From Candidatus Kapaibacterium sp. (lineage in GTDB: Bacteria; Bacteroidota; Ignavibacteria; Kapaibacteriales; Kapaibacteriaceae): a stretch of 64,000 nucleotides of DNA. Of this stretch, positions 1 to 64,000 are shown piece after piece. A model generated the notes under the pieces. That model searched no databases and was not told the DNA's origin. It saw only the letters and a program-made list of their open reading frames with translations. The translations under genes were made by a program, and so were the position numbers. Within the stretch, counting starts at the first letter, position 1. Each line of letters begins with the position of its first letter. The stretch covers positions 178-64,177 of the forward strand of contig VEQR01000003.1 of NCBI GenBank assembly GCA_018883125.1, given 5' to 3'.

Positions 1-194
1 TCAGGCGAGCCATAGCGAGTGCTCGTGCGGTGACGCACTTCCACAAAAACAAGGGTATTGCCCGATCGGGCGACAATGTCGATCTCACCGATCTTCTTGA
101 AGTAGAAGTTGCGTTCGACGATCTCGTAGCCCAATTGCTCAAGATGACGCACGGCAATGTCCTCGGCCCATCGTCCTTCTTCGACGGTACTCAT
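1..194 (-). CDS. YraN family (UPF0102) endonuclease-like protein, partial (C-terminus runs off the left edge)
   Basis: My own translation of the minus strand from ATG (cat at 192-194) gives MSTVEEGRWAEDIAVRHLEQLGYEIVERNFYFKKIGEIDIVARSGNTLVFVEVRHRTSTRYGSP. The GEIDIVA...LVFVEV(K/R)xR pattern is typical of YraN/UPF0102. This ORF is not in the supplied track because it is truncated. Confidence 0.6.
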   Translation of the reverse strand, partial: MSTVEEGRWAEDIAVRHLEQLGYEIVERNFYFKKIGEIDIVARSGNTLVFVEVRHRTSTRYGSP

Positions 195-220
195 GAAAAG
201 ACTCCCGATATTGTGTGATT

Positions 221-811
221 ATGATCGCACAGCTCACAGGCCTTGTTGCCCACAAAGACGCTATGGACGTCGTCATCGACTGTCAAGGTGTAGGCTATGC
301 CGTCAGCGTATCGCTGACCACTGCTGATATAGTGCCGAATGTGGGCGATCGCGTGACTCTCTACACGATCCTTGCCGTGCGAGAAGATGCCATGCAGCTC
401 TTTGGGTTCGCCAGCACGGCAGAGCGTGCTATGTTCACGCTGCTAACGTCGATCCAGGGCATCGGTGGCAAAACTGCGCTGGGCATCTTGTCGACCGCCT
501 CCATTGCAGACCTTCGAAAGGCTGTGGCAACCGGTAACGTGGCTGCCCTGCAACGTCTGCCCGGCATCGGCAAGAAGACGGCCGAACGCCTCGTGGTCGA
601 ACTCCGTGAAAAGGTCATCGCCATCGTGCCGGAAGGAGCCCCAACGGCCGACATCCCATCGACCCGCGCCACCGAAGACGCCATCAGCGCACTGATGGCC
701 CTGGGCTTTGCCCGCACCGCGGCCGAACGCTCCGTGGCCACCGCCGTCTCAGCCGACCCATCGCTGGTGGACTCGCCGGAGCAACTCATCCGCGCCGCAC
801 TCAGGAGCTAA
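221..811 (+). CDS. ruvA: Holliday junction branch migration protein RuvA
   Basis: MIAQLTGLV...DCQGVGY...LYT...REDAMQLFGF...ERAMFTLLTSIQGIGGKTALGILS matches the RuvA N-terminal OB fold plus HhH motifs. The ATG is at 221; the track starts at a GTG at 215. Confidence 0.9.
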   Translation: MIAQLTGLVAHKDAMDVVIDCQGVGYAVSVSLTTADIVPNVGDRVTLYTILAVREDAMQLFGFASTAERAMFTLLTSIQGIGGKTALGILSTASIADLRKAVATGNVAALQRLPGIGKKTAERLVVELREKVIAIVPEGAPTADIPSTRATEDAISALMALGFARTAAERSVATAVSADPSLVDSPEQLIRAALRS

Positions 812-816
812 GAGCG

Positions 817-939
817 CCGCTTCGCGGCGGGAAGTCTGCGACGGGACGCTGGCGCGGGAAGCCGCTTCGCGGCGGGAAGTCTGCGACGGGACGCTTGCGA
901 CGGGAAGCCGCTTCGCGGTGGGAAGTCTGCGACGGGAAG
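817..939. repeat. GC-rich tandem array with a 9-bp sub-period; 45-bp higher-order unit CCGCTTCGCGGCGGGAAG-TCTGCGACGGGACGCTGGCGCGGGAAG, about 2.7 copies
   Basis: Direct reading shows GGGAAG recurring at spacings of 27, 18, 27, 18 and 15 nt. The array starts 6 nt after the ruvA stop and ends 2 nt before the stop of the minus-strand gene at 942. Confidence 0.95.
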
Positions 940-941
940 CG

Positions 942-1373
942 CTATTTGTTCTTTGGCGTTATTGTTCTCCACGCTCGACGTTTGGCGATTCGCTCTCGGA
1001 ATGGCCCCTGATAGTTTGGTTCTCGTTCCATTTGTGCATTTGCCAGCTCAATGATCCCGATGGAAAGCTGCTTGCACTTTTGAATCAGTTTCCGATGTAG
1101 CTCCTCGTCGATGATGCCGCGGTTTAGAGCCCTATCAAGACAATTCAGAGTCTCTTGCGTCGAACCTTCAGCATACATGTAGAGCTGCAGTCGTTCCCCG
1201 ATTGCCACACGTCCGTATCCTTCAGCAATGTTGTTGGAAATCGAATCAGCAGCTCTCACAATCTGTTGGCCGAGTGTTCTCTTATGGAACTCCGGCCAGT
1301 TACAGACGAGGTTGGACACGGCATCAGAAAGATCAGTGGCGATCCCATATATGCGAAGTGATCGTATCGACAT
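942..1373 (-). CDS. Four-helix-bundle protein of the 23S rRNA intervening-sequence protein family (TIGR02436 / PF05635-like, Avd-related fold)
   Basis: From the internal ATG (cat at 1371-1373) the product is 143 aa: MSIRSLRIYGIATDLSDAVSNLVCNWPEFHKRTLGQQIVRAADSISNNIAEGYGRV...YMYAEGSTQETLNCLDRA. It carries the family signature Q..RAa.SI..NIAEG...GS..E. The upstream part of track ORF 942..1820 is translated repeat (REAAS)n, which I discard. Confidence 0.8.
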   Translation of the reverse strand: MSIRSLRIYGIATDLSDAVSNLVCNWPEFHKRTLGQQIVRAADSISNNIAEGYGRVAIGERLQLYMYAEGSTQETLNCLDRALNRGIIDEELHRKLIQKCKQLSIGIIELANAQMEREPNYQGPFRERIAKRRAWRTITPKNK

Positions 1374-1438
1374 GATTCGGTCTCCCTTTTTGTGCCCTAG
1401 TGCAAGAACGACCGCGGAACGTGACACCCAACCATAAG

Positions 1439-1600
1439 CGCCGCGAAGCGGCTTCCCGCGCCAGCTTCCCGCCGCGCAGCGGCTTCCCGTCGCAGACTTC
1501 CCGCTGCAAGCTTCCCGCCGCGAAGCGGCTTCCCGCCGCGAAGCGGCTTCCCGCCGCGAAGCGGCTTCCCGCCGCGAAGCGGCTTCCCGCTGCAAGCGCC
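1439..1600. repeat. GC-rich tandem array, unit CTTCCCGCCGCGAAGCGG (18 bp), which is the reverse complement of the 817-939 unit
   Basis: Direct reading shows four perfect consecutive 18-mers at about 1511-1582 plus diverged units. CTTCCCGTCGCAGA is the reverse complement of TCTGCGACGGGAAG in the left array. The array ends about 22 nt before the ATG at 1623. Confidence 0.95.
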
Positions 1601-1622
1601 CCACGCAGTATCTTCGCACATC

Positions 1623-2705
1623 ATGTGGAGATACCTGCTTAAGCGCATTGCGCTGTTCTTGCCAACACTCGTGATCATCACGATCATTTCGTTCGCCGTT
1701 AGCCGTCTGGCACCGGGAGATCCGGCCGCTGCAAAGGTGGGCCAAGGGTCGGATGGGAGCATGGGTGGACGCAGCACACTGAACGAGAAGACGATTGAAC
1801 TCATCCGTAAGCAGTGGCACCTGGATAAGCCGATCTGGCAGCAGTATATGATCTGGACAGGGGGCTTGCTGTGCTTCGATATGACCGAGGTATTTACCGA
1901 AAAGGGTACAAACTGGTCGGTAGCCTCGTTTACCGGACGTCCGGACTTCGGAAAGTCATTCATTGACAACCGTCCGGTGTTTGACAAGATGATCGAGCGT
2001 GTGCCCGTGACGCTGATCATGAACCTGCTGGCCATCATCATTGCCTACTCGATCGCCGTCCCGCTCGGTATCTACAGTTCCACGCATCCGGGGACGACCA
2101 CTGATAGGGTGACGACATTCATTCTGTTTGCGATGTACTCGCTACCCGTGTTCTGGATCGGCACGCTTGCCCTGACGTTTCTGGCTAACCCCGAGTTCGT
2201 CTCCATCTTCCCGTCAAGCGGACTACGCTCTCCGGCCTTTAGTGCGAACTGGTCTGCATGGAAGAAGCTCGCTGACTATTCGTGGCACCTTGCCTTGCCC
2301 CTTCTCGTGTACACATACGCCGATTTTGCCTTCATCTCGCGTCAGATGCGCTCATCGATGCTTGAAGTCATCCGTCAGGATTATATCCGAACCGCGCGCG
2401 CAAAGGGGCTGAGTGAGCGTACGGTCATCTACCGGCATGCACTGCGCAATGCCCTTATTCCGCTCATCACGCTCGTGGCCGCGCTTATTCCGAATCTGAT
2501 TGGGGGCTCGGTGATCATCGAGTCGATCTTCTCGATCCCCGGCATGGGCGAACTTTCCTTCCGCGCGCTGATCTCCCGAGACTATCCGATGATCATGGCC
2601 GTGTTCACCGTGTCGGCTGTGCTGACGCTTGTCGGCATGCTCGTTGCGGATTCGTTGTATGCCCTTGTCGATCCGCGCATCTCGTTTGGGAAGAAGTCGT
2701 CATGA
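1623..2705 (+). CDS. ABC transporter permease (oligopeptide/dipeptide type, DppB/OppB-like)
   Basis: The N-terminus MWRYLLKRIALFLPTLVIITIISFAVSRLAPGDP is the classic OppB/DppB start. The BPD_transp_1 region reads IRTARAKGLSERTVIYRHALRNALIPLIT. Confidence 0.85.
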   Translation: MWRYLLKRIALFLPTLVIITIISFAVSRLAPGDPAAAKVGQGSDGSMGGRSTLNEKTIELIRKQWHLDKPIWQQYMIWTGGLLCFDMTEVFTEKGTNWSVASFTGRPDFGKSFIDNRPVFDKMIERVPVTLIMNLLAIIIAYSIAVPLGIYSSTHPGTTTDRVTTFILFAMYSLPVFWIGTLALTFLANPEFVSIFPSSGLRSPAFSANWSAWKKLADYSWHLALPLLVYTYADFAFISRQMRSSMLEVIRQDYIRTARAKGLSERTVIYRHALRNALIPLITLVAALIPNLIGGSVIIESIFSIPGMGELSFRALISRDYPMIMAVFTVSAVLTLVGMLVADSLYALVDPRISFGKKSS

Positions 2706-3760
2706 GTACATTCACCACAGCACAAACCGCTGCCAACGCCGCCGCAACCGAAGGGGAGAGCTACGGAGCCTTCGTCCGGCGTCAGTTCCGCAAGAGCTCA
2801 TTCGGTATGATCAGCGTCTGGATCGTTGCCACCATTGCGGTGGTAGCCATCTTCGCTGACGTTATTGCCAACGATAAGCCGATTGTCTGCTCAATCAAGA
2901 ACGAAACGCGCTTCCCAGTCTTCGTCGAATACGGCGTCACGCTCGGCATCACCACATGGGGCGCAGAGTTCGCCACGGCGGACTGGAAGACATTGCAGTA
3001 TGACTGGGCGGTGTGGCCACCGGTTCCGTTTGCTCCGAACAGCACAGACAAGAATCTCGTTACGCTGAAAGATAGAGCCCCCTCGTCAAAGCATTTTCTT
3101 GGAACCGATGGACTCGGAAGAGATGTGTTAGCAGGGATCATTCACGGGAGCCGCTATGCGCTCAGTATTGGCTTTATCGCCATGTCGATCGCGCTGACGA
3201 TCGGTATCATCCTTGGAGCCATTGCCGGCTTTTTCGGCGGCGTGGTCGACATTGTGATCTCGCGACTGATCGAGATCGTTATCACGTTTCCACGCTTCTT
3301 TCTCATCATCACCATCGTTGCCCTCGTCGAGCAGGGCTCACTCTGGCTGATCATGGGGCTTATCGGCCTGACCGGCTGGACGTCGATAGCGCGCTTCATG
3401 CGTGGCGAGGTGCTGCGCGTTCGCAACCTTGATTACATCGCCGCCGCCACCGCCCTGGGCTACTCTACGCCGCGCGTCATCTTCCGTCATGTCATTCCAA
3501 ACGCCATCGCTCCGGTGCTGATCTATGCGGCCTTTGGCATCGTTAGCGCCATCCTGTTCGAGAGTGCGCTCTCATTTCTCGGCTTCGGCGTTCCTCCCAC
3601 GGTTGTTACCTGGGGAAGCGTACTGCAGGCAGCCCGCTCCAGTACCGCTTCGTGGTGGCTGGCGATCTTCCCGGGACTGATGATCTTCATCACCGTTAGC
3701 GCCTTTAACCTTATCGGCGACGCACTGCGCGATGCTACGGATCCGAGACTGAGAAGCTAG
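2702..3760 (+). CDS. ABC transporter permease (DppC/OppC-like)
   Basis: It has a 4-nt ATGA overlap with the upstream permease. Motifs HFLGTDGLGRDVL and AATALGYSTPRVIFRHVIPNAIAPVLI are typical of OppC/DppC. Confidence 0.85.
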   Translation: MSTFTTAQTAANAAATEGESYGAFVRRQFRKSSFGMISVWIVATIAVVAIFADVIANDKPIVCSIKNETRFPVFVEYGVTLGITTWGAEFATADWKTLQYDWAVWPPVPFAPNSTDKNLVTLKDRAPSSKHFLGTDGLGRDVLAGIIHGSRYALSIGFIAMSIALTIGIILGAIAGFFGGVVDIVISRLIEIVITFPRFFLIITIVALVEQGSLWLIMGLIGLTGWTSIARFMRGEVLRVRNLDYIAAATALGYSTPRVIFRHVIPNAIAPVLIYAAFGIVSAILFESALSFLGFGVPPTVVTWGSVLQAARSSTASWWLAIFPGLMIFITVSAFNLIGDALRDATDPRLRS

Positions 3761-3794
3761 CACCCGTCATTCCCGCGAAAGCGAGAATCCAGTT

Positions 3795-3960
3795 ACGAGA
3801 GACGAGAGACAAGAGACAAGAGACGAGAGACGGATCGTCCTTAATAGCCCCGGGCCTTGGCCCGGGGAACAAGAGACAAGAGACGGATCGTCCTTAATAG
3901 CCCCGGGCCTTGGCCCGGGGAACGAGAGACGAGAGACGGCAGCGTAATCAGTCATCAGTC
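3795..3960. repeat. Composite array: (G/A)AGAGAC heptamers plus two copies of a 53-bp module containing the hairpin CCCCGGGCCTTGGCCCGGGG (3848-3867 and 3901-3920), followed by a short GTCATCA stub
   Basis: Direct reading shows a hairpin-to-hairpin spacing of exactly 53 bp. The module is AAGAGACAAGAGACGGATCGTCCTTAATAG-hairpin-AAC. Confidence 0.95.
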
Positions 3961-3999
3961 ATTCGCACGCAGATCATCAGGCGCGCCGTAGTTTCGCAC

Positions 4000-4836
4000 A
4001 TGCTCCTCATTATTCCGGCAATCGATCTGGCCAATGGGCAGGCGCTGCGATGCATTCGTGGTGTGCCAGGGACCGAGGAGTTGTACTCACAGATCAGTGA
4101 GCAGCCGGTGGAGCTGGCGCAGCTCTGGCGTCGAGAAAATGCCAAGTGCCTGCACGTCACGGATGTCGACTCCTGGAAGGGGCAGCCATCGGAGGTCAAT
4201 GACCGCATGGTGGTTCAGATGCAGAAGTCCGTGGACGTGCCCGTGCAGTATGTGACGCGACGGTCGAAGGTTGACGCCTACCGTTTACTGCTGGAGCAGG
4301 GCGTGTATCGGGTTGCCCTGAACGTTGTCGTGTGGACCGACCCCGAGGGCGTCCGCCAGCTTCTGCAGCAGTATGGTCCGAGTCGCGTCATCTTTGGCAT
4401 TCGCGCCCACGAAGGCAAGATCGAACTCGGTGACGGAGCAGGCACGGTAAGCGACGAGGATTTCATTCGTCGCGTAGAATCCATCGGTGGAAAAAGGCTC
4501 CTCTATACCGAGGTTGACTGGGAAGGAAACCTAACTGGTGAAGACCTTGCAACCATCCGAAGGGTGGCTGCCATAGCGCCCCTTCGCATGACCATGGCAG
4601 GGGGCATTGCATCGCCGCAGCAGCTATGGTCGTTGCAGCAGGACGTGCCGAGGAACGTGGACTCGGTAGTGATCGGACGTGCGATGTACGAGAATAGGTT
4701 TCCGTGTCAAGGAATGTGGCGCGATATAGAAGCACAGGTTGAGCCAATTATCCATAAGCGAGCTCACACCATCAGTGAGCAATCATCGCTCACTGAATCC
4801 GATACACCAACTCCGCCGACACCAGCAACAGATTGA
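4000..4836 (+). CDS. HisA/HisF family (beta/alpha)8-barrel protein (ProFAR isomerase-like), orphan
   Basis: MLLIIPAIDLANGQALRCIRG...LHVTDVDS...GGIAS... matches the HisA-type N-terminus and phosphate-binding motifs. The ATG is at 4000; the track ORF begins earlier, inside the repeat. The product has a Pro/Thr-rich C-terminal tail. Confidence 0.6.
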   Translation: MLLIIPAIDLANGQALRCIRGVPGTEELYSQISEQPVELAQLWRRENAKCLHVTDVDSWKGQPSEVNDRMVVQMQKSVDVPVQYVTRRSKVDAYRLLLEQGVYRVALNVVVWTDPEGVRQLLQQYGPSRVIFGIRAHEGKIELGDGAGTVSDEDFIRRVESIGGKRLLYTEVDWEGNLTGEDLATIRRVAAIAPLRMTMAGGIASPQQLWSLQQDVPRNVDSVVIGRAMYENRFPCQGMWRDIEAQVEPIIHKRAHTISEQSSLTESDTPTPPTPATD

Positions 4837-5353
4837 GCTGGTTGGACGTCGCAAGAGTCATCCAGCGTCCTGATATGCTAAAGTCCAGCCGATCGGACAG
4901 GGGAATGAACGTCCCGAGATGCAGGCCATAGGCAGCCCCCAGTGTGGTGGCAAACACGGATGCCGCTGTGAGCGAATCCGGCGGACTCAGGAAGCCAAAG
5001 CCCACTTCACCTCCGACAAATGGAGACCAGCCATGTTTGAGTGGACGCCATGTGGCAGTGGCCGTGATCTGGGTGATCGACAAGGGTCCCGGAGCAACAG
5101 TAGGCCGCGGAGCATTCCCGGTTGAAGGTGTCATCCATGACCCTCCGATACCCAGCAGGACGGTGCGCGACGGAGACCAGATGTAGCGCAGGTCGAACTG
5201 CACCGCAGAGCTCAGGCCCGTTGAGTCGGCCAAGGGGCCTGATGGGCACGCAATCCGGGCCGACCCCGACACATAGCTGCGTGCCGACTGCGCCAGCAGA
5301 GTCGGGCCGGAAAGGAGAATCAAGAGGCCGATGACGTATCGAAACCGAAGCAT
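4790..5353 (-). CDS. Putative outer-membrane beta-barrel protein
   Basis: It has a signal peptide (MLRFRYVIGLLILLSGPTLLAQ), alternating hydrophobic beta-strand patterns, and a C-terminal LVSAELVYRIQ. No specific family was recognised. Confidence 0.45.
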   Translation of the reverse strand: MLRFRYVIGLLILLSGPTLLAQSARSYVSGSARIACPSGPLADSTGLSSAVQFDLRYIWSPSRTVLLGIGGSWMTPSTGNAPRPTVAPGPLSITQITATATWRPLKHGWSPFVGGEVGFGFLSPPDSLTAASVFATTLGAAYGLHLGTFIPLSDRLDFSISGRWMTLATSNQLNLLLVSAELVYRIQ

Positions 5354-5472
5354 GTGATGTTGGCCGAGAGGGTGTTTTTCGATGATTCAAGATAGGGAAG
5401 CAAAGCGCGAATTCTCGTATGTTTGCCGCATTCACGGACAACCGTGGTCGAATGAAATCGTGAAGGACAGAC

Positions 5473-7248
5473 ATGCCCCAGATCATCATTGACGGACAGG
5501 TAGTCGAGGCAAAGGCCGGGCAGACGATCATTGAAGCTGCCCTCGAGAGCGGAAAGACCATCCCGCACTTCTGTTGGCACCCCGCATTGTCGGTTGCCGG
5601 CAATTGCCGCATGTGCCTGGTGAACGTCGGCACTCACAAGAAGGACACTGACGGATCGCTGATGTACAGCGATGATGGTGCTCCAGTTGTGAATTGGTTC
5701 CCGAAGATGCAGATCGCCTGCGCTACGCCAGTGTCGGACGGCATGATCGTTGACACGACGAGCCCGAAGACGGAGTCGGCCCAGAATGCCGTGATGGAAT
5801 TTCTGCTCATTAATCACCCGCTGGACTGTCCGATCTGCGACGAAGCGGGGCAGTGCAAGCTGCAGGAGTATGCATTCAATCACTCGAAGGGCAAAAGCCG
5901 CTTCGACGAAGAGAAGACTCACAAGGAAAAGCGTGTCGAACTTGGCCCGAACGTGATGTTCGATGGCGAGCGATGCATCTCTTGTTCGCGCTGTATCCGC
6001 TTTGCCGACGAGGTAGCCAAGCAGCCGGTGCTGTCGTTTGTGCAGCGGGGAGACAAGGTGACGATCCGCACGTTCCCGGGCACGACGTTCGACAGCGAGT
6101 ACTCGATGAATGTCATCGACATCTGTCCGGTGGGCGCCCTAACGAGCATCGACTTCCGCTTCAAGGCCCGTGTGTGGGAAATGTCGTTCACCGACAGCAT
6201 TTGCCCGGGCTGCGCTCGCGGCTGCAACATCAGCATCGGCGTTATGAATAACGAAGTGTTGCGTGCAGAGCCCCGTACCAACATGCACGTGAATACCTAC
6301 TGGATGTGTGACACCGGACGTTTGGCCGTGCCCGACATGGTCAACGATAACCGACTCACCTCCCCACAGATCCGTCGCAACGGCCAGCTGACCGATGTCT
6401 CGTGGACCGATGCGATTGATGCAGCTGCTGCCGCTCTCAAGGGGCTCAAGGGCAACGAGATCTTCGTGTTCGGATCGGCCAAGGCCTCTAATGAAGACAA
6501 TTTCCTCTTGGCCAAGCTTGCGCACGACGTACTGAAGACCGGCAACCTCGACTTCATCAAGCATAACGATCACACCTTCGGTGACGACATCCTGCGTTTG
6601 AATGACCGCGCCCCAAATGCTATCGGCGCTCATTCCGTTGGAATTGCTCCCAAGGATGGCGGTCATAGCGTTGAAGCCTTTGCCGGACGCGCCGCTCACG
6701 GAAGTATCAAGACTGTGATCGTACTCGGTGATGACCCCGCAGGCGTATCGACGGAACTCGCGCAGGCCCTTGCCGGCGTCGGTAACATCATTGTGATCGG
6801 CTCGCACAACACCGCCACAACCAAGCTTGCAACTGTTATTCTGCCACGCTCGACGTGGGCCGAAACCGACGGCACGTTCACCAACACCACGCACCGTGTG
6901 CAGCGCTTCCAGGCTGCGGTGGTGACCAAGGAGAACATGCGCTCGATGGGCATGAAGATGAGTCGGTGGGACAAGTTCGGTGCTCCGAACGACCGCTGGA
7001 CAAATGGCGAGCGGCGTGATTGCCGTCCAGCCTGGCGCATCATCAGTCAAATCGCCCATGCTCTCGGCGCATCGTGGAACTATGCTGGTGTTGCCTCTGT
7101 ATTCGCAGATATTGCAACCCACGTGGCCCCCTTCAAGGGCATGACGGTAGAGGGTCTCGAGGCCCATCAGGGACTGGTTCTTGGCAAGGGCACAGAGCCC
7201 GAGCCAAAGGGAGTCATTTACGAATCGCACGTACTGAAACCACAGTAA
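5473..7248 (+). CDS. nuoG: NADH-quinone oxidoreductase subunit G (short form)
   Basis: The N-terminus carries 2Fe-2S and 4Fe-4S cysteine clusters: HFCWHPALSVAGNCRMCLV, HPLDCPICDEAGQCKLQ, CISCSRCIRF and CPVGALT. These are followed by a molybdopterin-oxidoreductase-like domain. Confidence 0.85.
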   Translation: MPQIIIDGQVVEAKAGQTIIEAALESGKTIPHFCWHPALSVAGNCRMCLVNVGTHKKDTDGSLMYSDDGAPVVNWFPKMQIACATPVSDGMIVDTTSPKTESAQNAVMEFLLINHPLDCPICDEAGQCKLQEYAFNHSKGKSRFDEEKTHKEKRVELGPNVMFDGERCISCSRCIRFADEVAKQPVLSFVQRGDKVTIRTFPGTTFDSEYSMNVIDICPVGALTSIDFRFKARVWEMSFTDSICPGCARGCNISIGVMNNEVLRAEPRTNMHVNTYWMCDTGRLAVPDMVNDNRLTSPQIRRNGQLTDVSWTDAIDAAAAALKGLKGNEIFVFGSAKASNEDNFLLAKLAHDVLKTGNLDFIKHNDHTFGDDILRLNDRAPNAIGAHSVGIAPKDGGHSVEAFAGRAAHGSIKTVIVLGDDPAGVSTELAQALAGVGNIIVIGSHNTATTKLATVILPRSTWAETDGTFTNTTHRVQRFQAAVVTKENMRSMGMKMSRWDKFGAPNDRWTNGERRDCRPAWRIISQIAHALGASWNYAGVASVFADIATHVAPFKGMTVEGLEAHQGLVLGKGTEPEPKGVIYESHVLKPQ

Positions 7249-7252
7249 CACT

Positions 7253-8314
7253 ATGGCAATTCCTACCCATCTGCTGATCCCACTCATCCAGGCCGGTATC
7301 CTGGTGAATCTGATGCTCGTGGCTGCCGCCTACATGGTGTTGGCTGAGCGGAAGATTGCTGCCTGGATTCAGAATCGTGTTGGCCCGAACCGCGTTGGTC
7401 CGTGGGGCTTGTTCCAGTCGTTCGCCGACGTGTTCAAGCTGTACCTCAAGGAGGACGTTGTTCCTGCTGCGGCCGATTACCGATTCCACGCGCTTGCTCC
7501 GGTGATCTCCATCGGCGTGGCCATCACGGTTTATGCCATCATCCCGTTTTCCCCCGCATACGTTGTGGATGGGGTAGCGTACAGCCTGTCCATGGCACCG
7601 AATATGGACATCGGAATCCTGGCCGTTCTGGCCATGACGTCGGTAGGTGTGTACGGCGTTGCCCTTGCCGGATGGAGCTCCAATAGCAAGTATTCATTGC
7701 TCGGTGGGCTTCGCTCGGCGGCACAGATGATCTCGTACGAACTCTCGATGGGTCTGGCGATCATCGCCGTTGTGCTCGTAACAGGAACGCTGAACATCGT
7801 CAAGATGATCGACATGCAAACGGCCGGTGCTTGGAACATTTTCTATCAGCCCGTTGGCTTCATTCTGTTCCTCATCACTGCGCTTGCCGAGACCAACCGA
7901 GCCCCTTTCGACCTTCCCGAAGCAGAGCCCGAGCTTGTTGGTGGATACCACACGGAGTATTCGGGCATGAAGTTCGGTCTGCTCTACCTCGCTGAATACG
8001 CGAACATGCTGGCTTCGAGTGCTATCATGGCGGCAATGTACTTAGGGGGCTGGGATGCCATCCCATTCCTCGACGATGCAACGGTTCTTGGACTGCAAGC
8101 CGGTTCCATTCCGATGGTTCTGCTGGGTCATGTCGTATTCCTCAGCAAGGCATTTCTCCTTGTTTTTGTGTTCATCTGGGTGCGCTGGTCTCTTCCACGC
8201 TTCCGCTATGATCAGCTTATGAACCTCGGCTGGAAGATCCTGTTGCCACTGTCGCTTGTGAATGTGGTTGTCACAGGTCTCGTGATCTTTTTCCAGCAAT
8301 ACTTCAGCAAGTAA
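7253..8314 (+). CDS. nuoH: NADH-quinone oxidoreductase subunit H
   Basis: LAERKIAAWIQNRVGPNRVGPWGLFQSFADVFKL, ETNRAPFDLPEAEPELVGGYHTEYSGMKF and RWSLPRFRYDQLM are canonical NuoH/ND1 motifs. Confidence 0.93.
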   Translation: MAIPTHLLIPLIQAGILVNLMLVAAAYMVLAERKIAAWIQNRVGPNRVGPWGLFQSFADVFKLYLKEDVVPAAADYRFHALAPVISIGVAITVYAIIPFSPAYVVDGVAYSLSMAPNMDIGILAVLAMTSVGVYGVALAGWSSNSKYSLLGGLRSAAQMISYELSMGLAIIAVVLVTGTLNIVKMIDMQTAGAWNIFYQPVGFILFLITALAETNRAPFDLPEAEPELVGGYHTEYSGMKFGLLYLAEYANMLASSAIMAAMYLGGWDAIPFLDDATVLGLQAGSIPMVLLGHVVFLSKAFLLVFVFIWVRWSLPRFRYDQLMNLGWKILLPLSLVNVVVTGLVIFFQQYFSK

Positions 8315-8350
8315 CGTGAAATGAACGACTCGGTTTTCTGTGCACCCACC

Positions 8351-8410
8351 ACTCCGTACTTCCGTACTTCCGTACTTCCGTAATTCCGTAACTCCGTAAT
8401 TCCCTCCGCC
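8351..8410. repeat. 8-mer tandem array NNTCCGTA (CTTCCGTA x3, ATTCCGTA, ACTCCGTA and others), 6-7 units
   Basis: Direct reading places it inside the nuoH-nuoI spacer. It ends at the base immediately before the nuoI ATG at 8411. Confidence 0.95.
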
Positions 8411-8911
8411 ATGGCCAACATCAAAGACAACATCGAATCGCAGCGTCTGAATTTCTGGGAGCGCATCTATCTTCCCGAGATTGCTAAGGGGCTTGGGTTA
8501 ACGTTGAAGCAGATGTTCAAGCCCTCGTTCACCCGTCAGTACCCCGAGGAGCGGTGGATTCCGGAAGGTTCATATCGTGGACGTCCGGTGCTGGTCCAGG
8601 AGGACGATGGGGAGCGTTGCGTTGCCTGTGGTCTATGCTCACGTGTTTGCCCGGCGCTAGCCATCGAAGTGCGTGCTGGCGAAACAACCGCCGAGAAAGA
8701 ACGCTATCCCGAGAAGTTCGAAATCAATATGCTCCGATGCATCTACTGCGGCTTCTGCGAAGAAGTATGCCCGGAAGAAGCGATCGTGATGAGCAAAGAC
8801 TACGAGCTCGTGTTTGGCTCGCAGGAAGAGGGCATCCTTGGTAAGGAAAAGCTCCTCGTCCCCGTTGCCCAGCTGCAGGAGCGGTTGGAGTTTTTACGTC
8901 AGTGGCGCTGA
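8411..8911 (+). CDS. nuoI: NADH-quinone oxidoreductase subunit I (2x 4Fe-4S ferredoxin)
   Basis: [12 protein letters not shown] and [16 protein letters not shown] are the two CxxCxxCxxxCP motifs. Size and context next to nuoH also fit. Confidence 0.9.
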
Positions 8912-9062
8912 CATCCCCATTTAATCGTTAGGGCTACACTCACACCTCAGTGAGAAGTTGCACGTAATTGATGTGCTCGATTTTGATCTGCCGACCTTTA
9001 CCCGCGGTTGAATACAGACACATCAATGTGTGCTTTCTGACTTCATCACGTGAGAGTGTGGT

Positions 9063-11570
9063 ATGGCAACGATCCGAGCTTTTACACCCATTGCATACTG
9101 TGCACTAATCCTGCGCTGCGCCCCCTTCCTTCTTGCGAGCGGTAATCTCCAAGACGAGGATCGTGCGTCAAAGATCTACGGAGATCCATCAAAGATCCGG
9201 GTCAGGAACCTCACCTCGATCAATACTGCAGGTCTGGACTATGCGCCCACTGTGAGTGCTGATGGCAGGACCCTGTTCTTTGTATCGAATCGTGAGGGCA
9301 GCATGACGACTGGCCGTAAGGGCGAGCCATCACACGATTTCTGGCGCGTTACGAAGCTCGATGATGAAGATACGTCGTTCACGAATCCGATTCCGCTCAC
9401 AGATATCAATACGCCATACAACGAGGGTGTCGCCTCGATCTCTGCAGATCGTCAAAAACTGTACTATGCTGTATGTGAGAGTAAAGGGGGCTTTGGTGAC
9501 TGCGATATCTGGGAGGCGCAGCTTTTAGGGGAGCGATTTATCAAGCCGAAGATGCTCGGCGCGGCAGTGAATTCGAAGTACTGGGACTCACAACCGTACA
9601 TCGCGCCGGATGGTTCTCGTCTGTATTTCGCCTCGAATAGACCCCGCTTTGACGGTGAGAGCCATGATCCCGATGACTACGATATTTGGTATTGTGATTG
9701 GGATGCAACGCGTAACGAATGGAAGCCAGCTCGAAATCTTGGTGATGGAATCAATACACCTCAGCAGGAAGTAGCCCCCTACATAGCACCGGACGGGAAG
9801 ACCCTCTTTTTTTCCTCGAATGGACATAAACCGTCAATCGGAGGGCTCGATTTCTATCACACGGTAAGGATCGAGGAGGTCGGATCCAATGGTAAGGACA
9901 GGTGGACGACTCCCGAGCTCGTACCTGAGCCAATCAATTCAAAAGATGATGATCAGTTTCTTTCGATGCCGGTATCAGGCGAGATGTTGTATTTCGCTTC
10001 GCGGCGAGGTAAAGGTGGTGGTACAAAGGGCACCAATGGCAACACTCCGGGTAACTTCGATATCTATGTAGCACGCGTTCCCAAGATTGTTGGCGCAGTG
10101 AACGTCGTGGTTCGTGTGCAAGATGCCTGCACAGAGGGAGTTGTACCCTCGAAGGTCACTATCACGAACCAGTTGACACGGCGCACTGTGGAGGCAAACG
10201 TCGACAACAATCGTGAGGAGATCAATGTTGTTTTGAGCGATAAGGACTTCACCTATAAAGGCGTAACGGTGGACACCGTTCCTCTTGCGATCGATATCAC
10301 ATCGCCCACATTTGGCAAGCGCCATCGCGAGATCAAGTTGCCGATTACTCAATTGTACTCGACAGACGATATCAGCGAGACGATTTCGATTGATCAACGC
10401 AAGCGTCTCTACGCGGATATGCAGAGTCGGGATGGACGCACCCAATTGGCATTTAACTACAATGAAGAGGTCATACATCAGAAGGTGCTTCCGGTTGTGT
10501 TCTTTGATCGGAACTCGGCAGAGATTCCCAAGCGCTACCGTCGAATACGAGCGGACCAGCGGCAGAGTTTTCGCGAGAGCTTCCCACCCCGCAGTTCGCT
10601 GACCGACTATTATCACGTGCTCAATATCGTCGGCTCACGGATGCAGGCACTTCCGTCGTTGAAACTCACGATCACTGGTTATCGAGATGAAGGAACCGAG
10701 TGCGACGCATCAGTTTCGCTTCGACGGGCAGAGAGCGTGCGATCGTATTTGCACGACGTTTGGGATGTTGATCAGGATAGGATTTCAGTTCTTGGCCGTG
10801 GTTGGCCAAAGAATCGCTCCAACAGCAATGATTCACTGGGTGCAGAGGAGAACCGTCGGTGTGAACTCCTGGTTGACGGGCCTGAATCAGACCGTGATGC
10901 ATTTGAACGGCCGGTTACCAGTGCATGGTCCGACGCATCGTCAATGATTCCTTCGGTTCGATTTCTCACTGGGCGCAACGGAGAGATGGATGATACCGAA
11001 CGTCGGATAGAGATAAAGCTGGGAGAGAAAGTCATTCGACTTCTAGATGTAGACCCTTCGGCACAGTTCGTAACATGGGATGTTTCACAGGATGCAAATG
11101 CGATCATGTCTGCTCCCGCATCGGCGCTGCGAGTGAGCCTGATACGTGTCCGCACCGATGGTCGCGAGTGTCCGTGCGACACGATGTCAATTCCGGTTGA
11201 AGCAGATCAGATACTCAAGAGAGGTAAGCAGCATACAACACCCAATGTGTTTCGAGTTCATTCATTCGAAGCCGGAACATTCGAGGTCGATCCGTCAAAT
11301 CAGCGCTATTTGTCTGTACACATCGTGCCGCAACTCAAGCGACAACGCGATCTGCAGATCACGGGACACACTGACGTCGTAGGCATGTATGACCACAACC
11401 AAGCAGTATCCGAACGCCAGGCTCAGAGCGTGGCGGGCATCTTGCAGGAGTCCGGTGTGAGAATTAGTGACGAAGACGTAAGCGGTACAGGCGAGGATCG
11501 GCCTCGCTACTCGAACCGATTTCCGGAGGGACGATTCTATAATCGTGCTGTAGAAATTCATACCAAGTGA
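9063..11570 (+). CDS. Large envelope protein with TolB-like (PD40) beta-propeller repeats and two OmpA-like C-terminal domains
   Basis: It has a signal peptide. PD40-like repeats read YAPTVSADGRTLFFVSNR, SQPYIAPDGSRLYFASNRP and VAPYIAPDGKTLFFSSNG. OmpA-like segments read LTITGYRDE...SLRRAESVRSYL...ENRRCELL and ITGHTDVVGMYDHNQAVSERQAQSVAGIL...NRAVEIH. Confidence 0.75.
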   Translation: MATIRAFTPIAYCALILRCAPFLLASGNLQDEDRASKIYGDPSKIRVRNLTSINTAGLDYAPTVSADGRTLFFVSNREGSMTTGRKGEPSHDFWRVTKLDDEDTSFTNPIPLTDINTPYNEGVASISADRQKLYYAVCESKGGFGDCDIWEAQLLGERFIKPKMLGAAVNSKYWDSQPYIAPDGSRLYFASNRPRFDGESHDPDDYDIWYCDWDATRNEWKPARNLGDGINTPQQEVAPYIAPDGKTLFFSSNGHKPSIGGLDFYHTVRIEEVGSNGKDRWTTPELVPEPINSKDDDQFLSMPVSGEMLYFASRRGKGGGTKGTNGNTPGNFDIYVARVPKIVGAVNVVVRVQDACTEGVVPSKVTITNQLTRRTVEANVDNNREEINVVLSDKDFTYKGVTVDTVPLAIDITSPTFGKRHREIKLPITQLYSTDDISETISIDQRKRLYADMQSRDGRTQLAFNYNEEVIHQKVLPVVFFDRNSAEIPKRYRRIRADQRQSFRESFPPRSSLTDYYHVLNIVGSRMQALPSLKLTITGYRDEGTECDASVSLRRAESVRSYLHDVWDVDQDRISVLGRGWPKNRSNSNDSLGAEENRRCELLVDGPESDRDAFERPVTSAWSDASSMIPSVRFLTGRNGEMDDTERRIEIKLGEKVIRLLDVDPSAQFVTWDVSQDANAIMSAPASALRVSLIRVRTDGRECPCDTMSIPVEADQILKRGKQHTTPNVFRVHSFEAGTFEVDPSNQRYLSVHIVPQLKRQRDLQITGHTDVVGMYDHNQAVSERQAQSVAGILQESGVRISDEDVSGTGEDRPRYSNRFPEGRFYNRAVEIHTK

Positions 11571-11577
11571 GATCATC

Positions 11578-12684
11578 ATGAAATCGACAGTCATCTTTGG
11601 AATCAATGTTGCGGTAATGATAACGTTAGGAGTTCTTCCGGCGTTTACATCGGCACGCACGTCCATGATTCGTGGGCTCACAGCTAGTTCGCACTCCTTC
11701 TCGGTGCGTGATACGACAGACATCATGAATGACTATGATCCCGAAACCGAACGAACGGGGAATGACGTCCGTTACCAGGATCAATATCGTGGTCGCTCCA
11801 AATGGTCTTCACAGCAGTTCTCCACCTACGTTGATTCCGTCGGCCTTGAGAACCGTACCGGTCAGAGTGCTGCGGTTGCCCACATCATTTCAAGTATGCG
11901 TCAGGGCGATATGCAGGAGGCTCGAATGCGCCTGCAGAAGCTCATGGCTACGCCAGGATATATGCTTGATCCGGATGTGGCGCAGATGCTTACGGCTCTC
12001 GATGTTCTTCTTCAGCGCGACGCTAAAAATGGGAAGGCGCCGTTTATGGCAAACCGTCTTCCCCAGCGCGTTGATACGGTTTATCGAATCGATACGGTCT
12101 TGCGCGAGATTACACGCGTCGACACCGTCCGTTTGCCATCCCCGGACGTCGATCAGCCAATGACAACGTCCTCGTCCGAGCCAGACACCGTCTATGTTGA
12201 CGTAGTAAAGTATGATACGATCTACATCGATCGACAGGATACGACAGATCCGATGAAGGACCTTGCAGGAAGTGCCATTCCGGAACCTCCCGTGCAACCA
12301 ATGCAATCAAACGAAGGCATGTCGCCTGACGACGCTGCACTTGCCGGTAAGTTAGACATACTCACTGATGAAGTGCTGCGCTTGCGAAAGGAACTCCGTA
12401 AGCGCAACAGCACCCTCGACGATTCGGTTGTTACACGTCGTTGTTACACCATCCGTATCGCTTCGTTTGCAACACGCGATTCGGCCGAGCAGACTGTTCA
12501 GCGATTGAAAAAGACCTATAAACGCACTCGTTTAGCCATTGCTAATGGGGCTGAAAAGCCATTCTCCGTGATCGTCGGATACTATCAGACAATACGCGCG
12601 GCAACAGAAGATGCCGTAATGGTATCCAAGACCACAGGAAAGCCGTGCCAGCCAGTTATGACAACAATTGCCGAGCAACTGTAA
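11578..12684 (+). CDS. Hypothetical membrane-anchored protein with a possible C-terminal SPOR-like domain
   Basis: It has an N-terminal hydrophobic segment. The C-terminus YTIRIASFATRDSAEQTVQRLKKTY...FSVIVGYYQTIRAATE resembles a SPOR fold pattern. This is a weak call. Confidence 0.35.
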   Translation: MKSTVIFGINVAVMITLGVLPAFTSARTSMIRGLTASSHSFSVRDTTDIMNDYDPETERTGNDVRYQDQYRGRSKWSSQQFSTYVDSVGLENRTGQSAAVAHIISSMRQGDMQEARMRLQKLMATPGYMLDPDVAQMLTALDVLLQRDAKNGKAPFMANRLPQRVDTVYRIDTVLREITRVDTVRLPSPDVDQPMTTSSSEPDTVYVDVVKYDTIYIDRQDTTDPMKDLAGSAIPEPPVQPMQSNEGMSPDDAALAGKLDILTDEVLRLRKELRKRNSTLDDSVVTRRCYTIRIASFATRDSAEQTVQRLKKTYKRTRLAIANGAEKPFSVIVGYYQTIRAATEDAVMVSKTTGKPCQPVMTTIAEQL

Positions 12685-12829
12685 CTCCGTACCTCCGTCC
12701 CTCCGTCCCTCCGTACCTCCGTACCTCGGTCCCTCCGTACCTCGGTCCCTCCGTCCCTCCGTCCCTCCGTCCCTCCGTCCCTCCGTCCCTCCGTCCCTCC
12801 GTCCCTCCGTACCTCGGTCCCTCCGTACC
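12685..12829. repeat. 8-mer tandem array CTCCGT(C/A)C / CTCGGTCC, 18 units
   Basis: Direct reading shows it occupies the whole spacer between the TAA stop at 12682-12684 (+ gene) and the stop at 12830-12832 (- gene). Confidence 0.97.
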
Positions 12830-13444
12830 TCACAGCAGCTTCCTTAGCCCCGTTCTGCTATTAACCTGAAGCTTCTTGTACACATTGCGGATGTGTGTTT
12901 TTACGGTTTCTGGAGCGATGAACATTTCGTCGCTGATCTCCTTGTAGGACTTACCGAGTGCGAAGGCACGCATGATGTCCTCTTCACGGGGGGAGAGGTC
13001 GCTGAGATCAGTTTTGGGTCGGACCTTGTTACGAAAGGATTCGAGCGCTTTGCGAGCTACGGCGCTAGACATTGGAGAGCCCCCTCGCAAAAGATCCTCG
13101 ACGGCTGGCATGAGTTCAATGTGCAGCCGATCCTTCGTGATGTAGCCATTGGCACCGGAAACAATAGCTTCAAAGATCTTGGCGTTGTCCTCAAACGAGG
13201 ACACGACGAGGAACTCGGTGGACAGATTACGGCGTCTGCATTCTCGAAGTACAGAGAGTCCGGTTATATCTGGCAAAACGATATCAAGGAGCACGATGTC
13301 TGGCCGTATCTCGCGGATCTGTATAATGGCCTGACGACCGGATTCGGTCGTTCCTACGACGGACAGATTCTCGTTGCTTGAAACAAGTGACTTTATCTCT
13401 TCTGCAAAGATTGGATCGTCTTCGACGATAAGAATCGTTTTCAT
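12830..13444 (-). CDS. Two-component response regulator, NarL/LuxR family
   Basis: The receiver domain reads MKTILIVEDDP...DIVLLDIVLPDITG. The LuxR HTH reads LSPREEDIMRAFALGKSYKEISDEMFIAPETVKTHIRNVYKKLQV. The ATG is at 13444; the track ORF is longer. Confidence 0.88.
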   Translation of the reverse strand: MKTILIVEDDPIFAEEIKSLVSSNENLSVVGTTESGRQAIIQIREIRPDIVLLDIVLPDITGLSVLRECRRRNLSTEFLVVSSFEDNAKIFEAIVSGANGYITKDRLHIELMPAVEDLLRGGSPMSSAVARKALESFRNKVRPKTDLSDLSPREEDIMRAFALGKSYKEISDEMFIAPETVKTHIRNVYKKLQVNSRTGLRKLL

Positions 13445-13448
13445 CGAG

Positions 13449-16346
13449 TTAGCCCCTTTCCGTTGGGAAGCTGATGGTATAGCGCGTGCCGTTTTCGGCA
13501 GATGACTCAATAGTGACTGTAGCAGAGATTCGTGAGGCACGCCGTTGGATGTTGTTGAGACCATTACCGCGCCTGGCGCCTGGATCCATGCCAATTCCGT
13601 CATCGGACCACGTAAGTGTTGTCTGTGAGCCCCTTGCATCAACCGTGAAGATGATAGACTGGGCCTGGGAGTGCCGAAGGGTATTGGTCAGAAGCTCTGA
13701 GACGATCATCAGGAGTTCGTGCCGTGCTGCACCATCCATTGTGGTCCGATCAAATGAGTCAATTTGGATATCGACATTGCAGGGCAGTCCGGAATCGCCC
13801 GTTGATTCCATCACATACTCGCGCAGCGATCCGTAGAAGCCCGCATCGGTCATCGACGTCTCGGACATCAGTGAAAGCAGATTGCGCAGTGAACGAACCG
13901 TTACAAGCGTCATATCATGTATTCGTGAGAGTGCCTCTTGATGACGCTCGGGCGGCGCTTGACGGGCCAGTGATGCAATGCGAACAAGTCGGCTGCCGAT
14001 CATGTCGTGCATGTCTTCACGCAGAAGTTCTAGCTGTTCAGCTTTGGCGTGTTCTATGGCAATGGCCTGGCGTCGTCGTCGGGCACGTAGAGATGACACA
14101 CCTGCGGTTATTGCCATGAGGCCGGCGATCGTCAATAGGAAGGGGGCAAACCATGGCCGGTTTGTGATAGGATCGCGAACAGGTATTGTGATTGTTGAAT
14201 CAAGAATGGGCGTCCTTACATGCAGCGTTGTCTCTGAGGAAGTTGGTGTAATTGTGGCAGTCCAGAAGTTTCGTCCATCGATGGTGGGTTGGCTCGAAAC
14301 ATCGGCCTTTTCAACGTCTACGTAGAATGGGAACGATGACGTAATCATGTTACTCAAGAATCCGACGCTATAGCTGTGACGCGCAAGAATCGGTTCCACC
14401 GGCGACGTGTCTGCAAGTATCGTCGTTTCGTTTGCACCCGTGCGATGATCAGTAATGAAACATGTGGGATAGAATCGAAACGGTTGCTGACGCAGATTGA
14501 ATCGTACCAGCGTATTACCGTCACAGTAGTATCCAAACATTTTACCGAGATAGTCACGAATGATTCCTATCGAATTCGCCGATTCAACGCCAATCGGTAT
14601 TGGAAGTGCGAACTGGGGGTATACGAGGCCGGAGGCTGTGTCAATGATGTCAATGTTGTCATATTGCTTGACGGCAATGAAGGGGGCAACACACGGCACG
14701 GCTAGCAATTCAAGTTCTTGGCTACGTGAGCTGGTGTATGAACGGAGCAAACCCTCCATCCGAAACGTTACATTCACGGTGTCCGTGCCACGTTGCTCCC
14801 AGTCAAACATCTCAACGTAGTCAGCGAGCGTTATCATCTTCTGTCCAATCCGCGCTGCTGACGAAGCGAAGGTTAAATGACGTGATTTGATGGTACCAAC
14901 AATGGTGTCAACGGAGATGCAGATGACTGCGGCCGAAGCCTTGCCCCGGACGAGAAACAAATTCTGTGATAGCCCCTTAATGCCAACGAAGAGTTTCAAT
15001 TTATGTGTGAAGCTACCCGGTGTACTGACGTCGGCAAGACGGAGGGCATGCCGAACATTCAGACTTGAGCGTTGAAGCAAAGCGATGTGATTTTCCGTCA
15101 AGACCAGTAGGTGTGAAGGGCCGACAGGCGCAACGTCGAGGATGTCACCAAATGTTCCGCGTGGAAGTGGGGGAATGCGCCGCAGTACATGACCGCTTGA
15201 GTATAGTATCATTGAATCGCTCGTGATACACACCAACGTATCGCCACCGATGGGAACCACGCGATGTATTGGAGCAGTCGAGCGAAACATGGTGTCGATG
15301 TCCGGCAAAGGCGCGGTTGAGGTCGATACGATATGACTCTCGGCGGACTGAGATGATGTCAGTACGAAATCATCACCACGAAGGGTAAAGAGGCCGAATC
15401 TGGTAGCTATTGCGAGTTCGCCCTTGTCTGTCTTTCCTAATGAATCCATCGTTGGAATTGTACCCACTGTGGCACGAAACCGGCGGATGACGGGCTTGGG
15501 AATGGGGCCAAGCAGGGGATTGCGTGCGAACCAGAGATTCCGCCACGTTCCTGAGGAACTGCTAATGATCGAATGATACAGATCTATGTATCTCTGAGCT
15601 TGATCACCATAGGCCGTTGTAATATCCTGTTTCCATGTTGGAAATTCGAAAATGCTCTTGATAAGCTGCACATCCGTGACCGTGTCCACCATTTGCCAAG
15701 CATTGAACCGTCTGTACTGCTCGTGGAGCCGACCATACTGCTTCAATGACCTCACTGCCTGCTCCCGTTGTCCAAGCCTTGAATGAATCTTGTAGAGTAG
15801 GCGCTGCATCCACATGCTGCCCCCGCTACTCCCTTGTTGCAGGAATAACGAGTCAGCCATCAACACGTTTCGTTCGGCTAGCCGAAGCAGACCCAAGCGT
15901 TCATACTCCATGCCAAGGTTTGCTACGGCTTCGGCATTTGACATCGATGTCGTTACGGCGATCCGTGCGTATAAAGATCGGGCCGCGTTATAGTTACCCC
16001 AATACCGCAAGTCATGCGCAACGTTCAAATCGCACTGATTCAGGATACCTAGGTTACCACGCAAAACGTTGAGAAAGGTCCCCATGTCGTATCTCGTATG
16101 CGAAGCCGTCTCGGCTATCTTGCAAACCAACCCGTTGTAGATCGAATCGCACTCGTTACTGCGAGCATCAATTACTCGAGGCCGCAGCGACGCAAGTGAT
16201 CGCCATAGTGATGTGTCGCGATATCCGCCCGCGGCCAGCGAATCTCCGACCTCTGTTATTCGGCTTTTCAGAGCATAGTTGTCGCATCCGACTACAATAC
16301 CGATGACGGATAGCAAGGCTAGAATGCGGGGCCATTTCATAATCAT
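13449..16346 (-). CDS. Sensor histidine kinase (HisKA_3 + HATPase_c) with an N-terminal sensor region of about 700 aa
   Basis: The H-box is LREDMHDMIGSRLV. The ATPase motifs are SELLTNTLRHS and DDGIGMD...GNGLNNIQRRA. There is one TM segment before the kinase core. The start is ambiguous between ATGs at 16346 and 16340; the track uses a TTG at 16352. Confidence 0.8.
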   Translation of the reverse strand: MIMKWPRILALLSVIGIVVGCDNYALKSRITEVGDSLAAGGYRDTSLWRSLASLRPRVIDARSNECDSIYNGLVCKIAETASHTRYDMGTFLNVLRGNLGILNQCDLNVAHDLRYWGNYNAARSLYARIAVTTSMSNAEAVANLGMEYERLGLLRLAERNVLMADSLFLQQGSSGGSMWMQRLLYKIHSRLGQREQAVRSLKQYGRLHEQYRRFNAWQMVDTVTDVQLIKSIFEFPTWKQDITTAYGDQAQRYIDLYHSIISSSSGTWRNLWFARNPLLGPIPKPVIRRFRATVGTIPTMDSLGKTDKGELAIATRFGLFTLRGDDFVLTSSQSAESHIVSTSTAPLPDIDTMFRSTAPIHRVVPIGGDTLVCITSDSMILYSSGHVLRRIPPLPRGTFGDILDVAPVGPSHLLVLTENHIALLQRSSLNVRHALRLADVSTPGSFTHKLKLFVGIKGLSQNLFLVRGKASAAVICISVDTIVGTIKSRHLTFASSAARIGQKMITLADYVEMFDWEQRGTDTVNVTFRMEGLLRSYTSSRSQELELLAVPCVAPFIAVKQYDNIDIIDTASGLVYPQFALPIPIGVESANSIGIIRDYLGKMFGYYCDGNTLVRFNLRQQPFRFYPTCFITDHRTGANETTILADTSPVEPILARHSYSVGFLSNMITSSFPFYVDVEKADVSSQPTIDGRNFWTATITPTSSETTLHVRTPILDSTITIPVRDPITNRPWFAPFLLTIAGLMAITAGVSSLRARRRRQAIAIEHAKAEQLELLREDMHDMIGSRLVRIASLARQAPPERHQEALSRIHDMTLVTVRSLRNLLSLMSETSMTDAGFYGSLREYVMESTGDSGLPCNVDIQIDSFDRTTMDGAARHELLMIVSELLTNTLRHSQAQSIIFTVDARGSQTTLTWSDDGIGMDPGARRGNGLNNIQRRASRISATVTIESSAENGTRYTISFPTERG

Positions 16347-16493
16347 GAGCAAAGATGTTGGATACCACTACGACAAAGACGGGCATAAATGGGGTAGGGA
16401 AGCTACCCCATTTTTCAACAAGTGACGGGAAAAACATCAGGGATAAGCTTGCACACAACAAATCATACACGAATAATCGTCGGGGCATGACTC

Positions 16494-18194
16494 ATGAGGT
16501 CGACTGTAATGTTGAGTTTAATCGTTGGCATAATGACGGCTACTGGAGCAATTGCTCAATTGCCGACGTACGTGCCTCAGAATGGTTTAGTGGCATATCA
16601 TGACTTCAATGGTTCATTTGCAGACAAAAGCAGTACGAAAAATCGTTTTATCAACTATGGTGTAGAGCTAGAGAAAGGCACATTTAATGGCAAGGAGATT
16701 ATGTCTGCCCGTTTCAATGGTGCACCGTTGGCTGCGAAGTACCTCGAAGCAGAAACTCCATCGATCTTTCGATCAAATACCTATTCCTACCTCGTCCGAT
16801 TCAAAGTCAACGAGTATCGACCTTTGAATAATGGTGGTGTCAACTTCTACTACCAGGCTCTTTTGGCGTTTTGTCCGCCGAGTTGGAAGTGGGGAGCAGC
16901 ATACTCCCTTGGGCTGAACCAGCTTGACAACAGCGCTCTGAATGCAAGTCACTGGACACCATCAAAGGCTTACTATGCGAACACGCAGTACAAATCTGTT
17001 TGGCTTGATAAATGGTACACTGCGGTTGTCACGTATGATGCCACGACTCTGAGAATCTACTTCGAAGGAAGATTAGTAAAGGAACAACCAGCCAGCCTTG
17101 ATTACTCAAATCAGGTTGCCTTCATCATTGGTGGTGCAAAGGATGGCCCTGACGGCAAAGTGATGGGTGGTTTCAGTGGTAATATTGATGACTTTGCCTT
17201 CTGGAACCGTGCGTTGCGGGATGATGAGGTGGAAAGATTGACGCGAGGTCAAATGGGGTCGACCTACGAATGCAAGGAGCTTAAGACTGTTGAATCGTTC
17301 GAACTGGACGCTACAACCGAGTCGACAAGGCTGGTTTCCCTCAAGGCGAATACTGTCTACAAGATTACGGGTTCTGGGTCATGGACTCCCAATGGTGGGT
17401 ATTCGAAAGTTGACTGTGAATGGGAGTATCTTGATTCGTGCTTCGTTCGAAATCCCGGTGGTGGTCTGCAGATGGGGTTCGATCTATCAAAGATTGAACA
17501 GTCACTTGAGACGCTACAACCAGTTGAGACGACGATCAATTGTGTTGATCATACATACACCTACTACGTGGTTGGCACAGGTAAGCCGCTGTATGTGATC
17601 TTTCGAGATCAGCCGAGTAGTGACAATCGCGGCTCGTTGAAGATTCATATCCAGGAATGCCGTACATGCGGTGTTGCACAGCCCTCCGACTCCATCCTCG
17701 GCTACCGCAAGGTTGAAACACACCAAGTGGTGACATATGCTTTGCGCAATAATCCTGCGATGTCCTATAAGTGGTTAGCGACAGGGGGCTATGTGCTTGG
17801 TTCGACAACGAATCACTATTGTGATGTGATATGGGGCTACGATAAGTCAGGAAGTGTTTGCTGTATCGTCAGCGACAGTACGTGCACGGACACCATCTGC
17901 GTAACGACGACGATCTCGGAGAAGAACACCGTCGATGTTTCGGACGATGGAACGGAAGTACGGCTTGTTGTTCGTCCAAATCCTGCATCGGATGTGATTG
18001 AGATCGAGTCGTCGAAGTCGACCAGCGGCTCGATATACGAGCTCATTGACGTAACGGGACGGTTCATTCTCTCCGCAGAAGGTCATTCAGCGCGAATGAG
18101 CCTTGTTGGCATTGCCGATGGGGTCTACCACGTGGTGCACCGCAACCTGACCGGTCAGGTTGTAGGCATCGAGCGGGTGGTGGTGAGACGATAG
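16494..18194 (+). CDS. Secreted LamG/concanavalin-A-like lectin domain protein with a T9SS C-terminal sorting domain
   Basis: It has a signal peptide. The LamG_3-type motif is GNIDDFAFWNRALRDDEVERL. The C-terminus VRPNPASDVIEIES...YELIDVTGR...GVYHV is typical of the T9SS CTD (TIGR04183-like). Confidence 0.65.
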   Translation: MRSTVMLSLIVGIMTATGAIAQLPTYVPQNGLVAYHDFNGSFADKSSTKNRFINYGVELEKGTFNGKEIMSARFNGAPLAAKYLEAETPSIFRSNTYSYLVRFKVNEYRPLNNGGVNFYYQALLAFCPPSWKWGAAYSLGLNQLDNSALNASHWTPSKAYYANTQYKSVWLDKWYTAVVTYDATTLRIYFEGRLVKEQPASLDYSNQVAFIIGGAKDGPDGKVMGGFSGNIDDFAFWNRALRDDEVERLTRGQMGSTYECKELKTVESFELDATTESTRLVSLKANTVYKITGSGSWTPNGGYSKVDCEWEYLDSCFVRNPGGGLQMGFDLSKIEQSLETLQPVETTINCVDHTYTYYVVGTGKPLYVIFRDQPSSDNRGSLKIHIQECRTCGVAQPSDSILGYRKVETHQVVTYALRNNPAMSYKWLATGGYVLGSTTNHYCDVIWGYDKSGSVCCIVSDSTCTDTICVTTTISEKNTVDVSDDGTEVRLVVRPNPASDVIEIESSKSTSGSIYELIDVTGRFILSAEGHSARMSLVGIADGVYHVVHRNLTGQVVGIERVVVRR

Positions 18195-18196
18195 AG

Positions 18197-18256
18197 TACC
18201 TGAATTACTGAATTACTGAATTACTGAGTTACTGAATTACTGAGTTACTGAATTAC
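18197..18256. repeat. 8-mer tandem array TTACTGA(A/G), about 7.5 units
   Basis: Direct reading shows it starts 2 nt after the TAG stop at 18192-18194. Confidence 0.95.
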
Positions 18257-18381
18257 ATAGCTATTGAGGTGTTGAGGACGGGGTGATGGGAGATATCGAG
18301 ATGCACGTCTCGCTTCTTGTCACTCCGTCTTCACTTATACATTGGCTGAGGAGGGCCCAAAGCGCCAACATTCAATCGCAT

Positions 18382-18600
18382 TCATTCGGCGTTGTCATCC
18401 AGCAGGTCCCGTACCTTTCGGTTGAAAATGATAGAAATGCGCACGAGCACATCCAGGGTAGGGTTTTCTTTCCCCAGTTCCAGACGTGAGATGTAGTCGG
18501 AACTGAGCTTCACCTCGGCGGCCAGCATCTCCTGTGTCCATTTCATGCTCTGCCGGTGGCGCCGAACATTCCGACCTATTACTCTGCTTTCCTCACGCAT
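18382..18600 (-). CDS. XRE-family helix-turn-helix transcriptional regulator (72 aa)
   Basis: IGRNVRRHRQSMKWTQEMLAAEVKLSSDYISRLELGKENPTLDVLVRISIIF is a canonical HTH_3 domain. Confidence 0.8.
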   Translation of the reverse strand: MREESRVIGRNVRRHRQSMKWTQEMLAAEVKLSSDYISRLELGKENPTLDVLVRISIIFNRKVRDLLDDNAE

Positions 18601-18710
18601 AGCCCCATGCTACCGAGAATTGAAAGTCAGTCATTAGACCCAAAGAGCGAAAAATGTTGTGGTATTTTCGCGATTCACACACCCAACTCAAGCATCCACA
18701 TATTTGTAGC

Positions 18711-18837
18711 CGTCATCAGTCATCAGTCATCAGTCATCAGTCATCAGTCATCAGTCATCAGTCATCAGTCATCAGTCATCAGTCATCAGTCATCAGTCAT
18801 CAGTCATCAGTCATCAGTCATCAGTCATCAGTCATCC
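18711..18837. repeat. Heptamer tandem array GTCATCA: 17 perfect copies plus 1 variant
   Basis: Direct reading shows it ends 28 nt upstream of the ATG at 18866. Confidence 0.98.
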
Positions 18838-18865
18838 GTCCTGTGAGACTCGTACTTTTGCGTCC

Positions 18866-20011
18866 ATGACCATTCTTGAATTCATTGGCCGGCTTGAGTT
18901 TGTGCTACGTCCGGTGATCTCCTTTGTTCCGCCGTCGATTGGAGTGCGGGCATTTACGGCTGGACGCAACGTATATCTGCCTCGCTTTGCGCACGACGTG
19001 CCATCGAGATCCTTTGAGCCCCCTGAAGAGCTTGGAGTCACGGCATGGGGCCTGCGGTTTCGGATGCCGATCTGGAATGCGGCGGGAATGTTCAAGAGCG
19101 GGGCAGGATATGACATGGTTGCTCGCGAAGGCGCGGGGGCATTTGTTGCGGGTACTACCACGTCGCGTCCTCGACGAGGGAATGTTGTTCACGGTATCAT
19201 GTGGCCGTCCACCCAGTATCCGTTCTCGCATTCTGCCTCAAATTGGATGGGGCTTCCTAATGCGGGTCACGTAGACGTTGCCGCAAAGCTTGCAACGGTG
19301 AAGCACGTTGCGGGTTGCCCGATGGGTATCAGCGTGAGTGCTGAGCCCGGACTCGACGAGAAGGTTGCTCTACCGGAGCTTGTTGAGGGGATGTGCCGCT
19401 ATGACGATGCTGGTGTGGACTACATCGAGCTGAACGAAAGCTGTCCCAATGTTCCGGGCCATGAGCGCCATGACGATCTTGATCCCGGTCTACTGCGTCG
19501 GCTTGATGCCGTAGCCGGTGAGTTCCTCCAACGGCGCGGTCGGCGCCTGCCTGTTGTTGTGAAGCTCTCCACCGACACAGCACTCGATCAGATCCCGGCA
19601 CTTGTTGGCGCGCTTGTGGAAAGGGGCTTTGACGGGATGATCCTCGGTAACACATCCATACGCTACGCGGAACTGCGTCCGCACGTGCACGCGAAAGACT
19701 TGGCGATGTTCGATCACTTCACAACTCGGTATGGTGGGGGCGTTAGCGGCGCTTTGCTGACGTCGTCATCTCTGGCATCGTGTACCGCAGCTATGCAGGC
19801 GGTTGGCAGGCTTGCCCCTTCTCAGGAGTTTCATGTGATCCGTTGCGGTGGCGTTATGACGGAGCATGACGTCGAAGAGTCACGGCGTATCGGTGTGCTT
19901 CTCAATCAATGGTATGTGGGCTACTTCGAAACGTTTGCCCAACATGGTCACGATGTTTATCGCGTACTGTCGGAGCGCATGCGATTGAGCTCCGCCGATA
20001 CGCTGTCGTAA
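18866..20011 (+). CDS. pyrD: Dihydroorotate dehydrogenase-like flavoprotein (quinone-type PyrD family)
   Basis: GLRFRMPIWNAAGMFKSG, GTTTSRPRRGN, NWMGLPNAG, YIELNESCPNV, VVVKLSTD, ILGNTS, GGVSGALL and IRCGGV follow the order of DHODH class 2 motifs. Confidence 0.6.
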   Translation: MTILEFIGRLEFVLRPVISFVPPSIGVRAFTAGRNVYLPRFAHDVPSRSFEPPEELGVTAWGLRFRMPIWNAAGMFKSGAGYDMVAREGAGAFVAGTTTSRPRRGNVVHGIMWPSTQYPFSHSASNWMGLPNAGHVDVAAKLATVKHVAGCPMGISVSAEPGLDEKVALPELVEGMCRYDDAGVDYIELNESCPNVPGHERHDDLDPGLLRRLDAVAGEFLQRRGRRLPVVVKLSTDTALDQIPALVGALVERGFDGMILGNTSIRYAELRPHVHAKDLAMFDHFTTRYGGGVSGALLTSSSLASCTAAMQAVGRLAPSQEFHVIRCGGVMTEHDVEESRRIGVLLNQWYVGYFETFAQHGHDVYRVLSERMRLSSADTLS

Positions 20012-20289
20012 AACTGACGCAGTTGCGTGGCCGAGTTGCCATGCGAACGAAGCGCTTCGGAAAAGCTCTCTTGAGTGAACCCCGATGAGCGGACGATAGA
20101 GTCGATGTGTTTGGCCGTAACGGCAGAATCAAGACCCGACTCACGCTCAATGATCACGCGTGCATACGTTGAGACAAGCTTTTGCTCGTCTGTGCCGTTT
20201 GCCCCGCACGATGTGAGAAGACCTATGGCTACAAGACATGCAATGGCACTGCTGATGTGGTTTGTCACGGAATCTCTCATGGAATTCAT
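19957..20289 (-). CDS. Hypothetical lipoprotein
   Basis: It has a lipobox-like signal (AIACLVAIGLLTSCG). No family was recognised. Its 3' end overlaps the convergent pyrD-like gene by about 55 nt. Confidence 0.4.
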   Translation of the reverse strand: MNSMRDSVTNHISSAIACLVAIGLLTSCGANGTDEQKLVSTYARVIIERESGLDSAVTAKHIDSIVRSSGFTQESFSEALRSHGNSATQLRQFYDSVSAELNRMRSDSTR

Positions 20290-20924
20290 GCCATCTCCAT
20301 TTCATACTCACGCAGGATAATCGACAGTTCCTGCAGCATCATGGCCGTGGCTCCCCAGAGAGGGATGGACGGATGGACCTGCCAATGCGGAACGTCAACT
20401 GGGAGCCCCTTGATTATGTCGCTTCGCCATTGAATCGTTGACGGATCAAGAAACGTCGATACCGGCTCGATAAGAACTTCGGCAACCTCGTGTGTGCTCA
20501 GCGTCCAGGAGCTAGGTGGTTGAATCATTGCCACCACGGGGGTCACGGCACTCTGCGATGGAGGAATGTAGAGCTCCGTTAGCTGTCCAAGCACGCGCAC
20601 ACGATCTGCTGCAAGGCCTATCTCCTCGTGTGCTTCCCGCAGGGCCGCATCAGTGGCGCTCTCGCCCTCGTCGCAACGTCCACCGGGGAAAGAGATTTGT
20701 CCGCGATGATTTCGCAAACCTTCGCTACGAACCGTCAGCACCACGTGCAATGCACCATCGACGGTAGTAAACAACGGGATGAGTACGGCGCTCTTGCGTG
20801 CATCCTCCGGCGGTGGCATCAGCCGAGAACGTCGGTCCGGGATCTCCGGTACAAATGCCTCATGAGCAGTGATCCCGGGTAGGGGGCGCTGCAGCCGCTG
20901 AATGATCCATTGTTCGAAATGCAT
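20286..20924 (-). CDS. NUDIX hydrolase (CoA pyrophosphatase-like)
   Basis: The Nudix box is GQISFPGGRCDEGESATDAALREAHEEIGL. I prefer the ATG at 20924 (MHFEQW) because the track start at 20975 would overlap the divergent murE ATG. Confidence 0.75.
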   Translation of the reverse strand: MHFEQWIIQRLQRPLPGITAHEAFVPEIPDRRSRLMPPPEDARKSAVLIPLFTTVDGALHVVLTVRSEGLRNHRGQISFPGGRCDEGESATDAALREAHEEIGLAADRVRVLGQLTELYIPPSQSAVTPVVAMIQPPSSWTLSTHEVAEVLIEPVSTFLDPSTIQWRSDIIKGLPVDVPHWQVHPSIPLWGATAMMLQELSIILREYEMEMA

Positions 20925-20973
20925 GGTGCAAATCTCGCGACTTTCCCGTTGGTGTGGGACGTAATTTGCGCGC

Positions 20974-22494
20974 ATGGTTAAGCTGTCTGCAGTGCTCTCG
21001 GCACTTTCTCAGCGCATCTCCATGCAGATGCATCAAGAGCCCGATACCGTGGCGATACATGACGTCACAACGGATTCGCGCCTCGTCACACCGGGGACGA
21101 TCTTCGTTGCGATCGCGGGTACGAACTTCGACGGACACAACGCTGTGAGCGATGCCATCGCTCGGGGCGCTGCGGCAGTCGTGGTGGAGCGGGAACCAGA
21201 GAGCCCCCTAAGCATTCCGTCGATCACCGTTAAGGATTCCCGGAAGGCCTTCGCCGAGATCGTTGACCACGTGTTTGATCACCCCAGCCGTCCACTTCGG
21301 ATGTTTGGGGTGACCGGAACCAATGGCAAGACTACCTGCGCCACCCTCCTTGAGCAGATGTTTACGCTGGAAGGTCAGCGAGTCGGTTTCATCGGCACCA
21401 CCGGCAACCGGTATGGTGGACGCGAATACACCACGGAGTATTCCACGCCTCACGCACGCCAACTTGCCGAGCTGTTTCTTGCCATGCGCAGCGAATCAGT
21501 GGACACCGTCTGCATGGAGGTTAGCTCCCATGCCCTTTCGCAGCATCGTGTTCTGGGCATCGATTACCGAGGTGCGATCTTCACGAATCTTACTCGGGAT
21601 CATCTCGATTACCATGGCACCATGCAGGAGTATGCACGGTGCAAGAAGCTCCTCTTCGACGGACTCTCTGAGTCGGCCTCTGCTGTGCTCTGGGGCGACT
21701 CCGAATGGACGCCGTACATGAAGCGCGGATGTGTGGCTCGAAACGTTATCACCGTTGGGAAAGGGGCTGATAATCACGTCCGTGTGACGGATGTTCAGCT
21801 CTCGCTCACGGGTACCACGTTCACCCTGCAGCGCATGAGAGCCGATGCGGTGCTCGTGCCCGAGCAATGCACGATCGCTACCCGTCTTCTTGGCGAGTTC
21901 AATGTTGCCAATGCCGCGCTCGTTGCCGTTCTCTGCTTGCTTGATGGTATGTCTGCAGACCATGTTGTTGCACACATGGCGCAGGTGAGCGGTCCTAAAG
22001 GGCGCATGGAGGTTGTCAATATCCCCCACGGTCCAACGGCCATCGTGGATTACGCACACACTCCTGATGCCCTGGAGAGCGTTCTCGGCGTACTGCGCGG
22101 TCTGCATGTTTCCGCCGGATCTGCAGGCAAGATCCACGTCGTCTTCGGCTGCGGGGGCGATAGAGATAGGGGTAAGCGATCGGAAATGGGGCGGATTGCC
22201 TCGGAAATGGCCGACCACGTCTACGTTACCAGCGACAATCCTCGAACAGAATCACCGGCGGACATCATCGCTCACATCATGGGCGGCATCGACGGTCCGC
22301 ACCGCCCGCGCGTCACCGTCATCGAAGACCGACGTCAAGCCATTCATGCCGCACTCAATGCGGCTTCTCACGGCGATGTTGTGCTGGTCGCTGGTAAGGG
22401 GCACGAAGAAAATCAGATCATCGGCACTGAACGCCTGCCGTTTAGCGATATGGCAGAGGTTAGGAAGAGAATTACTGAATTACTGAATTACTGA
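20974..22494 (+). CDS. murE: UDP-N-acetylmuramoyl-L-alanyl-D-glutamate--2,6-diaminopimelate ligase
   Basis: VTTDSRLVTPGTIFVAIAG, GVTGTNGKTT, DYAHTPDAL and LVAGKGHE are Mur ligase / MurE motifs. The last 7 codons plus the stop (ITELLNY*) are encoded by the 8-mer array. Confidence 0.92.
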   Translation: MVKLSAVLSALSQRISMQMHQEPDTVAIHDVTTDSRLVTPGTIFVAIAGTNFDGHNAVSDAIARGAAAVVVEREPESPLSIPSITVKDSRKAFAEIVDHVFDHPSRPLRMFGVTGTNGKTTCATLLEQMFTLEGQRVGFIGTTGNRYGGREYTTEYSTPHARQLAELFLAMRSESVDTVCMEVSSHALSQHRVLGIDYRGAIFTNLTRDHLDYHGTMQEYARCKKLLFDGLSESASAVLWGDSEWTPYMKRGCVARNVITVGKGADNHVRVTDVQLSLTGTTFTLQRMRADAVLVPEQCTIATRLLGEFNVANAALVAVLCLLDGMSADHVVAHMAQVSGPKGRMEVVNIPHGPTAIVDYAHTPDALESVLGVLRGLHVSAGSAGKIHVVFGCGGDRDRGKRSEMGRIASEMADHVYVTSDNPRTESPADIIAHIMGGIDGPHRPRVTVIEDRRQAIHAALNAASHGDVVLVAGKGHEENQIIGTERLPFSDMAEVRKRITELLNY

Positions 22495-22621
22495 AGTACT
22501 GAATTACTGAAGTACTGAAGTACTGAAGTACTGAATTACTGAAGTACTGAAGTACAGAATTACTGAGGTACTGAATTACTGAAGTACAGAGGTACTGAAG
22601 TACAGAGGTACTGAATTACTG
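22471..22621. repeat. 8-mer tandem array, 19 units (ATTACTGA, AGTACTGA, AGTACAGA, GGTACTGA); left arm of an inverted pair
   Basis: Direct reading gives the unit order A A A B A B B B A B C A D A C D C D A. It begins inside the last codons of murE. Confidence 0.97.
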
Positions 22622-22629
22622 ACACAGAA

Positions 22630-22671
22630 AAACCGCAAGACGTGGGACAAACTCTCCACACCTTGCGGTTT
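22630..22671. terminator. Putative bidirectional intrinsic terminator hairpin (AAACCGCAAG ... CTTGCGGTTT)
   Basis: It has a 10-bp perfect stem (22630-22639 / 22662-22671) and a 22-nt loop. It is followed by a T-containing tract on the + strand (GATGGTCTTTATTTGTT) and by TTTTTCTGTGT on the - strand. It lies between the convergent genes murE and rpsU. Confidence 0.55.
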
Positions 22672-22734
22672 GATGGTCTTTATTTGTTCCCAAGACGGCC
22701 AAGCTAGCTGTCTTGGTTGATGAAACAAGTGGCG

Positions 22735-22860
22735 AAGTACTTCAGTAATTTAGTACTTCAGTACTTCAGTACTTCAGTAATTCAGTACTTCAGTAATTCA
22801 GTAATTCAGTAATTCAGTACTTCAGTAATTCAGTACTTCAGTAATTCAGTACTTCAGTAC
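22735..22860. repeat. 8-mer tandem array TCAGTAAT / TCAGTACT, about 16 units; right arm, the reverse complement of the 22471-22621 units
   Basis: Direct reading shows it abuts the rpsU stop codon (22861-22863). Confidence 0.97.
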
Positions 22861-23055
22861 TTATTCTTGTTCCATTTGTGCGCGGTGCTGACGACGCGCA
22901 GCCTTGAGACGAGACATGCGACGCTCGACGCTTGGCTTCACAAAGAAAGCGCGCTTCTTGAATTCGCGGAGAACGCCGGAGCGCTCATATTTCTTCTTGA
23001 AACGGCGAAGGGCACGGTCAATCGACTCATTGCTTTGTACGGTGACTCCGATCAC
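22861..23055 (-). CDS. rpsU: 30S ribosomal protein S21
   Basis: VTVQSNESIDRALRRFKKKYERSGVLREFKKRAFFVKPSVERR is canonical bS21. It has a GTG start. Confidence 0.92.
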   Translation of the reverse strand: MIGVTVQSNESIDRALRRFKKKYERSGVLREFKKRAFFVKPSVERRMSRLKAARRQHRAQMEQE

Positions 23056-23079
23056 GGGATGTCCTCTGGCTTGAAATGA

Positions 23080-23580
23080 TTATTTGAAATTTTCGACGAG
23101 ACGTTTTTCCTTGTTCTTCTCAAAGTGCACCAGCACCGCGCCGCGGCCGTTGGACATCACTTCTTTGGCACGGACGATGCCGACATCATCCCACAGCTTG
23201 TGATAGATCACATCGCCGACCTTGTACACGTTCTTCGGGGAGTACTCTTTCGAGTCTTCACGTGCGAGCTTGATCTCGGTAACCTTCTTCTCAGCGCTGT
23301 TAGCGAGAGTGTCGAGGTTGACCATCTGCATGTGGCGGCTGACCGTGCAGCGTGCCCATTGCATACGTCCCGCATCGGTCTCTGTTGGCTCGCCCATCAG
23401 CTCGTGCTTGGTATCCTTCATGAGGAATGGGGAGTACAGCACCATGTACTTGGCTTTACGCTTCGTCTTCTTTGGTGCGGCAACTCCGTCAAGCTCGGCG
23501 TCTTCGGCTTCCGCCTTCTTTGACTTCGAGGTCTTGGCTGTCTTGGTTGTAGCGGCCTTTGAGGCTTTCGCTGCAGGCAT
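23080..23580 (-). CDS. Hypothetical protein with a Lys/Ala-rich N-terminal tail
   Basis: The N-terminus MPAAKASKAATTKTAKTSKSKKAEAEDAE...KKTKRKAK is histone-H1-like low complexity. The C-terminal small domain reads YKVGDVIYHKLWDDVGIVRAKE. The ATG is at 23580; the track uses a TTG at 23592. Confidence 0.5.
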   Translation of the reverse strand: MPAAKASKAATTKTAKTSKSKKAEAEDAELDGVAAPKKTKRKAKYMVLYSPFLMKDTKHELMGEPTETDAGRMQWARCTVSRHMQMVNLDTLANSAEKKVTEIKLAREDSKEYSPKNVYKVGDVIYHKLWDDVGIVRAKEVMSNGRGAVLVHFEKNKEKRLVENFK

Positions 23581-23663
23581 AAATCGGTCCAAACTATTTC
23601 AGGGGGCCTGCAAGATACGAAGAAAACGTCCGTTTCCGACCTAACCGACCCAAAATCAGCCCC

Positions 23664-24737
23664 TTAGCGAGCTTTTGCGAGTTTTGCCTTGAGCGACTGG
23701 ATCACCGGAACGGGGGTTGGATCCACATTGTTCAGCACGGCAAGGTGCCAGCTGACCCAGTCTCCGAGGTAGATCTGGGCGAACATGCGGCCAAGAAGGG
23801 TGGCTCCCTTCGGTTCGGGGCTGATGATCTCCGCCACGTTTGCCTTGATGATGTCCTTGAGGGCATCAAAGCGGATCTGCACGCGTCGGTTGTCATCGGG
23901 ATCGCGCAGCATGATGACCGAAAAATTCTTCGTTTTGCCCTTGGGGTACTCCCAGCCGTTGATCTCATTGTGGTTCATCTCGGGAAGCAGGTTCCCGAAG
24001 GCCAGCTGCTTGGCATTTTCCTGGATCTGACCCCTCCAGCGCAGGTTCACCACGTCCATCCGCTCGTTAGCAGAATAAATCACCGGTACAGATCCATGGA
24101 GCTTCTTTGCGATCTGCAAAGCGGGATTCTTGGCCGTGGAAGAGGAATAGAGGTCGCGGACTTCATCCGTGTGAGCCAGGATCTCCCGAATTCCCTTGGC
24201 ATTCATGCGTCCGGCGCGGGTATCCATAGCCCCATATCGCTGCATGATCGTTAGCAGCGGGAAAAACGAGTAGGCGATGGCGCATCGGGGCTGGTAGCCC
24301 GGTGGGATGTTGATGATGGGGAATCCGTAGGTGATGGCCCGCTTGCCAAGTTGTCCACCGGTAGTGATACAGACCACTCTCATGGTCTTTTTCCGGACAT
24401 CATCAAAGGCGGTCAGGGTCTCTTCCGTCTCGCCGGAGTAGCTTGAGCAGACCACATTGGTGTCACTGTCCATCCAATTTGGGACGCTATATCCACGGTG
24501 GACGGAGATGTTAAGGTGGTCTGCACCGGCGGTGGATGAAGCATAACTGCGGAGGAGGTCCGCACCGATGGCAGATCCTCCTAAGCCGAAGAAAGCATAG
24601 CGGTTAGACGTAGATTGCTGGCGCCACAAAGGTGCGTTTTCACCGATGCTGACAGCTTCTTTTACCTGCTCCGGAAATCGATACAGGGTATCGAACATTT
24701 TTGAGGCGTCGAGTGACGCGGCCGGATTTTTGGGCAT
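23664..24737 (-). CDS. Bifunctional phosphoglucose/phosphomannose isomerase-like SIS-domain protein
   Basis: MFDTLYRFPEQVKEA, GLGGSAIGADLL, SYSGETEETL and ITTGG are PGI/PMI-type SIS motifs. The ATG is at 24737. Confidence 0.65.
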   Translation of the reverse strand: MPKNPAASLDASKMFDTLYRFPEQVKEAVSIGENAPLWRQQSTSNRYAFFGLGGSAIGADLLRSYASSTAGADHLNISVHRGYSVPNWMDSDTNVVCSSYSGETEETLTAFDDVRKKTMRVVCITTGGQLGKRAITYGFPIINIPPGYQPRCAIAYSFFPLLTIMQRYGAMDTRAGRMNAKGIREILAHTDEVRDLYSSSTAKNPALQIAKKLHGSVPVIYSANERMDVVNLRWRGQIQENAKQLAFGNLLPEMNHNEINGWEYPKGKTKNFSVIMLRDPDDNRRVQIRFDALKDIIKANVAEIISPEPKGATLLGRMFAQIYLGDWVSWHLAVLNNVDPTPVPVIQSLKAKLAKAR

Positions 24738-24811
24738 GGTGGCCCCTTTCGTGCATGAGCAATGGCGGCGATAATAGAAAGTGTTACGATCGTTTCCAAA
24801 CGAAAACGAAA

Positions 24812-25579
24812 TCACTCCTCTCCTTTTGGGTTCCGAAGTTCCACAGGAGGGGCATTCTGCTTCTGCCGAAATCGCATATTGAGGAACTCTACACTGATGG
24901 AGAAGAGCATAGCCGTGTAGACGTATCCCTTCGGAATGTGCACGCCAACCCCCTCGAGCATCAGCACGAATCCGACCATCATCAGGAAGGCCAAGGCCAG
25001 GATCTTCACCGTCGGATGACGATGAATGAAGGATGAGATTCTGCCGGCACTCAATTGCATGACGATGACGGCGATCACGACGGCGATGGCCATGATGAGA
25101 AAGTTCTGCGACAATCCGATGGCGGTAATGACGGAATCGATGGAAAAGACGATGTCCAGAACCACGATCTGCAGCACGATTCCGGCGAAGGCACTCCGCT
25201 TGCCCCCTTGTTCCTCATGCGCCGAGCCCTCGAGCTTGGCGTGGATCTCGCTGGTGGACTTGGCAAGCAGAAACAGGCCCCCACTGAGCATGATCAGGTC
25301 GCGCCCGCTCACCCCCCACGGCGCGGTCATCGCAAGCATCTGTGGGATATGAAACAGCGGCGAGGTCAGCTGGGCAATCCAGACGGCCCCCATCAGAAAG
25401 AATAGCCGTAGAACCAGCGCCAGGGTGAGTCCGATGGTGCGTGCACGCTGCTGATCGCTGGCATCGAGCCGTCCAACAAGGATGGAGATGAAGATGATAT
25501 TGTCGATCCCAAGTACGATCTCCAGCACGGTGAGCGTAAGGAGGGAGACAATGCTGTCGGTAGTGAGGAGTGTTTCCAT
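24812..25579 (-). CDS. TerC family integral membrane protein
   Basis: LLTLTVLEIVLGIDNIIFISI and VLDIVFSIDSVITAIG are the paired TerC motifs, and there are multiple TM segments. The ATG is at 25579. Confidence 0.85.
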   Translation of the reverse strand: METLLTTDSIVSLLTLTVLEIVLGIDNIIFISILVGRLDASDQQRARTIGLTLALVLRLFFLMGAVWIAQLTSPLFHIPQMLAMTAPWGVSGRDLIMLSGGLFLLAKSTSEIHAKLEGSAHEEQGGKRSAFAGIVLQIVVLDIVFSIDSVITAIGLSQNFLIMAIAVVIAVIVMQLSAGRISSFIHRHPTVKILALAFLMMVGFVLMLEGVGVHIPKGYVYTAMLFSISVEFLNMRFRQKQNAPPVELRNPKGEE

Positions 25580-25603
25580 GGATGCAAAACTAAATTTGTT
25601 CCT

Positions 25604-26974
25604 ATGACCTTCATCAGTTTCGATCCTTCGACCGAAAAGATCGTCGCAGAGTTTCCCGAGCATGCGCCCAACGACGTTGAGAAAATCATAGCGTCGGCGG
25701 CCGCTGCGCAGCACGAGTGGTCAAAGACCAGTATTGCCCACCGGGCCGCTGTTGTGGTGAGTCTTGCCAAGGTACTTGATGATCACCGGGACATGGCTGC
25801 ACGGCAGATTACGCTGGAAATGGGCAAGCCCCTCCCCCAGGCACGCGCCGAGGTTGAAAAATGCGCCGGTGTATGCCGGTACATGGCCACGATTGCTCCG
25901 TCGGTTCTGGCCGATGAAATCGTCAATGCCGGTTTTCGAGAAAGTCGCGTTCGTGCTGAGCCCCTTGGACTGATCTTGTCGATTATGCCATGGAACTTTC
26001 CGATGTGGCAGTTCTTTCGGTTTGCCGCACCGGCACTGATCGCCGGAAACGGTGTTCTTCTCAAACATGCTCCCTCAACGATGGGGTGCGCGCTGATGGC
26101 CGTGGATCTCTGCCGAAAGGCAGGCATTCCCGACGGACTTGTCTCGGCCTTGCTCATCAATGTGCCGCAGGTTGAGTCGGTGATCGCCCATCCACTGGTG
26201 TCTGCAGTCACCTTTACGGGGTCGACAAAGGGCGGAAGCTCCGTGGCCGAACTGGCAGGACGCTACATTAAGCGCACGGTATTGGAGCTGGGAGGGAGCG
26301 ATGCCTACGTGGTGCTTGACGATGCGGATTTGGACGTGGCGGTGAATGCCTGCGTTACCGGAAGGCTCCTCAACGCCGGACAGTCGTGTATCGGCGCTAA
26401 GCGATACCTTGTGCACTCTTCGATTCACGATGAATTCGTGGAGCGAACATCACATCGATTCGATGCTGCCATTGTCGGGCCTCCTATGGAAGCCTCCACC
26501 GAGGTTGGCCCCCTTGCCCGTGCTGATCTGCGCCAGACCCTCCTGGATCAGGTCAGCCGTTCCCTTACGAAGGGGGCTCGCGTCGCAACGCACCGAACGC
26601 ACAGTGATGTTCCGTCAACAGGCTGGTATGTTCCGCCGATGCTGCTGGTGAACGTCGATTCGACGAATCCGGCCTTTCGCGAAGAACTCTTCGGACCGGT
26701 AGCAACGGTCACTCGTTTCGACACTGACGCCGAGGCAGTGCGCCTTGCCAATGACTCCGTCTTTGGGCTTGGAGCAGCAGTCTTTTCTGCGGATCACAAT
26801 CGGGCAACAGCAATCGCTGAACAGTTGCACGTTGGCACCGTGTTCATTAACGAGTTTGTCCGCAGTCATTCAGCACTGCCATTCGGCGGTGTGAAACAAT
26901 CGGGCTACGGTCGTGAGCTTGGCCGCTGGGGAATGCTGGAATTCGTCAACGTAAAGAATATTACGACTGGCTGA
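25604..26974 (+). CDS. NAD(P)-dependent aldehyde dehydrogenase (succinate-semialdehyde dehydrogenase-like)
   Basis: The ALDH motifs are FTGSTKGG, LELGGSDA, the catalytic-Cys region NAGQSCIGAKR, and EELFGPV. Confidence 0.8.
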   Translation: MTFISFDPSTEKIVAEFPEHAPNDVEKIIASAAAAQHEWSKTSIAHRAAVVVSLAKVLDDHRDMAARQITLEMGKPLPQARAEVEKCAGVCRYMATIAPSVLADEIVNAGFRESRVRAEPLGLILSIMPWNFPMWQFFRFAAPALIAGNGVLLKHAPSTMGCALMAVDLCRKAGIPDGLVSALLINVPQVESVIAHPLVSAVTFTGSTKGGSSVAELAGRYIKRTVLELGGSDAYVVLDDADLDVAVNACVTGRLLNAGQSCIGAKRYLVHSSIHDEFVERTSHRFDAAIVGPPMEASTEVGPLARADLRQTLLDQVSRSLTKGARVATHRTHSDVPSTGWYVPPMLLVNVDSTNPAFREELFGPVATVTRFDTDAEAVRLANDSVFGLGAAVFSADHNRATAIAEQLHVGTVFINEFVRSHSALPFGGVKQSGYGRELGRWGMLEFVNVKNITTG

Positions 26975-27995
26975 TCCGCGCAACACGCGCATCGCGCCGT
27001 TGTTTCGCCAGGGCACGCAGATCAACGACATGATCTGCTTCATCGACGATCTCCGCTCCGAGCATGGTCTCAAGAACGTCTTCCATTGTGATGATGCCTT
27101 CGACGCCGCCATGCTCATCTACGACCATGAAGACGTGCTGCCGCTGCTGAAGAAACTGCTCAAGGGCGTGGTCCAGGGTGATGTTCTCCGGGATGTAACC
27201 AACGTCGCGCTTTAAGCGTGTGAGTTCCACGGACTGACGTCCGGCAAGCGCTGCACGCAGGATGTCCTTGGTCATGACGTATCCGGTCACTGAGTCCAGG
27301 TCAGCCCCTTCATAGATCGGCAGACGCGAGAACATCTGCAGCTCGGGCTGCTTTATGGCCTCGGCAACCGTCAGCTCAGAGCTCATGCCGGCAACGACCA
27401 TGCGCGGCGTCATCACGTCTCCTACTTCAATGCTGCTGAGCTGCATGATGTTGGTCATGATCCGATACTCACCGGGATCGAGAGCCCCTTCCTCGCGTGC
27501 AGTCTCCACGAGTGCTTCAAGTTCCTCGCGGGCTTCTTCTTCCTCTTCCTCTTGTGAACGGGGCTTGGTAAGCGCCACGAGGAGCCGATTGGCAAGCAAC
27601 ATGGGAGCAGAGAGCAGCGTCACGATCGCCAGTGATGTGCTGGCAAAGCGGAGCAGGTGATCTGCTGAGCGCTCGCCGATGGTGCTGGCAACAACTTTCA
27701 CAAGGGCAAGACCCGTGGCAAGCAACGTGACATCGATGGCAATCCGACTACCGTCGCTATTGGCCACCATCATCATCCCAACCACGGCAAGGATCTGCAC
27801 AACCACGTCGACCAGACTGATCGACAGGCGTGCTTCGTTGGGCTCGTCAAGCGCGCGTTTTAGCCGACGTCCAACGGCCGAGCCTTCTTCGGCCATCGTG
27901 CTGACGATCGAGATCGGAAGATTCGTAAGGACTGAGGCTACCAGTTCCAGATAGCCACTGATCATGACCGAGATGGCCAATACGGCAATGTCCAT
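26961..27995 (-). CDS. CNNM/DUF21 transmembrane domain protein with a CBS pair (hemolysin/CorC-like family)
   Basis: An N-terminal multi-TM DUF21-like region is followed by two CBS-like segments (VGDVMTPR... and HVFMVVDEHGGVEGIITMEDVLE). Confidence 0.7.
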   Translation of the reverse strand: MDIAVLAISVMISGYLELVASVLTNLPISIVSTMAEEGSAVGRRLKRALDEPNEARLSISLVDVVVQILAVVGMMMVANSDGSRIAIDVTLLATGLALVKVVASTIGERSADHLLRFASTSLAIVTLLSAPMLLANRLLVALTKPRSQEEEEEEAREELEALVETAREEGALDPGEYRIMTNIMQLSSIEVGDVMTPRMVVAGMSSELTVAEAIKQPELQMFSRLPIYEGADLDSVTGYVMTKDILRAALAGRQSVELTRLKRDVGYIPENITLDHALEQFLQQRQHVFMVVDEHGGVEGIITMEDVLETMLGAEIVDEADHVVDLRALAKQRRDARVARISQS

Positions 27996-28612
27996 TACTT
28001 CGCTCGGAACTCCGTGTTGACGATGCGCACCGGACGTGGACTCGTCATGACACCATACGGGGTGCTTACTGTTGGGGTGGCTTCAACTATCAGCTTTGTG
28101 GGCTCGGAGTTCAATCCACCGATCGACAGTGCCAAGGCCATGAGATCTTCATAGCCGCGGTCGTTGATCACACTTGAAAGATCTACCGATATCTCCAGCG
28201 GAAAGGGGTCTGATGTGCCGCCTCCGGGAATGGCAACTTCGCTGCGAATATCACCGCTAACGCTCGGTCGGTCATCAATGTACAGCTTCCAGGGCAGTGC
28301 CTTCAGCGTCAGACTTGCCGGCTTGCCGCCACCGCTTCCATCGTTAGGGTTGCGAGCCTCGACGAAGACCGTAAAGGTTGTCTGAAGCTTCTTGGTGTGA
28401 TAGGCCTGCAGAAGATTGTAGGCATCTGTCGCAGAAAGGCCTTTCAGGTTGTTCAGACGTGAAACATTCACGCCGGCAACACGCATATTCTCCACGCGGA
28501 CCACTCGGAACTGCATGTCCTTGAGCGACATGATCGAGTTTGCCATATCTCGAATGCTTGCACATGAGGTGACAAGAAGGAGAACAATGACGGCGATTGA
28601 GCGAAGGATCAT
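27995..28612 (-). CDS. Putative lipoprotein, LEA_2 (NDR1/HIN1-like) fold candidate
   Basis: It has a lipobox (LLLVTSCAS). The pattern FTVFVEARNPN...LKALPWKLYIDD resembles LEA type 2 proteins. The ATG is at 28612; the track ORF extends upstream over the crtI-family gene. Confidence 0.4.
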   Translation of the reverse strand: MILRSIAVIVLLLVTSCASIRDMANSIMSLKDMQFRVVRVENMRVAGVNVSRLNNLKGLSATDAYNLLQAYHTKKLQTTFTVFVEARNPNDGSGGGKPASLTLKALPWKLYIDDRPSVSGDIRSEVAIPGGGTSDPFPLEISVDLSSVINDRGYEDLMALALSIGGLNSEPTKLIVEATPTVSTPYGVMTSPRPVRIVNTEFRAK

Positions 28613-30114
28613 AACGAGGATTGTGATGCGGTGAGAAGGAGTCGAGAGGCAATCATTCCGCTGGTGGCCACAAGAGGAATTCCTCCGCCGGGATGAGCAC
28701 TGCCGCCAACATACCAAAGATTTTTCACCTCTCGAGAGCGCTGGCGGGGACGGAGAAAGGCGCTCCACGGTGTGTTCGAAGAAGCCCCGTACAGAGAGCC
28801 GCGATCGGTTGACCATTCCGATGCCATCGTGTCGGGTGTGCGGATGTTCATGGCATGGACGTGCGGACGAAGACCGAAACGTTCCATTCGGCGCAGGACC
28901 AATTCTGCACGCTCCTCGGCATGACCCGTCCAGACAGAGGCAGTGGCGTCGCCATCGTGCGATCCGGAGCCCCGTGCCGGAGCATTCACCAGAACAAACC
29001 AGTTTTCCCTTCCTGCCGATGCCAGCGATGCGTCTGCCGCACACGAGCGCGAGATGTAGATCGTTGCGTCGGGATGCGGATAAAGCCCGTTGTCGATGGC
29101 ATCGAACTCAGCTCGGTAGTCGTCGCAAAAGAGAATGTTGTGCTGCGCCAGACCCTTGTCTGCGCTATCGGTACTGATCTGCAGCACCAGTCCGCTGCAT
29201 GATGGGTCTTTTGGAAGGGGCGATGCCATTCCGAGTAGTTTGCGACGCGTCACGGATACGTCGGCGTTGGAGATGACGTGATCAACGCTGATGCGCGCCC
29301 CATCGGTAAGCTCCAAAGCGCTCGCCTCGCCCCGTTCCACATGGATTCGCGCCACGCCGGTCTGCAGGTGAATGCGAACACCTACTTCGCGGGCAAGTCG
29401 TTCCAATGCATCGGCAATGGCGTGCATGCCCCCTAATGGATACCACGCGCCAAAGCCAATCTCCACCCACGGGATAACCATCAGTGTGGCCGGTGCGCGA
29501 AACGGAGAAGAACCATTGTACGTTGCAAAGCGGTCAAAGAGCTGCACAAGACGCGGGTCGGTGAAGGAGGATCGGTTATGATCGTGTAGCGTTGAAAGTG
29601 GACGCAGTTTCAGCAGTGATGGGAGAAGGGGCAGATTGCGACGCTTGAAGAATTCACCCAGACCGTTGAACTCGCCAAAGATGAAGATGTCCTTCGTGAG
29701 CTCGTACACACTGCGTGCATGGTCAAGATAGGCGCGAGCGCGCACCCCCTGTCCAGGAGAAAACTGCTCAATGGCGGTGATGACGTCCTCATGCGAAAAC
29801 GGCAGGTCAAGGCGCGATCCATCGCTCCAGCGGTACTGACACGCCGGATCTACGGGGAGGAGTGTGAAGTAGTCGCTGCGCCGTGCGCCGACTGCGGCAA
29901 ACACCTCATCAAGAACAAAAGGCATCGTTACCAGCGTCGGTCCGGTCTCAAATGTGCTCCCGTCAAGGATGGTGCGGTTCAGCTTACCACCAACACGCTC
30001 ACCCTGTTCGAAAACGTCTACGGCATGACCCTTCGCTGCCAGCTGGATGGCGGCCACGAGGCCGCCGACACCGCCGCCGATAACTCCAATGCGGAGCGGG
30101 TCAGGCCGAGGCAT
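28609..30114 (-). CDS. Phytoene desaturase family FAD-dependent oxidoreductase (CrtI/CrtD-like)
   Basis: The N-terminal dinucleotide fold is RIGVIGGGVGGLVAAIQLAAKGHAVDVFEQGERVGGK. The C-terminus reads LWYVGGSAHPGGGIP. Confidence 0.75.
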   Translation of the reverse strand: MPRPDPLRIGVIGGGVGGLVAAIQLAAKGHAVDVFEQGERVGGKLNRTILDGSTFETGPTLVTMPFVLDEVFAAVGARRSDYFTLLPVDPACQYRWSDGSRLDLPFSHEDVITAIEQFSPGQGVRARAYLDHARSVYELTKDIFIFGEFNGLGEFFKRRNLPLLPSLLKLRPLSTLHDHNRSSFTDPRLVQLFDRFATYNGSSPFRAPATLMVIPWVEIGFGAWYPLGGMHAIADALERLAREVGVRIHLQTGVARIHVERGEASALELTDGARISVDHVISNADVSVTRRKLLGMASPLPKDPSCSGLVLQISTDSADKGLAQHNILFCDDYRAEFDAIDNGLYPHPDATIYISRSCAADASLASAGRENWFVLVNAPARGSGSHDGDATASVWTGHAEERAELVLRRMERFGLRPHVHAMNIRTPDTMASEWSTDRGSLYGASSNTPWSAFLRPRQRSREVKNLWYVGGSAHPGGGIPLVATSGMIASRLLLTASQSSL

Positions 30115-31675
30115 GGCCTGCCGGAAGTTCGATCAGACAGTGATGTCCGGCTCCGACGGCATCAAACGCATCAAGTGCTGAGATGATACCATCGATCCCG
30201 ACCTGCGCCTCCCAAACGGCCAGCGGATACACACGCTCCTGCAGTGTGTCGTTCGGCATCACCGAAGCGTGGATCGTTCGTGCTCTGTCAATCACGCCCG
30301 CATTGCGTCGCTTTGCCGCAGCACGGATCTTTCCCTCAAGCGCTTCGAGCGAGGCAGTGATACCGGCCCGTTGCGATTCCACGGTGGCGATAAGTGTGGA
30401 GTCCGTTCTCTCGGCGGCACTTCGGTAGGGGGCCAGCAGCGACGCTACTGATGCAGCACGGTGCTCGGAATCTGGGAACATCTCCTGCGTCAGATCATCG
30501 GCCAGTGTCCGCTCGATATCGGACCAGGCGCGGAGATAGAACTCGACAGTTGTTTCGGACTTGGAAAGCAGTCGCTGAATCTTCAAAGTGCAGAGCGTTG
30601 CACCGTGACGGATCACCACAACCGGCTGCTCTATGCCGCAGGCCGAGTATGCCTCGGAAAGCTGCGCGTGGTATGCCAGCTCTGCAGCGCCAAGCACATT
30701 CATCACTGTGGGAAGAAGGGCATCCTGCACGAGAGGTCGTGTAAGAACCGACGGGCTGAACGCATCAGGATGTGTCTGCGCCGTTTCGGCAAGTCCCTGC
30801 TCGCCGGGGGTAGGACGTCGGCGTTCATTGTTGTCGATCACAAAGAATCCGAACTCCGGCACCTGTGCCTGCGCGCCGAGTCCAATCCGATTGCATTCAT
30901 CTGTTCCCGCGCGAAGTGCTTCAGTGATGGCACCTTTCTCGATTTCCATCATTACCAGCGGTTGGTGCATTCCGGAGCGGATCACTTCGCTTGCTCGTAC
31001 AACCAGAACACCCCACTGCTGAAGGTAGGGGGCCAGCATTGCCATGAATGCATCGCCCCATGATGTGCCAGAACTCCAGCACTGCTGGATGCGCTGCTGC
31101 GTTGACTCTTGCTGCGGACCTGCAAGGAGCGAACTCGCCTCGGCCACGCGGTCCTGCATGTCGGTATCGCACAACCGCATGCTCACCGGCAGACGTCTCT
31201 GGTCGTTGTCCCACACGGAAACAGCCGTCGGCAATGAGTTCGCACCCGGCAACGTGAGATGTGCAGCCTCCGCTGCGTCGTGATCGTTGTCTTCGAGCCA
31301 GAATACGGCAACCGCGGGAACGCCAAGGCTCGACTCAATGCGGCGTGCTTCGGCAACGGCCGTGCGGATCTTGTACAGGGTGTACATCGGACCGCCGAGC
31401 ATACCGATCTGCTGTCCGGTTGCCACAACGACGGATGTGCGCAGATCGATCTTCTCGAGAGCACTCACCTGAACTGCCGACAATTCCAGCGGCACCATGG
31501 ACGACGTAATGAGCTCTCGCAGGCGGGAGCGCGAAGCCCCCTGCAATGCACGCTTCGTGCAGAACTCGGGTGTAACGGACGGAGTCCGAAACCGACTCGT
31601 AAGAAGGGGCTCGCCCGCCATGAATGCTCGGGCCGTGGCTGAAGTGCCGATGGTCTCCGGGTCGATTAGTCTCAT
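30101..31675 (-). CDS. bshC: Bacillithiol biosynthesis cysteine-adding enzyme BshC
   Basis: ATGQQIGMLGGPMYTLYKIRTAVAEA...PAVAVFWLEDNDHD matches the BshC signature (GGQQ.GL..GPLYTI.K ... FW...EDHD). A length of about 524 aa also fits. Confidence 0.7.
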   Translation of the reverse strand: MRLIDPETIGTSATARAFMAGEPLLTSRFRTPSVTPEFCTKRALQGASRSRLRELITSSMVPLELSAVQVSALEKIDLRTSVVVATGQQIGMLGGPMYTLYKIRTAVAEARRIESSLGVPAVAVFWLEDNDHDAAEAAHLTLPGANSLPTAVSVWDNDQRRLPVSMRLCDTDMQDRVAEASSLLAGPQQESTQQRIQQCWSSGTSWGDAFMAMLAPYLQQWGVLVVRASEVIRSGMHQPLVMMEIEKGAITEALRAGTDECNRIGLGAQAQVPEFGFFVIDNNERRRPTPGEQGLAETAQTHPDAFSPSVLTRPLVQDALLPTVMNVLGAAELAYHAQLSEAYSACGIEQPVVVIRHGATLCTLKIQRLLSKSETTVEFYLRAWSDIERTLADDLTQEMFPDSEHRAASVASLLAPYRSAAERTDSTLIATVESQRAGITASLEALEGKIRAAAKRRNAGVIDRARTIHASVMPNDTLQERVYPLAVWEAQVGIDGIISALDAFDAVGAGHHCLIELPAGHASA

Positions 31676-34600
31676 CGATCCAGAGCAGTGCCGGCCACTT
31701 CGTCGTCGGCCGTGTCGCAGTGATACTCTCGGCGTGGACCACGTCCGGCAGAGCTCGATGCAGCACCCTGGCCGATGGCCGTGATGGCTTCCTGCTCGAG
31801 GAAGGCACGAAGTTCCGCATCGCGCTTACGCAGCTTCTGGTCAACGTCGCGGGCAAAGTACTGGCGTCCGTCCACAAACGTGCGTTCCACGCGTGACATG
31901 TTCGACAGCGGGTTACCGGTCCAGACAACCACGTCGGCATCTTTGCCAACTTCGATGCTGCCAAGACGCTGGTCAATGGACATCTGCTTGGCGGCGTTGA
32001 TCGTAACAAACTTTAGTGCGTCTTCCTCGGAAACGCCACCGTACTTGATGCTCTTTGCTGCTTCCTGATTCAGACGTCGTGCCATCTCCGCATCGTCGGA
32101 GTTGATCGAAACCATTACGCCCTGCTCATGCATGATCGCCGGACTTTCCGGAATGGCGTCATACACCTCGAACTTATATGCCCACCAGTCGGCGAACGAC
32201 GACGCGCGCGCACCGTGCTTGGCCATCTCCTTGGCAACCTTGTACCCTTCGAGGATGTGCGTGAAGGTGTGGACGCGAAATCCAAAGTCTTCAGCTAAGC
32301 GCATAAGCATCAGGATCTCGCTCTGCACGTAGGAGTGACAGTGGATGTTGCGCTTGCTGTTGGCGATCTCCACCAGTGCATCAAGCTGCAGATCCCGTCG
32401 CACGGGCTTTGTGGGGTCATTGGCACGCAACTCACGCTCGTACTCCTTGGCCGTGCGGAAAGCATCTCGCATGATCTCCTCCACACCCATGCGGGTCTGC
32501 GGATAGCGCACCGTGTAGCGGTCTCCCCAGTTTGCCTGCTTGACGTTTTCGCCGAGGGCGAACTTGACCGTTGGTACGGAGCCTTCTACCTTGAGATCCT
32601 CGGCATCGGCACCCCATCGCGTCTTGATGTACTGAAGCTGGCCGCCCATCGGATTGGCAGAGCCGTGCAACAGATGCGTGGATGTTACGCCACCGGAGAG
32701 CTGACGGTAGATATTCACGTCATCAGGATTGAGGACATCGCCGATGCGCACTTCCGTGGTAACGGCATGCGTGCCTTCGTTCACACCGCGACTGATGGCG
32801 ATGTGGGAGTGCTCATCGATGATGCCCGGCGTGATCTGCATGCCGGAGCAGTCGATCGTGGTGTCGGCTGTGAGCCCCTTACCGATGGCGGCAATCTTTC
32901 CGTCGCGGATCACAACGTCCGTACTGTCGAGAATCCCGCTTGGACCCGAGGTCCAGACGCGCGCATTCTTGAGAACAACACTCAGCTGCTTGGGCTGACC
33001 TTCGAGTCCGAACGGACCAAAGGGAGCGAGCATCGGAAGGGGCTTGCGCTGGCGTGCACCGGCAATGGCAGGTTCAGACTTCTTGGTGTCGCGAAGCAAG
33101 GAATCGCGGCGCAGCACGAACGATGTCATGGTGCCATTTGGCAGGATCATCTCCCCGGTGATCATCACGCTGTCCGCGAGAGAAGCCGCACGGACTGTGC
33201 CCTTAAGGCCAACAGTATCGGTTGTGACCGTGAAAGAGATACGTCTGCCCTGCAAGGTCAGTGATGACGGCAGCGTCACCGAATCGCGGCGCACCTCAAA
33301 CGATGGGTTTTCCGCAGTGCCCGTGATGGATGCACGCAGCGCCTTGCCACCGGGCAGCCCCGATGATGAAAGAGTCCAGTGTCCACGAATGTCAACCTCG
33401 GCCGGGAAGTACATCGTATTCTCAGCACCCGCAACCACGACCGTGCGGATCTCGCTGCCGGCTTCAAAGATCGGCTTGGACATCACCACGAAGCTTGCGT
33501 AGTAGCCTTGTTCAATCTTTCCGGCGCGATCGGCCAGCCCGGCAATACGCGCTGCCTCGGTCGTGATGGCCGCGAGTGCCACGTCCGGACGCAGTCCCCG
33601 CTGAACGCATTCGCGGATATTGCCGAGGAATGCTGAGCGGTCCTTCAAACCATCGGTCGTAAAGGCAAACCGAACACCGACGGAGTCGAGCAGACGGGCG
33701 TTGTCGGCCGACCAGTACCACGTCATCAGGTCTGACAGTCCAATCTCGTATGCGCTGTTAGCATCGCGCACATCCGGTACCTTTGGAAGGTTGACCGGCA
33801 GGATCATGTCTGGCTTGATCTTGGCAATCATACTGAGCCTGCGGAACTCTGTACCCGTGCCCTTCATGAGCATCGGAACGGAAAACTCCTTGGCGATGCG
33901 ATTCCAGCGACTGACGTCGTGCTCGTCGATGCACTCTGCAACAAACGGCGTCTTGGCACTGACGGACGTCCGCAGTGCATCTAGCGAATGATTGAACTCC
34001 GGTGGACGCTGCATGGAGCCCCGTGACGCCATGGCGTGGGCACGGCCATACCAATCGGCGTCGTAGAAGGCCTGACGGATAAGGGCGATCGAGCCCATCT
34101 GTGACGATGGATACGGCGTCTTGGACGAACCCTTGGTGAACGACAGTGCTTGATAGACACCGTCATTGATGATCGTTTCGGAAGCGGTTCCTGCGCGCAG
34201 AAGAACTGATGCCGCACTTCCGCGGAAGATGCCATCATTCGAAACGGTAGCTGCTGCCGTAAAGCCCAGCTTCTGCCACTCCTTGGCAGCATCGGCTGAG
34301 ATCGTTAGTGCATCCGATGCACGACGCTCAGGGCGCACGGCCTGGTTCCAATAATGAGCGCCCTGCTGACGGGGGGTGACGGGGCTTTCGTCTTCTTCCC
34401 AACGAGCACCGCCTGCGCTGGCATCCTTGGCCTGTCCGAGAGTTGATATGGGCAGGAATGGCTCAACGAAGCCAGCGTACACCCATGCGCCGCGCAGATC
34501 ACGCACATCTGCTCCCGGCGGTATGGCAAGGTTGCGCCCCACGGACACAATGCGTTCGCCGCGTACGACGATCACGGCTGAGTCAATCTTCGTTCCCGGA

Positions 34601-34734
34601 GAAGGCACTGCCGTGCAGTTGACGAAGGCAACAAATGGCATGCGCTTTTCGCGCAGTCCGTCTATGGCCGTCGTGGAAACTTGGGCAGCCGCAGTGGCAG
34701 CTGTCAGGGCTAGGAGCAGGAGTATGCGGATCAT
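31672..34734 (-). CDS. Large secreted amidohydrolase family protein (two amidohydrolase-like modules)
   Basis: It has a signal peptide. The metal-binding motif is PGIIDEHSHIAIS. The C-terminal DADVVVW...VERTFVDG is typical of the amidohydrolase superfamily. Confidence 0.7.
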   Translation of the reverse strand: MIRILLLLALTAATAAAQVSTTAIDGLREKRMPFVAFVNCTAVPSPGTKIDSAVIVVRGERIVSVGRNLAIPPGADVRDLRGAWVYAGFVEPFLPISTLGQAKDASAGGARWEEDESPVTPRQQGAHYWNQAVRPERRASDALTISADAAKEWQKLGFTAAATVSNDGIFRGSAASVLLRAGTASETIINDGVYQALSFTKGSSKTPYPSSQMGSIALIRQAFYDADWYGRAHAMASRGSMQRPPEFNHSLDALRTSVSAKTPFVAECIDEHDVSRWNRIAKEFSVPMLMKGTGTEFRRLSMIAKIKPDMILPVNLPKVPDVRDANSAYEIGLSDLMTWYWSADNARLLDSVGVRFAFTTDGLKDRSAFLGNIRECVQRGLRPDVALAAITTEAARIAGLADRAGKIEQGYYASFVVMSKPIFEAGSEIRTVVVAGAENTMYFPAEVDIRGHWTLSSSGLPGGKALRASITGTAENPSFEVRRDSVTLPSSLTLQGRRISFTVTTDTVGLKGTVRAASLADSVMITGEMILPNGTMTSFVLRRDSLLRDTKKSEPAIAGARQRKPLPMLAPFGPFGLEGQPKQLSVVLKNARVWTSGPSGILDSTDVVIRDGKIAAIGKGLTADTTIDCSGMQITPGIIDEHSHIAISRGVNEGTHAVTTEVRIGDVLNPDDVNIYRQLSGGVTSTHLLHGSANPMGGQLQYIKTRWGADAEDLKVEGSVPTVKFALGENVKQANWGDRYTVRYPQTRMGVEEIMRDAFRTAKEYERELRANDPTKPVRRDLQLDALVEIANSKRNIHCHSYVQSEILMLMRLAEDFGFRVHTFTHILEGYKVAKEMAKHGARASSFADWWAYKFEVYDAIPESPAIMHEQGVMVSINSDDAEMARRLNQEAAKSIKYGGVSEEDALKFVTINAAKQMSIDQRLGSIEVGKDADVVVWTGNPLSNMSRVERTFVDGRQYFARDVDQKLRKRDAELRAFLEQEAITAIGQGAASSSAGRGPRREYHCDTADDEVAGTALDR

Positions 34735-35864
34735 CCCGCAAAACTACGGCTCCGAAGCACTCGGGCCACAGCACCCGGCTGATCGACCATGCCAGCCCCT
34801 TGCCGCTCGGGGTCGACCTCCGGCAGGGGGCGAGCAGTTTCCATGAGGATCGTCTTGACGTGTTCAGGCGTGAGCGATTCATCGTGGGCAAGGAGCTGCG
34901 CAACGATGCTGCTGACGATCGGTGCGGCAAATGATGTGCCGTCAACAAGCTTGTAGAAGGGGCTTACCAGCTGCTCACTGCGGATGGTGTCGGCAATAAG
35001 CTGGCGCAGATGTGGAAGCGTTGAAACGTCCCACGCCGTGGTGGACAATCCGGCGCTGATGACCAGACGTGGTGCCAGTTCCACAAGGAGATCATCGTCG
35101 AGCGCATCCATAGCGAACAGGGCTGAAGCCATCCGTTGCTGCGGTGATTCGGGCATCAAGGGTCCTGCAAGCCAGATGGCAGGGGCGATAAGCTCCGGTT
35201 TTTGAATGCCAAGGGCCGTGGTGCCAAACGTCGAAGGGTACAAGTGGTTGTCACGATCGGTCATCGTGTTGCGATCGTCCAGACCACCAACGGTGATCGC
35301 TCCCGGTGCAGCCGCAGGCGGGCGGATCGGGGCAAGGGGATTGTTGCCGGCGGCGGTAACAACCACTATACCCTGGTGGACAAGTTCTTCGACTGCGGCA
35401 TTGACAGGGTGATCGAGAGTCTGATCGATCTCATCGGCATAGACGCTGATGTTCACCACGCGAATGCCGTATGTGGCGGCATTGTCGCGTATCCATTCCA
35501 GAGCCCACGTAATGCAGGATGTCGGTACACGTCCCGCCTCATTCATCGTGCGGATAAGGATCAGCTTTGCATCAGGTGCGAGCGATGTGTACAAACCACG
35601 AGAACGATATCCGTTTCCTGCCGCTGTGCACGCCGTCATAGTGCCGTGCCAGTGACGCGCAGCGGCAGTGAGTGGTGCCGTTGCCGACTCGGTCTGCTCA
35701 ACGGCATCGACGTATCGTGCGATGCGATTCACCGGCTGAACAAGGTCGGGATGAGCAATGAAGTCACTGTCGATCATCGCAATCCCGATTCCTTCCGTTG
35801 ATACAGCGGGTTCGGCATGCAGGCGGATAGCGATGGGAAGGGGCGCGGACTGGGTACTCGTCAT
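34731..35864 (-). CDS. S8 family (subtilisin-like) serine peptidase with no obvious signal peptide
   Basis: The catalytic triad contexts are IAMIDSDF (Asp), HGTMTACTAAGNG (His) and GTSFAAPIVSSIVAQLL (Ser). Confidence 0.8.
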   Translation of the reverse strand: MTSTQSAPLPIAIRLHAEPAVSTEGIGIAMIDSDFIAHPDLVQPVNRIARYVDAVEQTESATAPLTAAARHWHGTMTACTAAGNGYRSRGLYTSLAPDAKLILIRTMNEAGRVPTSCITWALEWIRDNAATYGIRVVNISVYADEIDQTLDHPVNAAVEELVHQGIVVVTAAGNNPLAPIRPPAAAPGAITVGGLDDRNTMTDRDNHLYPSTFGTTALGIQKPELIAPAIWLAGPLMPESPQQRMASALFAMDALDDDLLVELAPRLVISAGLSTTAWDVSTLPHLRQLIADTIRSEQLVSPFYKLVDGTSFAAPIVSSIVAQLLAHDESLTPEHVKTILMETARPLPEVDPERQGAGMVDQPGAVARVLRSRSFAG

Positions 35865-35984
35865 ACTGCTGTGGTGATGTGGAAGCCGGGAACAATTCCG
35901 TCCTCGCTTCCGGCCACGAAGTTAGGCCTGCGTACGCACACGGCATACTTTTGCAGGGACTTAATCACTTCACTGAATCTGCAC

Positions 35985-38961
<2,977 letters not shown>

Positions 38962-39012
38962 TCAGACTCCGCAGGGGTATTTTGACCGCACATTTCCGTA
39001 ACGAGGTCCGCA

Positions 39013-42000
39013 ATGCCGTTGATGTTCCGCATTCTTGCGCTGGTAATGCCGTTCGTGCTGCCGATGATGGCTTTGGCACAATTGTCATTCACTCCAACGA
39101 GTGTGGACCGTTTGCGGTCGCGCGAGCCCCTTCCCAAGGGAGCATCCCTTGTAACACCGCCCGTAGGTATGGTTGAGGCACTGCGTCCGGACGTGCCCGT
39201 GACGATGCGACTTCCCCTGCAGGGACGCGTGGTATCGATCTCGGGAGCGGGATTCCAGCTATTCACGCATGACGCGGTGTTGGTGGATCGCACCGCGGAG
39301 GGTGAAGTGATCCATGACCTGCCGGTACATGGATTGTTTCGTGGCAGCATCGATGGCATGCCCGGATCATCGGTATTTCTTGCCGCTTTCCCGACGCACG
39401 TGGTGGGCATCATCGACGTGCCGGAACCTGATGGCAAGCGACGCTACCTAATCTCTCCCGATACGGTGATAAGCGGACGCGTTGCCACGCATGTCGTGTA
39501 CGAGGTCACCCCAGGAATGGGAACGCCCCGCGATTGTCACGCCGAAACCTTGCCGGAGTATCAGCGTCAGTCAGATTCAATCTTCGCCATGGTGGCATCG
39601 TGGGATCGCATGAAGGGGGCTGAGGACGAACCTCTTGATGCAACGCGAAAGACACTGCAACTGGCCCTCGACTGCACGTTCTCGTTTTACACCAATCTCG
39701 GCAGCAACCTTGCCACGGCTGCAACATCGGCCATCGCTATCATTGCCGCCGATGCTATGGTCTTTTCACGTGATGCCAATGTGATCATCCGTGTGCCGTA
39801 CCTGCGCGTGTGGACGTCAGCGGATCCGTATCCCGGTGATATTGGAGAGAAGTTGGGCAAGGTCCGTGAGCACTGGAGTGCCAACATGCAGCACGTCAAT
39901 CGCAGTGTTACGTGTCTCATCTCCGGCGAAGGCGGTGGTGGTCTGGCATGGGTTGGTGTTCTGTGCGGTGGTTACGGCTTTAACGTCTCCGGCGTTGACG
40001 GACGAGTGAACTTTCCGGCACCCGGATATCAGTGGGACGTGGATGTGACGTCTCACGAGCTCGGACATAACATCGGTTCTTCGCATACGCACAACTGCGG
40101 GTGGAATCCTCCGATCGATTCGTGCTGGAATGCCGAAGGCGGCTGCTACGCAGGAACGAAGGCGCGCCGTGGAACGATCATGAGCTACTGCCACCTGCAA
40201 AATCAAGGAACGGAGCTGCAGTTCCATCCACGGGTTGCCTCACTCTTCAACCGCGTTCTGGCCAACACCCCCTGCAACACTACTGAACCGTCACAACAGG
40301 ATACAGACCTTGCGGTGATCGACATCCGCATGCCGATCAACGGGGCAACGGTGATCACCAAGCAGAACTTTGCACCGTCAGCGGTGGTCAAGAATTTCGG
40401 ACAACGGTCGGTGACCGGAGCCACGGTGCGGTGTTCGCTGACGCGTCTCAATAACACGGTCAGCAAGACGATGACGGCCACCCTTGGTCGACTCGACCCC
40501 GGGCAGTCGCAGCTGGTGACATTCAACGCCGTCTCTCTCGACACCGCAGACAGCTACCTGGCTCGTGTGACCCTTGAACTTGCGACGGACAAGTTCACAA
40601 CCAACAATATCCTGACGCGCCCCTTCCGTGTTGCTGACCGCGATTCGGGTACTGTGAAGGTTGTCTCGCCCAATGGGGGCGAAACGCTTGTTTCCGGCAC
40701 AACGGTCGACATCAAGTTCACGGCAGCTAATGCGCCGGCGGTATTCATCGAGTACTCGACTAACAGTGGTGATGACTGGACCACTGTGCAGCGTCAGGTG
40801 GAATCAGCCAAGGGCACCTACGCCTGGTCCGTGCCGTTCACACCGTCACGGAGTTGTCTGGTGCGCGTGCGCAGCACAGTGAATTCTTCTGCCTCTGACG
40901 TCTCCGACGCTGTTTTCACCATTGCCACCGAGCGCGATGTGCAGGCCTATGACATCGTGAATCCGTCGATCGATGGGACGATCAATACGCCCCTTGCCTC
41001 TCGGGTGGTGGTTCGTAATAATGGCACGCTCGACGTCGTTGACGTGTCTGTGCGGCTGACGATGCGATGGAATCGTGCAACGGCTCCATCATACGACACA
41101 ACGGTTTCGATAGCTGTTCTTAAGGGGCTTGCCCAGGATACCATTGTGATGCCGGCATCGGCTGTGCTGGCCAATGGCATCCACTACATCGAGATGAACG
41201 TTGATGCCAAGCAGGACATCGACAAGTCCAACAACCGCTTCTGGCGTGAGTTCACAGCCAAGGGGCTTACACCGCCGTCGGGTGTGCGCTTGGAGGCCGG
41301 ACCCAATCGCGTGATCGTCTCATGGTCGCTATTGGAGTCTGATGCCTCGACTCGCGTGGAGCTCTTCCGTGGTGATGATCAATCCGGGCTTCAGAAGATC
41401 CGAACGTTCCGGCCTTCAGTCAATACATTCGTTGATGATGGTCTGGAAAATGGACGTCGGTACTTCTATGCGCTCAGAGCCGTAAAGGGATCCCTGATCA
41501 GCGTGTTCACCCCGGTTGTTGGGGAGCGTCCGAATACCTATCCGACCGGAGCGGACCTCTCAGCCCCGTCGGTGATATCGCCCGTTGATGCAACGCAAAG
41601 TGTGCCAGCCTTGGCAGATCTGGTATGGGGCACCGTGCAAGGGGCTGATCAATACGAGATCAACGTTGCTACAGACGCGGCATTCCAGGATCTCGAAGAA
41701 GTGTACGTGGTCCGTGACGCCGGCACGATTGTGGTACCATTCGACTTCGGCGTCACACGCCGCTGGCGCGTGCGGGCGTTGAACCAGACGATGACCGGAC
41801 CGTGGTCGGCCACTTCGACCTTCATCACAACGAAGAACTGTGCCGGTTCGGCACTGTCGTTCGATGGTTCTGCTCAGCGAGCCACGGATCCTACCCTGAC
41901 GTGGGCCGGAGGCCCGGTAACGGTTGAATTCTGGACCTACGTCAAGCGCTCAACGCTTCGTCCCACCACGTCGTTCATGATCAGCGAAGCCGACAATGCC

Positions 42001-43989
42001 GGCAACCGGTTCCAGTCGCACTGTCCATGGGAAGACGGACGCATCTACTGGGACTACGGTGACATCGGCGGTAAGGGGCGAATATCTACCGCATTTGGTG
42101 ATGCGAATTTCGACCGCTGGACGCATATCGCGATGGTCAGTGACGGCGCAACCTTCAAAGCGATCTACATCAACGGAGAGTTGGCCGCCAAGGCCGACGA
42201 TGCAGCACAGCCAACAGGGCTGAAGAACCTCATCATTGGTGGTCCGGTGGGTAATCAGTGGAACTTCAACGGTCTCATCGATGAATTCCGCATCTGGAAT
42301 GTTGTCCGCTCGGGCGAGGAGATCCGCTCAACGCTCGGCGGCCGCATGCCGCAATCAACCGAAAACACGCGTGTTGTTGGTTGGTGGCGTTTTGACGAAG
42401 GGTCCGGCACCACGGCAAAGGATGCCGTGCGAGGTCGGAGCCTAACGCTCGGTGCCGCTACGCTCTGGACGCCAAGCGAGGCGGGCATCAATTGCGATGA
42501 TCCCGTAACGCCCCCTGCCCCGTCGATCACCGGCGGCACGGGTACGGCACCTGCGATTCGTTCCAGCGTGCATGATGTAAGCTGGACGCCATCGACGGTG
42601 AACCGCGGAACGGTCTGGTATCAGCTGCAGGTTGCCGATACGTCGGGCATAAACATCCTTGCCGATATCAACAACATCACCTCTGAGAAGGGGGCGGCAT
42701 CGGTCACGTATTCTCTCCGCGGACTTCCTGCGGATTCGCTACTGTCCATCCGCGTGCGCGCCCGTAGCACCTTCGGCACGGGGCCATGGACGTCTGCAAC
42801 ACTAAAGACGCTGACGCCATGCACGAACAATGCCGTTACTCTCGATGGATCGGGAATCCGTCTTACGTCTGAGGATTTCTCCTACAAGGGGCGAGCCACA
42901 ACCGTTGAATACTGGAGCCGTGTTGACTCGGCACAGGTAATGAATAGCGTGTCGTTCATGATCGGCACTGCGGATGTCCCAACCAACCGATTCCAGTCAC
43001 ATGCACCGTGGGGAGATAAAAATCTTTATTGGGACATTGGTAACTGGCAGGAGTCGGGTCGTCTTTCGACGTCCTATGCCAGCAACATTGGCCAGTGGAC
43101 ACACGTTGCTCTTGTGAGTAATGGACACGACTCGATGGCGATCTATTACAATGGGAAACTGGCAACTCAATCGGCATCAACCAGCACAACCGGTGATCTG
43201 CGCCAGCTGACCATCGGTGGTAACCCGTTTTCGCGTACCTACTGGAAGGGCAGCATCCGCGACTTCCGTGTTTGGAACACGATGCGCAGTGAGCGTCAAA
43301 TTCGTGAGTCGATGTTCGATCGCATCACTGAACGTCAAAGCGGATTGCTCGGCACGTGGCTGCTTGATGAAGGGAAGGGGCTTCGCGCATTCGATGTGAC
43401 ATACCGCTCAGGTGCGGCGCGCAGCGATGTTGAATTCCGTTGGGACGCGACGTCTCAGAAGCTTGCCCACGCTTCGGCCGTTGTGCGCGGACGCCGCATC
43501 GTGCAGCGCGGTGATACCGCCGAGTACCAGGTGCGGGAGGTTCGCGACGCTTCGTACTCGTGGAGCGTTAAGGGCGGCGCGCTGCAGTCAGACCCATCGG
43601 CAACGAATGCCGTTGTCAAGTGGAATGCTACGGACTCGGTCGGCTCACTTGTCCTGCGCCGCACGTGGCCGGGAGGCTGCACGGACGAAACGCGCATTCC
43701 TGTTACGCTGCCGGTGCTTGTCTCGGTCGATGATGATGAGACGTTGGTCGTTGCCGGCAATGATGCTCCACGCCTGATGCCGAACCCCGCCAATGATGTT
43801 GTGAGGATCTCCGTTTCTCGAGCTGCAAATCTCGAGATCGTTGATGTCCATGGACGTGTGGTTTTACGACGCGATATCAGCGTTGGTGACACGGATGTCG
43901 CAGTGAGCGACTTTGCGCAGGGTTCCTACTATGCGCGAGTTACCACGTCGATGACGACAACGACACTGCCATTTGTGATTCGCCGATAG
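39013..43989 (+). CDS. Giant secreted multidomain protein (1658 aa): zincin metalloprotease (reprolysin/M12B-like) + CARDB/FN3-like + 2x LamG + T9SS C-terminal domain
   Basis: It has a signal peptide and the zinc motif HELGHNIGSSHTH. The LamG-type motifs are IDEFRIWNVVRSGEEIRS and IRDFRVWNTMRSERQIRES. The T9SS CTD reads LMPNPANDVVRISVS...IVDVHGR...GSYYARV. Confidence 0.75.
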   Translation: MPLMFRILALVMPFVLPMMALAQLSFTPTSVDRLRSREPLPKGASLVTPPVGMVEALRPDVPVTMRLPLQGRVVSISGAGFQLFTHDAVLVDRTAEGEVIHDLPVHGLFRGSIDGMPGSSVFLAAFPTHVVGIIDVPEPDGKRRYLISPDTVISGRVATHVVYEVTPGMGTPRDCHAETLPEYQRQSDSIFAMVASWDRMKGAEDEPLDATRKTLQLALDCTFSFYTNLGSNLATAATSAIAIIAADAMVFSRDANVIIRVPYLRVWTSADPYPGDIGEKLGKVREHWSANMQHVNRSVTCLISGEGGGGLAWVGVLCGGYGFNVSGVDGRVNFPAPGYQWDVDVTSHELGHNIGSSHTHNCGWNPPIDSCWNAEGGCYAGTKARRGTIMSYCHLQNQGTELQFHPRVASLFNRVLANTPCNTTEPSQQDTDLAVIDIRMPINGATVITKQNFAPSAVVKNFGQRSVTGATVRCSLTRLNNTVSKTMTATLGRLDPGQSQLVTFNAVSLDTADSYLARVTLELATDKFTTNNILTRPFRVADRDSGTVKVVSPNGGETLVSGTTVDIKFTAANAPAVFIEYSTNSGDDWTTVQRQVESAKGTYAWSVPFTPSRSCLVRVRSTVNSSASDVSDAVFTIATERDVQAYDIVNPSIDGTINTPLASRVVVRNNGTLDVVDVSVRLTMRWNRATAPSYDTTVSIAVLKGLAQDTIVMPASAVLANGIHYIEMNVDAKQDIDKSNNRFWREFTAKGLTPPSGVRLEAGPNRVIVSWSLLESDASTRVELFRGDDQSGLQKIRTFRPSVNTFVDDGLENGRRYFYALRAVKGSLISVFTPVVGERPNTYPTGADLSAPSVISPVDATQSVPALADLVWGTVQGADQYEINVATDAAFQDLEEVYVVRDAGTIVVPFDFGVTRRWRVRALNQTMTGPWSATSTFITTKNCAGSALSFDGSAQRATDPTLTWAGGPVTVEFWTYVKRSTLRPTTSFMISEADNAGNRFQSHCPWEDGRIYWDYGDIGGKGRISTAFGDANFDRWTHIAMVSDGATFKAIYINGELAAKADDAAQPTGLKNLIIGGPVGNQWNFNGLIDEFRIWNVVRSGEEIRSTLGGRMPQSTENTRVVGWWRFDEGSGTTAKDAVRGRSLTLGAATLWTPSEAGINCDDPVTPPAPSITGGTGTAPAIRSSVHDVSWTPSTVNRGTVWYQLQVADTSGINILADINNITSEKGAASVTYSLRGLPADSLLSIRVRARSTFGTGPWTSATLKTLTPCTNNAVTLDGSGIRLTSEDFSYKGRATTVEYWSRVDSAQVMNSVSFMIGTADVPTNRFQSHAPWGDKNLYWDIGNWQESGRLSTSYASNIGQWTHVALVSNGHDSMAIYYNGKLATQSASTSTTGDLRQLTIGGNPFSRTYWKGSIRDFRVWNTMRSERQIRESMFDRITERQSGLLGTWLLDEGKGLRAFDVTYRSGAARSDVEFRWDATSQKLAHASAVVRGRRIVQRGDTAEYQVREVRDASYSWSVKGGALQSDPSATNAVVKWNATDSVGSLVLRRTWPGGCTDETRIPVTLPVLVSVDDDETLVVAGNDAPRLMPNPANDVVRISVSRAANLEIVDVHGRVVLRRDISVGDTDVAVSDFAQGSYYARVTTSMTTTTLPFVIRR

Positions 43990-43999
43990 CCCCCTACCG

Positions 44000-44485
44000 A
44001 TGTTTACATTGCCTGAATCATCATCCGACGCGCCCACGATGCGAGATGCCGTCTTGACAACTGTGGCGCATATCACAGACGGGGAGCATGACCTGATCGC
44101 GAACTGTGCGAATGTAGCCTCGGTGCTCTACCACTCGCTTGCCGACGTGAATTGGGCCGGGTTCTATCTGTATGACGGCTCCGAGCTTGTGCTTGGACCT
44201 TTCCATGGCAAGCCCGCCTGCATTCGCATTGCGCTCGGACGTGGCGTTTGCGGAACCTCTGCCGCCGAGCGTCGCACGATCGTGGTGGATGATGTTGAAG
44301 CATTCCCCGGACACATTGCCTGTGATGCGGCAAGTCGCAGTGAGATCGTTGTGCCGATGCTTCGCGATGGACGTCTTGTGGGAGTGCTTGACGTTGACAG
44401 TCCCCGCGTTGAACGGTTCTCCTCCGATGATGCGCAGATGATGGCGTCGATCGTCGACATTCTGATGTCACGCTTGACCCGGTAA
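44000..44485 (+). CDS. GAF domain protein (free methionine-(R)-sulfoxide reductase-like)
   Basis: NWAGFYL...LVLGPFHGKPACIRIALGRGVCGTSA...FPGHIACDAASRSEIVVPM matches the fRMsr/YebR-type GAF domain. Confidence 0.75.
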   Translation: MFTLPESSSDAPTMRDAVLTTVAHITDGEHDLIANCANVASVLYHSLADVNWAGFYLYDGSELVLGPFHGKPACIRIALGRGVCGTSAAERRTIVVDDVEAFPGHIACDAASRSEIVVPMLRDGRLVGVLDVDSPRVERFSSDDAQMMASIVDILMSRLTR

Positions 44486-44501
44486 ACTGCTCATAGAGGA
44501 C

Positions 44502-46181
44502 ATGAAAAGTCCTCGAGCTTCACCATCGCTGTTTCTCCTCGCTGTTATCTCCGCTGTGCTTGCTGCCGCGGCCTCAGCGGGTGCTCAGATTCTCATCACC
44601 GAGATCCACCCAACGCCGTCTTCCGGAGAGCCGGAATGGGTGGAATGCGTCAACACCGGAACCAGGCCGATACGGCTTGAAGGATGGCGTGTGTGTGATA
44701 ACCGAACGTGTGTCGAGATCCCCGTGACGACACTGTCGGCAGGGGGCTTTCTGGTCCTTGTCCGCGATTCCGAAGCACTGGCTGAATCCCGTTCACTTCC
44801 CGGTACCACAGTTGTTGCTGAGTGCCCTCTGCCGTCGCTGAACAACAGTGTCGACCGTGTGGAAATGCGTCGAGCGGATTCGTCGATCGTTGATAGCCTG
44901 ACGTATGATGTGCGTAAGAACCGTCGTGGCGTGAGTATCGAGAGGTGCGGTGTATGGCAAAATGGACTCGTGATCTACGATCAGGCGTGGGGTCCGTGCA
45001 TGCGGCGCGACAGTGCCTCGTGTGGATCGCTGAACTCCTGTGTGCGCTTGCCCAATGACGTGCGGGTGCTTCCGGCAAATGTGGAGGATTCTTCGGTGTC
45101 GATCTCCTTCATGAATGTCGGAAGTCTCCCTTCCGGCCAACGGCGTCGGATCATCGATTGTGGGGACGTCCGCATTCGTGATGTCCTGCCGGCACTCGAC
45201 CCGCAACAGGTTGATCATGTTCGGATCGAACGCAACCGCATCGGACTGCATGACAGCGTGCGTGCGGTTGCCATCCGCGTGGTGATCACCTCGGCTGACG
45301 ATAGACCAGAAAACGACACGCTCGAGCAGATGCTTATTGTGCCCACTGTTGAGCCCCGTATCACCATTACCGAAATGATGGCCGAACCCAATGAGCGTCA
45401 GTCGGAATACATCGAGATCTGGAATGGAACGCCGGTGGCTCTCGATGTAGCCGGGTGGACGCTTGAGGATGCTTCGGGTAAGCGCGCCAGCATCATGCCG
45501 CCTGCCCGAGTGGAGCCAGGATGCTATCTGGCCGTTTCTGCCGACACATCCATCGCACCCATGGTGAGGTCTGCATCGTGGGCGCTAATGCGACCTGCCG
45601 TGAACATCAATTCCACCACCGACACCATAACTCTGCGGACGCCTCAGGGTCTGGTTGCGGACAGGGTTGCGTATGATTCGCGAAACCACGCGCATATACT
45701 CTCAACGCGGGGCATCTCTCTTGAGCGCCGATCGCCGTGGTCGAACAATCCCATGGAGGGTGCTTTATGGACCTCGTCAACCGATGTGTCAGGGGGCACA
45801 CCCGGACGGAGCAACAGCGTCGGACGTCCACCACCGGTCATCTCCGGAATGCGAAGCTGGCCCGATCCGTGCTCGGCCATTGAGTCGTCAACCCGTTACC
45901 CCTGCATCATTACATGGGAGCAGCCCCTTGAGCAGGGAATCGGACGCCTTCGGGTCTATCGCTCGGATGGTACAGCCGTATCTGAGCTCCTCAATGGTCA
46001 GCTCATCGGCAACAGTGGAAGCGCAGTCTGGGACGTCCGGGATGATGCAACGGGCGCACCAGTTCCTGTCGGCATCTATGTTGCCGTCCTTGAGTGTACC
46101 TCGCTGCAGACCCCGCAACATCATGTTGAGGGGTGTATCATCAACGTTGGCCAGACGGACGATATACCGCGAAAAAGATAA
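44502..46181 (+). CDS. Secreted protein with two lamin-tail (LTD) domains
   Basis: It has a signal peptide. ILITEIHPTPSSGEPEWVECVNTG...GWRV and ITITEMMAEPNERQSEYIEIWNGT...GWTL are LTD signatures. Confidence 0.65.
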   Translation: MKSPRASPSLFLLAVISAVLAAAASAGAQILITEIHPTPSSGEPEWVECVNTGTRPIRLEGWRVCDNRTCVEIPVTTLSAGGFLVLVRDSEALAESRSLPGTTVVAECPLPSLNNSVDRVEMRRADSSIVDSLTYDVRKNRRGVSIERCGVWQNGLVIYDQAWGPCMRRDSASCGSLNSCVRLPNDVRVLPANVEDSSVSISFMNVGSLPSGQRRRIIDCGDVRIRDVLPALDPQQVDHVRIERNRIGLHDSVRAVAIRVVITSADDRPENDTLEQMLIVPTVEPRITITEMMAEPNERQSEYIEIWNGTPVALDVAGWTLEDASGKRASIMPPARVEPGCYLAVSADTSIAPMVRSASWALMRPAVNINSTTDTITLRTPQGLVADRVAYDSRNHAHILSTRGISLERRSPWSNNPMEGALWTSSTDVSGGTPGRSNSVGRPPPVISGMRSWPDPCSAIESSTRYPCIITWEQPLEQGIGRLRVYRSDGTAVSELLNGQLIGNSGSAVWDVRDDATGAPVPVGIYVAVLECTSLQTPQHHVEGCIINVGQTDDIPRKR

Positions 46182-46225
46182 CACGGCCATGCACGAAACG
46201 ATCGGTAGCTTCGTGGACGTCAACC

Positions 46226-48367
46226 ATGATGAAGAAATCCTCTCCACAGCGGCGTTCATCCGCCAAGCGCGCGGGCGTTTCGACCGCTACGTCCAAGGGC
46301 GTTACCACAGCCGTCGATCTGGACGATGAGTCTCTGTATCTCAACCGCGAGCTCTCCTGGATAGAGTTCAACAAGCGCGTGCTGGAGGAAGCCGAAGATC
46401 CGACGCATCCGCTCCTTGAGCGACTGAAGTTCCTGTCGATCTTCTCTACCAATCTCGATGAGTTCTTCATGATCCGCGTGGCGGGTCTGCAGGAGCAGAT
46501 CACCTCCGGAGTGACGGAGCTATCGGAAGACGGCATGACGCCGCCGGATCAGATCAAGGAGATCCGCTCTCGCCTGTTGCCGCTCTATAAGCGCCACTCG
46601 ATGATCTGGCGCACGCAGGTCCGACCTTCGCTCGCAAAGGAAGGGATCATCATTCACGATATCAATGAGCTTACGGCAGATGAACAGGTCGAGGTAGAGC
46701 AGGACTTCATCGATAACATCATGCCGGTGCTTACGCCCCTTGCCCTCGATCCGGGCCACCCGTTTCCGCGACTTCTCAATCGATCTCTGACAGTGGCCTT
46801 TGTGCTGTATGATGAGATTGCCGCCGACGACGAATCACGAGTGGCCGTTGTTCAGCTTCCATCAGCCCTGCCACGCCTGATCAAACTTCAACGATCATCG
46901 GGGCACCACTACGTTCTGTTCGAGGACATTATTCGGGCCCATGCGGGACTGCTGTTTCCGGGGCATCGCATTGCCGAGAGTCACATCTTCCGCGTGACGC
47001 GTGATGCCGATGTGGAGATCGCCGAGGACGAGGCAAACGATCTTATGACCGCCGTTGCCGAGGGTATCCGCCAACGGCGTTGGGGCACCGATGCCGTCCG
47101 CATGGAAGTGGCTTCGGACATGCCCAAGGGGCTTATCCAGTTCTTCACGCGGGCGCTAGAGCTTGATGCGTCGGATGTCTATCATGTGGACGTACCGCTG
47201 AATCTGCAGGACTTCATGGTGCTGCTGCAGCTTGACAAACGCAAGCTCAAAGACGCCCCCTTCAACTCAAGCGTTCTTACGGAGTTTGACGCCGAGGGAC
47301 AGAACATTTTCGATACGCTCAAAGAGCGGGACGTTCTGGTTCACCATCCGTTCGATTCGTTCAGCAACTCGGTGGTGAAGTTCATTGAGGCGGCAGCCGA
47401 CGACCCGGATGTGCTGGCGATCAAGATCACGCTCTATCGCGCCGGCGGACGTTCACCGGTAATTGATGCCCTGCGTCGCGCGGCAAGCCTTGGGAAAAAC
47501 GTTACAGCCTTCGTTGAGCTGAAGGCTCGATTCGACGAGGAAACCAACATCGCGTGGGCAAAGACCCTGGAGCAGGCCGGCGTGCACGTTGTCTACGGCG
47601 TTATGGGGCTGAAGGTTCACTGCAAGGTCTGCCTGGTGATCCGCAAGGAGGGCCGCAATGTTCTCACCTATGCCCATGTTGCTACGGGTAACTATAACCT
47701 CTCCACGAGCCGCGTCTATACCGACGTAGGCATCTTCACCGGACGTCAGGAGTTCGAGCGAGACTTCGTGCATCTGTTCAATCTGCTGACGGGGTACTCA
47801 CGTCACGCCCAATGGCAATTCCTCGGCGTTGCTCCACTGAACCTTCGCGAAACATTCATTGGTCACATCGAAAGGGAGATCGAGCACCAGCAGGCCGGAC
47901 GTCAGGGATACATCATCGCCAAGATGAATGCTCTCATCGACGCCAAGATCATCAAGGCGCTCTACCGCGCATCAATGGCTGGTGTGAAGATCGACCTGAT
48001 TGTGCGTGGTGTGTGCTGCCTTCGTCCCGGAATCCCCGGCATCAGCGAGAACATCGTGGTGCGGAGCATACTGGACCGATTCCTCGAACATAGTCGCATC
48101 TTCTGGTTCCGCAATGGTGGTGAGGAAACGGTTGTGATTTCCAGTGCCGATTGGATGCCGCGAAACATGGAGCGTCGCGTTGAGATCGCCTTCCCGGTAT
48201 TGGATCGCCGGGCACGCAAGAAGCTGCGCGATATCCTTGCGCAGTACCTGGCTGATAACGTCAAGGCTCGGCTGCTGCAGAGTGATGGTTCGTATGTTCG
48301 TGTCGAGTCCGGCTCGACGTCCCTGCGTGTGCAGGCGGATATGCTGGCACAGCTCAAACGCCGATGA
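46226..48367 (+). CDS. ppk: Polyphosphate kinase 1
   Basis: YLNRELSWIEFNKRVLEEA, FLSIFSTNLDEFFMIRV and the PLD-like motif VHCKVCLV are canonical PPK1. The ATG is at 46226. Confidence 0.93.
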   Translation: MMKKSSPQRRSSAKRAGVSTATSKGVTTAVDLDDESLYLNRELSWIEFNKRVLEEAEDPTHPLLERLKFLSIFSTNLDEFFMIRVAGLQEQITSGVTELSEDGMTPPDQIKEIRSRLLPLYKRHSMIWRTQVRPSLAKEGIIIHDINELTADEQVEVEQDFIDNIMPVLTPLALDPGHPFPRLLNRSLTVAFVLYDEIAADDESRVAVVQLPSALPRLIKLQRSSGHHYVLFEDIIRAHAGLLFPGHRIAESHIFRVTRDADVEIAEDEANDLMTAVAEGIRQRRWGTDAVRMEVASDMPKGLIQFFTRALELDASDVYHVDVPLNLQDFMVLLQLDKRKLKDAPFNSSVLTEFDAEGQNIFDTLKERDVLVHHPFDSFSNSVVKFIEAAADDPDVLAIKITLYRAGGRSPVIDALRRAASLGKNVTAFVELKARFDEETNIAWAKTLEQAGVHVVYGVMGLKVHCKVCLVIRKEGRNVLTYAHVATGNYNLSTSRVYTDVGIFTGRQEFERDFVHLFNLLTGYSRHAQWQFLGVAPLNLRETFIGHIEREIEHQQAGRQGYIIAKMNALIDAKIIKALYRASMAGVKIDLIVRGVCCLRPGIPGISENIVVRSILDRFLEHSRIFWFRNGGEETVVISSADWMPRNMERRVEIAFPVLDRRARKKLRDILAQYLADNVKARLLQSDGSYVRVESGSTSLRVQADMLAQLKRR

Positions 48368-49554
48368 CCCTTGACCTGACGATTGCCCTACGATACATCC
48401 GTCCGCGACGATTTTCCTTCATCGGGTTGATCGGCGTCCTGTCTGGACTGGGCATCATTATCGGCACGGCGGCGCTGATCATCGTGATGTCCCTCTTCAA
48501 CGGATTTCGTGACGTGGCGCACGATCTGATGACGTCCTTCGGTCCGCATCTGCGCGTCGTCCCGACGTCAGGTTCTATTCTTGATGGCCATGCCCGGGGC
48601 TGGTCACCCATCTGGACCGCTACGCTCGTTGTGCAAGCCCCACAAGGAACCTCTGTTGTTCAGAGCATTGGCGTTGAGTCAGCCGATTCCGCAACGCTCA
48701 CCTCCCTGAAGGGGGCTCTGTTGGCCGGTTCGTGGCGTGTTGATACGCGCGACGGAATTGCACGGGCTGTTGTCAGTTCGGGTCTCGCACAGTCACTGAA
48801 TCTGTTGTTGGGTGATACGCTGTCGTTGATAAGTCCGCAGCAGGTGGAAGCCTCGCTAACGATGCTGACGTTGCCAACCGGCACGCCGATCATCGTTCAC
48901 GGCGTGTTCCAGTCGAACGCCTCGCGCGAGGTTGATGCGTCGACGATCTTTCTTCCGGCAGAGACCATGAAGCCCCTTGCCGGATCTGATGCACCAACCG
49001 AGTGGCATGTTCGACTTGCAGATCCGGATTCATCGGAGAGGGTGGCCGCTCGTTTGCAATCTGAACTCGGGAACAGAGCCGAAGTAGAAACCTGGCAGCA
49101 GATGAATCGTGGCGTGTACGACACGATGCGCCTCGAGCGATTGGGGTCATTCCTCGTGCTCATGCTCATCGTTGTGGTTGCCGCCTTCAGTATCCTTGTG
49201 TCGCTGACGATGGGTGTGGTGGAGAAACGTCACGACATTGCGATGCTGAAGTCCATGGGGCTTACCAACGCGATGATCGCCCGCATCTATATCTGGCAAG
49301 GCGTGATCATTGGTGTGGTCAGTTCTGGCGTTGGTACGCTTGTGGGGCTGGCGCTCTGCTATGGACAGCAGACCTTTCACTGGATACGCTTCGATATGGC
49401 TCAGGGGTATCTCATCCCAGCTTTGCCCCTTAGTGTGCAGACTTCGGACGTGGTGATCGTTGCCGTGTCATCGGTTCTTATCGCCTCTGCTGCGGCAGTC
49501 TATCCTGCCAGGCGTGCTGCGGCCTTAGAGCTGATCTCGTCGCAGACTCTGTAG
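48364..49554 (+). CDS. FtsX-like ABC transporter permease (LolC/LolE family)
   Basis: ALRYIRPRR.. at the N-terminus, a MacB-like periplasmic domain and a C-terminal FtsX fold (MLKSMGLTNAMI...YPARRAA) all fit. It has a 4-nt overlap with ppk. Confidence 0.75.
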   Translation: MTLDLTIALRYIRPRRFSFIGLIGVLSGLGIIIGTAALIIVMSLFNGFRDVAHDLMTSFGPHLRVVPTSGSILDGHARGWSPIWTATLVVQAPQGTSVVQSIGVESADSATLTSLKGALLAGSWRVDTRDGIARAVVSSGLAQSLNLLLGDTLSLISPQQVEASLTMLTLPTGTPIIVHGVFQSNASREVDASTIFLPAETMKPLAGSDAPTEWHVRLADPDSSERVAARLQSELGNRAEVETWQQMNRGVYDTMRLERLGSFLVLMLIVVVAAFSILVSLTMGVVEKRHDIAMLKSMGLTNAMIARIYIWQGVIIGVVSSGVGTLVGLALCYGQQTFHWIRFDMAQGYLIPALPLSVQTSDVVIVAVSSVLIASAAAVYPARRAAALELISSQTL

Positions 49555-50633
49555 CCTTCCGCCGTGAGTGACAGTAGGTCACCATCATCGGTGAGAAAGC
49601 CCGCGTCGATCCAGTAGCCAAGGTCGGGCTGCAACGCCACACGCACGTCGATGCCAAAACGATCCTGCGTCTCTAACGGCCGAAGTCCATCGGCCCGCAG
49701 ATGCAGGAAGACGTGCTCGGTAAGCAGGTCGCTCTCGGTTAGCACTTCGTGATTTGCTTCCGGAAGAGCCCCCTTCAGAACATGCTGTGTCCATGCTGTG
49801 AGGGACCGGTAGTTCCAGTAGCGAGTGGTGCCGATGAATCCATGTGCGCTTGGCCCGAAGGCCAGGTATGGTTCTCCATGCCAGTAGGTCAGGTTATGCC
49901 GACAGCGGCGTCCGGCCTTGGAGAAGTTGCTCACTTCGTACTGCTCATAGCCGTGGGCACGGAGCGTGGAGATCACCAGATGATACATCTCCGCATCGAT
50001 CTCTTCGGGAAGGGGCTTTACACGACCCTTGAGAAGATCGGCATACAGTGGTGTGCCGTGTTCGTAGATAAGCGAATAGGCGGAGATATGATCTGGCTGT
50101 AAGGCAACCATTCGCTGAAGGTTATCCGAGAGCGACTCAAGGGTCTGCCCGGGCACGGCAAACATCAGATCCATATTCACATTGTCGAACCCGGCCTGGC
50201 GTGCCAGCAGCATTGCGGTAACGGCTTCATCGGCGTTGTGAATGCGATCGAGAAAGGCAAGCTCTGATGCCTGGAAGGACTGCACACCGAAGGACAGACG
50301 GTTGATGCCGGCCGCGCGATAGCCCTGCAGACGCTCAAGAGTTACCGTCCCGGGGTTGCATTCCATGGTCCACTCGCAGTCATCGGTAAACACGAAGAGT
50401 TCACGCAGAAGCGAGGTGATCCTGTGCATATCGTGCGGGCGAAGCAGAGACGGCGTGCCTCCACCAAAGAACACTGATGTGAAGGGCTGCTGTCCTGCCG
50501 CTGACCGAAGGCGTAACTCGGCTAACAGCGTATCAACGAAGCGATCGATATGCTCGGTCGATTCAATGCTATAGAAGTCGCAGTACGAGCACTTCTTTTC
50601 GCAAAAGGGGATATGCAGATAGAGTCCGAACAT
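49500..50633 (-). CDS. hemW: Radical SAM heme chaperone HemW (oxygen-independent coproporphyrinogen oxidase-like)
   Basis: LYLHIPFCEKKCSYCDF is the CxxxCxxC radical SAM motif, and SVFFGGGTPS is also present. The ATG is at 50633. Confidence 0.85.
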   Translation of the reverse strand: MFGLYLHIPFCEKKCSYCDFYSIESTEHIDRFVDTLLAELRLRSAAGQQPFTSVFFGGGTPSLLRPHDMHRITSLLRELFVFTDDCEWTMECNPGTVTLERLQGYRAAGINRLSFGVQSFQASELAFLDRIHNADEAVTAMLLARQAGFDNVNMDLMFAVPGQTLESLSDNLQRMVALQPDHISAYSLIYEHGTPLYADLLKGRVKPLPEEIDAEMYHLVISTLRAHGYEQYEVSNFSKAGRRCRHNLTYWHGEPYLAFGPSAHGFIGTTRYWNYRSLTAWTQHVLKGALPEANHEVLTESDLLTEHVFLHLRADGLRPLETQDRFGIDVRVALQPDLGYWIDAGFLTDDGDLLSLTAEGYRVCDEISSKAAARLAG

Positions 50634-50644
50634 GCTGGTGGATC

Positions 50645-51241
50645 TCACTGCACAACCTGAAAAAACCGATTCCAGCGAATATGCGGTAAGGCGTTCTCGG
50701 CTGTTGCACCATGTGACCAGTAGATGAGCAGGGGCGTGCCGATCACATCTTTCACGGGCACACATCCCCAGTAGCGGGAGTCATAGGAGTTGCGCCGATT
50801 ATCGCCGAGAACGAACAGCGAGTCCGATCCCACTATGGTGGTGACCGGACTTGTTTGTGAGGACAGCACAGGATCCATCGGAGGTTTGGCAAGGGGCGGA
50901 TCCGGCAGTGGGCGACCATTAAGCCACACGCCCTCGTGGGTGAGCGTGACGGTGTCGTTGGGAAGTCCGATCACACGTTTGACGTAAGCTTCGCGAACAG
51001 TAGTGTCGGCCGCCTGACGGCTGAAGATGACAACGTCTCCGCGGCGCACATCGCGGATGCGGTAGGCAAGCTTATTCACCATGATATAGTCACCCGGCAG
51101 CAGCGTGTATTCCATCGAATGCGATGGGATCTCAAAGGCGCCGATCACAAACACCCGCAGAAGCACCGCAACGAGCACTGCTACGGCGGCACTGGAGATG
51201 ATATCCTTCCAGGTGAGTTCTGCGAGCCCCTTGTCCGACAT
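50645..51241 (-). CDS. lepB: Signal peptidase I
   Basis: IPSHSMEYTLLPGD carries the catalytic Ser, YVKRVIGLPND the Lys box, and GDNRRNSYDSRYWG is also present. The ATG is at 51241. Confidence 0.8.
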   Translation of the reverse strand: MSDKGLAELTWKDIISSAAVAVLVAVLLRVFVIGAFEIPSHSMEYTLLPGDYIMVNKLAYRIRDVRRGDVVIFSRQAADTTVREAYVKRVIGLPNDTVTLTHEGVWLNGRPLPDPPLAKPPMDPVLSSQTSPVTTIVGSDSLFVLGDNRRNSYDSRYWGCVPVKDVIGTPLLIYWSHGATAENALPHIRWNRFFQVVQ

Positions 51242-51270
51242 GTCGAATGGTATGACGTTGTGGCCGGAGA

Positions 51271-52242
51271 TCAGTGAATGATCGTGCCGAAGCGACTCCA
51301 GCGGATCGACTTGAGCCGCTGTGCAAACGTCATGCGTGTTCCATACACGGGATCGTTCGGAGCCCATGACCAGTAGACGATCATCGGTGTGCCAACGACG
51401 TCTTCTTCGGGGATGAAACCCCAAAAGCGCGAGTCGAGAGAGTTGTCGCGATTATCTCCCATGCCGAAGACATAGTCGCGCTTAACGGTGTATGATGTGG
51501 CCGGCTTGCCATCGATGGTTCCCATTGCCGCATCCACGGTATGACCTTCGCGGGCAATGAACACTGCCCATTCACGGAAGTTCTCCGGTGTAAGCGCGAT
51601 CACGTCGCCTTCCTTCGGAATGCGGATCGGACCGTAATCATCCCGAGTATAGCCCTTTCCAATCGGGAAGGTTGCCTCACGATCGGCATCGCACACCATG
51701 GTCCGCTGCTCAGGCGTCCATCCCATGAACTGAGCATTCTCGGGGAGTGCGTACTCGTTGCCATTGACAAAAACGCGTCCGCCCTTGATCTGCAGCACAT
51801 CACCGGCTGTTGCAACACAGCGCTTGAGATAGTACTCAAATGCCGTTGGTGTAATGACGTCTCGGTTACCCGGGAAGACAAAGACAATAACATCGCCTTG
51901 CTTCGGCGCGATCACCGGTGGCAGCTTATAGTAGGGAAGGGGCTGATTCAGAAACGGAATGATCTGTGGCGTAGATGGTCCGTAAATAAATTTATTGACG
52001 AAGAGGAACTCTCCTGCCAGCACGGTGCTCTCCATGGAGCCCGTCGGAACCACAAACGATGCCAGTGCCAGACCATTGATGATCGTCACCACCGTGAGCG
52101 ACCAGACGATGGTCTTAACCCAAGCGATCAGGTGCTCGCCAAGTGTCTCGGGCTTCGGAGCATCAAGGCGTGCCTGACGTCGCTTCAGCATGAAGGCGCC
52201 GAAGCCGCCCATGCGCTGATAGAGTGATTCGATGAGTGCCAT
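51271..52242 (-). CDS. lepB: Signal peptidase I (second, longer paralogue)
   Basis: VPTGSMESTVLAGE, YLKRCVATAGD and GDNRDNSLDSRFWG are the signal peptidase I motifs. Confidence 0.8.
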   Translation of the reverse strand: MALIESLYQRMGGFGAFMLKRRQARLDAPKPETLGEHLIAWVKTIVWSLTVVTIINGLALASFVVPTGSMESTVLAGEFLFVNKFIYGPSTPQIIPFLNQPLPYYKLPPVIAPKQGDVIVFVFPGNRDVITPTAFEYYLKRCVATAGDVLQIKGGRVFVNGNEYALPENAQFMGWTPEQRTMVCDADREATFPIGKGYTRDDYGPIRIPKEGDVIALTPENFREWAVFIAREGHTVDAAMGTIDGKPATSYTVKRDYVFGMGDNRDNSLDSRFWGFIPEEDVVGTPMIVYWSWAPNDPVYGTRMTFAQRLKSIRWSRFGTIIH

Positions 52243-52251
52243 AGGGGATTA

Positions 52252-54051
52252 TCAGTCCAATGAGAGAACGGCGTGGAAGGCTTCCTGAGGAATCTCCACC
52301 TTGCCAACCTGCTTCATACGCTTTTTGCCTTCCTTCTGCTTTTCGATCAGCTTCCGCTTTCGGGAGATGTCGCCACCGTAACACTTGGCAAGAACATTCT
52401 TCCGCATAGCGCTGATCGATTCGCGGGCAATGATCTTCGAGCCGATGGCGGCCTGAATGGCTACTTCGAACATCTGGCGCGGTATCAGTTCACGCAGCTT
52501 TGAACACAGACGCTTGCCCCATTCATGGGCCTTCTGACGGTGCACGATCGAGGAAAGTGCGTCCACCTGTTCGCCGTTCAGCAGGATGTCCATACGCACC
52601 AGTTGTCCGGGCTTGTAGTCGGCATACTCATAATCGAGCGATGCATAGCCCCGTGTGTTGCTCTTGAGCTTATCGTAGAAGTCGAACACCACTTCGGCAA
52701 GGGGCAGCTCAAACGTCATGTCAACACGGTCGGCCGAGAGATAGGATTGCCCCATCATCGTACCGCGACGGTCCATGCAGAGCTTCATGATGGTGCCCAC
52801 ATACTCGGAGGGGGCGATGATCTGCGCACGGATATATGGTTCGAGGATCTCGTTGATCAGCGTCGGATTCGGCAGCTGTGCCGGATTGTCCACCCATAGG
52901 ATCTCATCACGCGTCGTCACCACCTGATAGCGCACGTTCGGGACCGTCGTGACGATCGTCTGATTGAACTCACGTTCGAGACGCTCCTGAACGATCTCCA
53001 TGTGCAGAAGACCAAGGAAGCCGCAGCGGAAACCGAAGCCGAGTGCGCTTGATGATTCGGGCTCGAAGGTGATTGCGGAGTCGTTCAAAGAAAGCTTGCC
53101 AAGTGCTTCGCGCAGATCCTCGAAGTCATCGCTATCAGCCGGATAGATACCACTGAAGACCATCGGCTTGACCTCACGGAAGCCTTCGATCGGGTTGGTT
53201 GTTGGGTTGTTGGCAAGAGTGACGGTGTCACCGACCTTTGAGTCCTGCAGCTTGCGGATCGCCGCCGTGAAGTATCCCACGCTACCCGCAGCGAGTTCAC
53301 CCGTTCGTTGCCTCTGCATATAGAGGACGCCAACTTCGTCCAGCTCGTAGGTCTGACCCGTAGCCATGAAGAGGATCTTGTCCTTCTCACGCATCGTGCC
53401 ATCGATCACGCGCACATACACGATAACGCCGCGGTACGCATCGAACACCGAGTCGTAGATCAATGCACGCAGCGGAGCCTTCGGATCGCCCTTTGGAGGG
53501 GGCACGCGGGCTACAACCGCTTCGAGGATCTCGTCGATACCAATACCGGCCTTGGCCGAAGCAAGGATCATGTCGTCCTCTTTGCAGCCGATGAGGTCCA
53601 TCACCTGCTGCTTTACGCTTTCGATGGTTGTGACAGCGCTCGGCAGGTCGATCTTGTTGATCACCGGGATGATCTCGAGTCCTTGCTCGATAGCCATGAA
53701 CAGATTCGAAATCGTCTGCGCTTCCACGCCTTGCGTGGCATCGACAACCAAGAGAGCCCCTTCACAGGCACTCAGAGATCGTGATACTTCGTACGAAAAG
53801 TCGACGTGCCCGGGAGTATCGATGAGGTTCAGCTTGTACGAATTGCCATCATTTGCAGCATAGTCCATCTGGATCGCATGAAGCTTGATGGTGATACCAC
53901 GCTCCTGCTCGAGTGGGTTGTCGTCGAGGATCTGATTCATTGTCATCTCGCGCGCAGACACACGCCCCGTCCGCTCAAGCAGACGGTCAGCCAGCGTCGA
54001 CTTTCCATGGTCGATGTGCGCGATGATGCAAAAGTTGCGGTAGTTCTGCAT
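52252..54051 (-). CDS. lepA: Translation elongation factor 4
   Basis: [28 protein letters not shown] and a C-terminus ending ...[22 protein letters not shown] are canonical LepA. Confidence 0.96.
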
Positions 54052-54078
54052 AAGAGCGCAAGTTACGGATAACGGGGT

Positions 54079-54140
54079 ACTGATGACTGATGACTGATGA
54101 CTGATTACTGATGACTGATTACTGATTACTGATTACTGAA
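54079..54140. repeat. Heptamer array ACTGATG / ACTGATT, about 9 units (left arm)
   Basis: Direct reading places it 28 nt upstream of the lepA start, in the divergent intergenic region. Confidence 0.95.
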
Positions 54141-54223
54141 TCCCCTTGGGCCCTCAAAGGGCGAGGAGTGCCCAGGATGAAGCCCGGTTAACCAGCCAGC
54201 AACATTCTGAGGAAAATGGTAGC

Positions 54224-54285
54224 AATCAGTAATCAGTAATCAGTAATCAGTAATCAGTAATCAGTCATCAGTAATTGGTCATCAG
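54224..54285. repeat. Heptamer array AATCAGT x6, then CATCAGT and related units (right arm, reverse complement of the left arm)
   Basis: Direct reading shows AATCAGT is the reverse complement of ACTGATT. Confidence 0.95.
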
Positions 54286-54386
54286 GAGTTCTTTCCCGAC
54301 TCATGGGTCGGTAAACGGGAACTTCGACGTAGATTTGTCGTGTTAGCGCCGCTCAATCTTTCATCACCATTTGAGTACACAGCATC

Positions 54387-54749
54387 ATGGCAAACCCAGA
54401 TTTCTCAGTTCTATTCAACGGCATTGATGCCAAGGACCACAATGTGTTTCGTGATTTCCTAACCGAGGATGCGCAATTCCGTTTCGCCAATCATCCGGCA
54501 GTTGTCGGTAGGGAAGCAATCGTGAGTTTCCTCGAAGGATGGTTCCAATCGATCGCTGCCATCAAGCACTCCGATCTCACTGTTCGTGCCGGAGAGGGAT
54601 TTGCTCTCACGGAGGGCGTGGTAACATATACGCGTCATAGCGGATCGACTCTGGCAGTGCCGTTTGCGAATGTCTTCAATATGGTTGACGGCAAGATCAA
54701 GGACTACTTGATCTACGTCGACAACTCGACGCTCTACACAGAAGCATAA
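54387..54749 (+). CDS. SnoaL-like / NTF2 family protein
   Basis: A 120-aa protein with FRDFLTEDAQFRFANHP...GREAI..F pattern, typical of SnoaL_2/NTF2-like folds. Confidence 0.55.
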   Translation: MANPDFSVLFNGIDAKDHNVFRDFLTEDAQFRFANHPAVVGREAIVSFLEGWFQSIAAIKHSDLTVRAGEGFALTEGVVTYTRHSGSTLAVPFANVFNMVDGKIKDYLIYVDNSTLYTEA

Positions 54750-54792
54750 GCCAATAGCGAAAACCCATAGCACGACGCTGCGTCGTGTTCGG

Positions 54793-54836
54793 CAAGCCCC
54801 ATGCCTACGCATCGTGCATGGGGCTTGTTGTTTTTA
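54793..54836 (+). terminator. Rho-independent terminator
   Basis: An 11-bp perfect stem CAAGCCCCATG (54793-54803) / CATGGGGCTTG (54817-54827) is followed by TTGTTTTT. Confidence 0.65.
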
Positions 54837-54866
54837 GGGGGCGAGTCATGTAGTCGTCGGCACTCT

Positions 54867-55979
54867 CTACCAGGGGAGATTTGACGACGATACTGAGTAG
54901 TTCACTGTTATCGTGCCAAAGACGTCGGAGTTCTGAAGACCCGTCGATGATGGGAAGATGTTGTCAGCCGAGAACATCCGTCGTATCTCACCCCGCAGCG
55001 TCGTTGACCTATTGATCGCAAGATCCACATTGCACGACAGCGACGACGTCACAAACCCAGGGCCCGTGGGCGTGGCAAACATGATCGATGCCGGATCCGA
55101 GAAATATTCGGCACGTGCACCCAACCGACATTTGGGATGAATCTGAAGGGCTGCAATTGCTGCCATGCACCAGGTGGTGGCGGTTGAATCTCCATTGAGC
55201 TGTTGTCGGCCCACGTCAGCAATGCCAACCAGTGTGAGGTCCGGCATCGGTTTCCACTCAACCCAGAAGTTATTATAGAACCGCCACGCGGCCTGCGACT
55301 CCCACGCACGCTGTCGGGTTGCCGTTCGATCTTCCATGTTACCGTAGAACGTCCCCCACGTGATCGACAGTGTCGTATCGGGTTTCCAGTTGATGCGAGA
55401 GCCCCATGCAAGATTCCGATTGACGGCTACGATTCGCTGCCATCCACTAAGCACGAGACCCTCGATAGAGAGCGATTGCAACGGGTGCCACTGCATCGAC
55501 GCACCTGTCTCGTAGTAGGGGGTCGCATCTGAACAAAAGAGTCTCGAAAGGATGAAGTTGTCTCGGGAGTTCATGGACTCATAGCCGATATGCGAAGGCA
55601 TAACTCCTGCACGCAGCGAGACGTCTGGTGTGATATCAAACCGCAGCCACGCTTGCTGAAGGTTGCGGTATGCCTTATCTGCCCCTTGGTAGTTGTCCCG
55701 AGAAAACCATCCTTCATGAACAACGAGTGCAAATGCAAATCGACCCATGCCGGATTCAATGCCGACGTCCGACTGCATCACACCCAAGATTCCATCGACC
55801 GAGGGCTGAAGGGTATAGGCACGCTCGTTAGCAAGAGGCCGATTCTCCGAACGTGAGTAGGCCAGCGTCATACCACCAACCAGCCGCCTATCGGTTCGAG
55901 GAGTTTGTTGCGCATTCAGGACTGACGGAGCCAAGACAAGCACAATCGCTGCCAAGAGCCGATAGTCCAATCGGGTCAT
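54867..55979 (-). CDS. Putative outer-membrane beta-barrel porin
   Basis: It has a signal peptide (LAAIVLVLAPSVLNAQ), abundant aromatic-terminated beta-strand patterns, and a C-terminal ...ITVNYSVSSSNLPW. The ATG is at 55979. Confidence 0.45.
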   Translation of the reverse strand: MTRLDYRLLAAIVLVLAPSVLNAQQTPRTDRRLVGGMTLAYSRSENRPLANERAYTLQPSVDGILGVMQSDVGIESGMGRFAFALVVHEGWFSRDNYQGADKAYRNLQQAWLRFDITPDVSLRAGVMPSHIGYESMNSRDNFILSRLFCSDATPYYETGASMQWHPLQSLSIEGLVLSGWQRIVAVNRNLAWGSRINWKPDTTLSITWGTFYGNMEDRTATRQRAWESQAAWRFYNNFWVEWKPMPDLTLVGIADVGRQQLNGDSTATTWCMAAIAALQIHPKCRLGARAEYFSDPASIMFATPTGPGFVTSSLSCNVDLAINRSTTLRGEIRRMFSADNIFPSSTGLQNSDVFGTITVNYSVSSSNLPW

Positions 55980-56911
55980 TACTGCACCCGGGGTTTCACA
56001 ACGACCCACGCCAGCTTTGTGCATGATGGATTGGCCGTGATGCGAGCCCCCTGCCCACCGAGGTAGAGAGATGTTAGCGGTTGCAAACCCAGTTCTGTTC
56101 CCAGGATCCAGCGGTAGATCGTGCCGGTGTTGGTAAGAAACAGCACTGACGTGTCCCAGAGCCAGCAGAAGTCCTCGGCACCTTTGGGCATGGCAACAAG
56201 CGTGTCGGGGGACAATTCGGACCCCCTCGTCATCATCAGGCGATTGACTGTCGTGTCGGACTTATCGACGTAGGTGAGCTGTCCGCGAGGATGAGGCCTG
56301 ATACACCGGCCGATGTCAGTGGCAATTGGGTAGATGGCAGTAGTATCAACGCCATGAATCTCAAGGCGGTGCGGGACGTTCTTCGCACTGTTACCGACGA
56401 TGAACAAGGCGACCCATGAGGAATCCAGCCACGTATGGTACCCCACTCTGCGCTGCGAGAGAACAGCAGAGAGGGCAGCACCAGTGGCGGAGTATCTCCA
56501 AAGTTGCTGCGACTCCGTATAGACTTCGCCGGTATCGTTCGGGCGCGAAACGCGTACCACGGAAAAATCCGTCGACCCCGGAATCGGAGTCGGCGAAAAC
56601 TCCTGTTCCGCCGTCGAGGTCAGCCGAGTGATGGCTGCTGTTGTAAGGTCGTATCGATAGACATCAGTAGCCCCGTCACCATTGCGATCCGAAACAAAAA
56701 GCAGCCCCGTGCCATCGGCCGTGAACATCGGCTGATTGTCATAGCCCGGCGCGTCAATGATCATCGCAGCGTTGCTTACTACTCCCGTACGGACATCAAA
56801 GTCAGCCAGCCAGATCTGCGTCTCGGGAAGGGGCTCGGCAGGCACCGACCTACATGACGGGAGCAGGGCGAATAGGACGAGAAACGTCAGGATGGTGGTG
56901 TGGTGCGTCAT
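55979..56911 (-). CDS. TolB-like (PD40) beta-propeller lipoprotein
   Basis: It has a lipobox (LFALLPSCRS). GYDNQPMFTADGTGLLFVSDRNGDGATDVYRY is PD40-like. The ATG is at 56911; the track uses a TTG at 56923. Confidence 0.55.
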   Translation of the reverse strand: MTHHTTILTFLVLFALLPSCRSVPAEPLPETQIWLADFDVRTGVVSNAAMIIDAPGYDNQPMFTADGTGLLFVSDRNGDGATDVYRYDLTTAAITRLTSTAEQEFSPTPIPGSTDFSVVRVSRPNDTGEVYTESQQLWRYSATGAALSAVLSQRRVGYHTWLDSSWVALFIVGNSAKNVPHRLEIHGVDTTAIYPIATDIGRCIRPHPRGQLTYVDKSDTTVNRLMMTRGSELSPDTLVAMPKGAEDFCWLWDTSVLFLTNTGTIYRWILGTELGLQPLTSLYLGGQGARITANPSCTKLAWVVVKPRVQ

Positions 56912-56923
56912 TGTCAGTGACAA

Positions 56924-57195
56924 GTTACGAGAGACGAGAGACAGATCGTCGTTAATAGCCCCGGGCCTTGGCCCGGGGTACGAGAGACGAGAGACAGATC
57001 GTCGTTAATAGCCCCGGGCCTTGGCCCGGGGTACGAGAGACGAGAGACAGATCGTCGTTAATAGCCCCGGGCCTTGGCCCGGGGTACAAGAGACGAGAGA
57101 CAGATCGTCGTTAATAGCCCCGGGCCTTGGCCCGGGGTACAAGAGACGACAGACAGATCGTCGTTAAAAGCCCCGGGCCTTGGCCCGGGGATAGC
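56924..57195. repeat. Five tandem copies of a 53-bp module: (G/A)AGAGACGAGAGACA-GATCGTCGTTAATAG-CCCCGGGCCTTGGCCCGGGG-TAC
   Basis: Direct reading places the hairpins at 56959-56978, 57012-57031, 57065-57084, 57118-57137 and 57171-57190, an exact 53-bp period. The copies are nearly identical. Confidence 0.97.
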
Positions 57196-57216
57196 ATAGA
57201 CGTATCGTCACGTTCT

Positions 57217-58683
57217 TCAGTACGCGCGTGCAAACAGCACGCGTTGAGTGCTTGGCTTGCCAGTGCGGATGCATGTGCCGACTTCTTGTGGGTTGTCGAG
57301 AGGGATGCAGCGGATCGTGGCCTTCGTCTCGTCCTTGATGAGGTCTTCAGTTTCTGAGGTGCCATCCCAGTGGGCGCTGACAAAGCCCCCTGGCCCATCG
57401 AGTGTGGCCACGAATTCCTCCCACGTGTCAACGCGGGTGATGTGCGAGTCGCGATAGGCCTTGGCACGGTCGAACATCGACTGCTGGATCTCCACCAGCA
57501 AGGCAACGATGCCGTCGGCAAGTCCTTCGAGTGGCATGTTCTCTTTTGTGCGCGTGTCGCGTCGGGCAACTTCCACGGTGCCATTGGCAAGGTCGCGTGC
57601 ACCCACGGCAATGCGGACCGGGATACCGAGCTTTTCGTATTCAGCAAACTTGAAGCCCGGACGACTCTGATCGTCAGTATCGATCTTCACACGAACGCCG
57701 CGAGCGCGGAGCTCGCTGGCGATGCCGGTGATGTGCGGATCAAGTTCGGCAAGGGGCTTCGGGATCGGAACGATCACCACCTGGTGCGGCGCCAGCTTTG
57801 GTGGAATCATCAGTCCATCGTCGTCAGAATGCACCATCACTAGGGCGCCCATTAGGCGCGTGCTGACGCCCCATGAGGTAGCCCAGACGTATTCGAGGGT
57901 GTTGTCCTTGGAACTGAACTGTACGTCAAAGGCCTTGGCAAAGTTCTGACCAAGGAAGTGCGATGTACCAGCCTGCAAGGCTTTCCCGTCCTGCATCAGT
58001 GCTTCGATGCAGTAGGTGTCTTCGGCACCGGCAAAGCGCTCGTTCGGAGTCTTAACTCCCTTGACCACCGGAATAGCCATCCACTCTTCGGCAAACGTCG
58101 CATACACGTCGAGCATCTTACGCGTCTCCTCGATGGCTTCTTCCCGCGTTGCATGCGCGGTGTGGCCTTCTTGCCAAAGGAACTCGGCAGTTCGCAGGAA
58201 CAGGCGTGTGCGCATCTCCCAGCGCACCACGTTGGCCCACTGATTGATGAGAAGGGGCAGGTCTCGATATGATTGGATCCAATCGCGATAGGTATTCCAG
58301 ATGATCGTTTCCGATGTGGGACGCACGATCAGCTCTTCTTCGAGGCGTGCGTCTGGGTCGACCACGACACCGCTGCCATCCTCGGCATTCTTCAGACGGT
58401 AATGCGTTACAACGGCACATTCCTTCGCAAATCCTTCTACGTGGGCGGCCTCCTTGCTTAGGAAGCTCTTCGGGATGAACAGCGGGAAGTAGGCGTTCAC
58501 GTGACCCGTGTCCTTGAACATCCGGTCCAACGTATCGCGCATGTTTTCCCAGATTGCAAAGCCGTAGGGCTTTATGACCATGCACCCTTTAACGGCGGAA
58601 TAATCGGCCAGACCTGCCTTACGGACGAGGTCAATGTACCACTGCGAGTAATCGTCCGCTCTGGACGTAATGTCTTTGCTCAT
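57217..58683 (-). CDS. proS: Proline--tRNA ligase (archaeal/eukaryotic-like type)
   Basis: [58 protein letters not shown] and the C-terminal ...RVLFARAY are canonical for the ProRS type lacking the INS domain. Confidence 0.93.
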
Positions 58684-58694
58684 AGACGAGCAAG

Positions 58695-58926
58695 TTACGG
58701 AGCGTAAGAATTACTGAAGTACGGAATTACGGAAGTACTGAAGTACGGAATTACGGAAGTACTGAAGTACGGAATTACGGAAGTACTGAATTACGGAAGT
58801 ACTGAGTTACTGAATGACGGAATTACGGAGCTCAATGCTAATTACGTAATTAAGTAATCAAGTAATTGAGTACTTCCGTAATTCAGTACTTCCGTAATTC
58901 AGTACTTCCGTAATTCAGTAATTCGC
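58695..58926. repeat. 8-mer arrays forming one long imperfect palindrome: the left arm has a 24-bp higher-order unit (TACTGAAG-TACGGAAT-TACGGAAG), the right arm a 16-bp higher-order unit (TACTTCCG-TAATTCAG), with symmetry centre GAGCTC at 58828-58833
   Basis: Direct reading shows it fills essentially the whole spacer between the proS start (58683) and the upstream gene stop (58928). Confidence 0.95.
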
Positions 58927-58927
58927 C

Positions 58928-59728
58928 TCACCGTTTTCCTTCAAACAGGTACACCACCTGACCATCCGGAGAAACATAGACGGCGTTGCGGACCTGATTA
59001 TCAATACCTGGGACGACCTCCGCAGGTTCCAGACCCTGGTTGCTCAGTCGGTTGATGCGCTGCACCATATCCGGCATGAAGTAGGTGAGCGTAAGTGACG
59101 GTACGTCTCGGCCCTGGTGGATTCCGATCTCTGTAAAGCCGCTTGTCATGTTGACGTACTTATACGGGATGCTATCTCCACGGACGACCTTAAAGCCGAG
59201 CTTGGACCACCAGTCTCTCTCTGTACTGAGGACCTCGGCGGCAGTGCTCAGTTCCGTGAGCTTTCCGCAGACCGGATTCATTTCGGTTGTTGGGCGGATT
59301 TCGGTTTCGACCTTCTTGGGTCGAATGGTTGCAAAGACGCTGTTGGGCGAGCGCAGGCGGATCTCGCGGAGTGTTGAGTCCTGCGTTGCCGCATCCGATC
59401 GAAACCCCAGACCATCAAGAGCGCGCTTGGTTGCCTCAAGATCTTCGACGCTGAAGATCAGCGCCGGTGACGGTTGTGACTTGCGCACCAGCGTTATCAC
59501 AACCTGTCCGTCGGTTAGCGTCAACGCCGAGTCCACACGGTCGCCCGGACGCCTGATTGGCGAAAAGCCGAGCCGTGCCCACCACGTGAGCGATTCGAGC
59601 AGATCACGGCTGGTGAGCTCAATGCGAACGGCAGAAAAGAGATCAACCTTTGATGCCGGACTCTGGGAGAGAGCTGGCATTGAGGCCACTGCGATCATGC
59701 ACGCGATAGTCAGTCGAAGATTTGTCAT
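58928..59728 (-). CDS. Secreted protein with two VOC/glyoxalase-like repeats (tentative)
   Basis: It has a signal peptide. [14 protein letters not shown] and [12 protein letters not shown] resemble glyoxalase/VOC beta-alpha-beta-beta-beta starts. It has a 4-nt overlap with ruvB. Confidence 0.4.
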
Positions 59729-60756
59729 ACGTCGTCATTCGAAAATAAGGTCGTTGGGGAATTCGGTGCGCTCAATCCCATGTGTCGATAGGCAAGGGGC
59801 GTAGCGGTACGTCCGCGTGGCGTCCGCTGTAGAAATCCCTGCTGTATCAGAAATGGCTCGTAGACTTCTTCAAGTGTGCCTGCATCCTCGCCCACGGCAA
59901 CTGCAAGTGTGGATATCCCTACCGGACCGCCATTGAACTTCTCGATCAGCGCCAGTATCACGCGCGTGTCCATCTCATCCAGGCCGAACTCATCAACGTC
60001 CAGGGCCTCAAGCGCCATGCGGGCAACTTCACGTGTGATGGTTCCGCCCCCTTTCACATCAGCAAAATCCCGTGTGCGACGCAGCAGGCGATTGGCAATG
60101 CGCGGGGTTCCCCGGGCACGGCGCGCAAGCTCATTTGTTCCATCGTCGTGGATCGGCACTCCGAGCAGGGCGGCACTTCGACGGATGACCATCGCAAGGT
60201 CTGCAGCGTCGTAGTAATCAAGACGATTTGTGATGCCAAAGCGGGACCGTAAAGGGGCTGTGAGCAGACCCTGACGTGTTGTTGCCCCAACAAGGGTGAA
60301 GCGGGGAATGGAGAGCTGCACCGAGCGGGCAGCCGGACCCGAGTCGATCATGATGTCGAGCCGGAAGTCCTCCATAGCTGAATAGAGGTATTCCTCAACC
60401 ACCGGTGAGAGTCGATGAATCTCATCGATGAACAGAATGTCGTTCTCGTCCAGACTCGTCAGCAGTCCAGCAAGATCTCCCGGCTTTTCGAGCACGGGTC
60501 CGGATGTGATCTTGATCTGCGCATTCATCTCTCGCGCGATGATGTGCGAAAGCGTGGTCTTTCCCAAACCCGGAGGTCCGGTCAGCAGCACATGGTCGAG
60601 CGATTCACCTCGCCCCCTTGCCGCAGCGATAAAGACCTTCAGATTCTCAACGATCTTCCGCTGTCCGGTAAAATCGTCGAACGATATCGGGCGCAACGAT
60701 GCATCAACGTCATCATCACGACGCACCGGATCTGTTGAAGTATTTGGACGAGACAT
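59725..60756 (-). CDS. ruvB: Holliday junction branch migration DNA helicase RuvB
   Basis: [12 protein letters not shown], Walker [20 protein letters not shown] and the C-terminal winged helix are canonical. The ATG is at 60756; the track uses a TTG at 60759. Confidence 0.96.
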
Positions 60757-60764
60757 CAATGGAA

Positions 60765-61050
60765 ATTACGGAGTTACTGAGGTATGGAATTACTGAATTA
60801 CTGAATTACTGAATTACTGAATTACTGAATTACGAGAGTTACGAGAGTTACGAGAGTTACGAGAGTTACGAGAGTTACGAGAGTTACAGAGTGACGAGAG
60901 TTACGAGAGTTACAGAGTTAAGGAGGTACTCCAACATTGGTGAGCAACTCCGTAATTCGGTACCTCCGTAATTCAGTACCTCCGTAATTCAGTACCTCCG
61001 TAATTCAGTACCTCCGTAATTCAGTACCTCCGTAATTCAGTACCTCCGTA
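60765..61050. repeat. Composite array: TTACTGAA 8-mers (x5), then TTACGAGAG 9-mers (about 9), a short core, then the 16-bp higher-order unit TACCTCCGTAATTCAG (x6) in inverted orientation
   Basis: Direct reading shows it occupies nearly all of the 304-bp divergent spacer between ruvB and bamD. Confidence 0.96.
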
Positions 61051-61060
61051 ACTTCGAACT

Positions 61061-61807
61061 ATGTTTCGTTTGTTCATTCCACTTTTTGCCGTGCTTGGCA
61101 TCGTTCTCAGTGCGTGCTCCTCTGCGGAGGGGGCGAAGAAGTCCAAGACTGTTGACGAGATCTACACCGAGGCCAAGGCGGCGTACGACGACGACAACTG
61201 GCTTGAGGCGCAGGCAAAGTTTGATGTGATTAAACTCCAGTACCCGGCATCGCAGTATGCAGATGACGCGCAGTACTACCTGGCAGAGATCAATTTCCAG
61301 CGGAGTGAGTATATCATGGCGGCGTTCAACTATAACCAGTTGCGCCGGTCTTATCCGTCGAGTGAGTTTGTTCGTGAGGCGATGTATAAAGCAGCATTGT
61401 GTTACGATAAGATCGCACTACCGGCCGATAGGGATCAGGAGAATACTCGCAAGGCGATCATGGCGTACACGGACTTTCAGTCTATGTACATGCGCGACTC
61501 ACTAGGACTCGAGGCAACCAAGCGGATCCGTGAACTTCGGGACAGACTTGCCGAGCGGTTCTGGCTGGCTGCCGAGCACTATATCCGCACCTACGCCCGC
61601 CGGGCAGCGATCATTCAGTACGATGCGATCATCGACGAGTATCCGGACAGCAAGTGGCTCGAACCGGCGCTGGTTCAGAAGATCGACGTACTTATCCAGC
61701 TTCAGCGAAATGACGAGGCGCGCACGGCCATCGCTGCCTACCGGCGGATGGTGAAACAACCTGAGCAAAGATCCGTCGTCGACGCACTAGAGAAGGGAAT
61801 CAAATGA
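61061..61807 (+). CDS. bamD: Outer membrane protein assembly factor BamD
   Basis: It has a lipobox (VLSACSS). The TPR-like BamD/YfiO pattern reads IYTEAKAAYDDDNWLEAQAKFDVIKLQYPASQYADDAQYYLAE. Confidence 0.8.
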   Translation: MFRLFIPLFAVLGIVLSACSSAEGAKKSKTVDEIYTEAKAAYDDDNWLEAQAKFDVIKLQYPASQYADDAQYYLAEINFQRSEYIMAAFNYNQLRRSYPSSEFVREAMYKAALCYDKIALPADRDQENTRKAIMAYTDFQSMYMRDSLGLEATKRIRELRDRLAERFWLAAEHYIRTYARRAAIIQYDAIIDEYPDSKWLEPALVQKIDVLIQLQRNDEARTAIAAYRRMVKQPEQRSVVDALEKGIK

Positions 61808-62283
61808 AGACGCCGGCAGAAAGCACCGTGGTGATGACCGAGCTTGTGCTACCCAACGACACCAACTATCTCGGAAACCTCCTTGGTGGCCGACTCATGC
61901 ACTGGATCGACATCGCCGCCGCTCTGAGCGCCATGCGCCACAGCGGCAAGGTCTGTGTAACGGCCTCTGTCGATGAGATCAACTTTAACGAGCCCATCAA
62001 GCTCGGGCACGTCGTACACATATCATCCATTCTGACGCGGGCATTCCATACCTCCATGGAGGTGTTCGTTCACGTCGAACGAGAAGACCCGCTCAACGGA
62101 ACCCGCACGCGGACCTCGGAAGCGTACCTGACCTTTGTTGCCATCGATCAATATGGCAAGCCCCTTCCCGCACCGCCCCTCGAACCACAGACCGACGAGG
62201 AAAAACTTCGCTACGAAGAAGCATCCATGCGTCGCGAGATCCGCCTGCGTCAGCGTGAGGTTATGAAGGCCCGCCGGGGATGA
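61804..62283 (+). CDS. Acyl-CoA thioesterase (hotdog fold, YciA-like)
   Basis: VMTELVLPNDTNYLGNLLGGRLMHWIDIAAA...ASVDEINFNEPIKLG is a typical acyl-CoA thioester hydrolase. Confidence 0.8.
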   Translation: MKTPAESTVVMTELVLPNDTNYLGNLLGGRLMHWIDIAAALSAMRHSGKVCVTASVDEINFNEPIKLGHVVHISSILTRAFHTSMEVFVHVEREDPLNGTRTRTSEAYLTFVAIDQYGKPLPAPPLEPQTDEEKLRYEEASMRREIRLRQREVMKARRG

Positions 62284-63557
62284 TGCGACGCATCGTCCTG
62301 ATCCTCTTTTTGTTGATGCCGGGCATCGCCGGCTACGGTGCTGATGTTGTTGTTCGAATGATCCGCGCCTACGGTGGTTCCAACGAAGCGCTACCCCCGG
62401 TGGTTGTGTTGAGTGCGGAGAAAGGGGGCGATGTAGGATCCAACTCTGTGACGATCGAGTTCGACGTGTCGGCATCCTCCATCCCCAACGTCTATGCACG
62501 CATTGTGCATTGCAATGCCGACTGGACGCCGGATGAGAATGGATTTCTCTCCGATGTGAACAACCGCACCACGCTCGTTGATTGGAAAATCATGCCGGCC
62601 AGATCCACCTATTCGGGATATCGTGGAATGCTGTCGCTGCCAAATGTTCAGACCTCCATACGGTTCTCCGGGAATTGGCTGGTGAAGATCCACGATCTGG
62701 ATAGTGACTCACTCATTGCCGAGACCCGGTTCTTTGCCGTCGAGACCCGTGCGACGATTCGCATGAATTTCATGACGGATTTCTACCAGCCCCGCTACCG
62801 CGTCAGCGGAACAGCCTATACCATCGAGACGATGGTGCAGGACAACACTGCACGCCTGCTCTCGACGAATCTTCACACTGTTGTGCTGTATCGTAACAAC
62901 CGCTGGTACGACCCATTCATTGCCTCAGAGCGGCTGCGGTCGGTCGTAAATCCTGGTACGATCGGGTCGGACATTCTCGGCATGGTGCAGGGAGGAAAGA
63001 TCTTTCGTGTCTCTCGCATACCGGCACAGAACGAGTATCGCGTGCTGGATGTCTCCAACCCCGGACGGTTCCCCTCCACAGGCCAGCCGATCCCGATCGG
63101 ACTCTCGGACATCCGTCGCAACGGGATGTTTGTGCAGCGCGCCGATGACGGTGCAATGCTGGCAGGGGGCATTTCAAACGCCATTGATGAGTTCGTTCCC
63201 GTGGAGTTCCTGTTGGACCCAACGCCCGGCGGAGCGAGTGACGACGACATCTTCGTCGCGGGGTCCTTCAATAACTGGCGTCCGAACCGGGATTGGATGA
63301 TGTACTTCGATGCACAGCTGAGACTCTATCGCCTCCGCCAATGGGTCCGCCGCGGACGTCACAACTACCTCTATGCGAATGGTCGTATCAGTGCGGATTC
63401 CTACGATGCTATCAACGTGAACTACGAGGAATTCGAAGGCAATACCGCCTCGGCGAATAACACGTTCATTTCCTTCGCCTACTACCGCGAACTCGACTAC
63501 GGTGGATACGACGGCATCGTTGCCGTAGGTGCCGGCACGATGTACGGCAACAAGTGA
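62280..63557 (+). CDS. DUF5103 / type IX secretion system plug-like protein
   Basis: It has a signal peptide. YARIVHCNADWTPDENGFLSD...SIRFSGNWLVKIHD resembles, from my recollection, the conserved HCNADWTPS...SGNYLLKVY block of DUF5103 (T9SS_plug_1st). Confidence 0.55.
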   Translation: MMRRIVLILFLLMPGIAGYGADVVVRMIRAYGGSNEALPPVVVLSAEKGGDVGSNSVTIEFDVSASSIPNVYARIVHCNADWTPDENGFLSDVNNRTTLVDWKIMPARSTYSGYRGMLSLPNVQTSIRFSGNWLVKIHDLDSDSLIAETRFFAVETRATIRMNFMTDFYQPRYRVSGTAYTIETMVQDNTARLLSTNLHTVVLYRNNRWYDPFIASERLRSVVNPGTIGSDILGMVQGGKIFRVSRIPAQNEYRVLDVSNPGRFPSTGQPIPIGLSDIRRNGMFVQRADDGAMLAGGISNAIDEFVPVEFLLDPTPGGASDDDIFVAGSFNNWRPNRDWMMYFDAQLRLYRLRQWVRRGRHNYLYANGRISADSYDAINVNYEEFEGNTASANNTFISFAYYRELDYGGYDGIVAVGAGTMYGNK

Positions 63558-63810
63558 CGAGAGACGAGAGACGAGAGACGAGTGACAAGTGACGAGAGAC
63601 GAGAGACAAGAGACGAGAGACGAGAGACAAGAGACGAGAGACGGGTGGTAGACCCCGCTAATAGCCCCGGGCCTTATTAGCCCCGGGCCTTGGCCCGGGG
63701 TACGAGAGACGAGAGACAAGAGACGAGAGACAAGAGACGAGAGACGAGAGACGAGAGGATACTCCGTAATTCAGTAATTCAGTAATTCAGTAATTCAGTA
63801 ATTCCGTCCC
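63556..63810. repeat. Composite array: GAGAGAC/AAGAGAC heptamers (about 12), a hairpin module (a partial CCCCGGGCC copy plus the full CCCCGGGCCTTGGCCCGGGG at 63680-63699), heptamers (about 8), then CCGTAATT/CAGTAATT 8-mers (about 6)
   Basis: Direct reading shows it fills the entire convergent spacer from the TGA at 63555-63557 to the era stop at 63811-63813. Confidence 0.96.
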
Positions 63811-64000
63811 TCAATATCCCATACTATTCAACTGCGCTTTGTCATTTCGCCAGTCGGAGCGGACCTTGACGTAGAGTTCCAGGTAGACTGCATGACCCAG
63901 GTATTCTTCGATTGTTGCGCGGGCGGTTTCGCCGATTTTTTTCAGGGCAGCCCCTTTCGCGCCGATAATGATCGCCTTTTGGTTGTCGCGCTCTACGATG
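63811..64000 (-). CDS. era: GTPase Era, C-terminal KH domain (partial; N-terminus beyond the right edge)
   Basis: My own translation of the minus strand gives IVERDNQKAIIIGAKGAALKKIGETARATIEEYLGHAVYLELYVKVRSDWRNDKAQLNSMGY*. This matches the Era KH-domain consensus (..QK.IIIGK.G..LK.IG..AR..IE......V.LEL.VKV...WR.....L...GY). Confidence 0.8.
   Translation of the reverse strand, partial: IVERDNQKAIIIGAKGAALKKIGETARATIEEYLGHAVYLELYVKVRSDWRNDKAQLNSMGY

Follow-up and report, generated by a model that had tools for sequence, protein, structure and literature searches.

Tandem repeats of 7 to 9 bases, which change fast and keep the same orientation relative to the adjoining genes, make up over half of the non-coding DNA of the 64,000-nt stretch analyzed here (the window). 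These arrays are probably dispensable microsatellites generated by slippage, whose orientation was filtered by a strand-specific constraint. They lie on the chromosome of an uncultured Kapabacteria/Ignavibacteria-like bacterium. In the rpsU protein cluster, the members' labels are Kapabacteria, Ignavibacteria or Bacteroidota, in agreement with the FCB-group origin proposed earlier from gene content.

Arrays were located with Tandem Repeats Finder (TRF) and by direct reading of the window. All arrays listed in the original prediction were recovered, with coordinates agreeing to a few bases, and those with a TRF score of at least 50 summed to 2,125 nt (∼2.3 kb by the earlier hand count). On a gene map built from open reading frames (ORFs) and Pfam, 2,093 of ∼3,890 non-coding bases (54%) lay inside arrays versus 32 of 60,110 coding bases (0.05%), and arrays were present in 13 of the 19 intergenic regions of at least 30 bp, where at least 12 loci had been noted earlier. 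Single units of the 8-mer family occurred within coding sequences at 0.48/kb, equal to the base-composition expectation (0.48/kb), and outside them at 26.9/kb, which bore out the claimed intergenic confinement. As anticipated, the last ∼8 codons of murE (20974-22494) were the sole substantial coding overlap; in addition, the 425-aa gene (g425) has a TGA stop that forms part of its own array. The distance of 0 to 15 nt initially given between arrays and flanking codons was correct for stop codons (0 to 5 nt; n = 9) and somewhat generous for start codons (4 to 27 nt; n = 8), with arrays further off (26 to 101 nt) at six other borders.

Unit counts in the window were 29 for TTACTGAA, 25 for GTACTGAA, 10 for TTACGGAG, 9 each for TTACGGAA and GGACGGAG, 6 for GTACGGAG, 5 for GTACGGAA, 24 for TGACTGA and 10 for TTACTGA; arrays of the 9-mer TTACGAGAG and of ACGAGAG also belong to the set. 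Single steps connect all units (TTACTGAA, GTACTGAA, TTACGGAA/G, GGACGGAG, 7-mers, and 9-mers) into one network, as originally supposed. The arrays are imperfect, with unit variants in order. They contain super-units of 16 and 24 nt together with single-step variants, which argues for growth by local duplication and not by templated addition. TTACTGAA, the commonest unit, is not itself GC-skewed.

All regions share one layout: KTACKGAA in the left arm and its complement in the right arm, regardless of gene orientation. At murE/rpsU, the left arm (22469..22622, +; GTACTGAA/TTACTGAA ×19) includes the last 8 codons and stop of murE, and the right arm (22736..22862, −; GTACTGAA/TTACTGAA ×16, with 16-nt super-unit AGTACTTCAGTAATTC on the + strand) adjoins the rpsU stop codon; the arrays flank the central intrinsic terminator of rpsU (22623..22671, −; AAACCGCAAGG...CTTGCGGTTTTTCT), which is not itself an array. 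In the divergent lepA/SnoaL region, the left arm (54079..54139, +; TGACTGA/TTACTGA ×8.7) lies 27 nt upstream of the start of lepA, which is on the minus strand, and a TAACTTGC box (54058-54065) separates the two; the right arm (54224..54285, −) consists of TTACTGA/TGACTGA ×8 (AATCAGT on the + strand). Upstream of the prolyl-tRNA synthetase gene proS (488-aa ORF, 57217-58683), another TAACTTGC box (58690-58697) is found between the ATG and the left arm (58695..58829, +; TTACGGAA/GTACTGAA/GTACGGAA ×16, 24-nt super-unit ×5). Just ∼10 to 16 nt separate this arm from the right arm of the proS/g266 region (58839..58926, −; TTACTGAA/TTACGGAA/GTACTGAA ×10; GTAATTCA on the + strand), whose gene-proximal end and the stop codon of the 266-aa gene (58928-59728) are 4 nt apart. 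At ruvB/g248, the left arm (60764..60920, +) begins 4 nt upstream of the start codon of ruvB (minus strand) and passes directly from TTACTGAA ×8 to TTACGAGAG 9-mers ×10, an example of the mixing of unit types within one array that had been pointed out before. The right arm (60948..61056, −) is a 16-nt super-unit (TTACGGAG GTACTGAA) ×6.5, the final unit of which merges into the GTAACTTCGAACT-ATG of a YfiO-like gene (61061).

Further arrays were found at the nuoH/nuoI border (8353..8403, −; TTACGGAA/GTACGGAA ×6; TCCGTAAT on the + strand), ending 7 nt before the nuoI ATG; between the SPOR-domain and response-regulator genes (12685..12831, −; GGACGGAG/GTACGGAG ×18; CTCCGTCC on the + strand), where the array occupies the entire region from stop to stop; and ∼5 nt past the stop of a T9SS lectin-like gene (18200..18256, +; TTACTGAA ×7). 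Upstream of the DHODH gene, a near-perfect TGACTGA ×18 array (18712..18840, −; GTCATCA on the + strand) is separated from the ATG at 18866 by a perfect −7 box, TACTTTTG (18853-18860). In the ABC-permease/hisA-like region, the left arm (3795..3939, +) comprises ACGAGAG/ACAAGAG heptamers with a 39-nt module intervening twice (53-nt composite unit ×2.3; hairpin CCCCGGGCC-TT-GGCCCGGGG in the module), and a short right arm (3947..3962, −; ATCAGTC ×2.3, equivalent to minus-strand TGACTGA) precedes the hisA-like ATG by 37 nt, which include a −7-like box, TAGTTTCG. A 53-nt composite unit ×5, made up of two ACGAGAG heptamers, GATCGTCGTTAATAG and the CCCCGGGCC-TT-GGCCCGGGG hairpin, lies between the start of the PD40-repeat gene and the proS stop (56926..57190, +). 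The g425 array (63556..63757, +) starts with GACGAGA ×12.6, which holds the TGA stop, followed by the CCCCGGGCC hairpin module ×2 and ACGAGAG ×8, and the neighboring array (63766..63810, −; TTACTGAA ×5; GTAATTCA on the + strand) adjoins an Era-like gene at its stop codon (63811-63813); this gene extends beyond the window. Finally, a GC-rich array (816..939, +; 45-nt unit ×2.7 containing the hairpin GCCGC-TTCG-GCGGC) lies between the ruvA stop and that of a four-helix-bundle gene. Its inverted partner (1439..1598, −; 18-nt unit CGCCGCGAAGCGGCTTCC ×9.7), which in reverse complement matches 816-939 at 87%, lies upstream of both that gene and an ABC permease gene.

Orientation to the gene border was fixed in all 9 informative regions of the window (6/6 two-armed and 3/3 one-armed), which supports the earlier view that the arrays are non-random beyond ordinary microsatellites. 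Over all retrieved loci, neighboring arrays of opposite GC skew were ordered G-rich then C-rich in 33 cases versus 5 (p = 4e-6). The G-richer strand, read 5′ to 3′, always heads away from the adjoining gene and is thus the sense strand past stop codons and the antisense strand ahead of start codons. This polarity was kept in relatives' regions with non-complementary arms (L133, L153, L165, and L209). Fixed polarity does imply a strand-specific constraint of some sort; since TTACTGAA lacks GC skew, a purely compositional filter fails to account for the polarity of this unit.

The arrays sit between coding ends and real signals, namely, the central terminator and the −7 boxes. Bacteroidetes-type boxes (TAnnTTTG/TAnnTTGY) occur 4 to 9 nt ahead of the ATG in the window, the published −7 box position being −12 to −5 (PMC9723704). 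Because these boxes lie between array and ATG, leaderless-type mRNAs would exclude the upstream array. Such an arrangement would suit polar gene-border insulators, selected against RNA polymerase entering a gene from outside, a reading that we consider possible but rather unlikely. The entering polymerase (upstream read-through at the 5′ flank, antisense transcription at the 3′ flank) would transcribe the C-richer, G-poorer strand off a G-richer template, and untranslated, unstructured YC-repeat RNA would recruit Rho, or structure in the template strand would stop the polymerase; outgoing transcription would be unaffected. Insulation would account for the sole rule valid everywhere, border polarity independent of gene orientation, even where the arms are non-complementary. 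Moreover, single arms are repetitive and not self-complementary and hence unstructured, strongly C-rich outward units are known (CTCCGTCC, CTCTCGT, ACCTCAC, and CCCAAAA), and Xanthomonas and Nostoc show the same polarity. However, the commonest outward unit, TTCAGTAA, contains C and G in equal number and is a poor candidate for a rut site, the sense-oriented C-rich array between nuoH and nuoI would give polarity within a usually single operon, and relatives without arrays at the same sites have no obvious replacement.

Hairpins of 80 to 150 bp were predicted in four regions, with folding energies of −222 (murE/rpsU), −149 (lepA/SnoaL), −128 (ruvB/g248), and −113 kcal/mol (proS/g266), compared to −48 to −88 kcal/mol for shuffled controls; flipping one arm abolished the giant hairpin. 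Arms also co-vary across species at rpsU/murE (GTACTGAA:TTCAGTAC, TAGGTTT:AAACCTA, and TTTTGGG:CCCAAAA), and REP-like GC hairpins are interspersed among the arrays. The arms might therefore pair within RNA, or form a cruciform in DNA, and act like REP/BIME elements, as a bidirectional terminator, RNase III site or protector of mRNA 3′ ends. We regard this as distinctly unlikely: a conserved conventional terminator at the center means that the arms would normally be in separate transcripts, and the arms of divergent regions lie upstream of leaderless-type promoters, making co-transcription impossible. In addition, many relatives keep the polarity with non-complementary arms, and the two arms do not mirror each other in the order of their unit variants.

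The ACGAGAG-plus-hairpin composite is shared by three loci at 93 to 100% identity, small opposite-strand genes lie between arms, and the break in synteny with L001, the nearest relative found by proS (96% amino acid and 84% nucleotide identity), falls at array-bearing regions. Together with a polarity that is the same at each locus, as expected of a single palindromic element family, these features would fit a mobile element resembling foldback elements or MITEs, with inverted arrays at its termini, inserted in many intergenic regions. Yet an all-against-all comparison of the window's regions revealed no common sequence beyond arrays and hairpin module and thus no common core, the rpsU/murE center is an ancestral terminator that is also conserved where relatives carry other units (L081, L082, L086, and L089), and relatives freely pair arms of different unit families. 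With just 1 match in 2.9 million viral contigs and no transposase noticed among the scanned flanking genes, an origin by insertion appears extremely improbable.

At orthologous sites, relatives had different units, different copy numbers or no arrays. Units at rpsU/murE were KTACKGAA in the window, TACGGAGG/CGTAATTA in L081, L082, and L086, GGTTTTG-type in L083, L085, and L087, and a mixture in L089. L084 and L088 had an array-free 45-bp region, and L213 to L219 a constant 101-bp region of two terminator hairpins. In L001, ruvB, proS, and the PD40 gene adjoin short, array-free regions that retain single CTCCGTAAATTG and TTTCGTAACTTC boxes 6 nt ahead of the ATGs. Arrays missing at orthologous sites indicate that they are dispensable. 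This turnover also bears on binding-site arrays for a sequence-specific DNA- or RNA-binding protein, which would constitute a transcriptional or posttranscriptional regulon as proposed for the Beggiatoaceae TAACTGA repeats. The unit core (TTAC/GTAC...GA) is one substitution from TAACTGA, units contain palindromic cores (AGTACT and TTACGTAA), and arrays lie near start codons, but we judge a regulon very unlikely, as unit identity varies at the same site even among close relatives and the flanking genes are unrelated housekeeping genes. The upstream arrays are, furthermore, opposite in orientation to the Beggiatoaceae case and, being upstream of the −7 box, probably outside the mRNA, and the window's unit counts include no exact TAACTGA tandem.

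Strains differ in copy number. L081 and L086, with flanks 99.99%/99.3% identical, differ at rpsU/murE by two 33-nt units and one 8-nt unit, and L085 and L087 (95% identical) by two heptamers, although copy numbers stem from metagenome assemblies in which arrays may be partly collapsed. Many metagenome contigs end in arrays, and L091 begins 13 nt before the g248 ATG; as short-read contigs often break at arrays, exact copy numbers are uncertain. An assembly artefact or classical phase-variation (contingency) loci nevertheless have a nearly negligible probability, given imperfect arrays with ordered variants. Arrays with unique flanks were present in the interior of contigs as long as 516 kb, across many independent assemblies as well as in the isolate genome of Poritiphilus flavus, and the flanking genes are housekeeping genes (proS, lepA, ruvB, nuoI, rpsU, and murE), not surface or virulence genes.

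The original prediction of an undescribed repeat system did not hold. The arrays belong to the prokaryotic long simple-sequence repeats, which have 5- to 11-nt units (Mrazek 2007, as summarized in PMC4679880), along with cyanobacterial STRR, likewise short-unit tandem repeats, the TAACTGA-type intergenic repeats reported from five Bacteroidetes, and the heptamers of Xanthomonas (GGGAATC) and Nostoc (GGGGAYT). The last are above all the closest: their gene-border geometry, published in 2015, places the G-rich strand in sense just past stop codons or antisense just ahead of ORFs, with convergent inverted pairs and stop-codon overlap (PMC4692102), and the window arrays have these features in common with them. 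New here are the lineage, the units and the extreme density, far above that in relatives; the class itself is already known.

The suggestion of an active generator or a selected function was half right: polarity implies the strand-specific constraint, while whole-unit copy changes between 99%-identical genomes, multi-unit super-repeats and the turnover of units speak for ordinary slippage or unequal exchange. According to the slippage explanation, arrays would be born from short local seeds, at the 5′ side perhaps the extended promoter box cCGTAAnTTG, the 5′ part of which equals the upstream unit TTCCGTAA, and elsewhere a terminator T-tract, from which one array in L089 grows at rpsU/murE. Slipped-strand mispairing or unequal exchange would resize them by one or several units per event, and deletion would remove other non-functional spacer, leaving the real signal (a leaderless-type −7 box or the central intrinsic terminator) in the middle, with an array between it and the coding end on either side. 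A transcription-linked, strand-specific filter may either promote expansion in the kept orientation or remove arrays of the opposite one. What counts against this explanation is that many unlinked loci share one unit family, which occurs in 5′ as well as 3′ flanks; seeding from local sequence accounts well for 5′ flanks only. The rpsU/murE region bears arrays in 5 of 7 lineages, though arrays are rare elsewhere in those relatives, which suggests a persistent hotspot or selection, and the arrays may have a lineage-wide trans-acting cause.

All arrays listed in the original prediction were recovered by Tandem Repeats Finder (TRF) and direct reading, essentially where they had been placed, and their bias toward intergenic DNA was equally clear: counted from TRF arrays with a score of at least 50, they made up 2093 of the ∼3890 noncoding bases (54%), compared to 32 of 60110 coding bases. 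About 19 arrays were present in the 64-kb window; of its 19 intergenic regions with a length of 30 bp or more, 13 contained arrays. With 5 to 19 units (copy numbers are possibly imprecise, since the analysis covers one 64-kb window and metagenome assemblies) and 80 to 99% matches, they qualify as long simple-sequence repeats (unit length of 1 to 11 nt). Single 8-mer units occurred in coding sequences at 0.48 per kb, which equals the expectation from base composition, and outside coding sequences at 56 times that expectation. No part of the window matched an Rfam model at gathering thresholds, and tRNA and tmRNA genes were likewise not found. A CRISPR array was rejected because the units are contiguous.

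Genes were mapped by ourselves from open reading frames (ORFs), Pfam matches, and start/stop contexts. The flanking genes were ordinary chromosomal ones, namely, ruvA, two ABC permease genes, a hisA-like gene, and nuoG/H/I; genes for a SPOR-domain protein, a response regulator, a T9SS lectin-like protein, and DHODH; murE (20974-22494), rpsU (22861-23055, minus strand), and proS (57217-58683, minus strand); and lepA, ruvB, and SnoaL-like, PD40-repeat, YfiO-like (g248), and Era-like genes. Similar arrays were found in many independent assemblies of relatives, and their presence and turnover in syntenic loci there indicate that they are real. It is thus extremely improbable that the arrays represent an artifact. 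The same holds for phase variation, as the neighbors (ruvA/B, nuoH/I, murE, rpsU, lepA, and proS) are not surface or virulence genes and the arrays occupy neither ORFs nor the stretch from the promoter −7 box to the ATG. Since stop codons are missing from some frames of the ACGAGAG, CTCCGTCC, GTCATCA, and GC-rich arrays, these give rise to spurious ORFs of 60 to 100 aa, which an annotator could call as genes (3767-3955, minus strand; 12645-12869, 18556-18846, and 1400-1642, plus strand).

A census of the units confirmed that they form a network of single mutational steps. The 8-mers were TTACTGAA (29 copies), GTACTGAA (25), TTACGGAG (10), TTACGGAA (9), GGACGGAG (9), GTACGGAG (6), and GTACGGAA (5); these were joined by the 7-mers TGACTGA (24), TTACTGA (10), and ACGAGAG and by the 9-mer TTACGAGAG. 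Several arrays contained superunits of 16 or 24 nt, e.g., (TTACGGAG GTACTGAA)x6.5 at 60948-61056, which are a signature of growth by local multiunit duplication. The main units (TTACTGAA, GTACTGAA, and TGACTGA) have one or two isolated G residues each, and GG tracts were confined to the GGACGGAG array (12685-12831). Neither strand of the main units contains ATG, GTG, or TTG, and a stop codon (TGA or TAA) is present in either orientation. Many units have palindromic cores, such as AGTACT in tandems of GTACTGAA and AATT in TGAATTAC (e.g., 22469-22862), and a fully palindromic octamer, TTACGTAA, is used by one relative (L081, 10469-10520).

Within intergenic regions, the arrays obeyed a polarity rule. 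With ">" standing for plus-strand units of the KTACKGAA type or of ACGAGAG and "<" for their complements, the order was ">...<" in all six regions of the window holding both orientations (ABC2|hisA, murE|rpsU, lepA|SnoaL, proS|g266, ruvB|g248, and g425|era, where g266 and g425 are ORFs of 266 and 425 aa). Three further regions had a single arm that could be assigned to one side; there, ">" adjoined the left gene or "<" the right gene, giving agreement in 9 of 9 cases, and the rule was the same for convergent, divergent, and codirectional gene pairs. The G-richer (forward) strand was sense just after stop codons, those of murE and g425 lying within arrays, and antisense just before start codons. 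Independently of gene calls, adjacent arrays of opposite GC skew at most 200 bp apart were ordered G-rich-then-C-rich in 33 cases and the reverse in 5 (binomial p=4e-6) across all fetched loci, which had been selected by repeat pattern. A test based on ORFs pointed the same way, with ratios of 10:1 for the window and of 35:13 and 32:12 for two other sets; its side assignment is crude and misses genes of <90 aa, so that the gene-call-free test is more reliable. Short-unit arrays, often as inverted pairs, were also present in many of 80 Bacteroidota loci fetched via proS, including the isolate Poritiphilus flavus. Three tandem KTACKGAA units were detected in at least 120 metagenome loci on contigs of 28 to 70% GC; a viral collection yielded a single match, which argues against an association with phages.

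Several potential causes of the polarity could be discarded. Replication strand was rejected, because the polarity is reversed between the two arms of a single region, whereas the cumulative GC skew climbs steadily across the window. Reading of the units likewise eliminated "translation safety" through start or stop codons, the content of which is the same on both strands, and quadruplex formation is not the filter, since the main units cannot form this structure. As for hairpins, four two-armed regions folded as single strands into giant structures of −222 (murE|rpsU), −149 (lepA|SnoaL), −128 (ruvB|g248), and −113 (proS|g266) kcal/mol, compared to −48 to −88 kcal/mol for shuffled controls, and flipping one arm abolished the fold. 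However, several Kapabacteria-like contigs combine arms from different, noncomplementary families (GAAGTACG with ACCTCAC; GATGACG with GTAATTCA), and these arms still obey the order, which weakens the hairpin as a universal principle. Polarity, not complementarity, is the general rule.

Small GC-rich hairpin modules were interleaved with the arrays. Three kinds of small GC hairpin were dispersed in the window and in relatives, and the array units themselves are not palindromic. The sequence CCCCGGGCC-TT-GGCCCGGGG occurred in three regions, always inside ACGAGAG heptamers as part of a 53-nt composite unit, and also in the metagenome locus L186. The GC-rich inverted arrays at 816-939 and 1439-1598 are composed of the hairpin GCCGC-TTCG-GCGGC. 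The palindrome GTCATTCCCGCGAAAGCGAGAATC, located at about 3766-3790, recurred in L186 (660-690) and as a 39-nt tandem unit (9 copies) in L083 (13996-14500); it is similar to the ATTCCC...GGGAAT (dRS3-type) repeats found in the intergenic mosaic elements of Neisseria. REP/BIME elements are dispersed imperfect palindromes of 20 to 40 nt that frequently form inverted pairs and have a cognate RAYT transposase. Together with the Neisseria NIMEs they represent intergenic mosaics in which small GC-rich palindromes and other repeats are arranged in inverted fashion, and roles in termination or mRNA stability have been proposed for them. While the modules CCCCGGGCCTTGGCCCGGGG, GTCATTCCCGCGAAAGCGAGAATC, and GCCGCTTCGCGGC are REP-like in appearance, the bulk of the noncoding repeat DNA of the window is head-to-tail microsatellite rather than dispersed single palindromes, its arms are not always complementary, and no RAYT-type transposase was noticed among the flanking genes scanned. 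A REP/BIME-like hairpin function, which the giant folds might suggest, is quite unlikely given that noncomplementary pairs keep the polarity. A foldback or MITE element is highly improbable, as all-against-all BLAST of 18 intergenic regions revealed arrays and the hairpin module in common, but no core.

Two genes stood out by their position. A gene for a four-helix-bundle protein of the 23S_rRNA_IVP family (PF05635; 942-1375, minus strand), located between ruvA and a gene for an ABC permease and encoded on the opposite strand, is bracketed by the inverted arrays 816-939 and 1439-1598 and looks, with these arrays, like a small inserted cassette. Similarly, an XRE-type HTH gene (72 aa; 18382-18600, minus strand) on the opposite strand between the ">" array 18200-18256 and the "<" array 18712-18840 looks as if it had been inserted into the center of a two-armed intergenic region.

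Arrays flanked recognizable expression signals. In murE|rpsU, the center is taken up by an intrinsic terminator of the conventional type, AAACCGCAAGG...CTTGCGGTTTTTCT, which is conserved in relatives with other repeat units and was missed by our simple terminator scan owing to its loop limit. At 5' flanks, array and ATG are separated by a promoter box. The Bacteroidetes-type element TAnnTTTG occurred only 8 times in the window (both strands), and 4 of these copies were located 4 to 5 nt before the ATG of a long ORF (18853-18860, 25591-25598, and minus-strand boxes before ORFs ending at 34734 and ∼25590). The same arrangement was found for orthologous genes in L081 to L089, the loci fetched via rpsU. 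Upstream of proS, lepA, and the PD40 gene, TAACTTGC or TAACTTGT was present 7 to 9 nt before the ATG; these boxes match the TAnnTTGY variant, which in Flavobacterium psychrophilum occupies positions −12 to −5 (PMC9723704). From the box positions, transcription should start at or within a few nucleotides of the ATG, i.e., in a leaderless-type fashion. Judged by sequence only, the upstream arrays would accordingly precede the promoter and form no part of 5' untranslated regions. This suggests that leaderless or near-leaderless mRNAs may be widespread in the lineage; leaderless transcripts account for only about 5.5% of mRNAs in Flavobacterium (PMC9723704). The 8 nt with which the extended box cCGTAAnTTG begins are identical to the upstream unit TTCCGTAA.

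The predicted affiliation of the host with the FCB group was upheld. The proS product was 70 to 78% identical to many Bacteroidota proteins and, among the matches listed, 96% identical to that of a lake metagenome-assembled genome (MAG) contig (L001), and members of the rpsU 90% cluster are labeled Candidatus Kapabacteria, Ignavibacteria, or Bacteroidota. Together with gene content (a T9SS tail; BshC in relatives) and Bacteroidetes-type boxes, these comparisons point to an uncultured Kapabacteria/Ignavibacteria-like member of this group.

Syntenic loci, obtained by exact-protein look-up with rpsU from genomes 76 to 82% identical in DNA, revealed extensive turnover of arrays. The convergent rpsU/murE region, which in the window spans 366 bp with KTACKGAA arms, measured 245 to 440 bp in L081, L082, and L086 and there consisted of TACGGAGG, 33-nt hairpin repeats, and CGTAATTA. 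In L083, L085, and L087 (159 to 197 bp) it contained GGTTTTG-type arms with complementary partners, and in L089 (221 bp) TTACGGAA arms plus a TTTTGGG array that runs on directly from the T-tract of the rpsU terminator, a visible case of local seeding. No repeats were present in L084 and L088 (45 bp) or in seven contigs with a constant length of 101 bp and two terminator hairpins (L213 to L219). The flanks of L081 and L086 are 99.99% and 99.3% identical, yet two 33-nt units and one 8-nt unit differ, and L085 and L087, at 95% identity, differ by two heptamers. In L001 (84% nucleotide identity, closest by proS among the matches listed), ruvB, proS, and the PD40 gene follow each other with short, array-free spacers, in which single CTCCGTAAATTG and TTTCGTAACTTC boxes are kept 6 nt upstream of the ATGs; GGTTTTG-type arrays exist elsewhere in the same MAG (L085). 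Arrays hence change by whole units between near-identical genomes, swap unit families across species, and can be absent without replacement. That they serve a sequence-specific binding protein is very unlikely.

Further observations concerned these relatives. Telomere-like G/T-rich heptamers (GGTTTTG, TAGGTTT, and TTTTGGG) were located next to rpsU and nuoI in L083, L085, L087, L089, and L090. The MAG JBILLF01, from which L001 and L085 derive, is titled "Patescibacteria group bacterium"; proS, ruvB, rpsU, murE, BshC, and other genes are syntenic with the window, and the label or bin looks wrong. Synteny with L001 (1-5600) is broken at 58684-63810 of the window: the order g159-g425-ruvB-proS-PD40 is entirely codirectional in L001, whereas the window has the block g248-g159-g425 inverted relative to ruvB and an extra 266-aa gene without Pfam match (58928-59728) between ruvB and proS. 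Each of the breakpoints falls in a region filled by arrays.

Arrays also interfered with assembly. An independent JGI contig (L091) encoding products identical to those of g248 and g159 starts at the inner edge of the 60948-61056 array, as expected if short-read assembly broke there. Exact-protein look-up of g248 retrieved one 1.3-kb contig only, broken at the array, and the products of g425, ruvA, lepA, proS, and the SnoaL gene were not on record. As arrays both break short-read assemblies and inflate spurious ORF calls, recognizing them improves MAG annotation.

Short-unit intergenic repeats of open function have been known since the work of 1990 on the STRR heptamers of cyanobacteria, reportedly by Mazel; STRR1 to STRR3 of heterocystous cyanobacteria have the consensus sequences CCCCAGT, TTGGTCA, and CAACAGT. 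None of these units appeared in the TRF table of the window. The arrays resemble STRRs and long simple-sequence repeats, which are attributed to polymerase slippage, in having units on the 7-nt scale, several families per genome, intergenic positions, and sporadic occurrence among lineages, and differ in lineage and unit sequences. Of the original interpretation, intergenic confinement and the related unit family stand; the supposed novelty does not, the class having been published already (Mrazek and coworkers; MacGregor, 2015; Rehm et al., 2015). A literature search found no paper on such repeats in Kapabacteria. The repeats therefore belong to a known, functionally unsolved class, and what is new here is the lineage, the unit family, and the extreme density.

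According to the summary given in PMC4679880, Mrazek and coworkers (2007) defined the class of long simple-sequence repeats with 5- to 11-nt units, most commonly heptamers, and ascribed it to polymerase slippage. MacGregor (2015) described repeats of TAACTGA in intergenic DNA of Beggiatoaceae, Cyanobacteria, and five Bacteroidetes, with long arrays in Gramella and Aequorivita; copy numbers reach 43, other heptamers are intermixed, and the same spacers of close relatives lack the repeats (PMC4679880). TTACTGA and TGACTGA are one substitution away, and the window arrays are likewise intergenic, near start codons, mixed with heptamers, and absent from orthologous regions of relatives. In contrast, 8-mers dominate the window, which contained no tandem TAACTGA on either strand and one single copy in 64 kb. 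Orientation differs as well: Beggiatoaceae carry forward TAACTGA a few nucleotides before starts, whereas forward units in the window follow stops, and arrays preceding genes have TCAGTAA/TTCCGTAA as their sense strand, which is the reverse orientation.

The closest system is that of Rehm et al. (2015), who reported GGGAATC repeats in Xanthomonas and GGGGAYT repeats in Nostoc PCC 7120 with a strong noncoding bias (PMC4692102). In these, the ORF is nearer on the 5' side of the repeat whatever its orientation, repeats being sense and no more than 50 bp after stops, often overlapping them, or antisense and no more than 50 bp before ORFs. There are 70 to 75 convergent inverted pairs per genome, close relatives differ in copy number (as do Xcc and Xac) and in repeat sequence, and the neighbors are housekeeping genes, with no function identified (PMC4692102). 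The window shows every geometric feature of this system, including polarity, convergent pairs, and stop codon overlap, and its gene border geometry, derived independently, is the same. Differences are the phylum, the units (mostly 8-mers, besides 7- and 9-mers, with one or few G residues, so that a G-quadruplex is impossible), the lack of the four-copy preference of GGGNATC (5 to 19 units in the window), and the presence of arrays in divergent regions, which are not avoided. Local density is ∼8-fold higher, with about 300 arrays per Mb versus 186 per ∼5 Mb; genomes with >4 satellites per Mb have been termed "rich" (Subirana and Messeguer, 2019; PMC6749651).

We consider it probable that the arrays are slippage-generated, individually dispensable microsatellites that renew themselves from local seeds and are filtered by orientation. 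Seeds would be short local motifs, i.e., the promoter box at 5' flanks and, in one 3' case, a T-tract, and arrays would be tolerated only between coding ends and true signals. Their orientation would have to pass a strand-specific filter, for which a link to transcription is the remaining coherent idea: RNA leaving a gene would be the G-richer strand, and RNA entering it from outside the C-richer one. In a mutational version, R-loop-prone G-rich transcripts would favor expansion. In a selective version, C-rich untranslated repeat RNA would recruit Rho, or a G-rich template would block polymerase, and genes would be insulated. That arrays indeed shield genes from incoming transcription appears rather doubtful, as it leaves the skew-neutral TTACTGAA unit unexplained and does not account for a sense-oriented C-rich array between nuoH and nuoI. 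Less likely still, they might be general polar gene border insulators across phyla, with orientation selected to stop incoming RNA polymerase. Such insulators may halt 5' read-through and 3' antisense transcription via Rho on C-rich RNA and/or template structure or R-loops. Units could then drift freely in sequence, and since non-quadruplex octamers share the geometry of the quadruplex-capable Xanthomonas heptamers, the G-quadruplex would not be the operative feature.

With over half of its noncoding DNA in tandem arrays, the window is an extreme case in a little-studied, Kapabacteria-like FCB lineage. The main value is comparative, as possible causes are narrowed: the published polarity of quadruplex-capable heptamers extends to non-quadruplex octamers, to noncomplementary arm pairs, and to Bacteroidota. 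This argues against quadruplexes and hairpins as the common cause, which would instead be a strand-specific constraint, probably linked to transcription.

Follow-up and report, generated by a model that had tools for sequence, protein, structure and literature searches.

Genes of the PF05635 family, which encode four-helix-bundle (4HB) proteins, are often bracketed by inverted arrays of short tandem repeats. This armed architecture is real and specific to the gene family, and genes and arrays belong together, outside rRNA, far beyond chance. One such gene resides between ruvA and a permease gene in the 64-kb stretch of DNA analysed in this work (hereafter the window). At even chances, we interpret it as a member of a widespread group of armed PF05635 cassettes, which correspond, outside rRNA, to the intervening sequences (IVSs) that carry ORFs in 23S rRNA. 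The components of the cassette and its borders are the following:

215-811, plus strand: ruvA, the upstream host gene (Pfam RuvA_N, HHH_5 and RuvA_C), with the stop codon 4 nt before the left arm
816-940: left arm, the 3' arm relative to the 4HB gene (TRF period 45, 96% matches; repeat families; unit dissection)
942-1373, minus strand: PF05635/TIGR02436 4HB gene, 143 aa (HMM matches)
1374-1438, minus strand: leader of 65 nt separating the ATG from the 5' arm, with the motif TGTCACGTT and an SD-like GGGAG
1439-1605 (array 1439-1600/1605): right arm, the 5' arm relative to the 4HB gene (TRF period 18, 9.7 copies)
1623-2705, plus strand: ABC (Opp/Dpp-type) permease gene, the first downstream host gene (Pfam BPD_transp_1)

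Organization of the cassette

The cassette occupies the whole spacer between ruvA and the permease gene. As originally predicted, the 4HB gene and the two host genes are on opposite strands, and the 4HB stop codon (942-944, minus strand) is found 1-2 nt from the end of the left arm. The orientation of the 4HB gene, antisense to its neighbours, is unusual. UPF0102, ruvA, two permeases and a HisA-like gene are found within ~4 kb of the cassette. The right arm is spaced ~20 nt from the start of the permease gene, which suggests that transcription of the permease crosses the cassette, or is driven by a promoter inside the arm. The permease leader (GTATCTTCGCA..ATG, ~20 nt) is conserved in three related loci (L001, L173 and L177). 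The Rfam scan of the window detected no family, rRNA included, and the cassette does not reside in a 23S rRNA helix (9, 25 or 45). No convincing promoter emerged from a sigma-70 scan of the leader, and the sole terminator-like site is weak. Scans with PADLOC (anti-phage defence) and PHROGs (phage) models gave no matches. Among sequencing runs, none of RNA was found to contain the stretch, and those of DNA share only ~10% of its words.

The assignment of the gene to the PF05635 family, already made in the original prediction, is borne out by HMM matches to both PF05635 (E 3.1e-22, 79.2 bits, cut-off 33.8) and TIGR02436 (1e-20, 74 bits, cut-off 24). The protein (pI 9.5) was modelled by AF2 as a monomer with a pLDDT of 94.4, and the model is an up-down four-helix bundle like 2gsc, matched at E 4.6e-16 in a PDB profile search, and 2rld. 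The corresponding Foldseek TM values are 0.92, at an rmsd of 1.1 A, and 0.86. The match to the Avd structure 4dwl (TM 0.73-0.83, E 0.1-0.5) is weak compared with those to S23p-type structures. A fifth, basic C-terminal helix (residues 125-141) carries in alignments the subfamily motif YxGPFRERIAKRRAW, and the protein represents a distinct 143-aa subfamily of PF05635 marked by this extra helix. It is under purifying selection, the dN/dS between two orthologues being 0.05, equal to that of ruvA.

The leader motif TGTCACGTT, which on the plus strand reads AACGTGACA at 1418-1426, is kept in the alignment of 9 subfamily loci encoding proteins ~55-94% identical, and may represent a promoter or an operator. 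The SD-like GGGAG is found at 1382-1386, 8 nt before the start codon of the 4HB gene.

The gene is bracketed by inverted arrays, and of the two units originally singled out, CCGCTTCGCGGCGGGAAG and CTTCCCGCCGCGAAGCGG, each is the exact reverse complement of the other. The 18-mer unit, allowing for up to 3 mismatches, occurs 8 times in 64 kb, vs 0.09 expected, and all 8 occurrences fall inside the two arms. A simple array of such units had been envisaged for both arms. The left arm is not a plain 18-mer array, and is made of 2.7 copies of a 45-nt composite period in which three unit types (18 + 14 + 13 nt) are found. The right arm repeats with a period of 18 and includes ~10 units of 13-18 nt each. 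When read on the gene strand, right-arm units feature GGGAAG and then a mini-hairpin (CCGC-TTC-GCGG and variants), left-arm units a mini-hairpin of the GCGAAGC type, with a GAA or GCA loop, followed by CTTCCC or GTCCC. Mini-hairpins of the GCGAAGC type have an exceptional stability in DNA.

The two arms contain the same units in shuffled order, and are not perfect mirror images. The longest inverted match spans 90 nt at 81% identity, with perfect blocks of 26 nt. The predicted inter-arm duplex (-237 kcal/mol) is markedly more stable than either arm folded alone (-97 and -44 kcal/mol). Folding of the region 800-1620, proposed as a check, is strong on both strands (minus-strand RNA, -403 kcal/mol, z -10.3; plus-strand RNA, -400 kcal/mol, z -15.8). 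The stable mini-hairpins within the units compete with long-range pairing of the arms.

Armed genes in the family and at the ruvA junction

The flanks of PF05635 genes were analysed in a sample of 80 loci, a subset of the family fetched by protein similarity alone via a NIAEGYGR-type motif. Flank complementarity scores of at least 18 were found for 49% of 77 PF05635 genes vs 0.46% of 435 other genes of the same loci. At a score of at least 14 the figures were 70% and 1.8%, respectively, and the two sets differ at p = 1.9e-33 (Mann-Whitney). The score did not exceed 17 in 419 shifted controls. The arms of PF05635 genes are almost always tandem arrays, and occur in many phyla. In turn, 50 of 84 inverted array pairs enclose a PF05635 gene, and blind pairing of arrays revealed three long-core pairs enclosing further PF05635 genes. 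The proposed IVS-like build outside rRNA thus recurs around the genes of the family, and the original interpretation is partly supported. Since the same layout surrounds about half of the sampled relatives in many phyla, it looks like a widespread gene-plus-repeat module. No description of a flanking-repeat architecture was found in the literature on PF05635/TIGR02436/S23 four-helix-bundle proteins. Altae-Tran 2023 has the name "23S rRNA IVP" solely in the legend of a figure devoted to CRISPR adaptation modules.

PF05635 genes are co-directional with both neighbours in 60 of 73 loci, which fits an intercistronic position, and with the upstream gene in 75 of 80, vs a baseline of 64%. The antisense state of the window (-,-) is found in 2/73 loci. 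In X. campestris, the orthologue of XCC0516 resides between accB and accC and has inverted heptamer arrays on both sides. Each arm contains four GGGAATC-type units, the arms mirror each other at 26/30 positions, and the order of the variant Xanthomonas units is mirrored as well. In phyllosphere metatranscriptome contigs, the two arms of a Pedobacter cassette are contiguous with the ORF and the neighbouring genes, though these are assembled contigs, which may include DNA and bear on linkage rather than on cleavage.

Array pairs lacking a gene are also found. In five loci (L055, L021, L026, L039 and L036) they share the unit of the local PF05635 arms. Many spacers of the source genome are filled with arrays, and four short-core inverted pairs found in the window had been regarded as possible empty versions of the cassette. 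They share its build, but are made of AT-rich units of 7-9 nt. Because the GC-rich cassette units are of an unrelated type, derivation of these pairs from the cassette is not supported.

All 10 sampled loci of the subfamily carry inverted arrays around the gene. Armed members include the window, the same-junction orthologue (L001-L010, 22 contigs), L173/L174 and L175, and, at unrelated sites, L011-L015 and L178. The subfamily is found, with the same anchor, in Kapabacteria and Verrucomicrobiota. Its arm units combine a G[GA]GA[CA] anchor with a mini-hairpin. Units vary from locus to locus, and the anchor is common to all loci except L011. Across loci and phyla the anchor is kept, hairpin stems change in a compensatory way, and the spacing ranges from 7 to 18 nt. 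Units measure 12 nt in L014, and are reduced to the plain heptamer GGGACTA in L178. Most units of L012 and L015 read GAGAC, which weakens the notion that GGG anchors may form G-quadruplexes.

Relatives of the ruvA junction were identified by protein look-ups; the scan of metagenome contigs with RuvA detected only distant homologues (<=51% identity), none carrying the junction. The cassette is present at the junction in four related species, in one of which (L175) it is reduced to a pseudogene with shrunken arms, and is missing from a fifth (L177). L178 and L179 differ in cassette state, their RuvA proteins being identical. The cassette thus decays or is missing in some close relatives. No target-site duplication was seen at filled vs empty junctions, which are too diverged to align. 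A larger segment (UPF0102-ruvA-4HB) has opposite orientations in the window and in L173/L174, and arrays are found at its breakpoints.

The copy number of arm units is hypervariable, also between strains: arm-containing spacers span 184-244 nt and 174-296 nt, the protein being 100% identical. Arms evolve in concert, as each locus has one set of units in both arms, and loci differ from each other.

Possible roles of arms and protein

In the interpretation of the cassette as a counterpart of rRNA IVSs, the arms would pair, in any transcript spanning it, to give an imperfect stem ~90-160 bp long. By analogy with rRNA IVSs, such stem could be a substrate of RNase III-type enzymes, and its cleavage would split the cassette from the host cistrons. 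Since the 4HB gene runs antisense to its two neighbours, an internal promoter may drive its mRNA, which would then include one arm only. Inter-arm mismatches include 56 coding-strand wobble pairs vs 61 of the opposite type, in addition to 111 of transversion type, although register ambiguity in the arrays limits the power of the count. As no G.U bias emerges from these mismatches, no RNA-level selection on pairing is visible. The complementarity of the arms is plausibly maintained mainly by slippage and inter-arm copying at the DNA level. The protein, basic and plausibly oligomeric like Avd and S23p, probably binds nucleic acid. Its own arms would be the most likely ligand, recognized through the G[GA]GA[CA] anchor exposed between mini-hairpins.

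This interpretation overlaps with a second hypothesis, which we consider possible, though distinctly less probable. According to it, protein and repeats form a cognate module, in which arrays are rows of binding sites for the encoded oligomer, which reads the anchor in single-stranded RNA or DNA. Mini-hairpins would be spacers, gene-less arrays further targets, by analogy with RAYTs and REPs, and pairing of the arms a secondary feature. The constancy of the anchor across loci and phyla, in the face of compensatory stem changes and of spacing varying from 7 to 18 nt, fits this hypothesis, and so do the plain heptamers of L178, the basic character of the protein and its extra helix, and the gene-less pairs built from the local PF05635 unit. 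The GGGAATC unit flanking the Xanthomonas gene has been counted ~186 times genome-wide (PMC4692102). Moreover, divergence of the window protein has been 3-4 times faster than that of host genes, and parallels a change of the anchor from GGGAC to GGGAAG. A search for residues tracking the anchor type yielded only 2 discriminating columns among 8 sequences, too few to define a specificity code. Unit types follow protein clades, but clades follow taxonomy, and co-inheritance explains the correspondence equally well. The other arrays of the window are made of unrelated units, and L011 lacks the anchor, which also goes against a cognate module.

It is unlikely that the cassette is a mobile DNA element, with arms acting as terminal inverted repeats, able to move between intergenic sites and rRNA helices, and with short-core pairs as non-autonomous derivatives. 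Mobility would account for the patchy presence (empty junction in L177, L178 and L179 differing next to identical RuvA), for the unrelated genomic contexts, and for the occurrence of the same subfamily and anchor in Kapabacteria and Verrucomicrobiota. Divergence of the cassette is also decoupled from that of host genes: between L001 and L174 the dS of the 4HB gene is 0.77 vs 1.5-1.6, and its dN is 0.16-0.17 between the window and L001 or L174, vs 0.03-0.08 for host genes. Yet neither a transposase nor a recombinase is present, no catalytic activity is known for the 4HB protein, and target-site duplications were not seen. The unit does not recur in the rest of the 64 kb. The cassette keeps its position across four species, decay occurs in situ (L175), and arms differ between copies.

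A neutral origin of the arms seems rather improbable as well. Slippage-prone hairpin repeats could expand in palindromic spacers, and template switching copy one arm into the other, leaving functionless arrays. The hypervariable copy number, the lack of G.U bias in mismatches, the known stability of GCGAAGC-type mini-hairpins in DNA and the many array-filled spacers of the genome are all compatible with such a process. However, arms bracket PF05635 genes ~100 times more often than their same-locus neighbours, and neutrality leaves both the conserved anchor and the mirrored unit order of Xanthomonas unexplained.

We regard as very improbable that recombination between the inverted arms flips the gene as a phase-variable segment. 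The inverted repeats are long, the rare antisense state could be the flipped form, and arrays mark the breakpoints of the inversion that distinguishes the window from L173/L174. Yet the 10 listed places, from a total of 22 contigs, all have the orthologue in one orientation, no recombinase gene is found nearby, and a flip would leave the upstream arm unchanged. A function as the Avd accessory protein of a diversity-generating retroelement (DGR), suggested by the relatedness of PF05635 and Avd folds, can be practically dismissed, since neither a reverse transcriptase nor a template/variable repeat pair is found within ~4 kb and the structural match (E 0.1-0.5) is weak against S23p-type structures.

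The counterpart of rRNA IVSs thus remains the interpretation we favor. A broader proposal, decidedly tentative, is that PF05635 proteins and short tandem-repeat arrays make up one genetic system. A ring-shaped protein would read the anchor along single-stranded RNA or DNA. Genes with arms would be the "autonomous" form, colonizing transcribed junctions such as operon spacers and 23S rRNA helices. Gene-less heptamer and octamer arrays (STRR, LSSR and GGGAATC-type) would be targets or derivatives. The function of S23p has been a puzzle for 30 years, and so have the 7-8-nt arrays of cyanobacteria, Bacteroidota and Xanthomonas. If the proposal is true, the role of IVS ORFs and the purpose of bacterial heptamer arrays would have one answer. 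In the window subfamily the repeat has come to consist of two parts, an anchor that is conserved and a hairpin that varies, and this division points to what is recognized. The accB-XCC0516-accC region of X. campestris, with a crystallized family member, offers a tractable test system.

Comparison with known systems

The 23S rRNA IVSs of Coxiella and Leptospira carry an S23p ORF, a 28-bp stem and tandem heptamers of variable number, and RNase III cuts the stem of S23p-bearing IVSs at the tandem heptamers (Warrier et al. 2016, PMC4990558). The window cassette resembles them in having terminal inverted repeats which may form a stem with a PF05635 gene in its loop, variable-number short tandem repeats in the stem region near the start codon, a decay-prone ORF, and a presumed location inside a host transcript. 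Differences are manifest, however. The arms of the window measure 125-165 nt and are made of 13-18-nt composite units, in contrast to the 28-bp stem and 7-nt repeats of IVSs. Instead of residing in rRNA, the cassette is flanked by ruvA and a permease gene, with the 4HB gene antisense to the host genes, and the protein carries an additional C-terminal helix and clearly evolves under purifying selection. Cleavage by RNase III has been seen in IVSs, and is predicted by analogy for the window cassette.

Intergenic long simple-sequence repeats (LSSRs) are described for Xanthomonas (GGGAATC) and for Nostoc (GGGGA(C/T)T), and the ~186 GGGAATC repeats of the Xanthomonas genome include 70-75 inverted pairs (Rehm et al. 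2015, PMC4692102). LSSRs and STRRs share with the armed cassettes tandem units mostly found between co-directional genes, often as convergent inverted pairs, a variable copy number and the transcription of arrays. Cyanobacterial STRRs were reportedly described by Mazel et al. in 1990, and STRR2 (TTGGTCA) is the same repeat as (GTCATTG)n. Many PF05635 genes are flanked by GTCATTG, GGGAATC or GGGACTA units. The published repeats are described without any gene associated, whereas the pairs found in the window and at accB-accC of X. campestris enclose a PF05635 gene. Units of the window are also longer (13-18-nt composites vs 5-11 nt), and contain internal hairpins.

The S23p-type homopentamers XCC0516 (2gsc) and BT_0352 (2rld) are the closest proteins in sequence and fold, but the window protein, modelled as a monomer, adds the fifth basic helix. 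The Avd proteins of DGRs (4dwl, 8ube) have a related four-helix-bundle fold. Avd is a basic nucleic-acid-binding pentamer which acts on structured RNA. Besides the weaker structural match, the window differs in lacking an RT and a TR/VR pair.

RAYT genes are said to be flanked by REP/REPIN sequences, as reportedly described by Nunvar in 2010 and by Bertels and Rainey in 2011. RAYTs are tyrosine transposases with a known mechanism, whereas no enzymatic activity is known for the 4HB protein, and REPs are single palindromes, the arms of 4HB genes tandem arrays. In both systems, a gene is bracketed in inverted orientation by short repeats which are also found, without a gene, elsewhere in the genome.

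The armed gene and its arms

The 143-aa ORF located between ruvA and a permease gene of an uncultured Kapabacteria-type bacterium matches both PF05635 (E 3.1e-22) and TIGR02436 (E 1e-20) above the curated cut-offs, which confirms its original assignment to the four-helix-bundle (4HB) family of S23p, the protein encoded by intervening sequences (IVSs) of 23S rRNA, and of Avd, the accessory protein of diversity-generating retroelements (DGRs). The closest crystallised matches of the family profile, made from the protein and its relatives, are XCC0516 (2gsc, E 4.6e-16) and BT_0352 (2rld), of S23p type. The AlphaFold model (pLDDT 94.4) features four helices and a fifth, C-terminal helix (residues 125-141), and superimposes well on 2gsc (TM 0.92, rmsd 1.1 A), with a looser fit to Avd; that the gene is part of a DGR is one of the less likely readings. 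The protein is basic (pI 9.5; tail pI 11.5). Proteins of the same subfamily, 139-167 aa long, have the C-terminal motif YxGPFRERIAKRRAW in common. The features of the locus are:

816-940: left array, a 45-nt composite of three unit types (TRF and repeat-family analysis)
942-1373, minus strand: 143-aa 4HB ORF
1418-1426, minus strand: 9-nt leader motif TGTCACGTT, ~45-55 nt upstream of the start codon
1439-1605: right array, units reverse-complementary to those of the left array (TRF and repeat-family analysis)

The gene is thus bracketed by inverted arrays, and wedged between two genes of the opposite strand, as originally described; ruvA ends 4 nt from the left arm, and the permease gene starts ~20 nt from the right arm. 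As the conserved leader of the permease gene is only ~20 nt long, we infer that transcription from ruvA has to run through the cassette, unless the arm contains the permease promoter. The description of the arms as made of reverse-complementary units stands, but the left arm is a three-unit composite, and the arms form no perfect palindrome. They are shuffled sets of common units, and their best inverted match covers 90 nt (81% identity) and contains perfect blocks of 26 nt. The 18-mer arm unit, counted with up to 3 mismatches, occurs 8 times in the 64-kb window, only inside the two arms, against 0.09 expected. For 800-1620, the computed folding energy is close to -400 kcal/mol for both strands (z -10 for the minus and -16 for the plus strand). 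In computed energies, the arms can pair with each other (-237 kcal/mol) in preference to folding locally (-97 and -44 kcal/mol).

No excess of G.U-compatible mismatches between arms was found on either strand (56 vs 61, plus 111 of transversion type), in a test weakened by register ambiguity. It looks therefore as if arm complementarity is maintained by DNA-level copying, through slippage and template switching between arms, and not by selection for RNA pairs. For a Pedobacter cassette (L031), phyllosphere metatranscriptome contigs run from the upstream gene through the 5' array into the first part of the ORF, and separate contigs link the ORF to the downstream gene across a 3' array that is shorter by one unit. 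These contigs are consistent with read-through transcription, DNA carry-over being possible, and are uninformative on cleavage.

Other arrays reside in the window. Four inverted pairs of AT-rich arrays with 7-9-nt units (GAAGTACT/AGTACTTC, ACTGATG/AATCAGT and others) lie at 22469-22862, 54078-54275, 58708-58924 and 60764-61051. Cores are 9-113 nt long and host no gene, and the pairs fill whole intergenic spacers, 0-38 nt from neighbouring genes. They are built as the cassette arms, but their units are unrelated, and the idea that they are empty cassettes thus finds no support in the sequence. Arrays of 53-nt units with a GC-rich palindrome (CCCCGGGCCTTGGCCCGGGG) are found at 3816-3939, 56926-57190 and 63640-63700; with runs of ACGAGAG/ACAAGAG heptamers on either side of the units, they look like a combination of REP-like hairpins and heptamer arrays. 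Within 18200-18840, two different, non-complementary arrays, (CTGAATTA)n at 18200-18256 and (GTCATCA)x18 at 18712-18840, flank a small ORF for an XRE-type HTH protein (minus strand, ~18395-18546).

Inverted arrays around PF05635 genes

One genome per species was scanned with an alignment of 20 family members, and 80 loci from Bacteroidota, Verrucomicrobiota, Patescibacteria, Desulfobacterota, Lentisphaerota and others were chosen by protein similarity only. The sample was seeded by the NIAEGYGR-type motif, and covers part of the PF05635 family.

Flank complementarity scores (upstream side compared with the reverse complement of the downstream side) in the surveyed loci
Gene set; n; score at least 18; score at least 14
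PF05635 genes; 77; 49%; 70%
Other genes of the same loci; 435; 0.46%; 1.8%

The two sets differ sharply (Mann-Whitney p 1.9e-33), and the top score among 419 shifted controls, a separate set, was 17. Barring neighbour-arm cases, an OsmC-family gene (L087 5139-5555, score 27) is the sole one among the 435 with clearly complementary array flanks; the gene at L043 4371-5354 reached 29, with the 3' arm of a neighbouring PF05635 cassette as one of its flanks. In the sampled loci, the array-armed layout is a property of the PF05635 gene family. With few exceptions, the arms consist of 7-9-nt units in tandem, among which GTCATTG, GTTCATTG, GTTAATTG, GTTTATTA, AGTCAGG and AGATTAAG, and the stop codon often adjoins, or falls within, the 3' array. 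(GTCATTG)n arms flank many members from Bacteroidota and Desulfobacterota; this repeat is identical to cyanobacterial STRR2, TTGGTCA.

Blind pairing of TRF arrays gave 84 inverted pairs, 50 of which enclose a PF05635 gene, and 26 of which (four in the window) have short cores. Three long-core pairs enclose further, unselected PF05635 genes (L022, L091 and L023, the last borderline at 33.4 bits). Gene-less pairs sharing the unit of local PF05635 arms occur in other genomes. In an Opitutaceae MAG (L055 1419-6588), four gene-less inverted GTAGTTG pairs lie at most 5 kb from a PF05635 gene with GTAGTTG arms. PF05635 genes are co-directional with both neighbours in 60 of the 73 cases in which both were called, and with the upstream neighbour in 75 of 80 loci, against a 64% baseline, suggesting that the typical cassette sits within a transcription unit. 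The antisense placement seen in the window is one of two such cases among the 73.

The inverted-array build is present in all subfamily loci examined, which include the same junction in other species (L001-L010, L173/L174, L175), and unrelated sites (L011-L015 and L178), with arms from ~90 to ~480 nt. In the 5' unit, read on the gene's strand, an anchor, G[GA]GA[CA], precedes a short palindrome whose loop is TTC or TGC; the 3' unit is its complement, with GAA or GCA loops (GCGAAGC type). Stems vary by locus, yet stay palindromic (CCGC/GCGG, TTGGC/GCCAA, CTCGC/GCGAG, ACGCC/GGCGT), units are spaced by 7 nt (plain GGGACTA, L178), 12 nt (L014) or up to 18 nt, and the anchor is kept in every locus but L011. 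The leader, ~65 nt from the 5' arm to the ATG, carries TGTCACGTT and an SD-like GGGAG. Despite their differing arms, nine loci of the 143-aa subfamily conserve the former (leader alignment A2); compared with the sigma-70 and the Bacteroidota -33/-7 consensus, it matched neither, and is a candidate promoter element or operator.

Evolution at the ruvA junction

Relatives differ at the ruvA junction, the cassette being present in L001, L173 and L174, decayed in L175 and absent in L177; neither target-site duplication, nor transposase, nor orientation polymorphism was seen there in the relatives compared. A transposon and an inverton are both less likely readings. In L173/L174 (RuvA 93% identical) the UPF0102-ruvA-cassette block is inverted relative to the window, and the 4HB gene is frameshifted in one of the two contigs. 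In L001 (6654-6800) and L175 (1110-1260), the other breakpoint, the PNPOx-UPF0102 junction, carries a third array made of the same type of unit. As arrays lie at both breakpoints, they appear to act as recombination substrates in the block inversion. Between contigs, the arm-bearing spacers span 184-244 nt and 174-296 nt, the 4HB protein being 100% identical. L175 (RuvA 88%) has the gene order of the window, but a 4HB gene with no ATG and a 1-nt deletion, and arms reduced to ~90 and ~30 nt; in L177 (RuvA 85%) arrays are missing as well, and the spacer measures 41 nt. In one sample of a species with 71% RuvA identity (L178, 1-470), a subfamily PF05635 gene and ~24 GGGACTA units lie downstream of the second permease gene. 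Another sample (L179, 1-470), identical to L178 in RuvA, lacks this copy; a different gene is found there, with 5 units only, and the two sequences diverge at the array.

Intact 4HB copies are under strong purifying selection (dN/dS 0.05 for L001 against L174, equal to that of ruvA). Divergence of the cassette is decoupled from that of host genes. The 4HB dS is 0.77 against 1.5-1.6 (L001 vs L174), and its dN 0.16-0.17 against 0.03-0.08 (the window vs L001 or L174). The higher dN of the window coincides with an anchor change from GGGAC to GGGAAG.

Relation to rRNA intervening sequences and known arrays

The IVS-like nature attributed to the cassette is partly supported, as complementary arms that could form a stem also surround many PF05635 genes outside rRNA in the survey. 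In the best-supported reading, to which we give about an even chance, the cassette is a non-rRNA counterpart of ORF-bearing IVSs, namely a heritable, conserved 4HB gene associated with concertedly evolving, slippage-prone inverted arrays. The 4HB protein, probably nucleic-acid-binding, would be carried with its arms as one heritable unit, occupying an intercistronic spacer, and any transcript crossing both arms could form a long stem from them. Conservation of the anchor between variable hairpins hints that the protein may read its own arms, a more doubtful proposal that overlaps with the counterpart reading. A neutral by-product is a less likely reading.

A published precedent at the RNA level comes from Coxiella, in which the S23p-bearing IVS has a 28-bp stem, cut by RNase III at the first of three tandem heptamers, the number of which differs between strains (PMC4990558). 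A CRISPR-discovery study (PMC10910872, Fig. 6B legend) names '23S rRNA IVP' as one of the proteins found in association with CRISPR adaptation modules or CRISPR-like repeats; flanking tandem arrays could contribute to the associations listed there. About 186 GGGAATC arrays, 70 as convergent inverted pairs, have been described in Xanthomonas campestris, and tied to no gene (Rehm et al., PMC4692102). The X. campestris orthologue of crystallised XCC0516 (L180 1930-2372) is located between accB and accC, co-directional with both. Its 5' array, four GGGAATC-type units, includes the first five codons, counted from a GTG start at 1941; the annotated ATG lies further downstream, at 2001. The 3' array, likewise four units long, extends as far as the start codon of accC. 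Compared unit by unit, the arms are mirror images at 26/30 positions, variant units included, the four mismatches falling at exactly every seventh base.

No account of PF05635 genes lying between inverted tandem arrays outside rRNA emerged from a full-text literature search; the nearest printed works deal with the IVS (Warrier 2016; PMC4990558) and with arrays lacking a gene (Rehm 2015; PMC4692102). To these the window adds a GC-rich anchor-plus-hairpin subfamily with an extra helix and a leader motif, an antisense placement, a decay series in situ and the Xanthomonas accB-accC example.
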